A stretch of 64,000 nucleotides of DNA, from contig CAJINV010000002.1 in NCBI GenBank assembly GCA_905178155.1, positions 1,919,216 through 1,983,215 on the forward strand. Reading direction: 5' to 3'. Every line of letters starts with the position of its first letter. Position 1 is the stretch's first letter. This stretch comes from Amoebophrya sp. A120. Its lineage: Eukaryota > Protista > Dinoflagellata. The notes below the pieces were generated by a model. It made no database searches. It had not been told where the DNA came from and worked only from the letters and a program-made list of their open reading frames with translations. The translations under genes were made by a program, and so were the position numbers. Of the stretch, positions 1-64,000 are shown piece by piece.

Positions 1-15
1 TCTTGACAGCGTATT

Positions 16-1019
16 TCATCCAAGTCCAACTCCAACCACAACTCCGAAACACACGAAGAAATACAGAACTATTCCCAGAGGTGGACCCAAGAAAGGACAG
101 CGTGTTTGCATCCCATACTCAATTTTGTCAAACGGTCCGAAGCAGTACACATCTGCACGACCTCCGCTGGCGTTGTCGATCTTATCAAATGCAAATATCG
201 ATCTGGGTCTGGAAGGCGAAGGATGCAAGGTCTGGCGTCCTCATGCATATTTTGCATGACCCATGAGGTCTGGAATGTAGGACATAGCATGACAGATTCT
301 GTGAGAGTTCTATCATGCCTATCCTGCATGAGAAACTGCCTCTGAACTAGGTCAACAAAAGTGGGCAGCTTTTGGTAACTATGCAACACATGTTTTTACA
401 TGATTCAGGTTCAGCATGACAAGTTGCTTTGTTCCAGACCCAAACATATTAATTTGCATTTGATAGATCTCGTCCGGGTACAGTCCGCTCGCCGCACCAT
501 CCTATCCACTGCAAAAAGTATCGCACTCGTAGTAATTGCTGTTATCTTCTTCACGCATGAGATGAAATCTCACACTCTAGCTTTGCCTGATCCACCATGA
601 CAAGAAACTGCATTTATTTTCTACAGTTCGGAAAATTTCAATTTGTAATGCAATTTATATATACTAGTACGTGTACGATACTGTTTTGCAATGCATACGT
701 CCTTCAGGATGTGAACGGCTTCCTCCTTCGCGTTGAACAGCCCAATCATGCCGGAATCACAGGAGAAGAGGTTACCCGCGAGGCCCTCAACCGACTTGGA
801 AAACCCGATGGAAGGACAGGTCGCAGAAACGTCGTTGGCAGATGCAGCTTGGCCATCGGCAGAAAGCTTTTGCTGGTTTTCGCGTTCATGTTCTTCTGCG
901 TTGACCACCATGCTGGCAGCCAGTTGTGCCGTGTCAGCGGAGGCTGCGAGCAGGAGACCGGCAGCAGACGCGGAACGGTACTTGCTACGCATGGGCAACG
1001 TGGGATGGTGGTGCGACAT
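16..1019 (-). CDS. Hypothetical ~171-aa membrane protein (hydrophobic N-terminal stretch, C-terminal TM); 2 introner introns
   Basis: Removing 503-697 and 183-465, each plus one 5-bp TSD, gives 516 nt in frame: ...HILKDGAASGLYPDEIDNASGG...LGIVLYFFVCFGVVVGVGLG*. Start codon choice is uncertain. Confidence 0.65.
183..465. mobile_element. Introner family A (283 bp)
   Basis: TIR tatcaaatgcaaa..tctgggtctggaa; TSD gatct/gatct. Confidence 0.9.
503..697. mobile_element. Introner family B (195 bp)
   Basis: TIR tatccactgcaaaaagtatcg; TSD catcc/cgtcc. Confidence 0.85.
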
Positions 1020-1684
1020 GGCTACTCTGCCGTACAATGATGAAAGCTGTTTTATTCAAAAATTGGCGCAAAGACGGCAAGAGCCGGTAGAGCTAGAGAA
1101 AGTAAAAATTACTGTGTAGCGACGAATGTATAGAGATGCTCAGGAATAATCTTGGCTGTCTGAAAAAGGGGTACTGCTGCAAGGGGGCAGCTAGTTGCAT
1201 GTCCTGGTCTGATCAATTTTTTCAAAGCTGTTGTACTGTCGCTCTTGCCTTAGTGGTTTCGCTAGCAGGCGTGAAAGACATGATCTATCGAGAACGAATT
1301 ACCTTTATTAGAGCCGGAGCTTATACACAAAAACGAGTAAGGAAGAACGAAACGAAAAGGAGGCAAAAATGCGACGAACACCAGGAACAAAATTAATGAC
1401 GAAGACGACAGCGCGCTTTCCTTTTTGAGGAACGAAAACGAAAAATTCTACTACAGGTGGACGGACGATGGAATCGAAAGCAGAATGTCAACGAAAATGC
1501 AACGGTCTTCTCGCGAATATGAGTAGCAACCTTGGCATCACATGAGGCAACAAACCACGTTGCAGAACAAGGCACTCCTGTGCGAAGGGTAAGTACAAGG
1601 CGACCAGGGCACGAGTGGCCCTTGCTCCTCGGGGAATGTTAAAATCTGGCAGCCGACAACGACCGGCAACAGAGTCGTTTCGGC

Positions 1685-2460
1685 CATGATATTACGGCGG
1701 CCAAACCCTTCGCCGGGCGGCAAAGCTGACGAGTTTGTCTCGGCTATCGGCCGCACGCTTTGGCGCTAGGTAGCACCCACAAGCATGCGGCAAAACGGTG
1801 CGCGCCTGATTTGCTGATCGCGATATCACGCCAGCTGCCCCTCCACCACGGGCGCCAATACAAACACGCGGCGGACGCCAGTGGCAGAGCGTGCGGGCGC
1901 AGCCGCGGAGGCTACGAGGGTTCCGGCCCAACGAACAGAAAGTCCCTGGCGCAGGCCCAGCAGACCGAAGCACTTCGCTAAGCCAAGCGACACAGGCCCC
2001 CCGGCGAGAGTGGGGGCGGCCCAGGCCGGCTGCCGGGCCAGCCTGGGGCCGCCCCCCCTCGTCCTTTCGGCAAAAGCGAGCGGCCACGCGCGCCCGGCCC
2101 GCCACCCCAGGGGAAAAGCACAGACACAGGCACAGGCGGCGCGGCACTAGGTTGGTAGCTCTTTTCGTCGTTCGGCGGTCGCGGTTTCGTCAGTTCCGCG
2201 GCGCTGTCCACCGCGCCGGGCACCCGGTCCGTTCACGTATTCAACGAGCGCTGCTACGGTGGCGGGCGCCAGCCGTCAGCCAATACGTAGATGGCCAACA
2301 AGGCCACGCCGGCGCTATCTCCTCAATACTGCGGAGAGATACAACGCCACGGCGCCGGCGCCGCTGCACTAGCTCCCGGGCGCGGGGGGACTGCAAAGAC
2401 AAGGCAGGGCCTGGAGACGGCCCCCCGCCTGGCGGCCGGTGATGTGATGGGACGCCGGAG
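1685..2460. other. GC-rich non-coding intergenic island
   Basis: Abrupt GC/CpG-rich block with G/C runs punctuated by short A-tracts; boundaries approximate. Confidence 0.6.
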
Positions 2461-3154
2461 CACGTAAGAACAACAACAAAAGCCGCCGCCTCTCCTCCTC
2501 TTGCTTCTAACAAGTGGCGCGCTTTGCTTTCGCGTTTTTCGTTTTGCAAACAAGATGAAGACTACATGGCCGACAAAGCAGATGCAGAAGGTCCTCTCGC
2601 ACGGATAATACATAATAGTTGCTCCAAGCTCAAATGGAAACATCCCTCACTCGACTGCTCACATCTTCCTCTTCGTATACGAAAATAGAAGTGCTATTAT
2701 TTTCTTTCAGCCTTGTGCCGGTTCTCCTTCCCCCTCAAAAAAGCGTACATGTCGTGGAACAACAGAAGCCGTGCCCCTGCAGCATCAAATCAAAATATTG
2801 ATTCACGACAAAAACCCAGGGCACGATGGTGATATTAACACTCGTTCCGCTAGGGCACCATTGCGCGTTGAAAATATTCCGCGTCCACCAACTACAACCG
2901 TATTCAGGTGGTCTTGCGTAGTACTCTAATATTCACAGTCTCGACCAAAACTTGTGAATGTCATGTCGATGTCGCTTGAAAATTATCTCGCTACTGAATT
3001 TTCAATGTATCCATATAAATCAGGTTTTCATTTTCAAAAGTATCGTCGTTTTGAGTCCACTTGTTCGCCACTTAGAAGTGATTCGTTGGATTCATCTTCT
3101 TGAGAAACTACTACAGTCCGGTCTTATCCGCCAACACAGTTCATGTTTAATGCT

Positions 3155-6100
3155 CTATGACAGCGCCTCCAAGAACGTCATATTCCGGATGTCGTTCGGT
3201 ACCAAAAAGTAGTTACTCGGCAACGGCGGCACGTCGGGCATCGCGACGTGGAGAATCCCTTCGCTGATATCAATCCCCGTGACGAGGATGTATCCCGCGA
3301 GCTGCATGTACTGCAAATCTTCCTCGGATTGCGCCCGGATGACGGCGAGGGCGGGAATATGGAGGTGAAAGAAATTTTGGTTTGAGGAGGTGTCGTAGTC
3401 TGGCATGCCGTTGGAGGACATTCATCAAATGTTATTTTTTCATATGCAGCATACATAGGTTTCGAGTCCTACAACATGTTCTTGACAGTCTTACGACACC
3501 TCAACTACCAACATCAAAGCTTTCTCTTTCATAGGTGTGAATCAGCTCAGAAAGCCGTGTGCGGTCAAACACCGAAGTTGCTGTTTTGATTTTTTTTGTC
3601 ATGCAGAAATCAATAGCAAATGCCATCAATGGCGACATGGACATTTGTTTCTGATGCGCGATACTACGTGCATAACATGATCTGTCATGCATAAGAGCTC
3701 AGAGGAAAAAAATCATGGAGGTACTCAATTGCGGGAAACTGCGGATGTTTCCGTCCATGTCGGATCGGTATTCTAGCCTTGTCGTGTCGCTTATCGAAGG
3801 AAAAAGATTTGTCATGCGGAGCTTGCATTATGCTGGTTTTCTGTTCTTCATTTGTGCATGACAAGTTGAACCTATAATTTCAGGGCTCGCAGATACATGC
3901 TGACGGTCACCGTTGTTCCAATACTGCATTGCTTGTCCTACAAGAAAAACCAGATAAAGATAACACTCTGCGAGCGCCCGCCCATGACAAATTCGATCCT
4001 CCTTCCCATACACTGGAGCAAATTGACTTGGTGAAGAGGAAAGGAGCCGTGGTAAGCCGTGAGGGGTACAAATTGCTGCAGCACGAGGGGAAGCTCTTCG
4101 CCAGGCTGGGGAAAGGGGAAACCTGGTTTAGATTTGATGGAACGCGCATAACAAATGCCGACTTGAGGGAGCCACGACTTGCATCACATATTTTCATCTT
4201 GATCTTTCGCTGAGTGATCAAATGGAACGAACACGCATGAAGAGAGACCCCACACAACACAAAAATCAGAAATTCTTCATAACAAATACCGTTGCTAATC
4301 GGCGACACGCCCTGGAAGTACTCCCGCATCCTCATGTGCCTCTGCATCCGCAGCGTCTGCGCGTCTTCGTGGAACGCCCCGTCGGTTTTGTCGATAAACG
4401 CCACGTCGACGTTTTCGGTCTCGAACGCTTTGCGCAGTTTATCGGCTAAGATGTGGTCGTCGATGCAGAGAATGGTGTCGATGTAAAATTGCCGAACCAG
4501 GGTCTGGAGGATATCCACAGTCGGGGTGCTAGGCGCGTTTAGGATGAGCCCGGATTGGGAGATGCGCTTGACATCTGTATGTGTGATTTAGATTTTGTAT
4601 GTGTGGTTTTGTAAATACGGAGTGAGAGTGTCGAGTTCGAGGAGAGCAGTACAGATTTGGCTTTAGATAATGGAACCGCATGAAGACATCCTGACTTCGC
4701 CTATACCTTCCGACATCTCCAGTTCTAGCTGGTGTTTCTTCAACTCCTTCGCCGTATTTGCGTTGCTGTTCGCGATTACTTGGTCCAAGAAAGAGCTCCC
4801 CATCAGCTTCTTATTTACCACCGTCGCGAGCCTGCTGCAGACCTGCTCGTACAACGGTATGTTGTCGCTCCACTGCATGTTGCCGTAGAAAAACGTTATC
4901 CTCTTTGTCTGCTCCTCCTCCAGAAATTTCGGTATTGCGCAGTGCACGCAACTCGGCAACCCTTTCAAAGGCTCTGAGACCGAAGCCGTATACCTGGTAT
5001 CTGTTTCGACGTACAAAGGCGTCCTCGCCCTTCTTATCGCGTAGTGCCAGAGGATTTCCGACACTACCGATTTCCCACTCCCTATCCTATGTAAAAACGT
5101 CCCCACCCCAAAGTTGTCATGTAGATTTGCAAGCACAAGAGCATTTGTATATGCGCATCCCCATGAGAGACATTTCCCATCGTGTTTTGGAACTTGTAAT
5201 GCTGCAAAAAGGATAAGGAGATGGATTTGTTATGCGGCTTCTCTTGCTAAGCTGTCCTCCAGTGCAGCCTGCAACTTGTCATGCGTGATCCCTAAAACTT
5301 CAAGTTTTGTGTTGCAAAATCCCCATCTTGACTCTGGGGTGGTGACGCGTTTACTCAGGATACTCCCGTCTGACCCACACACCATCACCCGCGGTGCCGC
5401 CGCGCCGACTTCTATATCCTGCGTAAAAACGTCCCCGCCCCAGAGTTGTCATGCGAATGTGCAATGACAGGAACATTTGTAATGCGCATCTCCTCGAGAG
5501 GCATTTCTAGTCGTGTTTTGTAATGCTATAAACAGAATGAGTAAATGTATTCCTCATGTGGCTTTCCTTTCTAACCAGCACTACACTGCAGATGGAAGCT
5601 TGTCATGCAGAACTGCCAAAACTCGGAGATTTGTGTTGCAGATTTCCCATCTTCACTATGGTGTGGGGGCGTTTTTACGTAGGATATTCTATGGCGCGAA
5701 TTCGTCTCCTCTCGATGACCGCGGCGCAGTTTGCGTACTGGTTCATCTGGGGGTTTGCCGCGGCGAATTCCTGCACTGTTGGCCCGGTGATCTGCAAAGT
5801 GCAGCCCCGCCAGGTGTAGAAGCCGGACCGGGAGCCGGGGAGAATGGAATATTCTTGCTCAATTACCATTTCCTTCCCGAAAATCTCCGCGGTTCTGGTT
5901 GGGTCCGGCCCTCGTTCGCTGTGGCAGACCTTCACAGTCACCGGGTCGTAGAGTTTGTCGTCCACTAAAACGCGGTATTCCGTACCGGCGTCAAGCTCTA
6001 TGCGCCGGGATCGGGGGACTTCCTGTGTTTCATTTGTTTTTGGATCATGATAAAAGTGGGCGTGATGAAGAGGCACGGTGCAATTCTTGCTCCCATGGTG

Positions 6101-7545
6101 CAACAGCCATTGAGTGTGACGTTTGTAGTGCTTTCTCATCCAGTTGCAGCATACCGTCATAAACAGAATCACATTCACACAAGGTTGTTCTCAAGATCGC
6201 ATTCAGCAGCATCCTTACCCTCGGCTCTGCCGCAGATTCTATCCCCGCCGTGCTGGTCATCCCTCGATTTGTCTTGCTAACCTCCGATGTGAAGTCCGGT
6301 ATTGGCATGAGCCCCGTGCTATCAAATGCAAATATGTCTGGGTCTGGAAGAGGACAAGTTTGTCATGCACATTTTCCATGGTCTACGATGTCTGTTATGC
6401 ATGCCCGCCTAGCATCACAGATTTTCTGAGCGCTTATCGATGCGCATCCCGCATGACAAATGCCCTATCCGTGTAGGCAAATTTGACTGCTCTTGCTGCT
6501 CGTGCAATACAGATTTTTTTTAGCATCCCAATGCAGCATCACAAGTTGCACTGTTCCACCTTCCAGACCCAGACATATTTGCCGTTGATACGTGCCAAAG
6601 GAGCTAGTGTTGCCCCCCTGGGAAGAAGCGTTATCGAAAGACGTCAGTAAGTTTGGGTTCGAAGCCGCACCCGCCGAGCTGGCACTGCCCCCACCATGAC
6701 TGCCCTTCTTGTGTCCGCCCTTGTTATGCTGTCCTCCCCCGCCGTGTTTGTCAAATGACGGCCGGTTGTGTTGTTGAAGGTGGTGCTGTTGACCTCGTGC
6801 TCCACCGTGGGGCGAAGGCTGTTGCTGGTGCTGCTGGTGCTGCCCCCCTGGCGAGGGTTGTGCACTGGGATTGCCGCTTCCAGCCGCGCTTCCGCCTAAT
6901 AACGGTTGTAATGTCGGTATGCAAGAAAAAAACTGCGTAAGTGTAAATTTGTGTTGCAGAAGATGCAACAGAGTTCCACTAGTCATGCCAGACAGCCACG
7001 AAATCCTCTTTTCATGTGTGTTTTCCCTTACAAACCATGCATGACAGGTTTTCTCTGTCATGTAGAGCAAATTTGTGATGCTGTTCCTCGAAGAAAGTTA
7101 CACCTACACACTTTTTTTCCTGGATAGTCGGGCTGGACTTGATTTTCCGTGCGAGTTCTTCCATGGAGGTTTATCAAATGCAAAAATGTCTGGGTCTGGA
7201 AGATTGCAGCCTGTCATGCTAAATCTGCAGCATGCAAAAATCTGTGTTGCATGATTACCAAAAGTCGTCCAGTTTTACCCAAGTCGGGAGGGAGTTTCTC
7301 ATGCAGGATAGGCATGAGAAAGGTCTCGCAGAATCTGTCATGCTAGGTCCTGCATTCCAGACCTCATGGGTCATGGAAAAGCAGCATGACAAATCGCGCA
7401 TTCTTCCAGACCCAGACATTTTTACATTAGATAAGGTTTGATCCGCAGCTGCGACGTTGGTCGGGTCGAACCCGGACTGCGAAACACCCGCGGCAGAAAA
7501 GGCCTGCGACAATAGGTCGCCTAGACCGTCAGGGGCGCCAGACAT
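3155..7545 (-). CDS. CLP1: Polyribonucleotide 5'-hydroxyl kinase / cleavage factor Clp1 (~675 aa) with Q/H/G-rich N-terminal extension; 7 introners + 4 GT-AG introns
   Basis: N-domain ELDAGTEYRV...AEIFGKEM...FYTWRGCTLQITG, Walker A PRVMVCGSDGSGKS, SGLILNAP, RMREYFQG, C-domain LIHTALAVIRA...LAGYILVTGID...LPSNYFLV. GT-AG introns at 6023-6218, 4575-4706, 4123-4289, 3581-3724. Spliced length 2028 nt = 676 codons. Confidence 0.88.
3358..3533. mobile_element. Degenerate introner (176 bp)
   Basis: tatg...cata ends, weak TIR, decayed TSD gggaa/ggtgt; element+5 removal restores LIHTALAV. Confidence 0.65.
3792..4010. mobile_element. Degenerate introner (219 bp)
   Basis: tatcgaagg..atttgtcatg / catgacaaat..ccttcccata; TSD decayed; element+5 keeps the frame. 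Confidence 0.65.
5083..5362. mobile_element. Introner family G (280 bp), inside the Clp1 Walker A
   Basis: TIR tatcctatgtaaaaacgtcccca; TSD ctccc/ctccc. Confidence 0.9.
5415..5686. mobile_element. Introner family G (272 bp)
   Basis: TIR tatcctgcgtaaaaacg; TSD ttcta/ttcta. Confidence 0.9.
6320..6590. mobile_element. Introner family A (271 bp)
   Basis: Family A TIR; TSD cgtgc/cgtgc. Confidence 0.92.
6918..7126. mobile_element. Introner family F (209 bp)
   Basis: TIR tatgcaagaaaaaaactgcgtaagtgtaa; TSD gtcgg/gtcgg. Confidence 0.9.
7172..7433. mobile_element. Introner family A (262 bp)
   Basis: Family A TIR; TSD aggtt/aggtt; interior inverted relative to 183-465. Confidence 0.92.
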
Positions 7546-8358
7546 TTTTTCGCAAAGGGCTTGTATAGCTTCAAAAGAGAGTGAGTAGCGTCTCTTACTC
7601 CTTTACAACCATATCACCCTTCCAAGTAGGGGTGCATCGAGTGCAACCACAAACACCGTTGTGTCATTTGTAAGTAGATACTGTTAGCTAGTCGTGAGAA
7701 AAACCTGGCCAGGCACGATATGTTGCTGGGAATAAATCAAAAAAAAGACAGCCCAATACCAATGGAGCGAAAGAAGTGCTGGCCTGATGACGTACAAAAA
7801 ATCAAAAGTAGTTGTCGCTGGTGCCATAGAAGTAAACAAAATCGATTCGATCTAGGGGAAAAGAGAAAATGGGAACTACTTACAACTACATCAGAAGATC
7901 TCAGTCATTGGCGTTCGTCTTCCTTGTTCACTATTTGTTCAGGCACCTATCAAGAAAGAGTAAAAGAGATCGAAGCTTGCTTAGCTTGCGCTGATGTCTG
8001 GTGACGCTCATCTGCCTCTAAAACGGGTGCAGAGAATGATCTTTTTTGTCGCAACAAGAAATGTTCTGCTCCTTAGCAAGAACGCGTTCTGCAACTGCAA
8101 ACATAGATCAACAGAAATCACAAGGACAGCAGGTGATCGTTGAACGTTCTGGCGCAGCTACGAAGTGATCGAACACCTTGGACGATCTTGTGAAATAGAC
8201 CTGCAGTGGCTCTTCATCTCGCCCTTGTAGTTGGGCGCCAATTTATTGTTTCAAGAAAAGCGTTGTAATTATTGTGATTGAGCATGTCACCAACCTTTCA
8301 GTCCAAAATCATCGTTTCTACTGGAGGTTTTTAGAAAGCTATTGAAAAAATAACTTCT

Positions 8359-9043
8359 TCATGCGAGCTGTCCGCAGTCCGCGATCACTACTGGCTTCAT
8401 GGTTTTTCCGCTGCTGGACCCGCAATTTTCGATTTTTTTCAGCACCATCATCCCCAACTCGCCATTCGACACTTCGCCAAATACCGTGTGCTTCCCATCC
8501 AACCAATCCGTTTTTACCAAACAGAGGAAAAATTGCGATCCGTTTGTATCTTTCCCCGCGTTTGCCATGGAGAGTATTCCCGGGCCGGTGTGCTTTAAAG
8601 TGAAGTTCTCATCTGGAAACTTCATGCCGTAAATTGACTCACCACCGGTGCCGTTGCCGACGGTGAAGTCACCCCCTTGGCACATAAAACCGGGTATGAC
8701 GCGGTGAAAGGTCGTGTTTTTGTAGTGGAGGGGCTTGCCGGATGTGCCGATACCTGCGGTTTACAAATTTGGAGGGATGATGCAAAGATGCTGATTGTGG
8801 ACAACTACTCTGTGCCTGTGATAGAAAGCCGGCAACCTCAAAGTACTTCGTGATGCACGATATAAACCACGCAAAAATGAAATCCGTACCTTTCTCCCCT
8901 GTGCAGAGTGCCCGGAAGTTTTCGCAGGTTTTTGGCGCGTGGTCTGTTCTGAGCGTGATTTCGATTCTCCCGGCTGGTTCCTTCCCAATCATCATGTCGA
9001 AAAAAACGACGGGGAGGGAGTCTTGGTCGTGCTGTTCCGCCAT
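8359..9043 (-). CDS. Cyclophilin-type peptidyl-prolyl cis-trans isomerase (182 aa); one GT-AG intron 8754-8889
   Basis: [14 protein letters not shown]...[27 protein letters not shown]...[27 protein letters not shown]...[15 protein letters not shown]...WLDGKH.VFG. Confidence 0.97.
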
Positions 9044-9672
9044 TTTGTCTGAAGGTAGTTCTGGTTGCTGGCGTTTCGGTTCCTTCTGCTTCGAGAAAGT
9101 CGCTACAAAAATTAAAATGGTCGGCTCAGAGTCGAAAGACACATCAATCTAAAATCTAGTATCACGACGACGTACGAGGGTTCATTCGATTGTTGTTTGT
9201 GTATCTCCTGTAAAGTCAAGGAAGAATAGGTGTTTATTGAAAAAGCGAATTTCTGCTCTCAGCAAAATCATCCTGCATGTGAGGCAAATTTACCACACCA
9301 ACAAGAACCTATCAGCAGATCTCAGTATACTACAACCTATTGCGATCTTCAGTGCGCAGTTTGCTGATAGCTGATGGGCATCACGTGAAGATCTCAATGT
9401 ACGGATCTCAATGTTCTGATCACCCCACCGTTGACGTTGTGCGACATGTATTGGGGAACTGAAGACGATGTTGATCTAAGAACCACAACATGTGGTTTCT
9501 CATGAGGCCCACATTCTTCGTTACGTATACCTTCGCAGCAAGTTTGAGGCATAGACTGTGAGCGCGTTACTGTACTTAAATGTAATTGTCGTGTGTCGCT
9601 ACTAGAGTAATGCTGGCGTCCTGTCCATTATACATTGGCGGGAGCTGCGTGGTCATCAACATAGATCCGTTA

Positions 9673-10626
9673 CTATATGTACTCCCCTGCAGTTTCTAGC
9701 ATTCGATAGCGTACTTTCTTCCTTTCTGGTCCTTCCTTCGCGTTCGCTTCACTTCTACCTGGAATATCTGCTGTCGCAGCTGTCTCGCCATCCTGATAAT
9801 CTGCTTGTGCTTCTTCGAAAAACGCCAAATAAATCTTTTTCTTCACGTGCTGCGCGATCCGGCCGTAGGAGATCAAATCCAAAGGCTTCAACTCCTCCAA
9901 CTGCTCCTTTTCCAGACATTTCACCAAAAAATACCCGTGCGCGTTGATCGGGTCCGTGGCGTAGACGACGAAATCCACGCCGTGAGACGTGATTGCGGAC
10001 TTTACGAAGAAATTTGTGTTTTGGAGTAAGTCGTGCAGTACGGCGGTGCGCAGTGGCGTTGTCGTGTCTGTTTCCCTCGGTGACGAGCCAAGAACATGAT
10101 CTTCCGACCATCTGTTTGGTTTCTCCGCGTGTCGTGTGTGCTGCTCCTCATCGTCTGTCGAAAGATACCTCGGATGGTGCGCTTGCAGCCGCACGATGGA
10201 TGTTTTGACTTGTTCAGCAGGGGTCGTGCCTGTGCCTACACTCAAAACATCATGTGGCTCGCTTCTCCCAAGAACAGGCTGGGGCCGTGAGAAGCTACTT
10301 GACGATGAAGACGAGCTCACTGCTGCTGCCTGCGTCGGTCCTCGCTCGGGTGAGGTGACTTTCCTTCGCTTGTTGCTTTTATCATCAAGATCCTCCGGCT
10401 CCGGGTCGGCATCTCGCTCTGCATCGGCGGTTCTCCCCGTAGTCCGGTCAGCAGATGCAGAGCTCTTTGCCCTGCCCGCACTATTCCTTTCCGTCACCTC
10501 GTAGAAGAACGGCGGGCCGAGCTGCAAGTTTTGCTGTTTGGCGTTCGGAAGACAACCTATTTCCGTTCCGACGATGTTCTCGTCCTTTCGGATGCGGAAG
10601 TGCTCGGCGATCGCAAAGTTGAGCAT
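9673..10626 (-). CDS. SEN34: tRNA-splicing endonuclease catalytic subunit, Sen34-like (start may lie further upstream)
   Basis: N-terminal IVGTEIGCLPNAKQQNLQLGPP resembles the Sen34 IVGxLxGxLP..PQQN..LGLP block. C-terminal nuclease domain DFVVYATDPINAHGYFLV...LDLISYGRIAQHVKKKIYLA retains the Tyr/His/Lys triad. Confidence 0.85.
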   Translation of the reverse strand: MLNFAIAEHFRIRKDENIVGTEIGCLPNAKQQNLQLGPPFFYEVTERNSAGRAKSSASADRTTGRTADAERDADPEPEDLDDKSNKRRKVTSPERGPTQAAAVSSSSSSSSFSRPQPVLGRSEPHDVLSVGTGTTPAEQVKTSIVRLQAHHPRYLSTDDEEQHTRHAEKPNRWSEDHVLGSSPRETDTTTPLRTAVLHDLLQNTNFFVKSAITSHGVDFVVYATDPINAHGYFLVKCLEKEQLEELKPLDLISYGRIAQHVKKKIYLAFFEEAQADYQDGETAATADIPGRSEANAKEGPERKKVRYRMLETAGEYI

Positions 10627-11179
10627 GATGGTTTTTCGTATTTTTCGTGCTAAAGCAGCTGATCCGACTTTGTTATCATGGGCTCAATCACCCCTACTAC
10701 TTGCAAGGTGAAGGCGAAGGGCAACGAGAAACACAACAGTCGACTTCGACTTTCGATTATTTTACTAGTTTCCTCTACAAAACATACTTGATCAGTGGCG
10801 CTGAGGAGTAAGCAACAAGAGCATAAGCAGTTTTTTCTTTCCGCATCAATGATCTTCGGTGCTGGGACACAAGCAGAAACGAAGGGCGTGCGCAGGAGGC
10901 GCACTTCTCCTTTTGCTCCTTCCGTCGATCGGTCGATCATTCACGATCACGCTTCGTCATTCTTACTGCATTTTTACAGAACGTCCACGAAAATCAAGAT
11001 CTTTGATTGGCGAAATATGATCGGCGCTGCACTGCGCTGTCTCGTCACTGCGTTCTCAGCGGTAGGCCACTTCTGTCCACTGAGTTTGAACACATCCCAC
11101 ACAAAACATTCCCGTGGCCATGACCATTGACAGCTTCAAGAATACTTACGAGCGACGCCATACCCGAAAGCGCCACGGC

Positions 11180-12120
11180 TACTTGCGACCGCCCCGCGGA
11201 GCGAATCCCGTGGCCTGGCAGCACGCAGAATGAGCAGGGGCCCGAAGAGAAACACATACGCCGCTGGGGAACGCAGGCAAGGCTGCAAACAAAGAAATGC
11301 CGGCCCGACCTGTCCGCCCGGCGCCTTCCGAGAAACATCCCGGCCCGCGACAAACGCCCGGCGCCTGCGCCCGCCCAGGCGCCCCACGGTGGGCAGGGCA
11401 GCGCGCGACAGGAAATTTCGCCAGCCCACCGGGCCGGGCGGCCCTCAAGGTCGGTAGGCGCGAGACACCGCCCGGGCGCGCGGCGAGCCCGGCGGGCGAC
11501 CAGGCCACCAGCTTTGGGCGCAGGCCGTCACTGTGGCGCCGGCAAACAAGGGCGCCGATAAGGCGCGCGGGCCGGCCAGGCGGCCAAATAGGACGGGCCC
11601 GGGCGCAAGAAAACGGCACAGGGGGGGGGGGGCGCGCGCTCCCTCGTCTCAACCATCGGCCTGGCGCAGTGCCGTTCATCTGGCTCTGTTTTATGCGTCG
11701 CGCGCGTCTCCCATTTCGCGGGTGCGGGCTTTCTTGACGAGCCGCGCCGCCCCGCCCGCGCCGGCCGGCCCAAAGAAAACGGGCGGGGGGCGGCCCCGAA
11801 GAGGGGCGGGCGGGGCGCGCGCCACAGGGCAACAGGCGCCGGCAAACAAATCACCACGCGGGCGCATGCCGCGCTGTTCTCGAAGGAATTTCTCGCACTC
11901 CATAACTGACTCGACTCCCGAGCCTGCCGCGGTGTGGGGGGTTGCGCCCCATGTTTTTACGATGTTTCATCTTTCGAGCAAGAAAACATAAGGGGCGGGC
12001 GGTCTGCCGTCTCTGGGCGCTGCCCTGCGCGCGGGCGCCGCGCGCGGCTGGGCGCGGCGTGTTGCGCTAGACGGGGGGCGCAATGCGGAGCGGGGGCGCC
12101 CGACCTCCCGACTGCTTCCC
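11180..12120. other. GC-rich non-coding intergenic island
   Basis: Same composition; upstream of SEN34; boundaries approximate. Confidence 0.6.
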
Positions 12121-13252
12121 AGTTGGCTGGTCATCGACGTGCAAAATTTATCGGGAACCACCGACAAACCCCAAGATCGTCCTCCTATTTACCCAGATGC
12201 AGGCAACTGGGTCTATTACTTGAACAGCCAGAACACTCATACAGAATTTCATTGCGCACCAGCTGTGCCAAGCTGCAATCCACCTCGCGAAGAGGTTCTG
12301 ATTTTAGTATGTCAACATGTGTTTGTATAGGATTTTTATGTACAACAACAGCAGTTCTTCAACATCATCCCAAAGAATCTCATCGAAACCCACGGCACAA
12401 AAATTGATTTTGTGAAGCGGACCCGAGTCGTTTCTTGCCGTTTGTAGTCCTATCTGTGCATTTTTGATCGCTGTTACAATGCTTTACACATGACTATAGA
12501 GATTGCTCAATTTTTGTTGACATCTAAATCTCAATACAGGAAACAAGGTATTACTACGATAAACCATTGCTAAAAACTGCTACAACCTCCTCTATTCTCT
12601 ACGCCCAATTAATATTAAGGAGTTGCATTTGCTTTGTGATAAACTGACTCTGATTTACGGTGTGATAAAAACATCGTGATAAACTGATTCAGATTCTGAT
12701 GATTTGTACCAAAGAGTATAGGATCTATCTGTCTGACATTTTTTACTTACTCGGGACGAGTTTTAGAAGCAAATCAAAGTAAACGACTCTTGCTGTTTCT
12801 TCGTGAGGTAGTACTTCTTTAAGGCACGCGAGTCGCTAGTTGAGTCCTCTCAAGAACCGCTGTAGCAGATTTTCAATGCCCAATGCGGCGGTCTTGGGAT
12901 TTGTTTGTGATGTAGTAGGACAGCGCATCATCAGCAGCGTGTTTTAGTTTTTCTGGTGCAAGTCCTATGGAAAATAATTTCAATGTCGCTGACATTCATC
13001 TCATCTGATGGGAAGATTTCGTTTCGACTCAAACTATTTTACTTGCTTCGTCTACCCATGCAGGTGCTTCTTGCCCTTGATAATCTCAAAGCAGGAGCAG
13101 GATTAAAAAATTCAGTATAGAAGTCGTCAAAATCGGATCAGAGTCGTGGTTTACAAAAGGTAGTCGTGGTTGTGCGGGATCCCGATTCTATTTCTACTAT
13201 GTCGTGTAGTCTGTGTCTGTCATGCGAAACAGCAACGGTACCACACAACTAC

Positions 13253-14489
13253 TTACGCGGTGGCCTGTTGCATGTAGGCAATGCAGTCCGCACGCTCCTT
13301 CTCCTTCTTCATACCGGCGAAGACCTGGTGGTCACGTGTTGCGTTTTTTGCATCACAAGTTTAATTCCTTTCATTCTTCTTCACAAAAGTTGTTCATCAG
13401 TACGCGTGCATGAGAAAGCAATTTCAACATTAGCATTACGTGTCTATGCATGACAAAAAATCATGCCATTTATACCATCTTCGTTCCTGGAATGTAGGCC
13501 TTGGGGTTGACCAGAAACTGGTCCATGTGTGCCGGGCTCCACATAATCTCTGCCTCCATATTGGCCTCGGAATACCTTTGAATTTTGATTGGTTTATATT
13601 TATATGCACGACATATTCGTTTTTTGTTTTTCCACGCGAAACAAATTCAAGTTCAAGTCAGTACGACCTCCATAGTTGGGCTTGTACTTGCTGCTATCCA
13701 TGACAAAAATCTGTATACTGGTATCCCGCGGTGCTTCCGCTCTTGCGGCTGAAGATCTTGTATGAACTGCAAAAGTATCGCACTCGTATAAATGCATTAC
13801 AAATTTCCTCAGCATGAGAGATAAAATTTGTAATGCGGATTCACCTTAACAAAAAGATTTGTAATGCAAGACTTGCATTTATACGAGCACGATACTTTTG
13901 CACAGGATATCTTGTTCAGATTTGGGCCGGACTTGGACTGACCACCTGCTTCTACGGTGTGGCATATGGATGTGTCAGAGTTGAAATCGACAAAGTTGAA
14001 ATAATTTGTCATGCATAAAATGGATGCCAGTTGGAAACCAGATTCTAAATGGCGCATGACAAATTTCGGCGGTCCCTAAATCCAGTTTGTCATGCTGTTG
14101 AGGCAAAGAAGAGTGATTTTCTCATGCTACTCTAGCAGCTCGAGCTGTAAGTGTAACCCCAAGCAGGCATATAATCGGCCTCACTTACCTGCTCCGCAAC
14201 ACACGTGCCGCGGGTCATGCATTTTATGCATTACAAATTTATTTCAACTTTGACGATTTCGATCCTGACACATCCATATGGCACTGTGCGCACTTAGACT
14301 TGAAGATCTTGGCGCCCTGGGGTATTTATTTTTTTTGTGTTGCGATTCGGATTCGGATTCCCATTCCTTGCATGACAAAACAAGTTTCTCATGCGCAGGT
14401 GCACTGCAGACTAAGATACATGAAAATTGAATTCCCTGTACCTTCTTGGCATCGCCTTCCGGCACGGTGACATTGGGTTCCGGCTTCAT
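13253..14489 (-). CDS. Mitochondrial cytochrome c (114 aa), 6 exons; only fragments appear in the ORF track
   Basis: Spliced: [114 protein letters not shown]. GT-AG introns 14317-14441, 13576-13718, 13325-13475; introners 13965-14278, 13761-13909. Confidence 0.96.
13761..13909. mobile_element. Introner family B (149 bp)
   Basis: TIR tatgaactgcaaaagtatcg; TSD tcttg/tcttg. Confidence 0.92.
13965..14278. mobile_element. Introner family H (314 bp), inside the CAQCH codons
   Basis: ~55-bp imperfect TIR tatggatgtgtcag..aaagttgaaataatttgt; TSD tggca/tggca. Confidence 0.92.
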
Positions 14490-15986
14490 GATTTGTGTTG
14501 GGGTTTGTTCAAACAGTACTACACGTGTACTTCTTTTTTGTTTTGCCTTGTTACAACGTTGACACCGTAGAGGTCGTGCTTGTACAGTACTGTCCTTGTC
14601 CACCTACACAACTAAATCAGAAATTTCAAATTTGGTTGTTTCACGTTGGTCGTTGTTTCCAGAGATGAAAAGATGATGAAACCTCCTAGAATGGATGAAG
14701 TAAGTGTTAGTCCGTCGGTCGGTAGGAATGGGAGAGGTTATATGGTACACGTTCTTCTGGTTGATTTATTTTCCGCTCTATTACTTCTAGTACGGAGAGT
14801 TGAGTCGTTTAAGGTGCTAAGTTTTTAGGCAGTTTCAAGAAGTAGAACTCTACTACCGAATAGTGACTACTAGTCTATGAATACTGCTCTGGGGAGGCGA
14901 TAATTATCGGGGTAGTTGCTTTTCGCGTTACTAGGTAGGCTGTACAACTTGGAGTGCGGGTTCCTGCTTCTGTGGTATTGTTTTCTTTAGTACGGCAAGT
15001 GATTTCGTGTGCTTTAGCTCCTTGAACAAAAAATAAGCCAATAGCAGTAGAACTAGCCCCTAGTCTCATTCTCTCGTAGTTGGCTGATTTAGTACCAGAG
15101 ATTTTTTCTTTCGTGCAAGAAGAAAGTCCAAAAAAAGCGACCGAGCCATGATTCTCGTCCATGTGAAAGATCTAAGTACTTCATCTCTCCTTTCTCGAAG
15201 ATTTTCTGTGCGTTCTGCAAAAAAAAATCGAACACGACGCGTTCTACCGTCGCGTTGAAGTGTTTTTCTTCGCGGCAACAGCGGTTGTGCCGTTCGCGCA
15301 TGCGCTTGCGTGTAGCGCATTCCGGCCTGTTTCACAAACACAATCTTCCATCCAAAAAGCATACAAATTTTGTTCACGAAACAACTCGGTCTTTTTGTAT
15401 TCATTGCTAAAAGCAGGTAAGTATCTGCCTCAATCTCTGTAAGTGTCTCCTTGTCTTGTGATGCGGTGATAAAGTTTCAAAGTCAAACGAAAATTGAGAA
15501 ACAAGACACTTTGAAACCGAAAGAGCTGCAGCAAGGCATATCAAAGAGCGCGCTTTCTATCGTAGTCTTCATTTCTCCTTGCAGCTTCTATGCAGGATAT
15601 TCGATAAAACAGATGTCACCTGTCGCAGCTTGGAATATCTTCGATACAGTTTAATTTTACAACAAATTGATAGTGTTACAGGGCATTACTACAATGTCCG
15701 CGTCCGAGCGAAAAGGTACACTAGATTGTCTCGCATATCATAAAGCTTTTGGATTATACGTTGAAATAAGGTCATCGATAGATACAGCTGAATTCATGTC
15801 AAAGTCAAACAATATTCAAAAAATTCGCATAGGAAAGTAAGTCACTTATATCAGGCGTGTATCTTTTCAATTTCATTCGTTTTTTTGTTCTCGTGTGCAC
15901 CATGATTCATTTTTGTTGGTGCGGTATCAAAGTTTTCCTTCGTCCGATTTCGTCGAGCAAGCCAAATTCACGACGACAAAATCGCC

Positions 15987-18900
15987 TCACAACGTCCCAT
16001 ACCCCGTCACTCTATCAGAGGACCCCGGCGACCTTTCCTGATTTTTCAACAACCGGTTTGGAATGAAGATCGGCACACTCGCTCTACTGCTTCCCCTGGT
16101 CGACGACGTGTGCTGCATCCTCCCAGGACCACCCGAAGTGGAAGTTGCGCCTTTGCTGTTCTCCCGACTGTGCGCAGTGTCCGAGTTGCTTGGGCTCGCC
16201 GAATTCAGCCGCACGGGGATCCTAACCGACTGCTCGCCCAGCCCCGCGCCCGCGTTGCCAAAGCCATCCCCCTCCGTTGCGTCGCCGAGCTGCATTTGGT
16301 TACTAGTCGACATGATGAGGTGCTTGGTATTGCTGTTGTGGTGGTGGTCCATGTAGGGGCTCCCAAGAACTCCTGTTCCAGTTGCAGAGGGGCTCCTGCT
16401 AATATTCATAGGAGAACCGGCTCCCCCCATACGCTTCGACTTCGCCTTCGCAAGTTCGTTCTTATGACAGTGCACAACCCCCCCCTCCCCCTCATTTGTA
16501 TAGCATGAACGGCAATTCAAGCAGCAGCAAGAATGCCGGTTTTGCATGAGAAATTTGCGCTGGAGTGTAGTGCTATTTGGGCTGCCAGAACTTGTCATGC
16601 AAACAGTACCAAGAGGCAAAGCAGGGTGGATTGGTTATTTTGCATGACAAATGAGGGGGAGGGGGAGTTGTGCACTGTCATAGTTCTTCGTGTAGCGCCA
16701 CAACGCCACGGCGGAGAAGATGAAGGCGAGAATCCCGACCCCGAAGTATGCATTGCAAAAATGTCAGGGTCTGGAAACTTGTAATGCTAAAGGTGAATCA
16801 TGATGGACGCACTGCAATACGCAGCTATGCATGACAAATTTTTTGGCTGCCATGTGTTTGTGTTACGTATTCCGCATGGCAAACTGCATTTTTGCATGAC
16901 AGGTAAGAGGGGCTTTTCGTGCATATGCAACACAGAATCTCGAGTCATGCCAGACAAGCATGACAAACTTGCATTCTTCCAGACCCAGACATTTTTGCAG
17001 TTGATACGAAGAAGGTTTCGACGATGGCGGACAGGTAGTATTTGTGATCGGGGTTCGGGATGGACCCGGTTGCTCTATCGTAAGGAAAAATCTCCCCTCC
17101 CCATATTGAAAACGCATGCGCCTGAAAATTTGTGATGCAGATTTGTGACCACAACTCCTGTTTGTCTTGCAAGAAGGCAACTCTAGAAATTTGACCGCAG
17201 TATGTAGGCGGTTTGTGATGCTGTTGGGTCTACAGCGTAGACGTTTGTCATGCTAGGCACCTACGTCAAAACCTCTCGCCTCAGGCTCGGCATATGCCTG
17301 CAGTCCTCTGCTGCAAGACAAATGTGATCTGTGTATCCAAATCCAGCATCAGAAGTTTCGTTTTGATATGGGGAGATGGGATTTTTACTTTTGATATCCT
17401 CCACTCAAACTTCGCGGGTCCGGGGTGAGGGAAAGATCGTTTACATCGGCTCCTGCATTATTCATCATTCTCGGTGACATCAGCTGATCACCAGCGTTCT
17501 GTCCGCTAACTTGGCCGCCTGCTGGAGTGGTGACGCCTGTGGCTGTGGTTCCGGTCGCTGTACCTGAACCGTTTTTATTCGCCTCTTCCTTCTTCTGTTC
17601 CTCCGTTTGTGCTGGAGGTTTACTCGCCTTCCGCACCCGCACAGCGTCCGCTACGACGCTCAATTCCACGGAAACTTCCTCGGTTTGCGAATCTGCGATT
17701 TTCCGGAGATAGTCTTCGGTGAAGAGATACTGGTAACCGTCCCCGTTGATGGACTCCTCAACGGTCACTTTCACCGAAGTCGCGTCTGCACCAGTTGCAC
17801 TACCCGTAGTTCCAGGCGAAGACACTCTTTTCGCCCGCATCTCCTTCCGCAACACCAACCTGACGTGGTCGTTCTCGAAATATTTCCGCACATTTCCAAC
17901 AGATAAAGTCCCCGCGGGGAAAATGGAGTGGGCGAACTTGCCGAGGAACTGGATCTTCAACTGCTCTATCAAGTGCAAAAGTGTCTGGGTCTGGAACAGT
18001 GCATGCTTGTCATGCTTGCCTCGCATGACTGACTCTTGAATCTGTCATGCACGTTACCCAGGAGCTCTGTTTTTCTGTGATGCACAAACGCAGTCTGTCA
18101 TGCAGAATAGGCAATACCTAGAAGCTCAGAAACCTGCCACGCTGAGCCAGCATTTGTGGCCTCATCATGAGACGCCACCCCGCATGATCACAAGTTTCCA
18201 GACCCAGACATTTTTACATTTGATATGCTCCGAATTCCACTTTTCCGCCAACAAAATCCGCGGGACCTCCCAGTCCACAATTTCGCCCTGGATTTTCCGG
18301 ACTTTGAGCGTGATGAGATTCGGGACGAGGATGGGCTTATTTGTATTGCTGGTATCGGACGAAGACATTGCCGCGCCGCCACCGTTGTGCATCCCGTGCT
18401 TCGGAAAAGAGTCAATCGCGACGTGGTACTTCAGCAACTTCGGTTTGTCATCCGGTTTCGCGAGCGGGAAAGAGAAAATCTCGGATAAACACTCGTCCAC
18501 CATGCGGTCGTCCGAAACATGGGTGACGTCATCGTAGAGTAATGGGAAGTCTTCGGCGTAAACGGAGGAAGGTTTGCACACGTAGTCCGGGGTGAGTGTA
18601 GCAACAGCAGCGTCTGAAGTAGATGCCGCTTGTTCTTTCGGCTTCTTGGTAGTTGTAATCTGTTCCTCGTCAGAAGACTGACCTTCTTCTCCTTCGGCAG
18701 GTTCCTCCTCTGCTGCTGTTACACTGGGATACAACGCGAACAATCCCATTCTCGCGAACTCAAGTCTCCCATGTTCCGGCGGCGCGAGAGCGGACTGGTC
18801 CACCAGCATCATGAGAAACGCGTCCCGAAGTCGCATGTATGCAATGCAAAAGCAGCGCGCTAGTGGTAGTTGCAGTCATGCATGACAAATTCAATTTTCG

Positions 18901-21900
18901 ACCCTAACTAGCATGACAAGTTGCACTTTTGTTTTATTGACAAAATTTGTAATGCAATTTCTCCTAGTACGATACTTTTGCAATGCATAGCATGTAACTC
19001 GGATCCAAAGTCGCGTCGGAGAGCAGTGGTTCGGTAGTCAAGTCGCGGGAGAAATCTCGCTCGTCGTCCTCATCATCATCCTCGTCGGACTGCAAGACTT
19101 CGTGGCTCTTGCTGTCATAATTTTCGTTTTTGTTTTTCGAAGAAGAGTTCTTGCTTTTCCCGGAACCTCATCAAATGCAAAAATGTCTTGGTCTGGAAGA
19201 ATGCCAGACTTGTCATGCAGATTTTCTATGACCCATCGGGTGCGGGTCTTGTTCTGGTATGTAGGACATAGCATGACAAATTCTGTAAGAGTTCTATCGT
19301 GCCTATCCTGCATGAGAAACTGCCTCGCGAGTAGGTCAAAAGTGGACAGCTTTTGGTAATCATGCAACACAGATTTTTACATGATTCAGATTTAGCATGA
19401 CAAGTTGCTTTGTTCCAGACCCAGACATATCTGCATTCGATAAACCTGTGGTTTTCTTCGTATGCTGACCGCTGCTCCCTGCGTCCGCACCTTTGTCTTT
19501 GCCTTTCTTTTTATTCTTCCCCCCGATTTTTTGCAGTCGTTTCCACTTCCCGGAAATCCGGCCCGGGCCGACGGAGGTGATAAGAGTGCACAACCCCCTC
19601 TGTCTCCGCCAAGTTTGTAATGCAGGATACCAAGTCCACATCTTGCCTCTAGGCTCTCTCTGCATGGCAGATTTTGGAACCTCAAACTACAGTAGTACAA
19701 TCCGTGTGCAGATTTGTCATGCGGAACGCACATTTCTCCCTCTGTCTGTGTTGCTGCTTTTCGTGCCCTTCAAAAGAGGGGGAAGGGGGATTGTGCACTC
19801 TCATAGAAGTGACCGTCGTGCCGGAGGTCGTGGGGTCTGCGGTCGTGGCTTCTACCTCATCCTCGTGACTAAACTTCCTCTTCGTCCGGTGTAACGCGAG
19901 TTTCATGTCCTCTAACGGGATATCCAGTGCAAAAGTACCGTACTCGTACTTCTAATCGCAGTCATGCATTACAAATCTCGTTTCCAAGCCAAATCAGCAT
20001 GATAAATTCCATTTGTCGTGCTGGGCTAATTTGTAATGCGATTTATACTAGTACGATACTGTTGCAGTCCATACGGGAGCGTCACATCCGGCAGTTGGGC
20101 CATGATCGGCAGCGTAAAACGGATATTCCCGCGTTTGTCCTTTTCTGGACCTGTTTGTTGTGGCGTTTGTTCTTTTCCATCTGCGGCTTGTTCCTTCTCG
20201 CTTTTCACATCATCTACAGTTGTATCTGCAGCGAGAGCAGCGGCTTTCAGTTTTTCTTTCACCAAATCCTGCCAACCATCCTTGTCCGCGTCGCTCACCT
20301 TCACGTCAGTCGGGTCTGTAGTTCCGCTGCTTGTAGTTGTCTTCACCAAGTATTTCTTCAGCTCCTCCACTTGCACTTCCGTCTCCCCCAGAACGCTCTC
20401 CCCCCACCAGGCGAGCAAATGGTTTTTCCACAGCACACTCAGATCCACAGCCCCCAATTTCTCCTCGATCTGACTCTTCGCAATCACCAAATCCGGAAAC
20501 ATCACACGACTGCTGCCCCCCGCCGCTTTATCTTCTCCCTTTTCGATCAATTCCGTCGGGGCGGCGTTTAGGGTCAAAAATCGTTTCTCCTCGACTGTAG
20601 TGAAAATCGTAGATGATTCACCCGATCCTTTCGGTTATCCTGTGCAAAAGTATCGCACTCGTAGTAAGTGCATTTATGCATTACAAATCTCTTTCTCAAG
20701 GGAAATCAGCACCATTACAAATTCAATTTGTAATACTGGGCTAATTTGTAATGCAATACATACTAGTACGATACTTTTGCATTGCATATCGGTAAGAGTC
20801 CTTTTGCAACAGCCTTTTCCGGTCTGATCAGCGGGTAGTTGTTCCCCATGTTGCAGACGATCTCCCCCGCGAATTTGAAGTTTAGATTTTTGTACTGCTC
20901 CTCCGTAAATTGCATGTTCGCGGGGATCCCTTGGACCAGGTTGTGCTTCCCGAAAAAGGTTTTTCGTTCCCAAGGCGAGGACGCTTTGCTCAGGCTAAAC
21001 CAGTTGGAAGATGGTGAACCTTGTTCCTCTTCTACTTCATGCTCCAGTAAATCAATCGTCGGGAGGTTTGCAATCGAGTTATCCGCCACGGCGAAGCTGC
21101 CCTGTCCGAACGCCGCCTGGCAAAACCGCGCGGTCTTTTCCAAATTTTCCGTGATCTTTCTCGTCGCGCGGGTCCGACGGGACAGGTAAACGGACGGGAA
21201 AACGTTTGCGAGTAGTTCTTCAGACTGGTCGTGTTTTTCTTGTTCTTCCTTCTTCTCGATCACAACAGCGCCGGTTGTCGTGATCGTTGCGCTAGTTGTG
21301 GCAGCAGCAGCTTCCGGCGCAGTAGAAGTTGTACTACTACCCGATTTTTTGTTTCCCGCCGCTGCAGCACTACTAGCTGCAGTATCCGCCAAGACCACTG
21401 GCAGTGCCAACTTCGATCTGGCATCTCTAATCCGGAAGTTCGCAAATCCCTGGTGATTCGGTAAAAAATAGGCCGTGACCAAAATCTTCGCAACTGTTCT
21501 CCGCAGCAATCCTTTCGCGATCACGTTTGTGCAGAAGTCCACCATTTCGTTCCCATTTTGCTTCGTTCCAAACTCATCAAAGGAAAAAACCACGAAGCAC
21601 TCCACCTCATCCGACCGCGGCGTTTTGAAAAATGTCTGCATCGACGCGTGGAGAATTTTCTGCAGCCGGGTCACGAATATCAAATGCAAAGATCGATGTC
21701 TGGGTCCGGAAACTTGTAATGGTGCATTGGGAATAGTGAATGCTCTGTAATGCACAGCTACGCATGAGAAATATTTACGCGGCTTCGCGTTAGCTTTTCC
21801 GCATGACAAACTGCGTTTTTGCATGCCAAGCAAAAGGCGCTCTTCTTGGACACGCATTACAAACTCTGCAGTCATGCCAGACAAGCATGACAAACCTTGG

Positions 21901-24900
21901 TGCATCCTACTTCCAGACCAAGACATTTTTGCAGTTGATAGCGAACCCCTCATCGTCGCATTGGTCCTTGCTGATGAAGTATTCCCTGCCGTTATGCAAC
22001 AAAAAAACTGTGTAAGTGTAAGTCTGTGATGCAGGAAGTCCAAAACTGTATACGCTTGTCATGCTGGATGTGCGTCATAGGCAACTTGCATACGTGTTTC
22101 CACCTACTAGCTGCGCATGCCAGGTTTTCCCTGTAATGCAAAACGAATTTGTGATGCTGTTCTTCCTACAGAGTTACACTTACACAGTTTTTTTCCTGGA
22201 TAGGCGTCGCGCACCTCAAACTTCGTATCTGGGATCAAACTGGTCCACGGAAAGGCCCCGTTGAACTGCCGCCGTTCTTCCTTATCGGTATCCTGTGCAA
22301 AAGTATCGTATTCGTATTGCAATCATGCATTACAAATTTTTTTCTGAAGCTAAATCCGCATTACAAATTTTTTTTCTCATGCTGAGACATTTGTCATGCA
22401 TTTATACGACGAGTACGATACTTTTGCAATGCATAATCGGCGAAGAGAGATGATTTTACCCCCAGCTGCCGGAGCTCGATCGGGACAAAGTCAGTTTTGT
22501 GGTCTTTGATGTACAGCATGACCTCGGTTATCCCACGAAAAAACTGTTTCACTGTGATGGTTTTGCAAGATCCGCATCACAAGTTTGCTACACATGACAC
22601 AGAAAATTTGCCATGCGCGCTTTCCAAGGGAAAACACGCTCAAACATCCAATGCCTTGCAGGTGTAGCAAGACAAATGGTTCTGTGTTCCATTCTCTGCA
22701 TCACAAGTTCACAGTGAAACAGTTTTTTCTTGCGATATCGGTTTCCTGTCGCTTAATCGCTTCTTTCGCGTTGAATTGCGGAAAAGGTTTCTTCATAGAA
22801 TTCACCGGAACCGCCGTTGTAGTGGTGATCGGTTTATGCATTACAAAAGTATCGTACTAGTAGTAATTGCATTACAAATTTGCTTAGCATTACAAATGAA
22901 ATTTGTAATGCGGTTTTACCTTGGGAAGGAGATTTGTCATGCACAACAGCAATTACTACGAGTACGATACTTTTGCAATTCATACGGTTTTTCATCATCT
23001 TCCGGGATGTAGTCCAAAATGTTGTTCAAGGTCGTTCCGTCCCCCACGTATTTCCGGATGAACTGCCCTGTTTTCGCGTCGATCATCAACAGCGTCGGGT
23101 ACCGCTTGATCTGCACCGGGCACTCGTTGTTCTGTTGCAAATCGGTGCAGGGGAATTTTCGTAATGGTTTCTCCACTAACTTGAAATATTCCCCCTCCGT
23201 CGTGAATTTCTTCCCGTCGATTCCGTTCCGCGGTAGCATGTACCAGGGCATTTTCAAGTTCCAGTAACTGACCCCGTCCTCCCATTTGCTATCGTGCGCG
23301 ACAAACACAATCTCGGTGTCCTTCAACAGCCCATCATTGTACCACTCTGCGAGTTGCGGGGTGAACCGCTGGCAACAGGGGCAGCCCGTGTAGGCGAAAT
23401 AGAGGATGACCACCTTCTTCTTCGTTCTTTCCGGTGGTAAAAAAACACTGTCTGTGTCCACCACAATCGGCCCTTTTTTCGTCTCCTCTTCGGAAACTTG
23501 CTGGTGGGATTGCGTAATGTCGTTCGCATCGGGGACTAAGTTGTTCGCGAGAGGGTGGTGCTTGTGTAGTTTTTCCCCCAGTAACCGCACGTAGGGGTTG
23601 GTGGAAACTGTTGTGGTTTCTGTATTTGTCGTTTCTTCCACCTCTTTGTTGGGATCAATTTTCGTCGCACCGGGCAAATAGCTGGTTTGCAACCTCGTTC
23701 CGTCCAATGGGTTCTTCCGCTGCACTTGGAGCTTGATGAACAGTGTCTGGTGGTTCGGTTTCAGGAACTCAGAAATCTGCGTCGTAGTTACCGGCTGCGT
23801 TGATGTGCTGCTGTCGGAGCCTTCTTGAGCAGCGAAAATCTCCGTCCACGTATCGCTGTTCTGCACGCCCACATCAAATGCGGCGCTGGCTGGACTGTTG
23901 GAAAACGTCGTGGCAGTTGTGCCGCCGGACACCGCTGGTTGCGGAAGGAAGTTCGCTGGGAGAATCGATACATCAGACGCGTGGATGGAGAGAACTTGCT
24001 GCACATAGTCCGTTTCCTTCAAAGTGCCGAACAAAGTTTCCACATTTTCGTTCTGGTACACATCGGAATTCGCGGCCGTCTCATCGTCGTCAATAGCGGA
24101 AGTGGTCGTGGCCGTTTTCGCCTTTGTTCCGCTATGGTCATCTTTCGGAGGTAAAACCGGTTGGAGCAAAAAGGCCCCGAGTTTTTGCCCGTACAAGTCA
24201 GAAAGGTTGGCATGCTGGGCGGAGTTCGGAGCTGCAGTAGTTTTTTCTTTGGAAAGACTTTCCTTGTCGCTACTCGTAGCCCCGTGCTCCTCTTCATACG
24301 GCAAGACGGTTAAATCCTCCCGTAAGGTCCAAAAAGCCGCGATCAAGGCCTCCGCGAACGTTTTCGGACTGCACGTGATCGAAGAAGCGATAGCCACACC
24401 CGGGGAAGAAGAAGTCAAACCATTCGTGGCATCACTGACCGTTTTCAAACTCGTGAAGATCTCGTCCTGCTCATCCGTACTGATCTCCGTGTCGCCAAAA
24501 TTGGTACAGATCTCGTCGTTAACGCTGCATTTGGGGAAGGAGATTGCCGATGCGGCCGATGATCCAACACCGGTGTTCATCTGCATGGAACCAGCGGAAG
24601 AGGATCCAATTGTGAAGCAGGGGTGACTCAATCTTATCGGTTGGTGGAAGATGTTTTTTCCGTTCCCGTTCACCAGATCTTCTTCGTAAAAGACCACCGC
24701 CTTCATCATCGCAAACAACCCCAACTCGTCCTGGAGCCGGGACCGGACGGAAATTACTTGGTCTTCTTGGTCCTTGGCATTCTTGTTCGCAGTTGTCCCA
24801 GCAGCAGTTCCTGTTTGTCGTGATGAAATTGGCCCACTGCCGTTGTCCGTTTTCGTAAGGTATCCGAGTTTCCCCGCCGCCTTGACCACCGCGACAGTTT

Positions 24901-25912
24901 CTTTCGTCTCCATAGCCGCCGCACACTCTTCGTCTTTGATCTTGGGAAACAAAGTTTTGCAGGCGGCTTCGTCGAGGAATCTGCTCGTCTGCTCGAAATC
25001 GATTTCGGCGTTTCCCTCTGTGGTCCTCGAAGTCGTGCTGGAAACGCTGGTCTCGTAGATCGCAACACCTCTGTCAAGGAGTTGGGGCTTCAGAGCTGTT
25101 TTGGAATGGTGTTGGGCTGCTGTTGTTGCATCGGCGCCGCCAGTCCCAGTAGACGATGTTGAAGCGGCTGCAGCACTTCCGAACCACGACGTGCTACTTG
25201 TCCCATCTTGACTGGTGCTGCTGCTGCAGTAAACCACGGTGTAAATTTTCCGAGCGTAAGTAGGATCTGGTTTAGAAGTTGTACTGGTGACGACTTCTTT
25301 GGAAGTTGTGGTTGCTGTTGTCGAAGTCGCGGCTTGCTGTTGGTCCTTATTCTCAGGAGTCTGCCTGGCCTTGTCATTCGCAGGAGTTGTCTCCTCCACT
25401 TCCATCACCAAATCATCCGGGTCGATCGGGAGCATGAAGCACGAGCTTGTCATGCCAGAAGCACTAATACTGCCACCTCCAGCTCCAGCGTAGTTCATCA
25501 TCGCATTATCTTCGTACGACCCAGCGTTTCCCTCGGAATCGAAGATCCCGAAGTTCAGCCCCACCGTCGCCCGGCTGCCGCATCCCCAGGGCGAGCAGTG
25601 CTGCAATGGTTTGAGAAAAAGCACCTCATTAGACGGCTTCGAGAAGGCCACTTTGAAGTAGGAAGACGAGGTCGTGAGCAGCTGTTGGGGCTGGGTCGCG
25701 TCGGATGGTGCTGTTGAAACTAGTTCGATATCCGCGGAGAAGCTAGCTCCGGTCGATGGCGTCACCGTGTTTGTCTCGGTTGTCGAGATGTTCGAATCGA
25801 CGAGCAGGGGGAAGAAAAAACCTAGGTGCAGCAACACAGCAGGCGAAAAATAACCCAGCATGTTTCTTCTAGCTTGGCGCCGTCCTGGCGGCGGCGACAT
25901 CGTGTCAGCCAT
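15987..25912 (-). CDS. Large (~2285 aa) predicted type-I membrane protein with a nucleoredoxin/tryparedoxin-like thioredoxin domain; 14 introner introns
   Basis: Signal-like AVLLHLGFFFPLLV; Trx fold VVILYFAYTGCPCCQRFTPQLAEWY...EIVFVAHD...MPWYMLP...IKRYPTLLMID; TM FGVGILAFIFSAVALWRY in exon 16683-16746. 9926 nt minus 14 elements and TSDs (3068) = 6858 nt = 2286 codons. Confidence 0.75.
16463..16682. mobile_element. Introner family C (220 bp)
   Basis: TIR tatgacagtgcacaac..ccctccccctcatttgt; TSD gttct/gttct. Confidence 0.92.
16747..17006. mobile_element. Introner family A (260 bp)
   Basis: Family A TIR; TSD cgaag/cgaag. Confidence 0.92.
17076..17396. mobile_element. Introner family D (321 bp)
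   Basis: TIR tatcgtaaggaaaaatc..ccccatat; TSD tgctc/tcctc. Confidence 0.88.
17967..18225. mobile_element. Introner family A (259 bp)
   Basis: Family A TIR; TSD tgctc/tgctc. Confidence 0.92.
18838..18989. mobile_element. Introner family B (152 bp)
   Basis: Family B TIR; TSD gcatg/gcatg. Confidence 0.88.
19169..19442. mobile_element. Introner family A (274 bp)
   Basis: Left end catc (variant); TSD aacct/aacct. Confidence 0.9.
19579..19805. mobile_element. Introner family C (227 bp)
   Basis: Left end gataagagtgcac (variant); TSD gaggt/gaagt. Confidence 0.85.
19921..20073. mobile_element. Introner family B (153 bp)
   Basis: Family B TIR; TSD cggga/cggga. Confidence 0.9.
20636..20788. mobile_element. 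Introner family B (153 bp)
   Basis: Family B TIR; TSD tcggt/tcggt. Confidence 0.92.
21678..21940. mobile_element. Introner family A (263 bp)
   Basis: Family A TIR; TSD acgaa/gcgaa. Confidence 0.88.
21993..22202. mobile_element. Introner family F (210 bp)
   Basis: Family F TIR; TSD gccgt/ggcgt. Confidence 0.88.
22289..22435. mobile_element. Introner family B (147 bp)
   Basis: Family B TIR; TSD atcgg/atcgg. Confidence 0.92.
22529..22737. mobile_element. Introner family E (209 bp)
   Basis: TIR tatcccacgaaaaaactgtttcactgtga; TSD tcggt/tcggt. Confidence 0.92.
22835..22984. mobile_element. Introner family B (150 bp)
   Basis: Family B TIR; TSD cggtt/cggtt. Confidence 0.92.
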
Positions 25913-26699
25913 TTTTATTTTCGCCTGCGTTTATTAGTTGTAGCAGCATGAAAGCCGCCGCACAACAAAGTTAAAGAGGTTTAGGTTTACGTCGAAGTTT
26001 AATATATCGAAGCTGCAGTGCCACGACTGAACAAAGGGGTTGCTCGACGTCGGGCGTTTGAGGAGTAGCGACGTAGAAGTAAATGCATTTTTTTCTCGAA
26101 AAGCTATAGAAAAAAAATCCGTCTACGCTGGTTTTCAAACTAGCAGTCGATTGGCCACAACTCGATCACTATGCGGAGCTTTTACAGCACCTCAAGATGA
26201 GCGCTGAAGTACGCAAGAGCAACTTTTTTGTGCAACCGACGCGAAATAGCAAGACGAGTTCGAGGAGCATCATTGGTCGACAATTTATTGTGTGCGCAGA
26301 TGAACTCTGAAATACGATCACGATGGCCCACACGATGACGATTACGAGAAGGAGTTTGTTTTTATTATTTCTCAGACGAAGTTCCACGATGAGGGTGGCC
26401 ACGACCCAAATGAGCGATGCCTTTTTTAGTATTGAATAACAGAGCGGCATCGAGTATAGCGCGCTGCTGAGTATATACATCAACGTGTGAGTTTTCTTTT
26501 GTTCTGCGTCTACGAAAATGAAAAAGACATACTTAGTGCACTGAGGCTTCCGGTGAGCAATACGCGTTTTTTCAAGCTGCGAACACAAGAACGCTACCTC
26601 GTTTGCTTTCAAGCTACGAAGCAAGGCGCGCCTCCTTTGGCTTGTGAAGACGCGTCTCGCGCAGGAAGAAAGCAACACCGCTGCTGAGACGATGAAACG

Positions 26700-28040
26700 C
26701 AGGACACACACGGCGGGCCCCCTACTATGAAAGGCCGCCGACCGTGGGTGGGGAACTGCGCACAGGCTGTGCTACCTGCGACACGAATTTTTTTGCCAGC
26801 CACGACGCTAGTAGCACACGCGACAGACCCAACAGGGGCCGCGCGCCAACTTTCCATTCCGAGGGAGCGGGGAAAAAGCCGGCGGCGAGCGCGCGCAACA
26901 CAATGAACCACGCGGCAACAGACACCGGGCAGCCCCGCCACGAGACTGAGAACACAGCCGGCCGCGCAGGCGCTGCGGCCCCATGCTCAATTAGCAACAC
27001 ACGACCACGGGCCCGCCCGCCGGGCAAAACTACGGCAGCCACAACGGGGGCAATTTCCGTCGGGGCGGGGCAGGCGGGGGGCCGGCCAACGAACATGGGC
27101 GCGGGCCGGTGGCCTGGCTCGCCCCGCCAAGCGGCCCGCCCTGGCCCTTTGCAGGCAGGCACACGGGCCCACCTGCAAGTTGACGCGCCGGGCTTGCCGA
27201 CACGAAAAACACAGCACCCAAAGACTGGACAACCGAGGCGCACGCTTTCCGCTCTCGTCCGTTCCGAAGCAGCCAGGCCGGCGCCCCCTGCCGCAGGTTC
27301 TGCCGTTTGACAGCTGAAAAATCCCCGGCATGCACGCCCCCCCGGCGCTCGCTGGCACGCAGGCAGGCGCGCCCCCCGCCCCCCCGCGCGGCGCCCGGGG
27401 CCCCCCCTGCGCCAGCAAAGAGGGGAGGCGGGGCGGGCGCCGCGCGTGCGGCCCCCACAAAGCCCGTCGCCGACGCGCGGGCGCGCGGCTGCTACGCCGC
27501 GGCGCCCCCGTGCTTCAAAATAAACGGCAACACCAAAGGCCGCGGGCGGTCGGCCCACGGACCAAACCACATGCCGCGCAGCACGGGCCGCCAAGCACCC
27601 CGGGCCGGCGCGCCGGGACCGACAGGGAGGCCTGCCGGCCGGGGGGGGCCAGGTCGAACCGGCCGCGCCCAGTTCGGGCTTGTGCCTGCGCCGGGCCACG
27701 GTTCTGGCATGGGGTCCGCGGCGATGGGGCGGCTGGCCATGTTGCGCACGGAGGGCAACAGAAACGCAATGCGCGCCGCTTTCCGGTGCGGGGCCTGAAG
27801 ATAGAAAACGAAGGCCCCCCGCCGAAGCATCTGCCTGCAAGCAAATGCGTGCGGCCCCGGAGCGCCCCCAGAAGCCGCCGCCCAGCACGGGCCGCACGGC
27901 GTCGCGCCAGGGAAACCAGCCACGGCCTCCGCCCGTGCCTCCGCCTCCCCATTGGTTCGCAGAAATTGCGAGGCCCGGCGGCGGGCGCCGACTTGCTCTG
28001 TGCGCTTCAATGTATGGCGCTGCTCCTGCTGACGACAAAG
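26700..28040. other. GC-rich non-coding intergenic island
   Basis: Same composition; upstream of the thioredoxin-domain gene; boundaries approximate. Confidence 0.6.
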
Positions 28041-28379
28041 ACGCCTGTACCTATGCGTGCTGCTACGTACGCCTGAGGAGAACGAAGAACAAATCCGATT
28101 TATTCAGCGAGAATTGGTCGCGCACGTCACCTGACCGGGTATTGGCGTAAGTATGATTGCCAAGCTGGTTTCCTTTTTTCTACGCGATCTTGTTGCACTT
28201 TCATCTTACTTGTATAGATTTCTTCGTCCCTCTTGCCAAGAGGGACGAAACGGAAAATATTTATTTCACTCCACGCCGGAAGATACGATTCCTAGCGCTC
28301 CTTCTTGTTCTTATTCACTCGTCCTCATGCGCCATTTTTAGTTACCGATGATCGCCGCACCAACAAAACCACCCTCTAC

Positions 28380-31300
28380 CTACGTCGGCAGTGGGCCGTG
28401 CACGCAATACGCGGGTAACGGACCACGGTCGTTATGTGATGTTGAAGCCACTTTTGGTGTTGGTAAGCCGTTGTCTGCACCAGCTGACTCACCACCTCCT
28501 ACCGTCGAATTGCTCCCCGTGGTCGTTGATGAAAGAGACCTTCCACTTCCGCCATGCTGAACTCCCGCTGCTCTACTCTCCGCACTCGGGGAAACGAGTG
28601 ACAAGTACAACTTGAACAATTTCCGGAACTCCGCCTGGTCCACCGCGCCACCGCTAATTTGGTGCCCGTGCTCCAGCAAGGCGCGGTCACAGACGCGGCA
28701 AGCGGTTTCCATGTAGTAGGGGCTGTACCGCGGTACCACCCAGTAGTAGCTTCCTTTGCTGAAAACGACTTCCGCACCCTTGTACGCCTGTCTGGGAGGG
28801 TATGGATTGGAAGTTTTCGTCCATCGGGGTTGTGCGCATGCAAAATGGAGGAATAATTTTGCCACCATTTTGGAGCGATTCTTGTGTCTGTTTCTGAAGC
28901 AGCTACTTACTTACAACGTCGTCGGCAAGAACAGCAGTTTCATCTGTCATGCGCTTTGCACTTCTAGCACTTGGACATGCACAGCGTACAACGACGAAAA
29001 TTTCCACTACATAGTGTTTCCCCCCAGCCGACTCCGTGCATGTGGAAGGTGCGCCGCATCCAGGACCAGGGTTTCTTGTCCGTGTCGGAAAAGGCGTTGT
29101 AGAGACAACGGAGGTGCGCGTTGCTGGGTTGATTTAGATTTTCACCACCAGATGTCGTGCTCGTCGTTTCTTGTACAAAGAACGGCGGTATTCCGACGGC
29201 CTTGCGCAAGTAGTTTTCGTAGTTCCAAGCGAGGTAGTGTCCACAGGAAATTTCCCGTACACGTACAACTACAAATGCAGTCTCTGCATGACAAAACTTG
29301 CCTTCAATCCTAGTCTAGCATGACAAGTTGGACACTGCAAGATTAGCGGAATTTGTCATGCATTTTGTACATGTACGGAAAATTCTAATTCACATTGCAT
29401 AGGTAGTCTTTGGTCTCAGAGTTCGCGTGGATTCTCTCTTCCACAAGGGGAAGCGGATCCGCGGATGATAAAGCAGGGTCAACAACTCCACCACCAGGCG
29501 CAGGCGCTCCCGGTAGTACAGCCGGTTGTTGTATTTTCACGACTGGCGGAACCCAAAAAGACAATTTGTCCAAGTCTTTCGCGTTTTGCTTCGTTTTGAC
29601 ACTGATCCCGGTTTTCGTCGTGCGGTGGTGCGTGAGTCCGACGGAGGGGTAGAGGGAGGAGACCCTGGTCAGAGTCTCTTCCTCGTAGTGGTCGTAACTG
29701 GACTTGACCAACATTGCGATCCTCTGGGCCGCCTTGTCCGTTCTTTTTTCTAACTCAAACAGAAAGTGCTTCAGCCCCGGGCCCGTTTCGAGATAGGCGA
29801 TGTGCCGATAGAGCTTTTCCTTTTGTTCTTGCTCGGTTTTCGCAGTAGAAGTAGTTGTTGTACCTGTGCCCGATGCTTGTTGATGATCATGTCCTACCAC
29901 TTCCAACTTCGGCAATTGTCCACTCTCCGTTTTCTCCCAGGGCCACGCTAAATGTTCGTGATCCTTCTCGTACTGCTTTACGTTCTGCCGCATTTCCTTC
30001 CCCGGGTCGATGCCATGGTAGGTGAGAATTTCCGTCATTTCGTCCGCGTAGTACTTGCGGTTGTCGATCCTGGGATTACCCGTTTTCTTCCGCCCAAAAA
30101 GTGCGGGGCTGTTACCGTTCATCATGATTGGATACCCCGTCTTCGCGTTTACTTTCAGCTTGTCAATAATGAAACTCACAATCGTGTCCCAGCCGGACGT
30201 CAGCCGCTCAAACGACATGTACGGGATCAAGTAGTACTCAAACACACGTCGACTGGTCATCCACCCCAGGCCACCAAAGTGGTTCTCGCGAAACACGTAA
30301 AGCGCGTCGTGCCGGGAGTTCCTGTTTTCTGGTGTGGTCCCACTCCCGGGTGCAGGTCGTGCGGAAGTGGAACTCAAATCCCGGATGTTTTTCGTGACCT
30401 CCAAGCCGTTGTCGTTCCAAGCGGAAACGGAAATCAAAGAGTAGTCCTCGTCCATAACCGGGATCAAATTGCGGAAAAATTTATCTTATACTGTGCAAAA
30501 GTATCGTACTAGTTCTGCTACTAGAAATGGCATTACAAATTTTTTCCAGATGGTGGAAAATGGAACTTCTCATGCTGAATTGGCTAAGAAACCGATTCTG
30601 TCATGCTGTACTGCAAGTCGTAGTAGTACGACTACGAGTACGATACTTTTGCAATTCATATATCCAAAGACACCGACACATCCAAGTCATCCTCCATATG
30701 GAGTTCTCAAATGTTACATTCTCAGCTGTTACATGATTTGTCATGCAAAACTACCTTAAGCCGACAGATAATCAAGCTGCTTCGCATGACAAATCTCCGA
30801 AGGACTCAACAGCACCTAAATCTGTGCCAGATCTGTGATGCGAAAGCAGGAAGCTGGCCCCTTTGACTGTTGCCATTCTTGCATCACAAATTCATGTAAC
30901 AGTTGAGAATGTAACGTTTGAGAACGCCATACTCCAAAACCGCAACATGATCGTAGAAGAGAAACAGCAACCCCAACGCCCACATGTAGTAGATGTGCAG
31001 CCGCACGTGGATCACCGACCATAAATGTTGGTTGGGTTTTGCAAGGGATTTCGCGTTCGGGCCGGCATCGGATGTTATGTGGTAAAACCCGTTCTTCTGG
31101 TCATTCCAATATTCTGAATTCAAAGCCGGGAAAACCGAAATGCCCCCCGCGTTTTTCATTTTTCTAATCCCGGTGCAGGGTTCCTGGTGCTGGGTGAGCA
31201 CTAACGCGTCCATCACTGGCGGGGGCTTGCCATGTGGTTTGTTTATTTGCGGTGGCGAAGGTCTACTTGGGGGCGCTGGCGGTGCTGGGGGTTTGGGCCG

Positions 31301-33275
31301 AGGTTGTGGGTTGTTGTTCGCCTGATGAGCAACGCCAGGAGTCCCTGCTCCTCGTGGGACTTGTGCATGCTGTTGTATTTGATGCGTTCCGGTTAGTTGC
31401 TGCACGCTCCGCGTTTCTGTAAAGGAGGACGGCGGAAGGGCTAGATCAGGTACGCCACGAGGTAGTTGTATCGGAGCTGCGGCTTTCGCTATAGCAGCTT
31501 CTCTCTGGGACTGGGAAACAACGTTCTGACTATGCTGCTGCACATGGACCACCGCGGCGCCTATCAAATGCAAAAATGTCTGGGTCTGGGAGATTCCGAG
31601 ATTTGTCATGCAGTTTTTTCAAGCTCCCCCACGTCTGGAATGCAGGGCTTCGCATCACAGGTTCTGCAGCTCCTTGGTAATGCGTATTCTGCATGAGAAA
31701 TGCCCAGTCAGCATGGCCAGAAGTCGGCACCTTTTGCACGTTCTGCATCACAGATCTTTGTAGGATCCGAAACACGCATCACAAGTTCCAGACCCAGACA
31801 TTTTTACATTTGATAGCGCCCTGTGTGTGTTTGTGTGAGTTGTGGTAGGCCGCCTGCTCCGGGGACTGGTAGGTAGAAGCACCGCTTGTAGCACCGACAC
31901 TGAGTCTTCTTGTTGCAGAAGATGTAGCGGAAGACGATGTTAATGGGCCTGCACGTTGCTCCTCTGCGCCGCTGCTGTCAACGTGTGATGGGTGCGAGGT
32001 TGTACTAGCGGTTGCAGAGCCACTTGGTGATGTGTTAACACTACTGTCGTTCGGTTCAGACCTACTTGTTTCCATATCATGTTCACCTTGATGTTCCTCC
32101 TCCTCCTCTAGTCTCCTACCGCTACCTGTTTTCCCCGTCCCCGCATAGTCCTGAAACACCCCATCCGGGAGAAACGACACAAAGTTCACGTCCTTGAACC
32201 GCGGACACGCCGGGTCGTTTTGGGAAATAGCTTCGGGTTGACAACGCGTCAACATCACGTAGATATCGGACGGAGGCACGTTCTGCTTGGTCACCAAAGA
32301 TTCGACTTGGTCCGCAATGACGTGAAAGCGGTCGCAGCCGGTGATAATCATGTACGCGAGCTGCTTCCGGGTTGATGTTGATGTTGAGGATTGGGATTGT
32401 TCTGCAGTCTCAGAAGGTTCGCCGCTCGCTATGGGGTTCGCTTCCAAATATTTTCTCCTCACCTCGCTGTCTTCAGGCAGATAAGCTGCGGTGCGAATCA
32501 CCTTGTTCAGTGATTTTCGCGCTTCCTGCTGCGCTTTAGTTGTTCCTGCTGGGGGCTCGTTTTCGGGTGGCTCGGTAATTGGGGGCGCAGACGTTGCTGC
32601 AGCTGTTGCAGCGGTAGTATCAGCAGTGGTTGATGTAGAAGAGGTGGATGCTGTGCTGCTTTTCTTTTTCAGCAAGGAAGTCGCGGTTGTTCCGCCACTC
32701 GTGGTCGCGACTCCCGTAGAAGTCCTGCCCGTAGTACTCACCACTGGCACTTCAACAAGCTTTGTTGTTGGCTGGGCTGCGTCCACCAAAGGATTTGTGA
32801 TGCCACCAGCTCCAGAAGATGACAACTTCGGCCTCGCAGCATGACGCAACTGCTCATCCTGCTCCTTATCCTTTGTAGCTCCATGCAGTTGGCTACCAGC
32901 AGTGCGAGGATTTTGATCCCAAAATAAGGTCGTCCGGCGAAGGCGGAGGTCGGAAGAGGGACTGGATGAACCGGTGCTGCTGCTGCTGCTGCCCCGATTT
33001 ATTTTCTCTGCAGTTCTACCATGCGCGCCGTCCTTGATTAGCTCCTGGTCTCTACTCGTCGACCACGAGGAAGCTGAAGATGTTGAACCGGCCAGGTTGT
33101 TGTATCTGCTCTCCCGTCGCAAGACCAAATCGTGGTCGAAACGGAGCTTTGTAGAGCTGTAATACAACGCCACGGAAACGAGGAACAACCTGGACATGAT
33201 GTTGGCGCTGAGGGCGGGACAGACCAATGGCACTACTGTTGTCGACGTAGGGTTAGCAGCAGCAATAGTGGACAT
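28380..33275 (-). CDS. GT13 family N-acetylglucosaminyltransferase (GnT-I/MGAT1/POMGNT1-like), ~1276 aa; 5 introners
   Basis: VAVLEDDLDVS, SLISVSAWNDNG, RENHFGGLGWMT and PRQAYKG motifs; N-terminal membrane anchor. Spliced length 3831 nt = 1277 codons. Confidence 0.85.
28801..29013. mobile_element. Degenerate introner (213 bp)
   Basis: tatggattggaagttttcgtc vs revcomp end tatgtagtggaaattttcgtc; TSD decayed; element+5 restores ETPRQAYKG. Confidence 0.75.
29238..29401. mobile_element. Introner family J (164 bp)
   Basis: aaatttcccgtacacgtacaa / ttgtacatgtacggaaaatt; TSD ggtag/ggtag; left end tgtc variant. Confidence 0.82.
30487..30660. mobile_element. Introner family B (174 bp)
   Basis: Family B TIR; TSD tatct/tatcc. 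Confidence 0.88.
30697..30931. mobile_element. Introner family I (235 bp), inside the EDD motif
   Basis: ~40-bp TIR tatggagttctcaaatgttacattctcagctgttacatga; TSD ctcca/ctcca. Confidence 0.92.
31562..31815. mobile_element. Introner family A (254 bp)
   Basis: Family A TIR; TSD gcgcc/gcgcc. Confidence 0.92.
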
Positions 33276-33699
33276 AGAAGTGCAAGTGAAGTCGCTCCTG
33301 AACTTTTCATCAACAAGTGTGTTTCAATCGGGTCGGCAGTTGCAGTTGAGCAACACTTTGCGTGGATTTGCGTTGAAAATGCCTCTGCTCTATCCATAAG
33401 ACGTCGGGGGGCGACATTTTTCAAAAATGACCATGCACGAGCTGCGACAGGTGACGCTGAACCTGAAGCCACATGATGTGGGGACGAGCAAAATGCCGCG
33501 ACATATTGTGGATACTAATCCAACTAGTACATAGATACGGACCGACTCAACGACGTGGCGCAAAGGGGTTCGGGCCATTACTTAGACAGAAAAGATGGGC
33601 TCGCCAGCTGCCAGCACCGGACGACGGCACTAAGACATCGCCCCCTGTTGATCTTGGAGCACCGAACACCTCTAGGCCAAAAAGGAGTGCTAGACTGCT

Positions 33700-35050
33700 G
33701 GGTTACCGGACGCCGGCGTGCGGCGGATCAACACGGAAAACGAGCTCGCTGGTCGCTGCGCGCACTGAAGGCACACGTCGAACCACGCCAGCAAACAGAG
33801 ACACGGACGCGGCCGCCCGGATGCACGGTGGGGCGCGAGACAATCGGCGCGGGCGTGCAAAGGCGGAGAACCCACACCACCGGGCCCGCCCAAGGGAAGG
33901 GGGGCACAACGACTCACCCCGGTGCCCGGGCCGGGCACGAAGACGGGGGGCCGCATTTGCTGCGCGCCTCGGGGGGCCGGGCCGGCCTATTTATGACCCC
34001 CAGGCCCAAAGCCGGCCGCCCACGCCATGCATCCACGCGGCGCCGCCTTCCAGCGCAAAAAGGGCGGGCCTCCTTGGGGCAATGAGGGCAGCGCCGCCAA
34101 CTTTGGCGGCCGACGCCTTCGGCGCGCAAATATATGACGCGCGCCGGAGCGGGCGTGCCGGCAAAGGACCTGCGAAAAGCGCGCGGAACACACTGCAGGC
34201 CGGCGGGGCCGGGGGCAGGATGGGGCAGACGGCGAAAGCGGCAGCGGCTGGCGTAGCAAAATTTTGGCTCGTTCGATTTGCTGACCGCACGGAGCGCGCC
34301 TGCTGGGGCGCGCCAGCGGCTTCGATTGCTAGAGGAAACGAAGGAAGGGCCACGCCAGCAGCTTCTCGGACGTTGGGTTTTTTTTGAAAGGGCGACGGGA
34401 CACGCTGGCGCCAGGGCCGAGCAGCCTAACAGTAACGGCGTCGGCCCGGGCGCAACACGGAAACTGCGGCGGGCCCCCAACACTGAACGTCGCCCGCCAA
34501 GGCTTGCCCGCTGCCGCCGCGCCTTGCCGCTTTGCGGCCCAGTGCGAAGGCCCCCGCCCCAAAGAAACCAGAGGCGCCCGGGCAAGGCGGGCGCCTCTTT
34601 TTTGGCTTTTTTTGAAGGCGCAGGCCCAAGGTTTCGGCCCCCCGAGCACCTTCGCCCTGTGCGTCTCCTCAATGGGGTGGCGCTCGCCTTTCCGCTCTTT
34701 TGCGCATGCCTCGCGCTCTCTCTTTCACGGGCACGACTCGCACCACCCGGCGCGCCCATCGACGACTCTTGGATCGCCATCGCGGAAGCTGCTGGGCTGC
34801 AAAATCTGGCCACTGCAAACAGGTTGTCCGACTTACGTAAGCCCGTCGCTATTTGCTTTGCGGGAAAGTTGCTGGGGCTCAGCAACAACGTCGCCGCGAA
34901 CGGCTCTTGGGCGATTGGCTGGCCATTGAAAATCCGCAGAGTTATGGGCCCAACTAAGTCTAGAGGGCACCAGGGGCGGCCATGGGGCCCCAGTGCAGTG
35001 GGGACGCGCGCCCACCCTGCACCGCCGCGCTTTCAACAGACCGCCGCTTA
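33700..35050. other. GC-rich non-coding intergenic island
   Basis: Same composition; upstream of the GT13 gene; boundaries approximate. Confidence 0.6.
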
Positions 35051-35985
35051 GTTATCATTTCGTTGAACAACCGACCACGCTAGCAGCAGAACAGGTAGAA
35101 GACGACACTTGGTTGAACAAGCCTGCAAGCAAATCTAACTCTCGCGGTTTATCTCCGAGTCTTGCACAAGCGACCCTCTTGCGCCACTGACTCGTCAAAA
35201 GACGATTTTCGTATGAGTTTTGAAATGTTGATGGTTTGTGAGTCAGATTCTTCAGAAGTACAAAGCATTACAGGATCTTTTGCCCGTTTTTTTGTCCTCA
35301 CCGCGTCAAGAGTTGACGACGACCTTTGATGTTGCTCGACAAGGATAAAAGAAAAGTAGCGTAGTTTCTTCACACAGAGCTAGTACGAGTTAGTAGGTGG
35401 GGCTGGTCGGTATCAAATAAAAGGCACCGCCACAGTCCATATCCAATTGCACATGGTAAATCAATTGCGTGCGTGCTTGTTCGGAAAATTAGGGTTTTAT
35501 AAACTTCACAATGGAGTCGAGAGACAAATTCGTAGTTGCGCAGGACAGTAATTGCTAAGCGAAAGCGTGCACTTGCTCTGAAAGAAACAGCGACCACTTA
35601 GCGCTCAACAATTTGAATTTCCGACCGCAACATCGATCCTCTCTTCTTGGACTCCCGGTTTTTGACATGTTGGCTTGCTGCTGTCTTTGGCAAAACAAGT
35701 CGAAACATGAAAAGAATTAGCGGAATTATATACGTCGAAAATAGTCAAGGTGTTGTATTTAGCGGCGCAAATTCAAATCTAAAACTAAGACATAGCGATG
35801 GAAATAAACTAAGTGCATTAGCGAAGAAAGCATACTTAGGTCTACCTTTACTTTTGCCACCACCTCCTTTATCAAGCTCCATGAACTTATTGATGCTAGG
35901 GAAGCTCGTCTCGTCATCTCTTCATAACACCAGATAAACCTCAACCAGAGCTCCTGCTGCACCTCCTCTTATCCGATACTACAAA

Positions 35986-38575
35986 TCAGTTCAACTTGTC
36001 CTTCGCGTCCGCGACATTTGAGAAAAAAACGTCCACCCAATCCACATCATAATCCGGTTCGTTGGGGAAGTACGGCCGCCCGTCCCAGGTGATCCTCTAT
36101 CAACTGTAAAAGTGTCTGAGTCTGGAAGATGGTAACTTGTCATGGTAAATCTGGAGCATACAAAAATCTGTGTTGCATGAGTGCCAAAAGCTTTCCACTT
36201 TCGACCAAGTTGGGAAGGAGTTTCTCATGCAGGATACGTATGGCAGAGACCTCCACGTCCACCTCGCAGAGCCTGTCATGCTAAGTCCCGCATTCCAGAC
36301 CTCATGGGCCATGGAAAAACTGCATGACAAGCTTACACTCTCCCAGACCCAGACATTTTTGCAATTGATATCCTTCTCCCCAAAACGAAGCATTTGAACG
36401 CGTAGGTGACTAGATTGTCGACTCGCAAATTCTATCAAGTGCAAAAATGTCTGGGTCTGGAAGGATGTAACCTGTGATGCGGATTTCAGAACACACAAAA
36501 ATCTCTCATGCATAGGTAGCAAAAGCTGCTCACTCTCTGTCACCAAAATGGCGGATTTGTCATGCAGGAACGGCATTGCGGAGGCTTCTCGAAACCTGTG
36601 ATGCTAGAGCTTCCATGCCAGACCTTCTGTGTCATGCAGAAACAGCATGACTCTTCCAGACCCAGACATTTTTACATTTGATAAATTCGGGTGCTGTTCC
36701 TTCTCCACCAGCATCTTGCTAATCTGCGGGTACTTCGTCCAGTGGCAACTTGGCCGCAAGTGGTGCGCTGTGTGGAAGCCGTTGTTGCACGTGAAAAAGT
36801 TGATCCACTCCCCGACAAAATCCCGCGCGAAGTTGAAGTCCGGATCCCACAGCTTGTTGCCGTTTTCATCCCGGATTTCTTTTGTCGTTGTGTTGTCGTC
36901 GGAGTTGTCCTTCGTGGAATCGGTGGACGATTCTTTGTCGTTGTTTACTGTATCTACTTCCTTCTCGATTTTACTCGTATCAACCTTTACTGGTGCTGGT
37001 TCCGCGACTAATGCAGCTGCTGTGAGTTCAACCTCCGACATCGGTCGAGCAGCAACAGCAACACCGCTCTGCGGGGGAGAGCAAGAAACTCGGCTCAGCA
37101 AATTAGTTGCGGTTTCCGAGCCCAGTTCTTGTTTCGCTTTTTCCCCCAGCACGTCCTTGTCAAAAATCACCTTCTCCCATTCCTCCTTTTTCTTCTCGAT
37201 ATCAACAGACTTTTCTTCTTCTTTCACCACGGTTTGACTTCCCTTTGCGATGTAGGGATCCGGGGTTTCGCCGAGCTCGCGAAGGACCAAGCAGCCGTCG
37301 TGCTGCAGCATGTTCATGGTGATTAATGCGAGCTTGGCCCAGAGCTGGGGGATGAGAAGGATCCACCACCATTGTTGGAAGTAGTTGTAGGCCAGGTAGA
37401 TCTGATAGATGTTTTTGATTTTGTAATATTGTTTGCATGTGATTCTTGCATGACAGGCAACTTTTCAAATTTTGCTTCTGCATGACAAAGAAAAATCAAA
37501 AAACAACCACATTCTATACCTGCAATGGGTAGTACGCCACCTGTTCGATGCGCATTCGGTAGTAGAGCCAGACGTTCCCCTTGGAGTACGCGATCATGAA
37601 GTATTTGTTGTCCGTAGGAATACAGTGGTAGGAGACCGAAACCCCGAAGAGCAGGCAGTTGATAAGGTTGTACCTTTGATAGAGTTTGTTGTATCATTAG
37701 CATTACAAATTGCATTTTTCCTTTTCCAAAATTTGTCATGCAATTCCTACCAATGCGATACATTTTTGTCATGCGTAAACACTAAAAAATTGTCAATACC
37801 TCCAGCGCATCCTTGTCGTCCGGAAGCTGTCCTTTGGCGTCTGCACGTACTTGTGGTGCGACAAGTTGTGCCCGGGGATTAAAGTCGACACCGGGTGCCC
37901 ATACGTGTGCGTCAAAACGATGTTCCACAGAGTGTTCACGTGGTAGTTCTTGAACTGCGCGAAGTGGATGCAGTTGTGCACGATCGTCGCGCAAAAAAAC
38001 GCGAAGGAGCAGGCCGCAATGATCCAACAGAAATCAAGAACCCCGATTGCTGTTTTGATCCCAAATTCCTGGGAGAAGAACGGTAATTCGTTCGCAACCG
38101 CTGGGTTCAAAACCTCTTGTTGTAAATATTGTGTGATTCTCCACTTCCCGGGGACCAGTTCCTCCGCTGCTTTATACCTCGGATCGAATTTGTACAGCCA
38201 CCATCTCCACGCGACCAGGGAATAATACGTCCCGACCAGCCAGAAGGTCCGCAAGTCCTGGTAATGCTTGAGGTTGCAGGCGGTCGCGATTTGTTGGAGG
38301 AGGGGTTTCGTGTACAACCGGAAGAACTTGCTGGAAGAAGATTCGTTTGTGGTGGAGGGTGAGGATTTCTTCAGCTGACCCGCGCCCGGTCTGGTGTAAG
38401 GAGTGGGCTTTGATGTCGTGGTAGAAGCACTAGACGGTTTTATGCAGTCCGCGGGGGGGATTAGGGCGGCTTGCTGCTTTTTTGCCGAGTTGGAAATGTG
38501 CTTCAATTCGTCATCTGCCTCCTTGTTCCGCTTGCGCATGGGGGACTCGGAGTCCCGCGTGCTGCTGTCGGACAT
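35986..38575 (-). CDS. Membrane fatty-acid desaturase family protein (~603 aa); 2 GT-AG introns (37674-37799, 37402-37519) + 2 introners
   Basis: Histidine boxes HNCIH, HNLSHH, NNGFHTAHH, plus LQHDG. Spliced length 1812 nt = 604 codons. Confidence 0.85.
36098..36370. mobile_element. Introner family A (273 bp)
   Basis: Family A TIR; TSD tcctc/tcctt. Confidence 0.9.
36433..36683. mobile_element. Introner family A (251 bp)
   Basis: Family A TIR; TSD aattc/aattc. Confidence 0.92.
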
Positions 38576-39960
38576 GGTGGTAGGTTGGATGTGCCCACAG
38601 CGTCTTCAAATAGTTCTGCTAGAAGTTTTTAGTCGTCTCCTGATGTTCGTCCTACTCGATTGAAAGGAAATTCAAATTTCGTCGTAATGTTTTCTACTTA
38701 TCCGCTTGCGCTGACAAGGCAGAGGACAAAAAATCTCTGTAGTTAATGCTTTGTACCACGTATTGTTCTTACGGAAAAAATTGCTTTGGGATAGTACAAC
38801 AGCCAGCGTAGTTTAGAGCCCTAGTTCCAGTATGTACTTCGCGGTCGCGATATGTATGTTAGTGTGTCGTGTTCGTTATGCGTAGTGGAAACTACTAGCG
38901 AAGATCGTACAGTGCTGTTGCGCAAAATAAACCTCGAAGGGCGAAACAATGCGTTTACTACTAGATCATACAGGAAACTACAGTGTCAGCACGCCTGTGT
39001 TAGGTTGTCCTCGGTAGAGAAACTCCTACACCTTGGGCAACACAGGCAGAAAAAGTCCAAAACTCGTGCTCGTCGTATACTGTATACGATTTTTTTTACA
39101 ACTACATGCGTAAATGTGGCAATGCTCAGAATTATGCGTGCGTGACTAAGCTGAAGCCATCACCAGGGGGGCTCACTGTGTGTAATTGGATGTTTTTGAA
39201 TTTGTTATCGCTTCCTTGCTTATGCTACTATGTCTCCCGACATTTTTTTTACCAATACCAGGACATGCACGTTATAAATTTCGATCGGAGCGAGCGTATA
39301 CGTCATTTTATATTTTGTACGAGACAAAAAGTTGTACGACACCGAGCGCATTCTTGCATACTTAGTTCCAATTCAGAATGAACGACTTGCTCTTCATCAC
39401 GCCATCTCTACTGCTCAACGTTCCTCATGGTACAGTCTACATTTCGCTGGTACGGCCACGCTCATTAGGTTCTTTTTTCTCATATCATTTCGAACGCCGA
39501 TGGACAGAATTTCAAGTGTCTACTTCGAAGACCGATGTTCTGCGCGCAAACGAAAATTTTGTACGTTCAATTTGTTTCTTCTTGCCGCAGCAGTTCTCTA
39601 TCGACGTCTATTTCTTGGAACGGATTCTGGTAGTACCTCCATCTCGAAACGGAAAATCAGTTAAATTTTCCAGAAGCTCTGCCTGTGATTTGTCTTGTGA
39701 TCGCTATAACATAAAGGTTCTAACAGCCGCGTACAGCGTCTGCTCGCTTTTATTCTGATCGCTATTTTTCTTCGTAAAAAATTGACTCTGAAACAAGTTC
39801 GCTATCTTTGTGAAAATCCAAATTCTGATCGCTATTGGAAGTCATGGTTCCGTAGCTTCTTTTGTCGAAACTATTACTGCTTCTATCTAATTGTACAAGG
39901 TCGCGGCCTCGTGCATGCGCAAAACGAAATCTGTCATGCGCAAAAGGCATTATATACTAT

Positions 39961-42900
39961 TCAAGAAAAATCCACTAGCAGGAAGTTCATCAAATCTCTA
40001 TCCTTCAAAATTTCCGCTTCCTGCTTCTTCTTCTCATACTTTTCCTTCTCCAATTCCCACAACTCCTTTTCCTCTTTCTTATGAATCCCGTGCATGTCGA
40101 TCCCATTCGTCTTCGCCGAATCAATCTCGGAAATCGTCGTCGACAGCGCGAGGATCCGCCTGATCCGCTCCGTCACGTGCGACCGATGGTACGGGGGTAA
40201 GGCGGAAATCACCAATCTCGATTCGTATTTCTCCAAAACGTGTTTCAACAATTATCGTAAGGAAAAATCACACCTCCCCATATCAAAAAGGTACTTCTCA
40301 GAAAATTTGTAATGCTGATTTGTGACCACAAATCTTTGTGTCTTGCAAGAAGGCAACTCTACAGTCTCCGCCACATTATGCAAGCAGTTTGTGATGCTGC
40401 TTGGGCTACAGCATAGACATTTGTGATGCTAATCGTCCACGTCAGACGTTCTGTACTCAGGCAGGGCATACGCCTGCAATGCTCTACTGCAAGACAGCTC
40501 TGATTTGTGTACGGAAATCCAGCATCAGAAACTTCGTTTTGATATGGGGAGGGGGGATTTTTCCGTTTGATAACAGTGACTGAAACCGCCCGTTTTCATT
40601 CAATTTCTTCACGTTTTCGTTGATCAGCGCGACGTACTGCCGCGGTCCGGTGCACAAGTTTCCGAGTATGCAGTGCAAAGGTATCGCACTCGTACTAATT
40701 GCAGCTACGCATGACAACTTTCCTTCTTAAGCTAAATCAGCATTACAAATTCCATTTGTCATGCTGCGCCTATTTGTATTGCAATTCGTACTAGTACGAT
40801 GTTTCTGCATTTCATACCGAGCAAAGCCAGGCAAAATTCTATCGCCGTGAAATTCTCTTCGTAGTAGAATTCCCGCATCAACTCGAATAGCAATTCCAGC
40901 CCCTCCTCCTTCGCGAAATTATGCTTCACCACCCCCTCCGCCGGACTCGGCACCCCGGGTGGTTGATCCGGTTCTTGGGTCAAGGGACTTGGGGAAACCA
41001 AGTGGATCAGGAAGTTGAGAATCACCAGCACGAAGTATCTTGTTTCCAGAAATAACGATGTGGAAGACCTACTATTCGGATTACTGGATGGTTTCGTCAA
41101 CGCGGACACAATCCCGCCAGCGACGTCACTCAACCCCTGCACTGCCTCGCCGATCGCCTGGCCCGCTTTTCCGACCACCGCGGCAACTGCGTGGGCTGCG
41201 GTGTCTTCGTCGGAATAGTTATCGGCGTTGTCATAATTTTCAGCTGCATTATTTTCCACCGCAGCAGCCGATCTTCTATGTTTGTGCTTGTTCGGGATCT
41301 TCCCGTTCCGGTCTTTCAGCGCATTCCGCTGTTTGTCATGGTCCTCCCCCAGCATGTGCCGGTACATGGAGGTCTCGTGGAGGAAATCTTCCCCGTATTT
41401 CCCCTCAAATTTATCCACCGTTGACCCCAACCCGTGGTGGTTGCGGTAGAGCTCCTTCACGACGTTACTTCTCGTTTTCAACCCGCCGATGTGGCCTATG
41501 ACAGTGCACAACTTCAACTCCCCCTTCCGCGCCTCATTTGTCATGCAAAATCGTAAATCCAGGCTGCGCATCTTGGCACTGTTTGCATGACAAGTTCTGG
41601 TAGCCCAAATAGCCCTTTAGTCCAGTGCACACTTGTCATGCACAACCGGCATTCTTGCTGATGCTTGTATTGCTGTTCATGCCATACAAATGAGGGGGAG
41701 GGAGAGTTGTGCACTGTCATATGGCCATGCCCTTGATCGTGTTGACTATGCGTCCCCGTGTGCCCGTCCTTCGCTAATAACGTTGCGACGTGCTTCGCCC
41801 GATGGTCATGCGACTGAATTCCGTCGAGATGTTGCCTCAAGTGGTTCGCGGACATGGAGTGGTGATTATTCTGCCCCTTTTTACTGGTGTGCGCGTTCGC
41901 GAAAGTACTACTCTCATTCCCGGCATCTTTCGTTAAGCCGTACGTGAAAAACCGGTTCTGCGCTAATGCTGTGTGTCTTGTCCTCCGCAAATCGTTCAGC
42001 CTGTGCCGTAACAACGCGACTAAAATCACGTCAAACCCCGCTTCCATGATCTGCTGCCGGCCGAATTTCTCGCGTTTTTGGATCTCGAACAGGACAAGAA
42101 TCGGGTAGAGAATGATCCTGTTCCCCTTGAGTTTCGCGGAAAAATACCGCTTCACGACAAGCAACATCGCGGAGCAGAGTAACCGCGTGTCGTGGGTTCG
42201 GTGTAGAGACCAAGAGGACCGTGGGTTCTCCGCGTCGAACTCGAAGTCTACGTCATCCGTTTGCACCGCGTCGAGCAACTGTAGTTCCTTTTTCGTCCGG
42301 ACCCAAGAATCCTGCTCCACGTCCGCAACTACCGCTTTTCCGTCCGTCTTCCTGGTTAAGTTCAACTGCTGTCCGGAACTGCCTGCTTGCCTACCGCCGC
42401 CACTGTGCCCGACGAAGGACTGAATGACCCTCTCCACGTCAAACTGCCCCTCCTATCAACTGCAAAAATGTCTGGGTCTGGAAGATCCTGAGACCTGTCG
42501 CGCATATTTTGCATGCGCCATGATGCCTGTGATGCATGCCCTAGCATCACAGATTTTTCGAGGGCTTCTGAATGCCTATTCCGCATGAAAAATGCCCTCT
42601 CCGCGTAGCAAGAATTGCACTTCCTTCGCTACTCATGCAATACAGATTTTTTTGGAATCCAAACGCAGCATCACAAGTTACATCCTTCCAGACCCAGACA
42701 TATTTGCAGTTCATACCTCCTCCTCCTCGTCGATTTTGTGGTCGACGTCGTGTCTTCTGTGTCCTAGGTGCCGGAGCTCAAGCTCGCTCGTCATTCCGAA
42801 GAGTTGGTACTGGTTGGGAACTTTGAAATCCTGCGCGTGGAAAACTTTTTTCTCCAACCCGGACTGCTTCCGAAGCTCGATGTAGCGGGCTGGTAATTTT

Positions 42901-45900
42901 TTTTTTGTACTTAATTTGATTGTGATTGATGCAAACAAGCCATGGTGACGACGACAATTTCCATCAAGTTTAGTAGTGGGAGTGCTGAGATAACATGAGA
43001 AAAAAATGCAAGAATCGTGCAAAGATGAAGAAATTGAAAAAACATCAAGTACACATCTTCGGTTCCAGCGCCTTGTCCCCCAGATCGAAAAACTTCTTCG
43101 CCCTCAACTCCTTCTCCGTTGCCTTTTTCCGATACACCTTCCCTCCTAATAGCCCGATATCATCATCTTCTTCGCTCGACCAGAACTCAATGTCGCCCGG
43201 CTTCGGCTCCTCCGGCATGTTGATCGCACGGTGTCTGGCGAGCATATGCATTGCAAAAGCATCGTGCCCGTACTAATTGCGATCACGCATGACAGATCCA
43301 TTTTTCTACCGGATCTAGCATGACAGATCGCATTTTCGTTCTTGAGTAGAGAATTTGTAATGCAAGAATGTACTAGTACGATACTTTTGCAATGCGTATC
43401 GCAAGTCTTTGCACCACTTTTTCTTCTCTTCCAACGACAAAAACTGCTCTTTGTTCATATCTTTCCGGTTTAATGGGTATTCCGTTATGTACAAAAACTC
43501 CCGCCACTGCTTCACAAACCTGGCTCGAAGCGCAATATACCGGGATTCCAACGCCTCTTTCCCCATCTGCATGTTCTCATTCGCCTCCTTCATCAACTCC
43601 GCCTGCGTGTCGAACTCGTGTTGGAGAATTTCCTTCTTCCGCTGTTGGATCTTGTGCGTCAACAATTCCCGCACGACCGGGTCGTAATGCAACGCCGTCG
43701 CGATTTTCTCGTAGTTCGTCTCCTCATAATCGTCGTCCAAATTCGCCAGTTTTCGCACTTTATTCCTCCTATGCCCCGTTTTCGCCTTTTGCAGCATACT
43801 ACCCGCGTCGGTTTTCGCGTTGATTCCATCATGTAAGTGCTTGTGGTCCGGGGTGTCGAACACTTCCCCGACTTGCGAAATCGCGGACTTCACCGCGTCC
43901 ATGTGCGATTTCCCCGGGCGGCCGTTGAGTTGGGAATCATTGGAACCGGATTTCAAATCGAGTAGCATCATCGTCGCGCGGAATAAATGCCCGGGCTCGT
44001 ACTGCGGCCCGCCGAGATAGTCGTGGAGACCGGAGATCTTTTCCACGTAGGGGTGGAGATCAAAATTCCTCGTTAAAATCCGCACACAGGACAGCACGAT
44101 ATCCTCGTGCTCCGCGAACTGCCGGAGGAGATCCAAAACTTGCGGTGTGTCGTTCGCGGTGACGAAGTCGTCAAAGTGTAAATGGAGGAAGCAAAACGTT
44201 TCCGCGATGGTTTTGGAATCTGCGAAACGGGATTTCGCCAGATGGGTTAATCTCGTCAGTGATTTCAAAAACAGAGGGTATTTCGACAGCAGGTTATCGC
44301 CGGAATGGACTGTTTTGTCCACGATTTCCTCGAAGTTGATCTTTTTCTTCTGGTGTTTTTTGTGTTTCTTCGTGGAGATTAACTCGGACACGGGAACTAC
44401 ATTTTCCACGTCCTCCAAAACGTGTTCTCCGATGTCCTGGACCAGATGCCCGAACGCCTCGGATTGCTTCAGGGTGGAATGCATGGCGGATTTCACGGAA
44501 GAAACCGCGTTCGTGACGCCCGCGACGAGGAAATTGGGTGGCTTTTTCTTCTTATGCGGGAGCTGGGGTCGTTGGAGATTAGCCCTGGTTCCTGTACCGG
44601 GACCTGAAGGGCCCGAAGCTGCACCACTTCCAGTTACTTCGTGGTGTCTACTACCTCCATGATGTCCACCGTGATCTCCTTCCTCCTCGCTTCCACTCGG
44701 CGTTTCCGGCGGGTAGAAGTCCTTGTGCGAATCCCCCGAGTGCAAAACCGGCTTCACGATCAACTCCTCAATCGCGTTTGTCAACGGTCCGTAGTCCCCC
44801 GGCTGAAAGAAGTACTTCGGAACTTGGTTGAGCTGGTTCTCTAGAGTATCCCACGAAAAAACTGTTTCACTGTGATGGTTTTGCAAGATCTGCATCACAA
44901 GTTTCTTACACATGACACAGAAAATTTGCCATGCTTCCTTCCAAAGGGAATACACCCTTAAAGAGTCAACGTCAAGGTCTTGCTGGTGTAGCAAGACAAA
45001 TAGTTCTGTGTTCCATTTTATGCATCACAAGTTAAAAAGTTTTTTCTTGCGGTACAGAGACGTTCTGCCGTAATACGCCTCGTCCAAAACCGCTTCTTCG
45101 GGATCTACCCTGCCGTGATGGCGCCCCTCGGTGTCCGAACCAGACTCCGAGTCGAACCCCGGCGCGTTCATTTTTTTCATTTGGTTTCGAACACCGGAGG
45201 GGAGATTCTTCGCCACCGTTTTGGCCGCTTTCGCCGCGGTATCGGTTACGCCTTTCACCACTTTTCCGAGGAGTGTTTTCGCTCGATTCTGCACGTTTCC
45301 GGTTGACTCCCCAGTGATCCCCTCGACTAAAGAGCCGACCGCAGCGCCGACCGTCGCGCCAACACCCGATGATTGGTCCTCCATGTGGACGATGCGGTTG
45401 ATGTGGTCAATGGCGATCACGAGTTTCACCAAAATCTGCAACCCGATAGACTGCAACTTCCGTTCGAAAGGGTACAAATCCAAAATCTGGATCAAACACC
45501 CTAAACAATCCTGGTTCCGCCCATCGAGCGACAAAATCGCGAAAAAAGCTGCCATCGACGGGGTTATTTCCACGCATTCTAGTGCTCTTGTTTGATTTCC
45601 CAAGTGTTTCCAAAATCCAAATGAGCGAACGAATTGGTCCAACAGCAAAGTTGTGTGAAACCGCTCGTCTTCCAAAACAGAGCTAGAAGAAACCCCATTG
45701 ATCACGGTGTCCACCTCAAATAAATGCTTCAAACACAGCAACGCTTGCAGCAAAATCCTCGTGTCTGATTTGTGCAGTTGCAGTGCGTGGACGCAAATCC
45801 CGACTTTCTCCCTCAACCGGTAAAACCGGAATTTATTCCTCTGCTCAAACGATTCCCAGCCGAAGGTGTCGTGAAACGGGTCGTCGGTTTCTTCGAACTG

Positions 45901-48900
45901 CCCCTGCTGTATGCAATACAAATTTACCGTGCATGCACGAAATGCATGACAAATTTTGGTTCAAGCTATGAAAAACAGTGATTTGTAATGCTGAATGAGG
46001 TAGGACAAGTTTTTTGTTATGCGTGGTCATCATCTGTAGTAGTACGTGCGTGTACGGGAAACGTGCTCCTGCTGTGAATATGCTCGAGCCTCGTCCGGTC
46101 CATGTGGTTGACGGATTCCTGCGCGAGAATCACCAAGTGGATCACGTGTTCCACTTCGGTTGTGTTTAAAATTCCTATATGAGAGTGCAAAACTCGCCCT
46201 CCCCCTCATTTGTAGTGCATTTCTAGCAACAGAAACCACCTCAAAACTGCAGTCTCTGCATTACAAATCCGCGCACGGAGCATAGTGCAGTTTGGGTTTC
46301 CAGAACTTGTCATGCAAGCACAGCCAAGAGGCTCAGACAGGATTTGGCATTTTTGCATGACAAATGAGGGGGAGGGGGAGTTGTGCACTCTCATAGCCTA
46401 AACTCCTTTTGTAGTAGTAGAAATCCAGCACGAAGTTCATCACCTCGATCGGTAACTCGTCGAACGGATCCGCTGTCAACGAAAACCCAAGCAGCAGTCT
46501 CGTGTGCAAAAAGTGCAAGTCCTTGTTTTTCAAAGTTTTCCGCCCTGGGCACCGATTGAAGAAGTCCTTCATTTCCTTATCTTCGCTGCTCATGTCCACT
46601 TTGGATTTCGTTTCAAAATTCGTGATGTTCGACTGGAGATATTGCTCGAAGAGTTTCTGGCCAGCGGCGTTTTCATTTTGGTCCGCCGAGTTGTTGTAGC
46701 CGCGGAGCTTTTCTTCATCTTGACTAGTAGCAGTACCAGCGGCATAGGACGAAGCAGTTTGGTCGTCGACCGAGGAACTACCACCTGCTGCACCCTTTCC
46801 CTTGCCTTTCGACTTGTCCATATCCAGAAACGAGAAGTCCACGCAATACGCGTCTAAACACTGCAGCACGTCGAAAAGGATTTTAAACAATAATTTCTGA
46901 ATGTCGAAAATGTTCTGAAATTCCCTAGTTACCAAGTTGTGGATGTTTAGCACCGCTTCCACCATCCACTGTAACACCAGTTGCTCGTCGCAGAAGTTTT
47001 TGAAACAGTCCAAAACCATGGAGAGATAGTGGAACAACACATTCGTGTCGATTGTCGTTTTGGTCCGGATCTTCTTATACTCCCTTTTTTCTTCTTCCGT
47101 CATGTGTTCGTGATCCGGGTGGGGTAAGTGTTTGTGGTTCGAATTCCACAGATCGTGCTCGTGGTAGGTTTATGAATTGCAAAAGACTCGTACTCGTATA
47201 GATGCATGACAAATGCCCTCAACGTGAGAAATGAAATTTGTAATGCGGATTTACCTTGAGAAAAAAATTTGTAATGCATGATTGCAATTACTACGAGTAC
47301 GATGCTTTTGCACAGGATAAGGCTTTGCTTTGGAACTCATCTTCGGAGGAAGAGGAAGAACTCGATTCCTCTTCATCCAATTTCTCTTCCTCAAAACCCT
47401 GTTGATCACCACCGCCTTCCTTCTCCCGGTCCCTCCTCAACTTGTCCATTTTCATCGCGTGTTTGGTTTTGATCGTCCCTAAGTTTGCGAGAATGATCAA
47501 CAGCCTGATGAAATGCGGTAAATTCTCCCTGCACCCGAGACTCCCGTTCATTTGCTGCTGCTGCAATTTCAAAAAAACTTGTCTGGCGTTCTTCGGATGT
47601 TTCCCAGGACTCTTCAAATTCTGGTGCAAGTAGTTCTGCTGCTGCCCGCGGAGTTTCATCATCGCGGCGACTTGGGAATTGCTCATTCTCGCCCGGAGTC
47701 TCGGCGGGATTTGGTTCTTATTGCTTCCTCTTTGCGTCGCTTTGGTCGTTTTCGAACCCGAGGGGGAAGATGCTGCACCGCCACTTCTTCCAGCGTCTTT
47801 CTGCACGGCGGAAACTTCGAAGGATTTCAGAGCGCCACCAACACGATATCAAATGCAAAAATGTCTGGGTCTGGAATCTTGCAACTTGTGATGCTGTCTT
47901 TGGAATTGGAAGGTAAAAAAAAATCTGTATTGCATGACCAGCAAGACGGGGAGTTCAGTTTGTGCTACGGGGAGTGGGCGTTTCTCATGCGGAATACGCA
48001 TCAGAAGGCCCTTTAAAAATCTGCGATGCTAGGCCATGCATTACAGGCATCACGGGTTATGCAAAATATGCATGACAAACCTGGCAATCTTCGTCTTCCA
48101 GACCCAGACATTTTTGCACTTGATACACCGCCAGAAACCCCCATCTCCTCCATCCGGATCTCCTCGTAGATGTCTTCCAAATCCTTCATCGCGATGGAGT
48201 GTAACGCGTCGAAAACCTCCTCCGGCTCTTTCTCCCAAATGGACTTCAAATAACCCCCTCCCCGGCCGAAGTTGATCGCATCCGCTTCTTCGTTCACGAT
48301 GTCGAGCTTTTCTTCTACGATCTTGTCCAGTTTTTTGTTCTTGATCGTCTCTAAATACCTCTCCGTTTCCTCCTTCGCCTGGATGAAAGCGAGATTTTCC
48401 TCCGACCTTGGCCCCACGGTGTAATCCCGGACGTTGACGCGGAGTTTCCGGTCCACTTTCTGTGCGTTTTTCTCGACTAAATTCATCACTTCAGTGATTG
48501 TGCGTTGCTTCCGGAATTTCAAATTGTACGGCATCTTGTATGCATACTTCCCCCAATCGGGCGGGAGCCCCTTGTACCCTTTTCTCACTTCGGAACCGAG
48601 GATAACAAGCCTTTCGGGAAACCCGGGATAGGCACGGAAAAACAACAACTGCTTCGGCCACGTCGTGCGGCTAGTTTGTTTCGCCTTCCGGGCCTTTTTC
48701 TGTTCCTCGGTTTCGTTTTCATCCGAAATCTCGTCATCGTCCGCTCGGACCAAAACGTCTTCGGGGAAAAGCACCTCGATGTGGTCCTCCCAATTCGGCT
48801 CTTCTTCTTGATCCTCATCAGAAGTGTCAACTTCTTCCCCCGCTTTCCGCTGCTTCTCCCGGTCCTTTTTCCGCTTCGCTTTTTCTTTGTCCTTTTCCTT

Positions 48901-51900
48901 CTTGTCCTTTTTCTTCGCATGCCCCTCTGCCGTCCACGTTTTTATCCCTAAAAGCTCGTCGTTCGCCATCAATAGTCTGTCTCCCTGCTCTAGTTGTCGT
49001 TTACTCGCCCAGGACCCGACGTCGACGTGAGTCAAAGTACACTCATCAACCAGGCTGGAAAAAGGCTTGTTCGCGTTCCATCTCCCTGTTCCCCAGTTGA
49101 AACCAAGACTCCCCTCCTCCGGCTCTATGGAGTTCGCCTGCACCTGGAAAAAACACAACTCGTGGGACCGTTTGAGAAACACCATGTCGATACAGGGAAG
49201 GTCCAAATACTTCTTCGACTCATGGAACTTCGTGATGTCATACATCCGCATCAACATCGCCTCGTCTTGGTGCTTGCCCTTCCACGACTTCGTTATCGAC
49301 GATGGCTTCGTATTGCTCGCCTGCAACAAAATATCCCCCGCTTTCAACTTGTTCCGGTGGCCGACAGACCCGAAATCCGGATCATCCACGACCCTGACCA
49401 CCGGGTACTCGGACCAATCGAGATTGAAGCCCCATATCTGCCTTAATTTTTCATACGACTTCAAATCTTTTGATTTGATGATCGCCTTGTCGACGTCTTT
49501 TTGCGAAAATTTGATGAAGCAATCCTGTAACTCCTTGGGGGGAATTCCTGGTTCTGGTTGATTTGTTTTTTTCTGACCCGGGATCAAAGTCTGCGAGTAC
49601 AATTCCGGCGGAAAATCGTGGTTGAACGAGACGACTTTTAAGAGATAAGGGAGGAGAAACGGCTTATTCCTCCCAAACTCCTGTTTCTGCTCTTTTTCCC
49701 TTGCCGCTCTTTCCCTTTTCTTCTCCAACAATTCCAGTCGTTCTTTCCTCTGTTTCTCGATCCGCTCGTGCATTTTGTCCATCTGCTCCAGCTGTGTCTT
49801 CTTTTCCTCTTCCTCCGCTTGTTGCCTTGCGATAATCCGGCCGGCGGGGGATCGTTTGTAGTTTTTCTCCTTCTCCAGCTCCTCTTCCGCGTGTTTCTCG
49901 CGTTCTAATTCTTCCTGTTTGACTTTTTCCTGCTCATCCAGCTGTTTTTTCTCCTCCGCTTCTGCTTCTGCTTGCTTCGCTTCCTCCTCCTGCTTTTTCA
50001 GTTCTTCTATGCGAGGCAAAAGCAACGGGCTCGTAACATGAAAAATCGAAGCCATGCATGACAAATCGATGGCCTGTATGGGAATCAGCATGACAAACTG
50101 CGTATTCTTCTCTAGAAAAAATTTTTAGTGCGATTTTTGATTACTACCACGGTGCTTTTGTAATGGAATATCTTCCATTTCCTTTTTCAATTCCTCTTCC
50201 TCTTCCAAAATTTCCTCCTCATTCGGCACGTGCTTCTCGATCGCCTCGTGCCAAAATTCGATCTTCTTCGTCACCTCCGATGCCAAATGCTCTAATTCCT
50301 GCCCCCGGTGCATCAGTTCCGGGGTGAAGCCGTGCTGGTGGCCTTGTTCCAGCGCTTGTTCGTATTCGTGGTGGAGGTGTTCTAGCTCTTTTTCCAGCTC
50401 TTCTTTCTCATGGAGGAGTTCTTTTTTCTTCCAATGCGGCTTGGAGTGAAATTTGTGGTCAAATTCTAACCGGACAGGGTCGACTTGTGGCTTACCTTTT
50501 TTTCCAACGCCTTTTTTTGGAGCGGCTTTGCCTTTCGGTTTTGCTTTCGCGGCTTTGGCTTTGCCCGGAGGTGCAGTGGCGGATTTCTTACTTGTTCCAG
50601 AGGCTGGTTTTTTCGGTGCGCCGCCGCGGAGTTTTGGCTGATTTATCGGCGTATCCTGTACAAAAGTATCGTACTCGTATTGCAATAATGCATTACAAAT
50701 TTTTTTCTGAAGCTAAATCCGCATCACAAATTTTATTTCTCATGCTGAGGACATTTGTATTGCATTTATACGAGTACGATACTTTTGCAGTTCATACGGC
50801 GGCGGCGCGTAGCCGTTTTTTGAACTTGTTAGCAGAGGTTGTGTTGGGATTGACGCAGTGGAACGTGGAGTGGAAAAAACGACAGATGATCGCTGTGCAC
50901 CTGCACCATCTCCCGCGCGAGCAGAGAGAAGCTTCTTTGCGTGTCTGAGTTCCGCATCAGTGGCTCGACGTCCGGAGGTTGAAGAGGAGGAAGCGGAATT
51001 GCCTGTGATTGGAAACGGCGGTTGCGGAGGAACCACTGTGGCTGCAGCACGCACTGATGAAACTGGCGGACCAGTTAACTTCGGCTTGTTATCGCTTGGA
51101 GCCACGACGAGCGGCGACCTTGTTCTCTGCTTCGTCCTGGAGGAAGAAGTAGGCCTTTCGTAGCTTCTAGTTGTAGCGGGCTGCTCGGTAGTTTCACTAT
51201 TGGAAGAAGAAGACTCTTGCATGCTCCGAAACAGCCAGGCGTCGCGATCTTCAGCGGTTTTTTCATACAACATTTCTGCAACTGCGTCACCACTTGACGG
51301 CTCCGGGTAAAAAAGCATGTTCATGTTCGTCTCATGCTCCAGCATCCGCTGCCGCAACAAAGCCATGCGCAACGGTAGTTGCATCTCATCCTCCTCCTTC
51401 AGCATCTCTTTCCGCAAACTCGCCAGCTCGTCCAACTGCGTCATCGCTTCATTTTGGTTTTTCGCGATTTTTTCGTTCTGTTCCTCCTTTCTCAACCTCG
51501 CCTTCAAAGTTTTCTCATCCTTCACCCCCTGCAACTTCTCCGTCAAATCTTCCGTCGCGAGTTCGTCCATGTGCTTCATCGAAGATAAGTTTTCCGGCTT
51601 TTTCCTCCAAAACTCGTCTGCAGCACGAGCTTTCGGTAAAAATTTGAAATCAGCCTCGTCGTTCGCATTCTGCAGATCTTGCTCTAGTTTTTCGGAATAG
51701 GTTGGTTGTTTCGCAATGTTGTTTCTTTTCCTATGCTCCTCCGTTTCTGGTTTTCTTGTACTTGGGTCCAACCCCAAAGACATCAAAAACTGGTGCGTCT
51801 GGCGTTCCGCAATCGCAGCTTCGACTTCCGTAGGGCGGTCAATTCTCGAGTTGTCCATTTCCTTCCCTCTTCTGTACCACTTCTTCGCGATTGTTGCGAC

Positions 51901-54900
51901 TTCTTTCCTCCGATTGCTATCCTCGTCTTTGTACCGGTTCACGATTTCTAAAATTGTCGATGGTTTTTTCCACTTGTACTTGTGCCTACTAGACTTGATG
52001 TAGTTGTCCCAGGGTTTCGGCACTTTCAGCCGCATGTTGTTCTCTAAAATTTTCAGCCGCAACTTCTCCGGAAACCCAAATCCAAGCGACAAATCGACTT
52101 GCGGAGCACTATCGTTGTTCGTCCCTTGTCTCCGAAACAGCAAGTATTTCGGCCAGTTCAAATTGTAGTCGTGTTTCGCTTCTTCGACGACAGTTTCTTC
52201 CCTATGGTGGTGAGAATGGTGCTTCATTTCGATCAATTTGTGCCGGAATTCAATCCGGCTGGGGTCGAGGATGATATTCTCTCCCTTGTCCCGTGCGAAT
52301 TTGACGTATTGCTGATCATTCACGATGAGCAATTCGTCCCCGACCTGGAACCCGTTGTTCGCACCCCAGTCCGTGCTGTACTTGAGAACCTCGCCAACCG
52401 TGGAAAGAGTCGTGTCGAGGTTTTTCGCATATTCCTCATCTTCGGAAGTGGATGCGGGGAAAGAAGGCGGGTTGAACACCCCGTGGACCACTGTGGATTT
52501 GTTTTCGATTTTGTCATTCTTCGGCGTGAAAGCGGAAAAGTTATCTACATTTTTTGGTTTCGTCGCGGTTGCTGCTAACACAGATTTCACGATGTTCGTC
52601 AAAGTCGTGTTTTTATTCCCGAGTAATTGTTCCAAATTTGTTGTTCTTTCCAACGCAAAATCATTCCCATCGCTCGTTTTCATCCGCATAGAATAAAACT
52701 CCACACTGTCTTGGAGGCAGTAAGGATCGTCGGCCTTCACCTGTAAAAATTCCTGCTCTTTCACGTATTTCAACAAGCAGAAATGAATGTCCCCCGCTTT
52801 CATCCGCGCTAGTTTGTGCAAAATCGCGTGCTCAGGGGAATTCGTCGTTACAGTGATCCCCTTTTGCGCCGCGGTTTTAGCACCTGGCTTCTTGTAGTCC
52901 GGATTCGCTTTCTCGAATTGCCACCACTTCAACATGCTATTCCGTCCGGAAATTACCGTGTCCATGACAGTTAAGAGCAAGTCCCCCGCCCGGATGTTGT
53001 ACTTCGTCGCGGCTATAGAATCCTCCGCCGGGTCTTTCGCGACGCGGACAAAGGGAAAACGTGACCAGTCGAAATATAACCCGCCATTCACTTTGGAAAA
53101 CATCCGGCAGCAGATCTGTGCCTGGTCTTTGTCGTTTTCGATCTTGTTTAAGTGCTGCTGGATCGCCTGGTAGGACGGGCGGAGGGGCATTTTCACCTCG
53201 ATTAGGCAATTGTTGTGAATCTCCGGGTTGTCGGAGAAGGGGAGGTACTGAAGGGTGAAGAACGACGGGGCTTTTTTCACTTCAAATTTACTGGCAGTGC
53301 TGCTTGACGGGGGTGATGGCGCAGCTCCAGCTTTCTTCTCGACTGCGGCAGCGCTAGAAGAAGACGTCAACATCACCACCTGTTCTTTCGACGCCCCTCT
53401 GCTCGACCCCGCTCCAACAACGGTTGAATCCTTCGTTGCCCCGTGGGCGCCCTCGAACTCGAAAACGCTTTTTCGGAGGAAGTTTTGTTCCGCTGATTCT
53501 TCTTCCTCTTTGTCTAGAGAGGACGGGAAGAGTAAATTGCGAACCCGGTTTATAACCCGCTCAGGTATTAAATTCAGCACGAGTTTGAAAAAAAAGCAAC
53601 TGCTTTCCTTTTTCGTCTTTGAAACCGAAAAAAACAACCATCGCCAATTTTGATCAAATTGGAAAGTTGATCCGCGTGCTATGCTGGTCCTCGGAGCTCT
53701 CGGACCTGTGAAAAAACCTAAAATATAACAAAAAAAGCGCACTTTTGGAGATTTTGAAAAGCTAACCACGACGGTGCGGGGTCTCTTTTTCCTTTCGGAC
53801 CTGTGAAAAAACTACTTTTCCGGATCCGGCAGAAACGGGCCGGGTTTTTGGGTCCATTCTTGGACCCTTCCCACGGCGGTATGAGGTCGATTGATTTCAG
53901 ATGTTAACGCCCCCCCTGGAGGGGGGGTGCTTCCTCATCCAGGTTTTCTTGCAGAAAAAGCTTGCTCTTCTCTTGTATAAAGTGTTGCCTTTCCAAAGAT
54001 CGAAACCGCGCCGGCACCTTCGCCATACCACCGGCGGACTTACCGTTTAGGGACACATCAACAAGAGAACTGGAAGACCTTCGGACCAGCTAGCTTAAGA
54101 GCTGGGCTTTGAAGTAGCGACTTTAAATGGCGACGATTTGAGAAATAGCGGCTCGCTTTTTTTCAAAATATCGCTGAATTTGATTCCTGAGCGGGTTATA
54201 CGGTTGGTCAGCGGGAGGTGGGGCTTTTTTATCGAAGGTTCTTTGTCATGCTGTTCTTCCGTCCCAGACGCAAGTTCAACATCAACGTGTACTTCCTCCA
54301 GATCGACTGTGTCGTCTAGAATCTGCTCCACATCGTGCAATTCGTCGTGGTCATCAGAGGAGGAGTCGTCGGAAGCAGAAACTGCATCAGAAGACTCACC
54401 GATTTCTTCCCCGAAAGTTTCGCTTTTCGGAGTAGGATCAGGATCTTCATCTGAAGGACCGCCAAATCGTTGTTCGGCGGCATGGTTGTTATGCGGTGCT
54501 AAAACAAGTTGTGCGTCTTCCACATCCTGTTTATGAACGGACAAAATGCAAAACCGGACACGAAAAAAACCAAGAATAGTTGCGATTTTCAATTTTTGGG
54601 CGGTTCAGAGTTGGGTCGTGAGGCGACGCGGTGCCCATGTTTGGGCGACCAACAGCGCCAAGAACTGGTGGCCGCGAAGCCTTGGCGCGGATGTGGGGTG
54701 GGAGCCTTTTCGGGGCTGCTGCTGGCGGTCCGCTTGCTCTTCGGCCGAGTTTCAACAAACGAAGCGAAGGCGCAAGGGCTTTGACCGGGATGGACAGCAG
54801 ATCCCGCCCGCGAGCTCTGCCAGCCCGCCTAGCGAGGGGGGCCCATAATGAGTTACGCCATTGCGCTTGCAACGGCGAGGCCGGGTTTCTGGTTTCGCCT

Positions 54901-57900
54901 CTGTGTTGCCCAAATATGGGCTCGGTGGTTATCATGGTCTCGGCATGAAAAAAAAAGGGAAAACCCGAACCCAGCGCCAGCAGGGGAGGGCGATCAGCCG
55001 CGCAAACCGGATCGGCGAAGGGGCCTGGGTGCTTCCCGGCGTGCGCCTCCCCCCCCCCCCTTTATTTTCCATCCCCATTCCCAGCCCACCCAACTTTAGC
55101 AAGGTGGCCCTCCAGTCCCCAGCATGTTCGCCATCCTTCTCCATCTTGCCTTCCCCTGCGCACCCAGTCCAATGTTTCGAAGGGTGTGGGAAAGCCTTCA
55201 TCCACACCTGCCATTTTGTATGTTGGGTGGGCGCTTTGCCGCGTGCGAAATTGCAAATCGGCAACAGAAAAAAAACAGGCCAAATGCGGAAAACCCAGGG
55301 GCCGCGATGTTTCTTCGGGCGGTCGCGAAGGGGCCCAACGACAAATATCCAGCGTTGAATGTGCGCAAGGCCGGGCAAAAAACCTGCAAGGCGTCGAGGC
55401 CGATTCAGGGCCGCAAAAGATGGCCGATCCAAGAATCTTGGTTTTTTCGCGGGTTTTTTTCCCCATCTGGCCAATTCTTGGCCAAAAAGCCGCTTTTTGG
55501 CCAAGAATTGGCCAGAAGGGGGAAAAAAAACCTGGAAAAAACCAAGACTCTTGGTAGGGACTTTGCGCGCCGCCTTGCAAATTCGAAGCGAAACGCCGCG
55601 CGCTTGGCCCGGTCGCGACTGCCTGCGGAAGTGTCGCGGCCCCGGCACCTTTCGTGTTTTGGCTGCTTTTCTTGTTGTTGGCTCGCAATTTTGCACGCGG
55701 CGAAACCAGCGCCCATCACCTAAAACCGTAGGCGTTTGAAGGTTTTTCGCAGCTTATGGCCTTGGGGCAGCGACGGTTTTTTCGTGGGTGTTTTGCCCCC
55801 TTCGGCAGCCAAGGGAGGGACCCTTCCCCGCGAATTTCGGTCGGGCAAAAATGCGAACAAATTCGGAAGCAGCCCCCCAAGCACGCTGCAAGCTTTTAAG
55901 CTATTTTTCCGCAGCCAATTTTTCCGACGGGCCGAGCGGCGGCTGGGCCCATGCAAGACCAGAGGCCACAGCCCCGCCTCTCCCTGTCCGCCCCGCCTCC
56001 CAATCCCAGCGCTTTGCATGGGAGGGCCCGCTTCAAATAAAGTTGGCGGAAGGCCTAAGCCTAGGCTCTTTCTAGTATCCCGCTGCCCCCTGTGCGTGAC
56101 TCCTTGTGGCCCAACTTCAGGCCACAAGCCTCGGCGAAGTCCGCTCGGTGGGCGGGGTGGTAGAGCTCGCAGGCGGGGGTTGTTGCCTGTCTCGCGTGAA
56201 GACTTTGCGCCTTCGTTTCGGGTATTGGTGTTGGGCCGAAGAGAGGGCTGATCGCGAACAACAACCCAACAAAAGAATCGCCTGCGCATCCGCGTCAAGC
56301 CTTCCCTGCGGCCAGTTCTTCTCGTTGTTGGCCGTCCGGGCGTTGTCGTTTCGTCTTCGCACACACTGGCCGCGAACGGCCGAAAAGGTGCGGATCACGA
56401 TTATTCTTGGTTTTTTTCGTGTCCGGTTTTGCATTTTGTCCGTTCATAATCCTGTTCCAGGAACTCAAGCGTCTCTTCATCCGTCACCTCCTTCACGTGC
56501 AGTTTCCGTTTGCTAGGTGACAACTCTTCGTCCGCGGTCTCCAGGTAGAACATGAACGCCTGACCAGTGGTGCTGGTCCAGGATTTAGAAAGAGCGTCTT
56601 TTGGTTCTTGGTCTTTCTCCTCTCCCTCGGACTGCGATCCCGCGAGCCAGGAAGTGTCACTTCCGTTCTCTTCTTGCTTGCCGCGTTCCAGCACACCGTC
56701 GATTTCTACGTCCGAAGCGGCGAAAATGGAAGATCTGGCAGCCCCTTCCGACGATGAATCTGACTCTGCTTCAACATCCTCACCTTCCAAATCTTCCGGG
56801 GGCTCCGGATAGTGCAGTGGCGCGCCGGTGGATGCTCCCTTTGAAAAGGTGGAAGCGCCCATCTCCCCCGAAGCAGCTCCGACCATGTTCCACCCATCTG
56901 GCAACTTCCGTCTCAAATTCGGCTCCTTTTCTTGCAAATTCTCAAACTGCCCTCCGGGTTTGAGCCCGCCGGTCATTGACCGAATGAGAACCATCACCGG
57001 TCTCTTCGACTGCAATGCTTTCTTCGCGTCCTCGGCCTTTTTCGCGTAGACAAACTGATCCGCAATGGAGACGAGCATTTCCGCTTGAATACCCTGCGAT
57101 TGTGCCCAGGATCCATCCGCGACAGAATTAATCTTTCCCGTTTCCGGATCTATCTCCATCCCGAGACAAGCGGAAGCGGTTCCATTTTCCTCCTCTTTCG
57201 CGACATCTTTCTCGACGAGTAATTGCACGTATTGGTCCTCCTTCACTTTCCGTAAGAACGCAAACGCCGCGACGGGGGTTTTCCCTCCTTGTGATCGTTC
57301 TTGCACTTTCTTCAAAATCGCCTCCTCGGGCGATTCCCCCGGCCAGCGCGCAACGTTGGTAATTCTTTCTGACATAGAGGCGCAAACCAGCATCCTGTCG
57401 CCGATGACCACGCCATTTTTAAACGCCCGGGTCTTCTCACCGTTATCATCTTGCTCCCTTAATTCGCTGACGGTGACACTTGGGTAATCGGACCAATCGA
57501 GTTTGATGTGGAAAACCTCGTAGAAAATTTGTCTTATCCTGTGCAAAAGCATACTAGTACTCGCAGTCATGCAAGACAGCTTTCTTTTTTCAAGCTAAAT
57601 CAGCATGACAAATTCCGTTTGTCATGCGGAGGTAATATGTATTGCAGTACTACGAGTACGATACTTTTGCAGTTCATATGTCTCGCGTTGTCCTTATTCA
57701 CGCTGGATAATTTCTCCGTATCGATCGACGTTTGCGCCCACCCGGTCACGCCCGCGGCTTTGAGGTCTTTGATCCCGCCGAGAAATTGGTAGAGATACGG
57801 GAATATGGATTGCAAAAGCATCGCACTAGTAGTAATCGCATTACAAATTAGCTCAGCACGGCAAATGGAACTTGTCATGCTGTTTTAGCTTGGGATGAAG

Positions 57901-60900
57901 ATTTGTAGATGCATGACTCTGATTACTACAAGCTCCATACCTTTGCAATGTATAGGGAGGGAGTTCGGGTCCATCTTCGATCCAGCTGCCATCGACTTGT
58001 TCGCGCCAGCGGAAGAGGTTCCTCCAGGCGCCACAGATTTCTTCGCTGCGGCGTCGGCCAACGCCATCGACTTCTGCGCCGAACCACCTGAATGGTCGCC
58101 ACCCACAGTGGACGCGCCGATACCCGAGGGCGCGGCGCCCATGGCGATGGATTTCTGTGCGTCTTGTGCGGATACAGAAGCTCGATCTGCGTCGGTTTTC
58201 CACTTGTCCGGGAATTCTCTGCTCATGTTCACCTCGTGCTTCTTCCGAACCGCGGATCCAAACCCGGAATCTATATTCTTCAACAACAACAAATTGCTCG
58301 TTTTACTTTCATGTAACAATTGCTGGACTTTATCCGCCGCCAATTCCGTCAAATCCCCATTACCCGTCGCGATGACAAAAGTTTTGTCCTTCACGATCAA
58401 TTCCGGTACCTTGCTCGCCCAACTCCCTTCCCGGATCTCCTTCACAAGACCTATTTTTTTCGATTCTTTACTCGTTTCAATTGTAATCCCGAACCCTTTA
58501 TCATCCTTGGTTAATGGCTTCGCCTTCACCTGGATGTAAGCTCGTTCATATTTCTGTCTCGCGAAGAGGAAAGTGGCTAAAGGTTTTTCCTTCGCCTTCC
58601 CCCGTTTGTAGATCCGGCCGAGGATTGCTTCTTCGGGTGAATCGCCTTCCCACTTCGTCAAGTTCGTGATCCTATCTTTCATATGCCGTGCAAAAGTAGC
58701 GCAGTCGTATAAATGCATTACAAATTTCCTCAGCATGAGAAATAAAATTTGTCATGCGCATTCACCTTACGAAAAAAATTTGTAATGCATGACTGCAATT
58801 ACGAGTACGATACTTTTGCACAGGATATTTCATGCTCGGGACGACTATCAACCTGTCCCCAACAACCACGTTGGCCTTCTTCGCAATCTATGCATTGCAA
58901 CAGTATCGCACTAGTAGTAGTTGCATCACAAATTTTCTCAGAAAGAGAAAGAAAGAGAAATGGAATTTGTAATGCCGATCCAGCTAAGAAAGTAGATTTG
59001 TTATGCAATGAACTAGTACGAGTGCGATAGTTTTGCACTGGATACCCTCGATGGTTCTTCCTTGCCCTCGGCGTTTTTCTGCGTTTCGACCACCTCAGAG
59101 ACGCGAACGATTGGAAACTCCTTTCCCCAAGCCGCGATTTTGAAGCCGAAGAGGTTGACGAATCTCTCCTTCGCGTCGAGTTTCTTGTTCGTCAACATTT
59201 TTGCGTCGATGGAATTCTGGTTCCAGCCGGTGAGCTATGACAGTGCACAACTCCCCCTCCCCCTCATTTGTCATGCAAAATATCCAATCCACCCTTTGCC
59301 TCTTGGCACTGTTTGCATGACAAGTTCTGGTAGCCCAAATAGCCGCCCCACACGACACCAGTGCAAATTTGTCATGCAAAACCGGCACTCTTGCTGATGC
59401 CTGTATTGCCGTTCATGCTATACAAATGACGACGAGTTGATGTGCACTGTCATATGAGTCCCGCCGCTTTGATGTCCGGCAGCATGCTGAGATAGGAGAC
59501 TAGGAAAGGCAAAACCGGAGCAGCGGTACTTGTTGCACCTCCAGTAGCGCTGCTTTTCTCGTCTTGTTTTTTCAAATCCGCTTTCGCCGCTTCGATTTCT
59601 TTGTCTTCGAGATTTGCACCGCCGTCGTGTCGTTCCTATGCAATACAAATTTCCCGCACATGGACAAAATACATGACAAATTTCGCTAACTTGGAGTGTC
59701 AAACTTGTCATGCTGACTAAGATTGAAGGGAAGTTTTGTCATGCAGAAACAACATTTGATGTACGTCATGTACGGGAAATTTACTGTGGATAGTTCCTCC
59801 ATCTCCGCCATCAACCGTTTTGCCGCTTCCGGTATGCATTGCAAATGTGCCTGGGTCTGGAAACTTGTGACGCTGAGTGGCGTAGCATGAGGAGGCCAAA
59901 AGTGCTGGCTGAGCATGACAAGTTTCTGAGCTTCTACTAAGGTGTTGCCTATTCTGCATGACAAACTGCGTTTCTGCATGACAGAAAACTGGGGCTCTTG
60001 GGTAACGTGCATGACAGATTTAAGAGTCATGCCAGGCAAGCATGACACAAATGCACTCTTCCAGACCCAGACATATTTGCACTTGATATCCGGGTCGGTC
60101 CATAACAAGGGTAACTTGAAATGCGGGAAGTCCTTCGTCTCCAAATTCTCTACCATCCAGTAGGGGAAGTGCCCGCCCGTATGCATTGCAAATATGCCTG
60201 GGTCTGGAAATTTGTCATGCTAATGTCCGAATGATACGCAAACTGTATTGCGGAGCCGCGCATGACAAGTTTCTGGGCGGCTACATCTAGCGTTAATCGC
60301 ATGACAAATTCCCTTTTTGCATGGCAACCAAGTGGCGCTGTAGCGCAGCAAGCATGACAGACTTTTGTGCATTGTCGCCCGAGCATGACGAGTTTGCATT
60401 CTTCTAGACCCAGACATTTTTGCAGTTCATAGCCCGTTCTTCGGAACAAAAAGTGAAAATCCTGGTTCTGCAGAAACGCGGTTTGGTAGTTTTTCTCCTC
60501 GTTTTTAACCCCAATGTCGATTTGGTAACCGGGGTAGGGTAACAATTTCGAGTTGACGGCGAGCAATGAGTCTCCAACCTCCAGCCCCACTCTTTCCGCC
60601 CAAGAGCCCGGCTGGATGAAGACGATGAAAAACTCCTTAAATTCGTTCTTCAGCTCGTTTTGCAAATGAGATGTCTGTCCCAATGTCATTTCCTTCGGGC
60701 CGCCGGAACCGGATTATGACAATGCATAACCCCCCCTCCCCCTCATTTGTAAAACATGAACGACAACACAAGCAGCGACAGAAATGGGCCTTTCGCATGA
60801 CAAATCTACACACGGACACCAGTAGTAGTCTAGTACTGTTTCAGTTTCCAAAATTTGTCATGCAGACAGTGCTTCCACGCAAGCGGTGGATTCGGTATTT

Positions 60901-63900
60901 TGCATCACAAATGAGGGGGACGAAGGGAAGTGATGCACTCTCATACGGATTTGTAGTTGGCAATGATCCTTTTCGACGGCTTGGTCATGAGAGTGACTAG
61001 CTCTTCTGTGGAAGTCGCGGCCTTTGTTTCCTCCTGCTTACGACCTCGTGCGGAAGCCGGGGTTGCGCCAGTAGCATTACCGTGCTCCGCTACCTGTTCC
61101 TCGACGAAAAACCCGAACCCTTCTCCGGGCGAAATCTCCTGCTTCACGTTCACAGACAGCTGCACAAACTGTGTCATACTCTTCTGCCTGAGAAATTCAA
61201 ACGACCCGACAAGTGTCGTTGTGTTCTGTAGGTATTTTTTCGGCAAAAACTTTTGCTTCTCTTCCTTCGCATCCAACGGTTTCCCGTCTTTATTCAGTTT
61301 CACCGCTTTTTTCTTCATCCGGCCGGTAGTTGGATCTAGCTCCATCTCCTCAGGGTCTTCATCCTCCTCCCCGGGTTGCTCTGGGTCCTTGTAGATATCA
61401 TTTCTCGACAGCATCTTCAACAAGACCGCCTCGTCCGGGTCGTTCCCGGGCCAAAGTCGGACGTTTTCGATCGGCTCTTCGTTCACGAATAACAACCTGT
61501 CCCCGACTTGCACCTTTTCATGCACTATCCTGTGCAAAAGTATCGTACTCGTATAAATCCGCTAAAATTTCTATGCAGAATCTGACGGACAAGTCGGTGA
61601 GAAGTCGGTTGCGAAGTTGGTTGCGAAGTTGGTGCGGAAGTCGGTGAGAAGTGGCGCGCGCCACTTCTCACCGACTTCCGCACCAACTTCGGTGAGAAGT
61701 GGCGTCGCGCCGCGACATGCTGGCGTCGTTCTCGCCTCGACCAAGCGACGCGTCGCGTCACTCCGTCGCTGCGAGTTATATCGTGCTCGCTGCTTGCAGT
61801 TGCCACTGCAGCTGCAAGAGCTGGAAGGAACAGCGCTGCAGATAAATGGAAAGAAGACCGCAGTCTTGTTCTGTCCGTTTATCTGCAGTGCAGTTTCATC
61901 AGTTAGCACGACGGAACCACGCGCAAAGCCGTATACAAGAGGCGGCAGGCCGCGCGACCGTGATTTCTGCGCGCGCGCATCTGTCCTGCGTGCAGCCATC
62001 AAAGAAAGAATCGCCGGAAGCGGAAGACAGCTTCCCTCGGCGATGTGGAGCTGCGCGCGGCTTGGGCGGGCAAGCTTTGAACGCCGGCCATTCTCGCCTG
62101 GCGCTGATTAATTAATTGATTAGCTGAGCAGCCAATTACTCAGCTAATCAATTGATATATTGTCTGCGTTTTATTTGTTTTCACAAAAAAACGCGAGTTT
62201 GCGTGCGCCCTACATCAAGTAATGCGCAAATCAATAGCTCACTTCTCAACAACTTCTCCACGCACTTCTCAACAGCTTCGCGACGAACTTCCCGACGCAC
62301 TTCGCAGCAAGCTTTAAGCTTTTGGAGGCGTCATGCAAGAATTAGCGTGACGCCTCCAAAAGCTCAAAGCTTGCCGCAGAATGCGCCGGAATGTTCGTCG
62401 CGAAGCTGGTAAGATGAAGTGCGTAGAGATGTTGTTGAGAAGTGAGTTATTGCTTTGTGCATTAATTGATGTAACGCGCCGCGCTTGCCGCAAAATGCGG
62501 CGTCGGCGTGCTTTTTACGTGCGGCCACGAATCGAGGCCCGGGATATTCCTTCTGAGACGTCCTAGCCGGAAGCCTGTCAGGAGCTTCGCGTGGATTTCA
62601 ACTCTGCGTCAAGCGTCGGAACAACCGCGGCAAGCGGTCTACGCCAACTTCTCAACAGCTGGGAAGTTGGTGAAAAGGTTGGGAAGAAGTTGATCATAAG
62701 TTGTTGGGAAGTTGGTGAGAAGTTATATTCATGCCAGTAGCGGATTTATACGAGTACGATACTTTTGCACAGGATATGCACGTACTGGTTCCATTTCGTT
62801 TTTTTCTCGTACACGGAAGCAACTTTCACGTTCGGAAACTCGTTCCAATTTAAGGTGAATCCACAGTACGGCCCGAGTTTTTTCTTTCCCGGGAAAACCT
62901 TCTTGTTGTTCAACAGCTCGTAGTCCTCTTCTGTGAAAAACGTGTACGCTATGAGAGTGCACAACTCCCCCTCCCCCTCATTTGTATAGCATGAGGAACA
63001 ACAGAAGCAATGCCAAAAATGTAGCCTTTGCATGAGAAATCCGTAAATGGAATGTAGTCCTATTTGGGGGTGCAAAACTTGTCATGCACAGAGTGCTTAA
63101 AGGCAAGCGCAAGGTGTGAGGTAGGTATTTTGCATGACAAATGAGGGGGAGGGGGAGTTGTGCACCGTCATATACGTCCACCCGATCCCGACCTTCTCGA
63201 TCAGTTTGTTGTTGTGAATCAAAGGGATCAAAGACCGCATAAACGGCGCGGGCTTTTGCGGAATGTTTGTGGCTACTTGCTGTGGTGACCCAGGTTGTTT
63301 CGGCGATAAAACAGGCGAAGACAGCGGTTGTTGCGGTCCTGTTTTCAGCATCTCGATTAAGTTTTGCAAACCGGAATTCTCCAAAACCTCCTCCCTTTCC
63401 GATTTCTTCCCGGCTAAGAGCCCGTTATTTTCCAAGAACTTCAGCGCTTCTAACTGTTGTAGATGAGTCGCTAGCAGTTCCTTCTTCCCCTCTAGACTCG
63501 GTCGGTGTTCCTGGGGTAAAACGGTTGTAGGGACTACCGTATTATTCTCCTTCTTTCGCATGTTTTGGAGGAAGTTGTCGCCGACATACTCCAGCAAGGC
63601 GCTGTTCATCGCGTAGAAGTCGTGCGGGACTTATCCACAAAAAAAGACCCGCCATCCCCATCCAGTTTCCCAGGCAAAACATGCATCAGAGCCAGTGCCT
63701 GCCATGCAAAAAATGGATGGGAATGGGTGTTTTTTCCTGGATAGAACTGGACGGGTTGGATCATCGTGGAGCTCAGGATGGTGGCCAAAGATGCGGTTGC
63801 CGAAGAAGCCTGGAGAGGTGGTACTGGAAGAACTTTGAGTTGCTGCTTGTCCTCTTGGGTCGGCACCATTTTTATCGCCTGGTAGCAACCCAAGAACTTC

Positions 63901-64000
63901 CTCCACGTCGTGAATGAAATTCTCTGCCGCAACTTCCACGTCGTAGACGAGACCCTCCTGGTTTTCTTGTCCTGCGGCGGAGTAGGCGTTAGACGCTGCA
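39961..64000 (-). CDS. Giant protein (>5120 aa, 5' end outside the window) with five tandem PDZ-like pair modules, coiled coils and a helical/ARM-like C-terminus; 26 introners + 1 GT-AG intron (42890-43052)
   Basis: 63939 to 39961 = 23979 nt minus 8604 nt of introns = 15375 nt = 5125 codons; frame is open to the window edge. Repeated motifs FxLDWSxYPxVxV...GDxLL...WPGxxPEEAIL and GSWA...GDxLL. Confidence 0.72.
40253..40572. mobile_element. Introner family D (320 bp)
   Basis: Colinear with 17076-17396; TSD acaat/acagt. Confidence 0.9.
40667..40816. mobile_element. Introner family B (150 bp)
   Basis: Family B TIR; TSD ccgag/ccgag. Confidence 0.9.
41497..41721. mobile_element. Introner family C (225 bp)
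   Basis: Family C TIR; TSD tggcc/tggcc. Confidence 0.92.
42454..42715. mobile_element. Introner family A (262 bp)
   Basis: Family A TIR; TSD cctcc/cctcc. Confidence 0.92.
43245..43398. mobile_element. Introner family B (154 bp)
   Basis: Family B TIR, right end cgta variant; TSD gagca/tcgca. Confidence 0.85.
44847..45054. mobile_element. Introner family E (208 bp)
   Basis: Colinear with 22529-22737, right end ggta variant; TSD tagag/cagag. Confidence 0.88.
45910..46080. mobile_element. Introner family J (171 bp)
   Basis: tatgcaatacaaatttaccg..; TSD tgctg/tgctc. Confidence 0.82.
46178..46395. mobile_element. Introner family C (218 bp)
   Basis: Family C TIR; TSD tccta/gccta. Confidence 0.9.
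47171..47319. mobile_element. Introner family B (149 bp)
   Basis: Family B TIR; TSD aggtt/aggct. Confidence 0.9.
47847..48125. mobile_element. Introner family A (279 bp)
   Basis: Family A TIR; TSD cacga/caccg; interior inverted relative to 42454-42715. Confidence 0.9.
50008..50170. mobile_element. Divergent introner, family B-like (163 bp)
   Basis: tatgcgaggcaaaagca / tgcttttgtaatggaata; TSD tcttc/tcttc. Confidence 0.82.
50652..50796. mobile_element. Introner family B (145 bp)
   Basis: Very similar to 22289-22435; TSD cggcg/cggcg. Confidence 0.92.
53551..54200. mobile_element. Large introner (650 bp)
   Basis: 15-bp perfect TIR tataacccgctcagg, ~50 bp imperfect; TSD cggtt/cggtt; removal gives LTNRVRNLLF. 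Confidence 0.9.
54532..56448. mobile_element. Giant GC-rich foldback-like introner (1917 bp) with an 8-bp TSD
   Basis: 47-bp perfect TIR tatgaacggacaaaatgcaaaaccggacacgaaaaaaaccaagaata; TSD atcctgtt/atcctgtt; removal gives FLEQDVEDAQ. Confidence 0.92.
55429..55554. repeat. Long inverted repeat at the centre of the 1.9-kb element
   Basis: 25-bp perfect stem tctggccaattcttggccaaaaagc (55466-55516) around a single base at 55491; extends imperfectly to ~60-bp arms. Confidence 0.92.
57535..57678. mobile_element. Introner family B (144 bp)
   Basis: Family B TIR; TSD tgtct/tgtct. Confidence 0.9.
57804..57954. mobile_element. Introner family B (151 bp)
   Basis: Family B TIR; TSD gggaa/gggag. Confidence 0.85.
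58682..58827. mobile_element. Introner family B (146 bp)
   Basis: Family B TIR; TSD tttca/tttca. Confidence 0.92.
58889..59044. mobile_element. Introner family B (156 bp)
   Basis: Family B TIR; TSD caatc/ccctc. Confidence 0.85.
59236..59454. mobile_element. Introner family C (219 bp)
   Basis: Family C TIR; TSD tgagc/tgagt. Confidence 0.9.
59637..59792. mobile_element. Introner family J (156 bp)
   Basis: tatgcaatacaaatttcccg / cgggaaatttactgtggata; TSD gttcc/gttcc. Confidence 0.9.
59833..60088. mobile_element. Introner family A (256 bp)
   Basis: Family A TIR; TSD tccgg/tccgg. Confidence 0.92.
60180..60431. mobile_element. Introner family A (252 bp)
   Basis: Family A TIR; TSD gcccg/gcccg. 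Confidence 0.92.
60715..60945. mobile_element. Introner family C (231 bp)
   Basis: Family C TIR; TSD cggat/cggat. Confidence 0.9.
61526..62776. mobile_element. Long family-B introner (1251 bp) filled with palindromes and short tandem repeats
   Basis: 39-bp perfect TIR tatcctgtgcaaaagtatcgtactcgtataaatccgcta; TSD tgcac/tgcac; removal gives QYVHEKVQVGD. Confidence 0.93.
61624..61691. repeat. Perfect 68-bp palindrome built from AAGTYGGT 11-12-bp tandem units
   Basis: cgaagttggtgcggaagtcggtgagaagtggcgc|gcgccacttctcaccgacttccgcaccaacttcg. Confidence 0.93.
62950..63172. mobile_element. Introner family C (223 bp)
   Basis: Family C TIR; TSD tacgc/tacgt. Confidence 0.92.
63632..63743. mobile_element. 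Minimal introner (112 bp)
   Basis: tatccacaaaaaaagaccc / gggtgtttttcctggata; TSD ggact/gaact; removal gives RPVPHDFYAMN. Confidence 0.82.

Follow-up and report, generated by a model that had tools for sequence, protein, structure and literature searches.

The window analysed here is a stretch of 64,000 nucleotides of Amoebophrya sp. A120 in which every gene bearing inserted elements lies on the minus strand, as do all the elements and introns located below. Gene 1 (171 aa, ~1019-16) carries elements at 183-465 (family A) and 503-697. The CLP1-region gene (5083..7433) carries five, at 5083-5362, 5415-5686, 6320-6590, 6918-7126 and 7172-7433; a TSEN34-like gene and the CLP1 gene both lie within the window. 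Gene 4 (13761..14278; 114 aa, highly expressed) has elements at 13761-13909 and 13965-14278, adjoined by its canonical introns at 13325-13475, 13576-13718 and 14317-14441. Gene 5 (16463..22984), which encodes 2285 aa with a thioredoxin-like domain (Pfam), contains 14 elements, at 16463-16682, 16747-17006, 17076-17396, 17967-18225, 18838-18989, 19169-19442, 19579-19805, 19921-20073, 20636-20788, 21678-21940, 21993-22202, 22289-22435, 22529-22737 and 22835-22984. The five of Gene 6 (28801..31815; 1276 aa, weak GNT-I match) occupy 28801-29013, 29238-29401 (with a TGT start on the plus strand), 30487-30660, 30697-30931 and 31562-31815. Gene 7 (36098..36683; 603 aa, a fatty acid desaturase by Pfam) has elements at 36098-36370 and 36433-36683 and canonical introns at 37402-37519 and 37674-37799. 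Gene 8, of more than 5100 codons, runs beyond the window edge and holds 26 elements (40253..63743), starting at 40253, 40667, 41497, 42454, 43245, 44847, 45910, 46178, 47171, 47847, ~50030, 50652, 53551, 54532, 57535, 57804, 58682, 58889, 59236, 59637, 59833, 60180, 60715, 61526, 62950 and 63632, together with a canonical intron at 42890-43052. Two of these are long: a 1917-bp element (54532-56448) with inverted arms of ~300 bp and an 8-bp direct repeat, and a 1251-bp element (61526-62776) with family B ends (39-bp perfect terminal inverted repeat, TIR) and a palindromic interior.

Relaxed inverted-repeat scans of the window combined with inspection recovered 56 TIR elements of 112-1917 bp; the sequence-only reading of this DNA had counted 58 over the same size range, and two of those were not recovered. 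The first scan took inverted-repeat pairs with a perfect flanking direct repeat and did not presuppose TAT, and the class with a 5-bp repeat and a TAT start came out as the largest, with 30 hits; a hit at 2796-3615 was discarded as a false element. The 5-bp geometry holds for 54 of the 56 elements, 34 with perfect and 20 with imperfect repeats, where 36 perfect repeats, and 5 bp in all elements except one, had been claimed. The remaining two are 54532-56448, with its 8-bp repeat, and a degenerate element at ~50030-50170 whose ends cannot be placed. TAT-type ends, previously noted for nearly all elements, are present in all 54 five-bp elements (five with one altered base), and 42 of the 56 begin their inverted repeat with TAT-N7-AAA. 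BLAST sorted the elements into seven multi-copy clusters (15, 14, 7, 4, 2, 2 and 2 members) plus 10 singletons, close to the families first proposed. As a control, the detector found 110 elements in 40 related loci and 1 in shuffled versions of those loci. The TIR stem is predicted to form in 39 of 53 elements. The terminal dinucleotides are as free as had been claimed, with 37 different pairs among 54 elements; sliding the boundary allows GT-AG to be placed in only two (19169 and 42454), and the same exercise at 7172-7433, already cited as offering no GT...AG, again yielded none.

The orthologous locus of a related assembly, with exons ~89% identical to those of the window and frames intact, lacks the elements at 40667, 41497, 42454 and 43245 and retains one 5-mer at each site, from which it follows that the direct repeats are target-site duplications (TSDs). 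The ortholog also carries elements of its own where the window sites are empty, and 132 seed-selected loci of that assembly supplied 246 distinct element copies. We read the elements as non-autonomous TIR DNA-transposon (MITE-like) insertions with a 5-bp TSD, insertion with duplication being shown. In a search for a transposase, the two longest elements yielded 11 ORFs with 0 Pfam hits, among them the 10 ORFs of at least 100 aa in 54532-56448, and none was found in this window.

In the stretch that was compared with RNA contigs, 22 of 38 elements are absent from the RNA with a gap of exactly the element plus 5 nt, and no differing gap occurs among the displayed joints. These comprise 13 listed joints, two adjacent contig pieces and seven cases settled by exact length arithmetic, and they span at least six families plus singletons: both elements of Gene 4 (joints skipping 154 and 319 nt in runs X3 and X4), nine of the 14 in Gene 5, all gone in a single RNA contig, elements 28801, 29238 and 30487 of Gene 6, those of Gene 7, and the first six of Gene 8 (starts 40253-44847). 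The predicted loss from RNA of the element and precisely one TSD is thus borne out for 22 of 38, the other 16 being undisplayed. Runs X3-X6, from two samples of one study, are taken as RNA from their behaviour and not from run records: where the elements are missing from a contig, its canonical introns are gone too and one end bears oligo-T. The coverage of raw RNA run X9 is confined to a single gene's 3' end and includes no joints, and runs X10 and X11 have 0 reads on the window. One joint inside element 40253 (40335>40535, with 14 other letters) is attributed to a shorter, paralogous copy of the element.

The reading frames, examined in six genes including Gene 1, agree with this unit of removal. 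With the element plus 5 nt taken out, the ORF stays whole for 49 of 49 elements; removal of the element plus 4, 6 or 0 nt achieves this for none, and retention leaves the ORF open in one and breaks it in 48; two elements without resolved ends were given frame-keeping placeholder removals in this test. At 54532-56448 the frame is kept by removal of the element plus 5 as well as plus 8. Codon-multiple coding lengths had been claimed for seven genes, and we reproduced five of them (516, 345, 6858, 3831 and 1812 nt) exactly, the figures of 2028 and 15375 nt being the exceptions. With its elements removed, Gene 8 is open for 5153 codons counted from the window edge. The CLP1-region gene model did not close; nevertheless, the ORFs spanning its five elements, all with perfect 5-bp TSDs, are open once these are removed.

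Because imperfect TSDs distinguish the upstream from the downstream copy, the position of the cut can be located. The decisive intron, 43241-43399, surrounds element 43245-43398, whose TSD copies read GAGCA and TCGCA on the plus strand; its joint, 43240>43400, shares zero bases and permits no slide, so that the intron reads A-TAC...ATA-TGCT. This is the sole junction that fixes the register unaided, and it comes from a single sample, in which runs X3 and X6 both show it; all of the genes lie on the minus strand. Other sites bracket the register, 44847 and 21678 allowing at most four upstream TSD bases and 28801 and 17076 needing at least four. At element 17076-17396 (17071-17401 with its TSD copies TGCTC/TCCTC on the plus strand), an RNA piece begins at 17397, which assigns transcript TSD base 4 to the upstream copy. 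At 21678-21940 (21673-21945 with copies ACGAA/GCGAA on the plus strand), an RNA piece ends at 21673 (depth 3.9; the joint itself is unlisted), assigning base 5 to the downstream copy. Element 28801-29013, whose TSD has three mismatches, keeps four or five upstream bases, its joint 28795>29014 sharing one base; element 44847-45054 (intron 44843-45055; TSD TAGAG/CAGAG on the plus strand) keeps at most four and has the donor G-TAC. These five imperfect-TSD junctions, from differing families, all agree with a cut after TSD base 4 (the 4+1 register), and retention of four upstream TSD bases is the only register common to all 13 listed joints, at least five registers being permitted by eight of them. 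One register, with the intron reading N-TAT...ATA-NNNN, is thus shown to fit every listed junction. At element 42454-42715 (42450-42716; transcript TSD GGAGG) the same cut yields a canonical GT-AG intron, since here alone TSD base 5 is G while bases 3-4 are AG.

A cut one base ahead of the TIR places its T-A-T on donor positions +2 to +4, as in canonical GTAT and GTAC donors. In this register +2 is T and +3 is A in 54 of 54 elements and +4 is T in 52 and C in two; the seven canonical donors examined, six of them RNA-confirmed, read GTAT (four) or GTAC (three). GT/GC-AG stands at the intron ends of one element in 54, and we therefore do not file the elements as standard U2 introns. We sought enrichment of G at +1 and found none (15/54 against a background of 27.7%, p=1.0; 51/149 in the related assembly, p=0.43), nor was the terminal AG enriched (2/54 in the window, 15/149 in the related assembly). 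The two ends are not equally constant: TIR bases 1-2 deviate at 1/156 donor ends versus 12/184 acceptor ends in the window and related assembly together (Fisher p=0.004; p=0.046 in the related assembly alone), positions 4-28 of family A deviating equally (86 in 37 ends versus 153 in 64 ends). Counted as whole trinucleotides, the deviations number 4 at donors and 13 at acceptors. This test was devised after the idea arose and uses orientations inferred from codon usage, which could be assigned to 149 of the 246 elements. As ATA>ATG makes up seven of the 12 acceptor-end changes, strand-biased mutation could contribute, and an endonuclease reading the 5' strand would produce an equal asymmetry. 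The motif GCAT[GCT]ACA[AG] has a density of 9.7/kb within elements and 8.3/kb within canonical introns, against 0.09/kb in coding sequence. Inspection by eye did not reveal a shared branch-point consensus; an A at -7, present in 54/54 and 148/149, was not taken as a branch point, since the base mirroring it on the donor side is almost equally invariant. Free alignment of the donor regions was uninformative, Rfam at its gathering threshold gave 0 hits in the window, and a homologue search with a protein of the window returned that protein alone.

We lean, with a confidence not far above even, towards a relaxed major spliceosome that takes its guidance from the hairpin and would remove the elements by cutting one base before and four bases after it. 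The fixed cut makes the first bases of the insert resemble a normal intron start, and this is what makes a loosened spliceosome likely. The TIR stem would bring the intron ends together, and the first TIR bases would act as donor +2U, +3A and +4Y, common to the canonical GTAY donors; with the TIR itself serving as part of the donor, either insertion orientation would work. The +1 base and the last two intron bases would come from the random TSD without being read, and the 3' cut would be set by the distance from the stem. Loss of precisely one TSD along with the element would bring back the coding sequence as it stood before the insertion. The 54/54 agreement at +2T, +3A and +4Y argues for the relaxed spliceosome, as do the greater constancy of the donor ends, the motif common to elements and canonical introns, the stem predicted in 39 of 53 elements, and the Table S4 motifs of Farhat et al. 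2021 (PMC7789003), who report that almost the full set of spliceosomal proteins is present, though no U1 snRNA was found. Against it, a spliceosome with a leftover GT-AG preference should have selected for the missing +1G and AG, the predicted stem would bury +2 to +4 (pairing probabilities there averaging 0.73-0.82), and inspection by eye gave no common branch-point consensus. Tentatively, we suggest that a U1-less spliceosome might read +2U/+3A(+4Y) and use a 4-nt ruler for the 3' site, with GCATNACAR marking both intron classes. If both terminal dinucleotides have indeed been abandoned in this way, every element that has TAT ends and a 5-bp TSD would make a scarless intron at any site and in either orientation, and unrelated families would be led to converge on one end grammar.

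The sequence-only reading had instead proposed a dedicated pathway that recognises element ends and not spliceosomal dinucleotides. In such a pathway an endonuclease that reads structure might cut 1 nt ahead of the TIR stem and 4 nt behind it, with a ligase rejoining the exons, along lines proposed for euglenid nonconventional introns or with co-opted tRNA-splicing enzymes. The free terminal dinucleotides, without G or AG enrichment, and a stem at a fixed distance from both cuts would suit such a pathway, as would the Euglena precedent of a stem-register code (PMC12501133) and the lack of a U1 snRNA find in Farhat et al. 2021 (PMC7789003). The TSEN34-like and CLP1 genes in the window could be counted on the same side; however, these are ordinary housekeeping genes whose position proves nothing. 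We regard this pathway as unlikely, and less likely than the relaxed spliceosome, because the cut falls within the TSD, the invariant bases coincide with canonical donor +2 to +4, and the internal motif is common to both intron classes. A tRNA-type bulge-helix-bulge was also tried and rejected: the 4-bp central helix is complete in 1/54 elements, and exon-intron pairing outside the TIR is at chance level.

A hybrid, with a spliceosomal 5' cut at N-TAT and a 3' site varying between elements so that 4+1 holds for some only, appears improbable. The Fig. 3 legend of PMC7789003 describes the position of splice sites with respect to the hairpin as variable, many listed joints tolerate several registers, and the 8-bp-repeat and degenerate elements cannot obey the 4+1 rule as stated; yet the five imperfect-TSD junctions fit it across families, and all 22 gaps being the element plus 5 means that both cuts shift together, if at all. 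Excision from DNA in some life stage, like that of ciliate internal eliminated sequences, is very improbable. The ends are transposon-like, and the assembly may derive from run X1, which is DNA-like and has 687 joints outside the displayed set; nonetheless, X1 contigs pass from exon into element ends, no displayed X1 joint jumps across an element where that element sits, the TSD is divided unequally by the cut, and the element-less contigs are also free of canonical introns and end in oligo-T. Least probable of all is reverse-transcriptase template switching, a known source of false introns for which a hairpin with direct repeats is the classic substrate and to which the present contigs, obtained from cDNA of two samples in a single study, would be open, since joint 43240>43400 shares no bases and 28795>29014 only one, and retention breaks the ORF in 48 of 49 cases although the ortholog exons are intact in frame.

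A spliceosome that does remove the elements must accept any base at +1, -2 and -1, which goes further than the tunicate case; otherwise, alveolates have a second mRNA splicing chemistry. The 4+1 register would show experimenters where to seek the lariat 5' end and allow rule-based correction of gene models, and N-T-A-Y would replace "no splice signal" by a testable one.

The element class itself is already published: the window elements match the RNA-supported introner elements of co-oriented A120 genes in Farhat et al. 2021 (PMC7789003), with removal from RNA without GT-AG. In A25 and A120, more than 60% of introns are removed without GT-AG, and the question of mechanism dates from 2021, made harder in part by repeats that conceal the real intron borders. 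Many families plus singletons and a mean length of ~240 nt are common to both sets. The text of that paper gives A120 inverted-repeat motifs starting TAT, then seven variable bases, then AAA, and direct repeats of 3-5 nt (a 5-bp example in Fig. S19), so that the TAT/ATA plus one-TSD rule, thought earlier to be possibly undescribed, was in its parts on record. There, direct repeats vary in length and position and borders are "variable" or "unknown", whereas here one geometry prevails, a 5-bp TSD abutting TAT. Its Table S4 lists as predominant motifs only NT-NN in A120 and TT-NN in A25, whose repeats start TTA, motifs that depend on aligner placement within repeats. The 4+1 register, the resemblance of the TIR to a donor, the unequal constancy of the two ends, the motif common to both intron classes and the empty orthologous sites go beyond the text of PMC7789003; a statement of the register was not found in the literature searched, which covered that text as distinct from the images of Figs 3 and S19-S25.

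Euglenid nonconventional introns (PMC12501133, PMC11282704) are likewise non-GT-AG, with a terminal stem at fixed cut offsets, frequent flanking direct repeats, a probable MITE origin and a register established from non-slidable junctions. The Euglena code, 5'-N3CDG...CH'GN5-6|R, whose recognition by non-spliceosomal factors is suggested in PMC12501133, differs in register and bases from N-TAT...ATA-N4, after which the next exon base need not be a purine; the euglenid signature has no overlap with the canonical donor, whereas that of the window elements overlaps it. In Fritillaria borealis (PMC13326754, PMC11282704), MITE-derived introns outside GT-AG are removed by an adapted U2 spliceosome, and U6 A43 changes affect the reading of donor +4 (PMC13326754). 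The introners of Micromonas, Aureococcus and Polarella (PMC11282704, PMC12130899) are also TIR/TSD transposons turned introns, the TSD supplying part of a splice site; in contrast to the window elements, where GT-AG is possible in 2/54, they end in canonical or near-canonical GT/GC-AG.

Relaxed scans of the window combined with inspection recovered 56 of the 58 elements that had been claimed from the sequence alone, namely insertions with terminal inverted repeats (TIRs) starting TAT and ending ATA; the other two were not recovered. When no terminal motif was assumed, a 5-bp direct repeat followed by a TAT start was the largest class (30 hits). The repeat is 5 bp in 54/56 elements, 34 of them perfect, and 8 bp in one, and one element is degenerate. 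All affected genes lie on the minus strand. Removal of element+5 nt keeps the frame in 49/49 elements of six genes, and removal of +4, +6 or +0 in 0/49, in line with the proposal that loss of the element with one target-site duplication (TSD) restores the frames; five of the seven coding lengths offered with it were reproduced and two were not. Because the frame test by itself does not distinguish +5 from +2 or +8, RNA was required.

Among eleven runs listed, we used contig sets X3 and X6, from one sample, and X4, from a second sample of the same study, whose RNA status was guessed. They behave like spliced poly(A) RNA, with six canonical introns skipped, an oligo-T end at 12301 and zero contig depth in intergenic bins. 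Their alignments spanned 38 elements. The gap equals element+5 at 13/13 listed joints, and the same loss is given by adjacent contig pieces at two further elements and by exact inter-piece lengths (observed at the expected 123 and 414 nt) at seven more, so that the gap anticipated by the sequence-only reading is seen at 22/38; no other gap occurs among the joints displayed. The remaining 16, including its example 7172-7433, lie outside the displayed joints or at low depth.

The Figure 3 legend of Farhat et al. (2021) describes intron borders as variable or unknown, because the junction slides when the TSDs are perfect. We read the cut position from imperfect TSDs, whose copies differ and so fix the junction. 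The two copies flanking element 43245 are mismatched at transcript positions 4 and 5; with no slide at the joint 43240>43400, the mRNA has four bases from the upstream copy followed by the fifth from the downstream copy (the 4+1 register). The upstream TSD bases kept number at most four at 44847 and 21678 and at least four at 28801 and 17076, and no value other than four fits all 13 listed joints. The empty site of the ortholog at 43245, TCGCA as read from the ortholog alignment, agrees with 4+1; the window's left copy carries two changes, a synonymous one (Arg) in the exon and one inside the intron that would alter the residue. Since the imperfect-TSD junctions and the ortholog agree on four, the intron is N-TAT...ATA-NNNN, a register that only one junction, from one sample, fixes alone.

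The direct repeats are target-site duplications. Scanning metagenome contigs with the end of family A, a cluster of 14 copies in the window, gave 132 loci, and all 80 among the matches listed belong to assembly JACKZZ01. Two overlapping loci constitute the ortholog of 38966-43960 (~89% exon identity), which lacks elements 40667, 41497, 42454 and 43245, has a single 5-mer copy at each site, and carries its own elements where window sites are empty. The assembly follows the same grammar (195 perfect '5 bp + TAT' hits, 246 distinct elements). Canonical intron 42890-43052 is common to window and ortholog; its core of ~55 nt is better conserved between the two species than its flanks and has no Rfam hit at gathering threshold.

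In the 4+1 register the donor has +2T and +3A in 54/54 elements, with T or C at +4; the seven canonical donors examined read GTAT or GTAC. The symmetry of the TIR allows one end to serve as a control for the other: deviations in bases 1-2 occur at 1/156 donor versus 12/184 acceptor ends (p=0.004), and at 1/102 versus 9/130 (p=0.046) in the related assembly alone, with seed-matching ends excluded and the single donor case, probably a false call, retained. Positions 4-28 of family A deviate equally at both ends. Farhat Table S4 lists no motif other than NT-NN for A120 and TT-NN for A25, and aligner placement influences these motifs (PMC7789003). Separately, among oriented family A elements of the 132 loci with a one-end seed match, the seed matched the donor end in 46 and the acceptor end in 18 (p=0.0006), a difference absent from the window's 14 copies that could reflect orientation bias or sampling.

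The motif GCAT[GCT]ACA[AG], on either strand, occurs in 52/56 elements and, at similar density, 4/7 canonical introns, is nearly absent from CDS, and is found in 243/246 related elements. Sites in both orientations occur across the elements, in canonical introns 13325, 14317, 37402 and 37674, and in 3590-3860; going inward from either end of an element, the first is usually met after 36-48 nt, and spacings of 14, 18 and 31-32 nt are frequent. The motif may serve a transposase or a splicing factor as a site; alternatively, the canonical introns may be old elements. The ends of GT-AG intron 37402-37519 are weakly complementary (G-TATAGAATGT...ACATCTATC-AG), resembling a decayed element.

Elsewhere, an intronless minus-strand gene (9673-10626) encodes a tRNA-splicing endonuclease subunit (PF01974, E 1e-10; best solved match human Sen34), whose Y, H and K align with the Sen34 catalytic region. 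A minus-strand CLP1 P-loop gene (about 3160-7547, PF16575) lies ~2-3 kb away; CLP1 is a partner of TSEN in humans, and the closeness is probably chance. The minus-strand gene at 8345-9043, which lacks elements and has a single predicted canonical intron, we take to be cyclophilin-like from its translation. A 114-aa ORF with long UTRs (12301-14985, minus strand) has contig depth ~1000; raw run X9 covers only its 3' UTR and shows template-switch adapter ends at 13236. RNA contig depth over GC-rich intergenic islands (about 1700-2500, 11150-12120, 26700-28000 and 33700-34700) is low to absent where they were covered, and BLAST finds no similarity between these islands and the long elements.

The system is already known; RNA and empty sites confirm it here. 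By its match to the published motif, the host is probably A120 or a close relative. Farhat et al. (2021, PMC7789003) described the TAT start, TAT-N7-AAA, 3-5 nt direct repeats and one 5-bp example; the 'TAT/ATA' part of the rule thought possibly undescribed is therefore published, and 'exactly one TSD' sharpens the description. Gozashti et al. (2025) attributed A120 introners to diverse TIR transposons, with integrase-like ORFs in one family. The 4+1 register, donor-like reading, end asymmetry and shared motif were not found in the portions of published text consulted, and Farhat Figures S19-S25 may show part of them. A fixed register offers a new way into the removal mechanism, and one that can be tested.

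The reading we find most likely, with moderate confidence, joins cut-and-paste insertion, with the 5-bp stagger observed, to removal by a relaxed major spliceosome: elements inserted with that stagger would then be excised, we infer, by a spliceosome no longer reading terminal dinucleotides. Counted against the spliceosome are the lack of +1G or terminal AG enrichment among the elements, a TIR stem predicted to bury the donor, and the lack of any branch-point consensus seen in the elements. The main rival, a tentative one, is an endonuclease reading structure together with a ligase, similar factors having been suggested for Euglena (PMC12501133). Excision at the DNA level is unlikely, contigs of the DNA-like run X1 continuing from exon into element ends, and so is a template-switch artefact of reverse transcription. 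tRNA-type bulge-helix-bulge processing was rejected, its geometry being absent from the elements. As to the relaxed major spliceosome, Farhat et al. (2021, PMC7789003) found U2, U4, U5 and U6 in A120 together with almost the full set of spliceosomal proteins, but no U1 snRNA, and Cyanidioschyzon merolae provides precedent for a U1-less spliceosome. An adapted U2 spliceosome excises non-GT-AG transposon introns in Fritillaria, for which a preference for U at +4 is discussed in connection with low U6 m6A (PMC13326754).

Follow-up and report, generated by a model that had tools for sequence, protein, structure and literature searches.

Introners have been described in Amoebophrya A120 (Farhat et al. 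2021, PMC7789003). In the available part of that paper, their ends read TAT, seven free bases and AAA, they have 3-5-nt direct repeats and hairpin-forming ends, and they have non-canonical borders and lie in co-oriented genes. The terminal hairpin is presented there as the clue to tens of thousands of introns that Amoebophrya removes and spreads without normal splice signals, a detectable U1 or an evident transposase, and the lineage has unusual DNA packaging (available part of PMC11453091). The same part of PMC7789003 describes terminal IR and DR motifs only and mentions no shared internal motif, no rule for its spacing and no occurrence of one in GT-AG introns. We analysed a 64-kb stretch of eukaryotic DNA, hereafter the window, together with 605 kb of a relative's assembly. 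The short elements of the window agree with the above account, and because their ends match the published description, we infer from this likeness that they are introners of the Amoebophrya A120 type. Their interiors carry a 10-base word that is orientation-independent, conserved across dissimilar families, placed on a recurring spacing lattice and confined to short introns. A literature search with subscription papers outside its scope returned no report of this motif; three motif words had no match in the available supplement text of PMC7789003, and the motif had none in the available supplements of PMC12130899 (files 13 and 14 left out).

Genes, introners and long elements of the window

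All identified genes are on the minus strand. Pfam names CLP1, a cyclophilin, a tRNA endonuclease domain, a desaturase, a thioredoxin-domain protein and a GNT-I-like protein, and the cytochrome c gene was named from its translation. Rfam gave no match in the window at the gathering threshold. Splicing was read from mRNA-like contigs of the runs X1 and X2, taken as RNA by guess with a poly-T end. Among the 15 joints listed, 14 skip introns, including all five of cytochrome c, and one is a repeat jump; none of the junctions is spanned in the raw runs X9 and X10. Excision of each element plus five bases and of the GT-AG introns regains long frames of 2,281, 1,259 and 603 codons. On the minus strand of 39960-64000, a single frame of at least 5,155 codons appears once 22 short introners, three long elements, the cut at 50007-50144 and another GT-AG intron are taken out, and a weak PDZ match was the sole Pfam match in the four pieces of it that were scanned. 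GC-rich islands at 1700-2450, 11100-12100, 26700-28050 and 33500-35050 lie upstream of or between co-oriented genes, and their long ORFs have no Pfam match. The window contains 52 short elements with TAT...ATA ends and a 5-bp target duplication (TSD), as follows.

13761..13909, unstranded: short introner of family 0 (150 bp), 5-bp TSD, four sites; skipped in the mRNA-like contigs
13965..14278, unstranded: short introner of family 6, five sites; skipped in the mRNA-like contigs
14 short introners of families 0, 1, 2, 4, 5 and 8, first half: 16463-16682, 16747-17006, 17076-17396, 17967-18225, 18838-18989, 19169-19442, 19579-19805
The same 14, second half: 19921-20073, 20636-20788, 21678-21940, 21993-22202, 22289-22435, 22529-22737, 22835-22984
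Seven short introners in 183..7433: 183-465, 503-697, 5083-5362, 5415-5686, 6320-6590, 6918-7126, 7172-7433
Seven short introners in 28801..36683: 28801-29013 (singleton), 29238-29401, 30487-30660, 30697-30931, 31562-31815, 36098-36370, 36433-36683
11 short introners in 40253..50796: 40253-40572, 40667-40816, 41497-41721, 42454-42715, 43245-43398, 44847-45054, 45910-46080, 46178-46395, 47171-47319, 47847-48125, 50652-50796
11 short introners in 57535..63743: 57535-57678, 57804-57954, 58682-58827, 58889-59044, 59236-59454, 59637-59792, 59833-60088, 60180-60431, 60715-60945, 62950-63172, 63632-63743

The first nine of the 14 introners in 16463..22984 are skipped in the contigs, and excising all 14 gives the 2,281-codon frame. 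Altogether 11 elements are skipped in X1/X2 (RNA by guess), 10 of them with non-GT-AG ends. The RNA joint at 19169-19442 is readable as GT-AG, and this element has apparently turned into a GT-AG intron. All 52 short elements lie inside coding sequence, with none in the ca. 14 kb of non-coding DNA or in the long cytochrome c UTRs. Intron length modulo 3 is roughly even, and element lengths show no 10.5-bp period. Three long elements are also present.

61526..62776, unstranded: long element of 1,251 bp, perfect 39-bp family-0 TIR, perfect TSD, no motif
53551..54200, unstranded: long element of 650 bp, 44-bp TIR, perfect TSD, no motif
54532..56448, unstranded: long element of 1,917 bp, 76-bp TIR, direct repeat of up to 8 bp on its flanks, no motif; its excision joins the 5,155-codon frame

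The motif thus separates 52 of 52 short elements from 0 of 3 long ones (650-1917 bp). Keeping the 1,251-bp element breaks the 5,155-codon frame. The long elements evidently moved without the motif and, going by the frame alone, were presumably removed from mRNA without it. The 1,251-bp element has 11-12-bp subterminal repeats of its own near both ends (61575-61700 and 62660-62723), which are unlike the motif. It also has several internal palindromes and is a candidate parent-type element. Neither 10 ORFs of the long elements nor 14 ORFs from the GC-rich stretches and the 1,917-bp element matched Pfam, and this search brought up no transposase or binding protein.

Occurrence of the motif

The exact word GCATNACAA has 138 copies in the window, compared with a shuffle mean of 2.44 and a shuffle maximum of 7; the fuller word is (T/A)GCATBA(C/G)ARR. 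The copies are split into 119 in short elements, 11 in GT-AG candidates, three in exons, one in non-coding DNA and four at first unassigned, two of which fall in the exon 54201-54526 and bring the exon total to five in ca. 32.3 kb. The first-pass annotation had claimed that the motif fills short introners, looks scarce in exons and intergenic DNA, and also occurs in canonical introns. The densities bear this out, with 10.5 exact words per kb in short introners, 6.1 in GT-AG introns, 0.09 in exons (leaving out the two later-assigned copies) and 0.06 in non-coding DNA. The exact word is found in 50 of the 52 short introners and GCATNA[CG]A in all 52, and GT-AG introns exceed the intergenic background with a Fisher P of 1e-10 for the exact word. 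The recurrence of the motif in short introns is therefore confirmed. The introns inspected, together with their sites, are listed below.

13325..13475, minus strand: cytochrome c GT-AG intron without TIR, skipped in X1/X2; sites 13350, 13408 and 13448, all in the same direction
13350..13358, plus strand: motif GCATCACAA
13408..13416, plus strand: motif variant GCATGAGAA
13448..13456, plus strand: motif GCATGACAA
13576..13718, minus strand: cytochrome c GT-AG intron, one mismatched site CCATGACAAA; skipped in X1/X2
14317..14441, minus strand: cytochrome c GT-AG intron, sites 14370 and 14386; skipped in X1/X2
37402..37519, minus strand: desaturase GT-AG intron, sites 37448 and 37480, 32 bp apart; reading frame and Pfam FA_desaturase on both sides
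37674..37799, minus strand: desaturase GT-AG intron, sites 37700, 37733 and 37766; reading frame and Pfam
3581..3724, minus strand: predicted CLP1 GT-AG intron, sites 3596, 3649 and 3682, same direction, 53 and 33 bp apart
4123..4289, minus strand: predicted CLP1 GT-AG intron, sites 4146 and 4181, one exact and one weak
3773..4027, minus strand: CLP1 3' region, probably two more introns with putative borders; exact sites 3809 and 3856
4575..4706, minus strand: CLP1 GT-AG intron without motif
6023..6218, minus strand: CLP1 GT-AG intron, single weak site
8754..8889, minus strand: cyclophilin GT-AG intron, one mismatched site
29124..29183, minus strand: 60-nt GT-AG intron without motif
42890..43052, minus strand: GT-AG intron that the relative also has (72.6% identity), without a conserved site
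50008..50169, unstranded: degenerate full-length family-0 element, two sites 32 bp apart

Introns of the desaturase and CLP1 genes are placed by reading frame and Pfam only. Six of the introns (13325-13475, 14317-14441, 37402-37519, 37674-37799, 3581-3724 and 4123-4289) had been named in the first-pass annotation as canonical, TIR-free carriers of the word. All six are GT-AG introns on the minus strand in which the words are present; 37674-37799 is not free of element sequence, as it retains a family-0 remnant (47% HMM cover; 84 nt at 80%) and, judged by this likeness, is a descendant of a family-0 introner. The intron 13325-13475 has no family similarity by BLAST or HMM, and the two sites of 14317-14441 converge at 24 bp, a spacing that introners also show. 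As an element-free GT-AG candidate, 50007-50144 was rejected since it sits in the full family-0 element at 50008-50169. Here the frame fits the GT-AG cut and not removal of the element plus five bases; the element has, by this prediction, apparently turned into a GT-AG intron with part of its end exonised. The exact word occurs in seven of the 13 GT-AG candidates. Five of the 11 exact copies belong to 37674-37799 and 50007-50144, both with element ancestry, and the remaining six are spread over five of the 11 introns without likeness to any family.

Conservation, spacing and introns in a relative

A three-site pattern recovered at least 157 stretches from a metagenome collection. We kept 149 loci, all from the assembly JACKZZ01, which amount to 605 kb without overlap. 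Among viral contigs, the two-site pattern matched 67 stretches, once each and mostly with two words per locus, and the three-site pattern matched none; two viral loci, L056 and L063, contain 14 copies of GCATNACAA in 4 kb, probably an unrelated repeat. One locus of the relative, L131, is orthologous to 38.7-52.7 kb of the window at 86-92% identity. At least six window elements, several of them among the 11 introners in 40253..50796, correspond to a precise empty site there that keeps one TSD copy. L131 has six insertions of its own and shares one element (46178-46395), one site of which is broken in the relative, and one GT-AG intron. These empty sites, own insertions and shared features show that the elements are mobile and that JACKZZ01 is a distinct relative. 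Near 40247-40571 and 47166-47319, the relative has a different-looking element within ca. 15-65 bases of the window insertion, which suggests insertion hot spots. In the relative, 463 of 556 short elements appear as jumps in predicted genes. The relative also has longer derivatives, with motif-poor cargo in the middle and the sites still close to the ends. Some from different families have ca. 200-300 bp of internal cargo in common, at ca. 70% identity.

Longer derivatives with shared cargo: L068:6584-7838, L087:3862-4492 and L126:1561-2313; L076:505-1608 and L106:8429-9576

The 573 short elements fell into 18 multi-copy clusters and 30 singletons. Each of the 16 clusters that were aligned has two to seven sites, which are the best-kept part of otherwise dissimilar interiors, and GCATNA[CG]A is missing from only eight of 567 short TIR candidates. 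As the loci were chosen by motif and families 0 and 7 both match the pattern, these two families were kept apart in the conservation counts. In the other families, counted with intact TSD and with sites chosen by occupancy, fixed motif positions diverge from the family consensus by 6.6% and TIRs by 7.3%, against 26% for N and 25% for the remaining positions; the core four motif positions vary 3-5% without the occupancy filter. TSD copies differ at 7.7% of positions, and neutral decay after insertion therefore stays possible in young elements. Selection before insertion and selection after it could not be told apart by grouping the elements on TSD decay. The TIR itself begins with TAT, seven variable bases and AAA; positions 0-2 and 10-12 vary 1-4% and positions 3-9 vary 11-36%. 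These hypervariable seven bases often differ from one end to the other, in all families. Families 0 and 7 have a degenerate copy of the motif there, 31 bp away from the first internal site. In most families (window and L068-L216), the non-coding elements have an excess of 3- and 6-base indels.

The motif has no strand preference relative to the transcript (1029:1131 in elements; 22:28 in GT-AG introns, P = 0.48), and families insert in both orientations. The N of inverted partner sites showed no covariation in the 23 pairs tested, aside from small family 0 excesses in complementarity (100 vs. 86.5 and 146 vs. 133.7). Introners fold strongly (z -7 to -10), and five of the six motif-bearing GT-AG sequences folded do so no better than shuffles, 3581-3724 being the exception (z -2.9). 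The distance to the 3' splice site is not fixed, ranging from 17 to 300 nt. Spacing between sites is restricted. There are 556 adjacent same-direction spacings at 31-33 bp, each value occurring in 8-11 of 13 families, and further ones at 18-20, 39 and 49-54 bp. Convergent spacings peak at 24 and 42 bp and also occur at 55-57 bp; divergent spacings peak at 8-9 and 39-41 bp, with others at 30, 51 and 60-63 bp. At the family level the best period is 10.7 bp, matched at any period by four of 3000 cluster-level nulls, in a test that used clusters drawn by eye and set aside one overlap artefact. Spacing changes inside a family show no preference for plus or minus 10 bp, which speaks against strict phasing, as does the lack of a period in element length. 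From the sequence, the motif reads as a site on double-stranded DNA and not on RNA, and the protein-binding site proposed in the first pass is supported in the DNA form. For sites that point outward, the distance to the element end is 39-41, 47-50 or 60-62 bp, with R 0.82 at 10.5 bp; the jitter null tests clustering only, and 16 bp scores almost as well under it. In GT-AG introns, phase to the intron ends is not significant (P = 0.15-0.37). For GT-AG introns we discarded a suspected inverted repeat, 5' GATTTT / 3' AAAATC, which scored 6.8 against a cross-intron background of 6.3.

GT-AG introns of the relative were predicted by a gene finder trained on the window, which has no motif term and whose non-coding model included the window GT-AG introns. 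Its 243 calls gave 230 non-redundant introns and 208 on the better strand; 21 were dropped for overlap with families or TIRs, and 63 pass motif-blind filters. These 63 predicted family-free introns contain 15 exact words, compared with 1.08 in shuffles. A relaxed PWM site is found in 26 of them, with four expected, and is absent from 37, so most GT-AG introns are without the motif. Pooled with the 11 of the window, 74 family-free introns divide into 53 with no strong site, 10 with one and 11 with two or more. In the 11 multi-site introns, 10 of 16 spacings fall in element-preferred classes vs. 1.7 expected (0 of 20,000 nulls), and there is no TAT-N7-AAA signal at the ends. We then mutated 1,750 elements neutrally. 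Homology and end pairing were both lost in 919 of them, among which a single site survived in 49 and two sites in none. In simulations without the homology filter, elements that kept two sites have a TAT-N7-AAA score of at least 14 vs. 3.5 observed (P at most 2e-5) for up to 20% added divergence; at 30-40%, the end signal fades and only 1-2% keep two sites. GTAT donors occur in 15 of 21 motif-bearing and 21 of 53 other GT-AG introns (P = 0.02). Under these models, selection in place is the best reading of the arrays in multi-site TIR-free GT-AG introns, with extinct families outside the library as a caveat. The view that intronic copies are fossils therefore holds in part: it fits 37674-37799, 50007-50144 and the 21 predicted introns that overlap families or TIRs, and fails for multi-site introns without end remnants (0/919).

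Possible roles of the motif and known systems

The factor that reads the motif must recognise double-stranded DNA, matter to short and not to long elements, and serve some host introns; we favour a host DNA-binding protein. Our tentative proposal, held somewhat short of even confidence, is that a host protein binds and probably bends double-stranded DNA, that phased sites loop short elements for transposition, and that such sites are also kept in some introns. A putative sequence-specific protein would bind (T/A)GCATBA(C/G)ARR, and its copies on one helix face would bend the DNA and let the ends of a 110-340-bp element meet for transposition. Elements of at least 650 bp would have no need of bending, which would leave an array in every successful short family. 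Arrays in TIR-free GT-AG introns would be the protein's own host sites, selected for a role in chromatin or transcription, and short introners may stem from ends of longer elements coming to flank array-bearing DNA. The length argument has only three long elements behind it, and the families may share modules by descent, which counts against a host protein. The word may still, with fairly low probability, be a subterminal site for the transposase or a TnpA-like helper of an autonomous element, with neutral fossils in GT-AG introns. Its conservation equals that of the TIRs, the sites are phased to element ends and remain near them in longer derivatives with internal cargo, real fossils exist, and GTAT donors are enriched in motif-bearing GT-AG introns (15/21 vs. 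21/53, P = 0.02); there is precedent in En/Spm TNPA (available part of PMC2613891). The transposase repeat put forward in the first pass is nevertheless weakened because the long family-0-ended element carries another one; the fossil view holds for some introns. Moreover, neutral decay leaves no two-site introns once ends and homology are gone, and one word serves families with different TIRs, while CACTA subterminal motifs diverge between subfamilies (PMC2613891).

Alternatively, a DNA-bound protein could mark short introns for removal during transcription and replace a lost 5' splice-site recognition, introners keeping the array because unspliced insertions are purged. We regard this as rather unlikely. 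The motif is confined to introns and occurs in both intron types, orientation independence suits elements that insert both ways, sites are kept in TIR-free GT-AG introns, and U1 snRNA is undetected in A25 or A120 (available part of PMC7789003). Against such a mark stand three motif-free long elements in the intact 5,155-codon frame, 53 of 74 GT-AG introns without a strong site, the shared old GT-AG intron without a conserved site, the broken site of the shared element, and site-to-end distances of 33 to 62 bp, which therefore cannot set the cut. A general intron mark for both splicing types, as the first pass had offered, is too strong because ca. 60-70% of GT-AG introns (37/63 without even a relaxed site, and the shared intron) and the three long elements lack the motif. 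It is also unlikely that many introns of this lineage are defined on DNA, with a protein bound to the GCATNACAA array telling the transcription and splicing machinery where a short GT-AG or non-canonical intron lies, which would have made mass invasion tolerable. If true, coding sequence could tolerate mass invasion by signal-free transposons. It is very unlikely that the word works at the pre-mRNA level, whether as a branch point, a pairing arm or a site for an RNA-binding protein: introners fold strongly and inverted site pairs can pair there, whereas strand bias and N covariation are absent, the 3' splice-site distance is not fixed, and some introns (13325-13475, 3581-3724) have same-direction copies only. 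It is hardly probable at all that a DNA base-modifying enzyme targets the word or that a mutation or repair bias produces it; the word, asymmetric and with one free position, is similar to methyltransferase sites, and fixed spacings and confinement to introns would be left unexplained. Under any of these models, a pull-down with the motif would name the missing factor, as one internal word with a free position and strict spacings provides a precise bait and precise reporter mutations. Should the factor prove to be a host protein that serves ordinary introns too, intron birth would be linked to chromatin.

Host DNA-bending proteins help recombination in several systems, such as Fis at the Hin enhancer, IHF/HU in Mu and Tn10, and HMGB1 in Sleeping Beauty. 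The role proposed here would be analogous, in that phased host-protein sites would ease looping of short DNA; unlike in these systems, the sites fill the whole element and also occur in ordinary introns, and the protein here is putative. In the available part of PMC2613891, the TNPA repeats of En/Spm (CACTA) are similarly a short word in both orientations near the ends, conserved like a cis-determinant. En/Spm has CACT(A/G) ends and a 2-3-bp TSD, whereas the window elements have TAT ends and a 5-bp TSD, and their word spans all families, is missing from long elements and also occurs in host GT-AG introns. In Micromonas and Aureococcus, MITE-type introners (PMC9860276 and PMC11282704, in the parts available) are also non-autonomous, TIR/TSD-bearing, intron-creating and gene-biased, but carry or recruit normal splice sites, and no internal phased motif is described for them in those parts.

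Follow-up and report, generated by a model that had tools for sequence, protein, structure and literature searches.

Introner elements and host genes in the window

The window, the whole 64-kb stretch of DNA analysed, contains 56 introner elements, and such elements persist in two genome assemblies. Two annotated proteins, P0001 and P0002, match window exons at 100% identity, and both are labelled Amoebophrya sp. A120. A tRNA endonuclease gene in the window resembles ordinary Sen34.

Genes and canonical intron.
13262..14489, minus strand, cytochrome c-like gene (CxxCH, by reading), two elements, one of which divides the haem motif, and three canonical introns
15987..25912, minus strand, host gene of P0001 (2285 aa), 14 elements
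28380..33275, minus strand, host gene of P0002 (1276 aa, GNT-I domain), 5 elements
39964..64000, minus strand, host gene of P0007 (5773 aa), 3' part of 5144 codons, 26 elements and one canonical intron; the gene extends beyond the window end
42890..43052, minus strand, canonical GT-AG intron joining the halves with 47847 and 42454

Elements. Letters a and b are opposite orientations; TIR, terminal inverted repeat; TSD, target duplication; k, cut register (see below).
183..465, family A, a
6320..6590, family A, a
7172..7433, family A, b
19169..19442, family A, a, last A of transcript 3' end altered
31562..31815, family A, a
36098..36370, family A, b
36433..36683, family A, b
42454..42715, family A, a, perfect 5-bp TSD; putative intron 42716-42450, minus strand, reading GT-AG through chance of the TSD
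47847..48125, family A, b, TSD 3/5; putative intron 48126-47843 (GT-GT)
16747..17006, family A2 (A-type TIR, different interior), a
17967..18225, family A2, b
21678..21940, family A2, a, register-informative (k at least 1)
59833..60088, family A2, a
60180..60431, family A2, a
13761..13909, family B, a, cytochrome c gene
19921..20073, family B, b
20636..20788, family B, b
22289..22435, family B, b
22835..22984, family B, a
40667..40816, family B, b, site empty in relative P0008
47171..47319, family B, a, k at most 3
50652..50796, family B, b
57535..57678, family B, b
57804..57954, family B, a
58682..58827, family B, a
58889..59044, family B, a, register-informative (k 0 or 1)
16463..16682, family C, a
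19579..19805, family C, b, last A of 3' end altered
41497..41721, family C, b, site empty in relative P0008
46178..46395, family C, a; family C end here in relative P0006 too
59236..59454, family C, b
60715..60945, family C, a
62950..63172, family C, a
6918..7126, family D, a
21993..22202, family D, a, register-informative (k 0 or 1)
22529..22737, family D, b
44847..45054, family D, b, site empty in relative P0003
5083..5362, family E
5415..5686, family E
17076..17396, family F, register-informative (k 0 or 1)
40253..40572, family F, site empty in relative P0008
29238..29401, family G, one orientation
59637..59792, family G, orientation opposite to 29238..29401
13965..14278, divides the CxxCH codons of cytochrome c; 14 copies in its family, related assembly included
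30697..30931, family of 10 including related assembly
503..697, B-type TIR, unclustered
18838..18989, B-like
43245..43398, B-like, register-informative (k 0 or 1); identical residue in the P0003 empty allele
30487..30660, B-type TIR
28801..29013, TSD match 2/5 only; loss in P0002 is nevertheless +5 nt
45910..46080, one end degenerate; empty site in relative P0006
50008..50170, degenerate; only case of a longer cut, 46 further residues missing from P0007
53551..54200, 650-bp TAT…ATA element, 5-bp TSD
54532..56448, 1917-bp element, perfect TIR, 8-bp direct repeat
61526..62776, 1251-bp element, family B ends, 5-bp TSD
63632..63743, short element, D-type ends

These repeats are the known Amoebophrya A120 introner elements, with TAT…ATA inverted ends and a 5-bp target duplication. 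Position matrices resolve the inverted repeat into TAT, 7 looser nt and then at least 3 A, matching the published A120 motif of TAT, 7 nt and AAA (PMC7789003). The introners of Farhat et al. (2021, PMC7789003), from the same organism by protein identity, likewise have TAT inverted repeats with an A run, direct repeats, non-canonical ends, a hairpin and a length of about 150-330 bp; PMC12130899 also catalogues A120 introners as TIR DNA families. PMC7789003 gives variable 3-5-nt repeats with no clear splice signature, whereas the repeats here are a uniform 5 bp. In a TSD-blind search, perfect 5-bp direct repeats were found in 269/353 and repeats with at most one mismatch in 313/353, while perfect 6-bp repeats numbered 0/353. 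The target sequence is unconstrained, GY-AG in any register being possible for just 28/323 copies.

As in MITEs, the elements combine TIRs, a TSD of fixed length, no coding capacity and presence/absence among relatives. A relative (P0003/P0006/P0008) lacks six of the window elements and carries element ends at three sites that are empty in the window. In the 0.57 Mb covered, a search of the long elements for transposase found none; it took in 5 ORFs of the 1917-bp element, which gave no Pfam hit. Integrase-type DDE enzymes would be the likeliest mobilisers. IS3EU/GingerRoot share the TA..TA termini but usually make 6-bp duplications (PMC10045372), in contrast to 5 bp here; Ginger2 makes duplications of 4-5 bp (PMC10045372).

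Orientation and removal from annotated proteins

The sequence-only reading held that the same families sit in both directions in same-strand genes, and alignment bears this out. By blastn, element 42454-42715 and 47847-48125 in reverse complement share 77.7% identity across 282 nt. Interiors were compared with 38 nt cut off each end, keeping TIRs out of the score; for this pair the reverse score was 178 and the forward score 20, with a shuffled maximum of 27. Likewise, 183 and 7172 of family A are opposite (reverse 193, forward 23). In family B, 22289 and 50652 are co-oriented with each other, as are 13761 and 58682, and the two sets oppose one another: 22289 and 50652 score 91 and 98 in reverse against 13761 (forward 16 for both), and 91 and 103 against 58682 (forward 18 and 21). 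The interiors are not self-palindromic, with self reverse-complement scores of 12-39. Elements 42454 and 47847 do lie in the same gene, since one annotated 5773-aa protein, P0007, spans both junctions; P0007 additionally requires the canonical GT-AG intron 43052-42890. The 338 copies in 15 families from the window and a related assembly show that both orientations are tolerated without bias (p=0.89). The main and supplement texts of PMC7789003 mention orientation for genes only.

Removal was read from 45 junctions in annotated proteins (14 in P0001, 5 in P0002 and 26 in P0007), all from transcript-based annotation. The element plus 5 nt is exactly absent at 44/45, in both orientations (P0001 14/14, P0002 5/5, P0007 25/26), and retention would cause a stop or frameshift for 44/45 elements. 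Removal of the element plus 5 nt leaves minus-strand ORFs of 4496, 2291 and 1292 aa, whereas offsets of 0, 1, 3, 4, 6, 7, 9 and 10 yield ORFs of at most about 1000 aa. Offsets 2 and 8 preserve the frame too; the annotated proteins choose 5. By ORF reading, 183 and 7172 sit in hosts that form minus-strand ORFs once the elements are excised. The cut is not set by the direct repeat, since an element with an 8-bp repeat and one with a 2/5 repeat each lose +5; in the former, 54532..56448, loss of only the element and 5 nt leaves one extra Glu in the annotated protein. Frame restoration in both orientations had been taken as evidence on mechanism. We reject this, because taking out any insertion together with one 5-bp duplication brings back the original sequence, whichever way the insertion points.

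The apparent splicing and its register might be artefacts, produced by annotation or by reverse transcriptase jumping hairpins that have direct repeats, with host genes that are broken or keep one orientation. The junction evidence is second-hand, coming from transcript-based annotation; hairpins flanked by repeats are a classic setting for reverse-transcriptase template switching, and aligners slide boundaries inside perfect repeats. Family tallies in PMC12130899 give about 30% AG and 19% AC ends for A120. However, host exons of the P0007 gene stay open across 5144 codons despite 26 elements, the cytochrome c gene reads through only once both its elements are removed, and the empty alleles of a relative and the A25 orthologue are colinear over the junctions. 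The polarity and wobble signals described below also derive from DNA alone. We regard an artefact as scarcely credible.

Cut register and transcript polarity

A single register fits all junctions: the cut falls 1 nt ahead of the leading TAT and 4 nt beyond the closing ATA (k=1). Every compatible set includes k=1; four junctions permit k 0-1 only, and the lower bound of at least 1 is supported by two, 21678 and 54532. TIR positions 2-20 are alike at both transcript ends, making the ends equivalent in sequence. The terminal T, in contrast, is present at 323/323 transcript 5' ends versus 313/323 3' ends (Fisher p=0.0018), and third-position deviations number 7 versus 2 (joint p=0.0007 with the terminal T). 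Deviations occur in both element orientations. From the annotated junctions, the intron on the transcript would read N-TAT(G/C)…(G/C)ATA-NNNN irrespective of element direction. Excision appears symmetric for the element and polar for the transcript.

Under the inferred register U stands at +2 in 323/323 copies. The four canonical donors that we checked through translation are all GTAY, and the invariant T coincides with their U+2; changes at +4 are to C in 5/7. GT-AG at k=1 occurs in 13/323, and 61 different dinucleotide pairs are seen with no GT/AG constraint. No junction consensus was found among 323 copies, and pairing begins at +2/-5. A at -7 is kept in 321/323 (lost in 2), whereas YTNAY fits in 119/323 only.

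The TIRs close in 157/160 predicted sense folds. On the sense strand, TIR substitutions that keep a G·U pair outnumber those that break pairing (183 versus 119, sign-flip p=0.0008), whereas in the interior control wobble-keeping and pair-breaking changes are balanced (519 versus 497, p=0.51). Simply counting G·U against A·C pairs in the TIRs reveals no surplus (316 versus 289, p=0.29).

These results divide the proposal of a symmetric signal: the equivalent TIR ends and the predicted stem with its wobble bias support it, but the cut register follows the transcript. Excision had also been read as non-polar, which fails, as register and invariant base track the transcript and not the element. 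A transposase-like mechanism is disfavoured on the same ground and by the coincidence with U+2 of GTAY donors. Removal at the DNA level, either by precise excision from a transcribed genome copy, as for IES in ciliates, or by a polymerase switching template between direct repeats, would suit the symmetric TIRs, the 5-bp duplication and the lack of orientation bias, and precise excision would take out the element with one duplication. Against it, the constraints track the transcript strand, two genome assemblies still carry the elements, and repeat-guided deletion does not explain why only 5 nt, rather than 8, go missing with the 8-bp-repeat element, or why an element with a 2/5 repeat is removed too. 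We consider removal at this level very unlikely.

Symmetry had further been held to argue against the spliceosome. It does not, since the ordinary spliceosome is already reported to splice two-way introners (bioRxiv 10.1101/2020.10.14.339549). In Polarella glacialis and Aureococcus anophagefferens, introners have TIR/TSD and form introns in either orientation; those of class 12 carry an NNAGG duplication of 5 bp whose -1/+4 geometry is as here. They need GY/GA plus AG from the element or a selected target and are biased to one orientation (bioRxiv 10.1101/2020.10.14.339549), whereas A120 introners have an unconstrained target sequence and no orientation bias. Compared with the PMC7789003 account, a single register that is polar on the transcript and has an invariant U+2 emerges here. 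Two-way introners are known already elsewhere; the polar register was not found in the literature searched.

Mechanism of removal

U2, U4, U5, U6 and spliceosome proteins are reported present in Amoebophrya, where over 60% of introns are non-GT-AG and U1 snRNA was undetected (PMC7789003). We think it rather probable that the elements, which are non-autonomous TIR DNA transposons, are removed from pre-mRNA by a relaxed U2-type spliceosome via the predicted TIR stem; the splicing machine likely reads the paired ends of the element and not GT-AG. The sequences show transposon insertion in exons in either orientation with a 5-bp target duplication. The first-transcribed TIR would supply U+2, A+3 and Y+4 of the 5' splice site, the need for G+1 having been lost. 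The second TIR would pair with the first, placing the 3' site by its distance of 4 nt beyond the stem and not by AG. The stem would substitute for the U1 snRNA undetected by Farhat et al., the branch A might, as a guess, be the first A of the last ATA (-7), and removal of one duplication's worth of sequence would yield the pre-insertion mRNA.

U2 pairing requires the long stem to be melted. The GT-AG and GY-AG counts place introner ends far from any characterised spliceosome substrate, and their branch-point fit is poor. Alternatively, a structure-guided endonuclease might cut 1 nt ahead of the stem and 4 nt beyond it, and a ligase join the exons. The stem under sense-strand selection, the free dinucleotides, the weak branch consensus and the undetected U1 snRNA would all suit such a route, and a staggered cut would likewise be polar. 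Euglenid nonconventional introns, whose TIRs are offset from the junctions, leave as circles and not lariats; the endonuclease-ligase route is proposed but unproven for them (PMC11282704). Yet the sole invariant base lies at the spliceosomal U+2, positions +2 to +4 equal the TAY of canonical donors, and ordinary GT-AG emerges at k=1 if the duplication ends in AGG (42454). Of the canonical introns of A120, 15% also show this arrangement of repeats according to Farhat et al. (PMC7789003), and the tRNA endonuclease of the window is ordinary-looking. We hold removal by nuclease and ligase to be unlikely, with perhaps one chance in four.

Short of choosing between a deeply rewired spliceosome and a separate nuclease-ligase, either of which it could be, the A120 machine quite plausibly needs no G+1, AG or U1 snRNA, accepts any RNA hairpin that UAU…AUA closes, reads a single U and measures off its cuts as with a ruler, 1 nt ahead of the stem and 4 nt beyond it. 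If so, because the register matches the 5-bp duplication of the A120 transposons, an insertion in any orientation at any exonic site would be a flawless intron from the outset, and gains in the tens of thousands would be accounted for. How over 60% non-GT-AG introns are removed without U1 was left open in 2021 and still in a 2024 review. A two-way element with a one-way -1/+4 cut, an invariant U+2 and a selected stem makes the mechanism testable, and with the register rule, ambiguous intron boundaries in A120 could be re-annotated by the tens of thousands. The match of transposon and splicing shows how exonic insertion can cost almost nothing.

According to PMC11282704, euglenid nonconventional introns resemble A120 introners in the TIR stem joining their ends, the offset, TSD-like repeats, non-GT-AG ends and a likely MITE origin. 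Predicted A120 folds show the terminal RNA stem of the euglenid introns; the euglenid Y/R junction consensus and +4..6/-8..-6 pairing are absent from A120 copies, which pair at +2..4/-7..-5. Circular products are shown for euglenid introns. MITE-derived introns of Fritillaria borealis also have TIR/TSD and are removed by an adapted U2 spliceosome. Whereas A120 introners are without dinucleotide preference, those of F. borealis prefer AG-AC/AG-AT ends, and U1 and U2AF variants are kept.

Elements and their removal from host genes

The window holds 56 elements of this kind. All begin with TAT and end with ATA, with inverted ends (TIRs) of 25-35 nt and a flanking 5-bp direct repeat, which is perfect in 35 of 54 when 54532 and 28801 are set aside. 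Weak TIR calls at 3792, 11414, 33391, 36946, 48943 and 55219 were discarded, and 28801 was kept after new bounds. Two window exons are 100% identical to proteins named Amoebophrya sp. A120, and the element ends match the A120 introner motif in the accessible part of Farhat et al. 2021 (PMC7789003), indicating that the elements belong to an already known class. The elements are real, and the rule of their excision is sharper and testable.

When each element is removed together with 5 nt, minus-strand ORFs of 4496, 2291 and 1292 codons open up where none had exceeded about 1000. The annotated host proteins lack exactly these nucleotides at every junction of P0001 (14/14) and P0002 (5/5) and at 25/26 in P0007; the sole exception is 50008, where the annotated cut is longer. 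This comparison rests on transcript-based annotation. Independently of annotation, the cytochrome c gene is open, CxxCH included, only after both of its elements are removed at +5. An artefact fits poorly with these observations, and we give it the lowest probability of any explanation. Retention would introduce an in-frame stop in 43 of 45 cases and a frame shift in one more.

The sequence-only reading had placed 42454-42715 and 47847-48125 as inverted copies in one gene. Both junctions lie within P0007, linked via a canonical intron, so the same-gene claim holds. The interior of the first scores 178 against the reverse complement of the second, versus 20 forward and a shuffled maximum of 27; the inverted pairs 183 vs 7172 and 22289/50652 vs 13761/58682 were likewise borne out. 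Frame is restored in both orientations by removal of the element plus 5 nt, as had been proposed, but this is uninformative on mechanism, because any insertion with one duplication returns the old sequence.

Other genes and regions of the window
8357-9041 (-): cyclophilin-like gene with a single apparent canonical intron (by eye)
9673-10683 (-): tRNA splicing endonuclease subunit whose best match is human Sen34 (Pfam PF01974, E=1e-10); probably an ordinary gene
13262-14489 (-): cytochrome c gene interrupted by five introns over about 115 codons, its haem-binding motif split by one element
37796-38605 (-): fatty acid desaturase fragment
39964-64000 (-): very large 5773-aa protein; A25 (another Amoebophrya) has a 6041-aa orthologue of low identity
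about 11100-12150 and 26000-28200: intergenic GC-rich blocks (about 60-63%), possibly repeats or promoter-like regions; no Pfam match in the ORFs scanned
54532-56448 and 61526-62776: long elements with GC-rich interiors and large inverted repeats inside; no Pfam match in five ORFs of the first

The Sen34 gene was considered as a mechanistic clue and set aside as a probable coincidence. An Rfam search of the window gave no match.

Orientation relative to the host gene

A TIR pattern scan of one related public assembly gave at least 154 loci, 510 kb once merged. Host strand was assigned, among the matches listed, for 323 of 401 elements via a codon table derived from the window. Calls agree within loci in 272 of 280 cases among these matches; the 45/45 agreement on window genes is a circular check. 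Orientation was examined in 15 families with at least 3 members, comprising 338 copies among the matches listed, window included.

Orientation of element families relative to the host gene, among the matches listed
Family A: 46/55 (95% interval 0.36-0.56)
Family A2: 30/23
Family B: 24/27
Family C: 11/9
Family D: 9/16
Family E: 13/7

The remaining families are split similarly, and the summed chi-square over all 15 is 8.67 (15 df, p=0.89). The strong orientation bias named beforehand as the result that would speak against orientation-independent excision is absent from these 338 copies. A GY-AG intron is possible, in any register, in only 28 of the 323 exonic elements among the matches listed (271 related and 52 from the window; 13761, 13965, 28801 and 54532 excluded). 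Introners of Polarella and Aureococcus are also tolerated both ways, but according to the part of bioRxiv 10.1101/2020.10.14.339549 consulted they need GY/GA-AG and are biased. Neither element orientation nor target sequence is under selection, and this, unlike frame restoration, is the point that matters.

Cut register, TIR stem and mechanism

Imperfect duplications show which repeat copy is kept and thus give the register, expressed as k, which counts the upstream repeat bases that are removed. At four junctions (21993, 17076, 58889, 43245) k is restricted to 0-1, two (21678, 54532) require at least 1, and three further junctions cap it at 3; k=1 is compatible with 44/44. At 43245 the empty allele of a close relative carries the residue predicted by k of at most 1. 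The inferred intron is therefore N|TAT...ATA NNNN| along the transcript, in either element orientation. When codon likelihood was used to ask which of the two TSD copies is exonic, no stop-codon cases came up, and 11 TSD-less calls of the related assembly proved in a frame test mostly non-coding or mis-called. In the 1917-bp element 54532-56448 the repeat is 8 bp long, but just 5 extra nt are missing from the annotated protein, which retains one extra Glu; 28801 is removed despite a 2/5 repeat match. From these two annotated junctions, the cut seems to be measured from the TIR rather than guided by the repeat.

Among the matches listed, the terminal T at the transcript 5' end is unchanged in 323/323, whereas its 3' mirror is altered in 10 (p=0.0018), and the third TIR base shows 7 changes at the 5' vs 2 at the 3' end (joint p=0.0007). 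Positions 2-20 are otherwise alike. Strand-biased mutation was rejected as the cause, since it cannot bias position 1 one way and position 3 the other. The sequence-only reading had argued for a structure-guided or transposase-like mechanism; removal at the DNA level or by a transposase-like route fits poorly and appears very unlikely.

The invariant T is intron position +2, and +2 to +4 equal the TAY seen at four canonical donors of the window. Table S4 of Farhat et al., as far as accessible, gives NT-NN only for A120 and TT-NN for A25, consistent with U+2; we discount this agreement because aligners such as BLAT move intron boundaries towards dinucleotides of this kind, and an AG/AC excess is seen at ends in the PMC12130899 dataset (21 of 58 A120 rows).

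The two focal introns are predicted to fold with TIRs paired (z -8.7 and -10.0), and the stem is closed in 157/160 sense and 160/160 antisense folds of every second element among the matches listed. Across the 8 largest families (260 copies among the matches listed), sense-strand TIR changes that keep a pair through G·U number 183, against 119 that break it (sign-flip p=0.0008); intact paired columns give 148 vs 94 (p=0.002). Interiors of the same copies show no wobble bias (519 vs 497, p=0.51). Raw G·U and A·C pair counts in TIRs are flat (316 vs 289), indicating that selection on the stem is weak.

We moderately favour a U2-type spliceosome acting without G+1 and AG, with U+2 retained and the stem replacing U1. 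The G+1 and AG requirements would be dropped together, U+2 would still be needed, and the TIR stem would take over the role of U1. In the accessible part of Farhat et al. (PMC7789003), splicing proteins and U2/U4/U5/U6 are present and U1 snRNA was not found. This account is weakest at the branch point: YTNAY occurs in 119/323 elements among the matches listed. A nuclease and ligase route as proposed for euglenids (PMC11282704, in part) is the main rival, and we hold it possible though rather doubtful next to the spliceosome.

Published work already covers these elements, the non-canonical ends and the proposal of a hairpin. Literature searches and term look-ups in PMC7789003, PMC12130899, PMC9860276, PMC11282704, PMC11453091 and bioRxiv 2025.08.15.670264, covering parts of these sources, found no mention for Amoebophrya that orientation is unbiased, that one register holds, that the U at +2 is invariant or that wobble pairs are selected for.

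Mobility and shared motifs

A duplication-blind search of 353 confident calls among the matches listed found a perfect 5-bp repeat in 269 and one with at most a single mismatch in 313, and none of another length. At L004:2123-2341 and L045:16703-17030, in two loci of the related assembly, the repeat is shifted 3 nt away from one element end. The TA..TA ends resemble those of IS3EU/GingerRoot, whose repeats, in the part of PMC10045372 consulted, are 6-bp rather than 5-bp. The accessible part of PMC12130899 describes an A120 TIR family whose ORFs are LTR-like.

Three proteins of a relative (P0003, P0006, P0008), all from one 11,065-nt contig and about 96% identical, continue uninterrupted through six window junctions and run into element ends at three sites without an element in the window. 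A family C end at 46178 is common to window and relative, and the canonical intron of the P0007 gene is apparently retained in the relative's proteins (weak match). We read the contig, from these sequences, as probable genomic DNA from a close relative whose insertions mostly differ. A Pfam scan of P0003, a 731-aa stretch from the relative of the 5773-aa protein, gave no match.

Families A, A2 and B have unrelated interiors, yet their TIRs agree over the outer 13-15 nt, and many copies in the window carry a second TAT...ATA pair nested just inside. Together these hint at a composite or nested origin.

The octamer TGT[A/C/G]ATGC (plus the TGTATTGC variant) is present in 314/323 elements of unrelated families among the matches listed, on both strands (530 vs 494) and, among these matches, at mirrored subterminal positions. 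Elements carry about 13 per kb, against 1 per kb in the remaining non-coding DNA and 0.09 per kb in exons; the octamer is a candidate binding site for a common transposase or host factor. A heuristic search for canonical introns gave 82 noisy calls with no clean consensus, so no link between octamer and canonical introns could be drawn above about 1 per kb.

Insertion phase at k=1 is uneven among the matches listed (128 phase 0, 67 phase 1 and 85 phase 2 of 280; p=3e-5), which could reflect target preference or selection.

What the first reader, a model, noticed from the sequence alone, without database searches (positions are those of the whole stretch)
54532..56448. 1.9-kb foldback-like intron with a 47-bp perfect TIR, an 8-bp TSD and a hairpin at its exact midpoint
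Seen: TSD atcctgtt (8 bp, unlike all the others) with the same TAT...ATA ends. The element midpoint is 55490 and the hairpin axis is 55491. Decayed inverted similarity continues inward (aagaactggtggccgcgaagccttggcgcggatg vs aagaactggccgcagggaaggcttgacgcggatg). The interior is GC-rich with no credible ORF and largely lacks the GCATGACAA motif. Known: 8-bp TSDs typify hAT transposons, and some hAT groups make 5-bp TSDs. Inference: a young non-autonomous element of a second mobilising lineage that the same machinery still removes, so TSD length would not be hard-wired.
Basis: partly seen in the sequence, partly recalled or inferred. Interest (0 to 1): 0.8.

Follow-up and report, generated by a model that had tools for sequence, protein, structure and literature searches.

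The report
Transposon intron cut by fixed ruler
A 1.9-kb fold-back insertion in a gene of a parasitic dinoflagellate (likely Amoebophrya) duplicated 8 bases of its target, yet a likely mRNA contig lacks the element plus only 5 bases, as with its neighbours, which suggests these odd introns are cut at a fixed distance from their ends and narrows the unknown cut site to two positions.

Summary
The anatomy is confirmed: 1917 bp, a 47-bp perfect TIR, an 8-bp direct repeat, TAT...ATA ends, a central hairpin, and decayed inverted arms reaching about 310 bp inward. It sits in a giant minus-strand gene whose named relatives are all Amoebophrya proteins. It works like the published A120-type introners.

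In one transcriptome-like run the contig skips 1922 nt (element+5), not 1925 (element+8), so one extra codon is kept. All 9 displayed element junctions are element+5. The 8-bp repeat removes the usual 5-nt ambiguity: the cut lies 1-2 nt before the 5' TAT and 4-3 nt after the 3' ATA. The founding paper left this border unknown.

Best reading: removal is measured from the TAT/ATA-capped stem, not guided by the target duplication. An 8-bp duplication survives because 8 = 5+3. A junction that ignores the 8-bp repeat also argues against a reverse-transcriptase artefact.

Limits: one contig from one run whose RNA status is inferred, no replicate, no DNA-run alignment, and no genome for finding copies or a transposase. 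hAT membership is not supported.

The parts
54524..54531 (+). Left copy of the 8-bp target duplication
54532..54578 (+). [quoted passage not shown]
54579..54839 (.). Decayed left outer arm, about 70% identical to the reverse complement of 56141-56401
54840..55130 (.). GC-rich stretch with no inverted match to its mirror position (55800-56140) beyond shuffles
55228..55335 (.). Inner decayed arm, 69% identical to the reverse complement of 55601-55715
55429..55554 (.). Central hairpin, axis 55491, 25-bp perfect core, 90% over 127 bp; carries a 12-nt match to the TIR on each arm
56141..56401 (.). Decayed right outer arm
56402..56448 (-). Right TIR, 47 bp; this is the 5' end of the intron in the transcript
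56449..56456 (+). Right copy of the 8-bp target duplication
54528..56449 (-). Segment absent from the X1 contig: 1922 nt = element+5 (54529-56450 fits equally)
   Evidence: tables 5 and 8
56450..57529 (-). Upstream exon of the host gene
   Evidence: table 8
54201..54527 (-). Downstream exon, 327 nt
   Evidence: tables 5 and 8
46019..64000 (-). Host reading frame: 3689 codons with no stop once 19 elements are each removed with 5 nt; weak PDZ-like repeats; begins beyond the window end

Best explanation
This is a likely non-autonomous fold-back DNA transposon that inserted into an exon with an 8-bp duplication and is likely removed from the pre-mRNA by a machinery that cuts at a fixed distance from the TAT/ATA-capped terminal stem, taking the element plus 5 nt as one transcriptome-like contig shows and leaving one extra codon. 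Shown: the anatomy; the 1922-nt skip; a 5-nt excess at 9 of 9 displayed junctions; a register of 1-2 nt before the 5' TAT and 4-3 nt after the 3' ATA that fits all nine. Inferred: that the run is RNA; that the TIR stem brings the ends together; that the ruler is fixed, so only duplications of 5+3n bases keep the frame and persist in exons. For the enzyme I favour a structure-guided nuclease plus ligase (about 0.5) over a modified spliceosome (about 0.4); this step is untested.
For:: joint 54527->56450 skips 1922 with only 1 nt of ambiguity and 255 nt on the short side. Table 8 confirms it by arithmetic: record positions 2322-2648 leave exactly the 327-nt exon; excess is 5 in 9 of 9; the allowed upstream offsets are 0-3, -1-3, 0-5, 0-5, 0-5, 1-2, 0-5, 0-4 and 0-6, which intersect at 1-2; in 5 of the 9 (focal included) the flanks could extend the helix by 1-2 pairs and the excess counted from TAT is still 5, so the register follows the motif, not the helix end; no GT or AG enrichment in the target-derived bases in either register (47 elements); the +5 rule opens 3689 codons across 19 elements. 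RNA nature: X1-X3 hold 0.51-0.54 of the sampled words against an exonic share of 0.557, while X5/X6 hold 0.93; X1 depth is zero inside the element and falls toward the gene's 5' end. Predicted fold closes the TIR stem.
Against: The focal junction rests on one assembled contig (depth 8) from one run whose RNA label is a guess; contigs drop rare forms, so a minor +8 product is not excluded. Three raw RNA runs did not cover the gene and were no test. Only 9 of the 18 elements in the laid stretch had a displayed joint; 10 rows were hidden. Frame alone allows +2, +5, +8 or +11, so selection already narrows the outcomes to a few. Eight of the nine junctions have 5-bp repeats, where element+5 is also what repeat-guided removal gives: only the focal element separates the two models. 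No canonical intron was seen spliced in X1; the 'GT..AG' label at 47165 is on the non-coding strand. No enzyme was identified.
Confidence: 0.72

Rival explanations
1. Same fixed geometry, but the enzyme is a modified U2-type spliceosome without U1 that reads the intron start as N-U-A-U (offset 1) and finds the 3' site 4 nt past the stem.
For: PMC7789003 reports nearly all spliceosomal proteins, with U1 snRNA undetected. At offset 1 the second base is U in 47 of 47 elements, the register of spliceosomal 5' sites (recalled). A tunicate spliceosome is reported to handle non-canonical ends (PMC11282704).
Against: No conserved base at +1 or at the 3' site. A perfect 47-bp helix would bury the bases that U6 must pair with (inference). 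Offset 2 is equally allowed.
Confidence: 0.4
2. One reading: the machinery follows the target duplication and removes element+8, restoring the original exon.
For: Element+8 keeps the frame. A minor form could be missing from contigs.
Against: The observed skip is 1922, not 1925, by both the joint table and contig length.
Confidence: 0.07
3. The elements are lost at the DNA level (programmed elimination, or an allele with an excision footprint), and X1 reflects that DNA.
For: X1's RNA status is a guess. TIR elements can leave footprints on excision (recalled). No DNA run was aligned.
Against: X5/X6 hold 0.93 of the words, so a DNA-sized data set contains the elements. X1 depth decays toward the 5' end, as in poly(A) libraries. 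A footprint matching the +5 rule exactly would be a coincidence.
Confidence: 0.08
4. The gaps are reverse-transcriptase template switches across strong hairpins, or assembly errors.
For: Direct repeats plus structure favour such artefacts (PMC4176328, passages).
Against: A switch would be expected to use the 8-bp repeat (1925 nt); the junction has 1 nt of homology. No X1 coverage inside the element, and the unspliced frame has stops.
Confidence: 0.04
5. Origin of the 8-bp repeat: a second transposase lineage (Mutator-like fold-back) whose ends happen to be TAT, rather than a rare aberrant insertion by the transposase that makes 5-bp duplications.
For: The TIR has no other match in the window at 3 mismatches. 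Arms of about 310 bp and an 8-bp repeat recall MULE fold-backs (recalled). An A120 Mutator-like family with 8-9-bp TSDs is listed.
Against: The first 7 nt of the TIR equal those of common 5-bp-TSD ends in the window. The listed Mutator family has GG/CC ends. A fixed +5 ruler would also let rare aberrant 8-bp events through.
Confidence: 0.5

Closest known systems
Amoebophrya A120 introner elements (Farhat et al. 2021, PMC7789003)
   Same: TAT-starting inverted repeats, flanking direct repeats, non-GT-AG borders, no transposase, many per gene; host protein relatives are Amoebophrya (19 of 20 looked up; 1 unnamed).
   Different: 1917 bp, outside the paper's 40-1000-bp analysis window; 47-bp perfect and about 310-bp decayed arms against 8-20 nt; 8-bp repeat against 3-5 nt in the text (the Fig. 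S21 legend covers 3-8). The removed length does not equal element plus repeat, which fixes a border the paper's Fig. 3 legend calls unknown.
A120 families in Dataset S2 of PMC12130899: fam38 (TA/TA termini, 5-bp TSD, labelled Ginger), fam65 (Mutator, 8-9-bp TSD, GG/CC termini), short 'palindromic' families 14, 15, 56
   Same: TA ends, 8-bp TSDs and palindromic bodies each occur in some A120 family.
   Different: None of the 58 A120 rows is annotated with TA ends together with an 8-bp TSD; the palindromic families are about 100-160 bp.
Euglenid nonconventional introns (PMC3935182, PMC11282704)
   Same: A terminal stem at fixed offsets from the borders (+4/+5 paired with -7/-6), repeats at the junctions, proposed MITE origin, and a proposed endonuclease plus ligase.
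   Different: Different motif (CAG/CTG) and offsets (3 and 5 nt, against 1-2 and 4-3 here); unrelated lineage.
Aureococcus introners that add codons (PMC9860276, Fig. 2F-G legend)
   Same: An 8-bp TSD with in-frame residue left in the mRNA.
   Different: Those carry their own splice sites and add 12 nt; this one has no conserved splice dinucleotides and adds 3 nt.
hAT transposons
   Same: 8-bp TSD.
   Different: Long fold-back arms, TAT ends, no transposase link; 8-9-bp TSDs also occur in P and Mutator families.

Membership tests
Amoebophrya A120-type introner | Inverted repeats at both ends starting with TAT | tested here: met
Amoebophrya A120-type introner | TAT, seven variable bases, then three or more A | tested here: inconclusive
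   The A run starts at position 12, not 11; 15 of 104 ends in the window also have C at 11
Amoebophrya A120-type introner | Direct repeat of 3-5 nt at the borders | tested here: not met
   8 nt; the supplement legend surveys 3-8 nt, figure not visible
Amoebophrya A120-type introner | Removed from the transcript at non-canonical borders | tested here: met
   One contig of one run inferred to be RNA; ends read TT..CA or AT..AC in the transcript
Amoebophrya A120-type introner | Repeated elsewhere in the genome | not testable with these tools
   No genome held; one copy in the window; none in viral or metagenome contigs
Amoebophrya A120-type introner | Host is strain A120 | tested here: inconclusive
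   Relatives are Amoebophrya A120, A25 and AT5 at about 30-45% identity; the window's own protein was not among the 26 hits
hAT | 8-bp TSD | tested here: met
hAT | Short TIRs beginning pyrimidine-A-purine (recalled, from no call) | tested here: not met
   Begins TAT; arms 47 bp perfect and about 310 bp decayed
hAT | Cognate hAT transposase with the same TIR | not testable with these tools
   No genome; no Pfam hit in 8 internal frames
Mutator/MULE fold-back | 8-9-bp TSD and long TIRs (long TIRs recalled) | tested here: met
   TSD range from fam65 row
Mutator/MULE fold-back | GG/CC termini as in A120 fam65 | tested here: not met
   TA ends
A120 fam38 (Ginger-like) | TA termini | tested here: met
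A120 fam38 (Ginger-like) | 5-bp TSD | tested here: not met
   2/5 match at 5 nt, 8/8 at 8 nt

The most novel reading that the evidence does not exclude
Amoebophrya removes tens of thousands of mRNA introns with a spliceosome-independent ruler nuclease and ligase that cuts 1-2 nt before and 4-3 nt after any UAU/AUA-capped stem, whatever its length or origin. This would license any TIR transposon with TAT ends and a duplication of 5+3n bases to become an intron, adding codons when n>0.
Probability: 0.4. Interest if true: 0.87.

Novelty: new variant of a known kind. Interest (0 to 1): 0.63.

Why it matters
How Amoebophrya's non-canonical introns are excised, and where their borders lie, is stated as unknown in PMC7789003, because 5-bp repeats make each junction ambiguous. 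This element is a natural experiment: its duplication (8) differs from the excised excess (5). It separates repeat-guided from ruler-guided removal, narrows the cut to two registers, and argues that the junctions are real processing rather than RT skips. It gives genome-wide predictions that existing data can test: exonic TSD lengths of 5+3n only, one constant offset at imperfect TSDs, and codon gain at 8-bp sites. I found no paper stating this geometry (searches). Figures S19-S23 of PMC7789003 were not visible and may bear on it; Roy et al. 2023 (Curr Biol) and Huff et al. 2016 were not read.

Tried and rejected
No genome is held, so no copy or transposase search was possible. The TIR had no exact match in metagenome contigs or viral contigs, nor in 13 of the 14 supplementary files of PMC12130899. 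No RNA holder on record was listed. Raw RNA runs X7-X9 gave 4, 0 and 0 reads: no test. There is no replicate of the junction and no DNA-run alignment. A word-based protein search found nothing. The HMMER search found 26 distant relatives but no annotated copy of this protein to read the junction from. Rfam gave 10 miRNA-type matches, all below gathering score and read as generic hairpins. Offsets 1 and 2 could not be told apart by stop codons or flank composition. The 5' and 3' dinucleotide counts in Dataset S2 were set aside as probably shaped by aligner preference. A 5-bp TSD reading of the focal site was rejected (2/5 match). The inverted-dimer idea (each half ending in a TIR-like motif at the axis) is weak: 3 and 7 of 1000 shuffles reached the score, post hoc and A-rich. 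Earlier scan notes held nothing.
Full report
Observation. The element spans 54532-56448 (1917 bp) with a 47-bp perfect TIR and an exact 8-bp flanking repeat. Its midpoint is 55490 and the hairpin axis 55491, with 25-bp perfect arms and z = -10.7 against 200 shuffles. The halves align as a decayed palindrome: about 308 bp at 70.6% from the ends, a middle part no better than shuffles, about 115 bp at 69%, then 127 bp at 90%. No internal frame has a Pfam hit (0 of 8 tested), and the GCATGACAA motif is absent. Intact repeat and TIR tips suggest a recent insertion of an old palindromic element (inference).

Context. The window holds at least 52 TAT...ATA elements; 48 of 52 match at 4 or 5 of 5 flanking bases, and only the focal one has 8/8 (the list was hand-curated with a bias toward 5-bp repeats, 11 of 60 rows dropped, 3 added). 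Removing 19 of them with 5 nt each opens 3689 codons on the minus strand from 64000 to 46019. The exon upstream of the element has 26 relatives; 19 of the 20 looked up are Amoebophrya A120, A25 or AT5 proteins and 1 is unnamed. None is the window's own protein. TAT ends match the A120 introner description in PMC7789003 (abstract, sections 10, 11, 12, 16, passages and supplement legends read). The strain is inferred, not shown.

The junction. Four runs were laid on 47001-64000. Three raw RNA runs did not cover the gene. Run X1 (contigs; RNA is a guess) gave 25 joints, 15 shown. Nine correspond to TAT...ATA elements; six look like cross-copy joints among repeats. The focal joint is 54527->56450: 1922 nt skipped, 1 nt ambiguous. 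Contig coordinates confirm the length independently, leaving exactly the 327-nt exon between the two flanking pieces. That is element+5. Element+8 would be 1925. The product keeps three duplicated bases, one extra glutamate codon relative to the inferred empty site. All nine junctions have an excess of exactly 5. Their allowed offsets intersect at 1-2 nt upstream of the 5' TAT, hence 4-3 nt downstream of the 3' ATA, and the focal element alone sets that narrow range.

Is X1 RNA? X1-X3 hold 0.51-0.54 of sampled words in 52000-58500, where exons make up 0.557; X5 and X6 hold 0.93. X1 has no depth inside the element, and contig depth falls from 36 to 8 toward the gene's 5' end. This fits spliced poly(A) RNA but does not prove it. 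There is no replicate and no aligned DNA run, and no canonical intron was seen spliced in X1.

Mechanism. Repeat-guided removal predicts +8 here; a ruler anchored on the terminal motif predicts +5. The data give +5. In 5 of 9 cases the flanks could lengthen the helix by 1-2 pairs without changing the excess counted from TAT, so the anchor seems to be the UAU/AUA cap rather than the helix end, though selection for frame filters these cases. The bases at the cuts come from the target and show no GT or AG bias in 47 elements. Cuts in unconserved single-stranded flanks at fixed distance from a symmetric stem resemble a nuclease-plus-ligase ruler, as proposed for euglenid introns (PMC3935182, passages). 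A U1-less spliceosome remains close behind: at offset 1 every intron has U at +2. A fixed +5 implies that only duplications of 5+3n persist in exons, which explains why the odd one is 8. Whether 8 reflects another transposase or a rare slip is open at about even odds.

Against my reading. One contig; eight of nine junctions cannot tell the two models apart; frame selection alone leaves +2, +5, +8 or +11; contigs hide minor isoforms; half of the 18 elements in the laid stretch had no displayed joint.

Known systems. It works like an A120 introner but departs from the described 3-5-nt repeat, 8-20-nt IR and sub-1-kb length, so I file it as a variant. hAT is not supported beyond repeat length. 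Dataset S2 of PMC12130899 (all 58 A120 rows read; main text in passages) already lists TA-ended 5-bp-TSD, GG-ended 8-9-bp-TSD and short palindromic families, so an 8-bp lineage in this organism is not new by itself. Codon gain on introner insertion is known in Aureococcus (PMC9860276, passages). Other papers seen: PMC11282704, PMC12005148, PMC12621601, PMC11170887 and PMC4176328 in passages; PMC13326754 as a listing and a term search with no hits. What appears new is the cut geometry; five searches found no paper stating it, but figures and subscription papers were not visible.

Verdict. Interest 0.63: it makes an open splicing question directly testable, on thin but clean evidence.

Noticed in passing
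window 61526-62776: A 1251-bp element with a 39-bp perfect TIR of the common short family, a 5-bp repeat, 12-bp subterminal tandem repeats and an off-centre hairpin (about 62205-62479). A long, young member that could lead to the parent of the 145-bp family; X1 has contigs from other copies.
   Followed up: partly
window 53551-54200: A 650-bp element with a distinct TIR and a 5-bp repeat, removed as element+5 in X1.
   Followed up: partly
window 28801-29013: TAT...ATA element with 17/20 end similarity but only 2/5 flank match; left out of the curated list. Its junction would be informative for the cut offset.
   Followed up: no
window 46019-64000 (minus strand): Giant gene, over 3689 codons, with repeated weak PDZ-like units; part of an expanded family found only in Amoebophrya among the named hits.
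   Followed up: partly
window about 2000-2500, 11200-12100, 26900-28000, 33800-34700: Very GC-rich blocks (up to 74%), probably intergenic; the non-palindromic middle of the focal element has a similar look.
   Followed up: no
window 19169, 43398, 45054: Three element ends deviate from TAT (one CAT, two TAC) while frames stay open under the +5 rule; the first two bases are invariant at all 47 transcript 5' ends checked.
   Followed up: partly
window 55436-55447 and 55536-55547: A 12-nt TIR motif recurs on both arms of the central hairpin, hinting at an inverted dimer of a unit of about 960 bp; weak support.
   Followed up: partly
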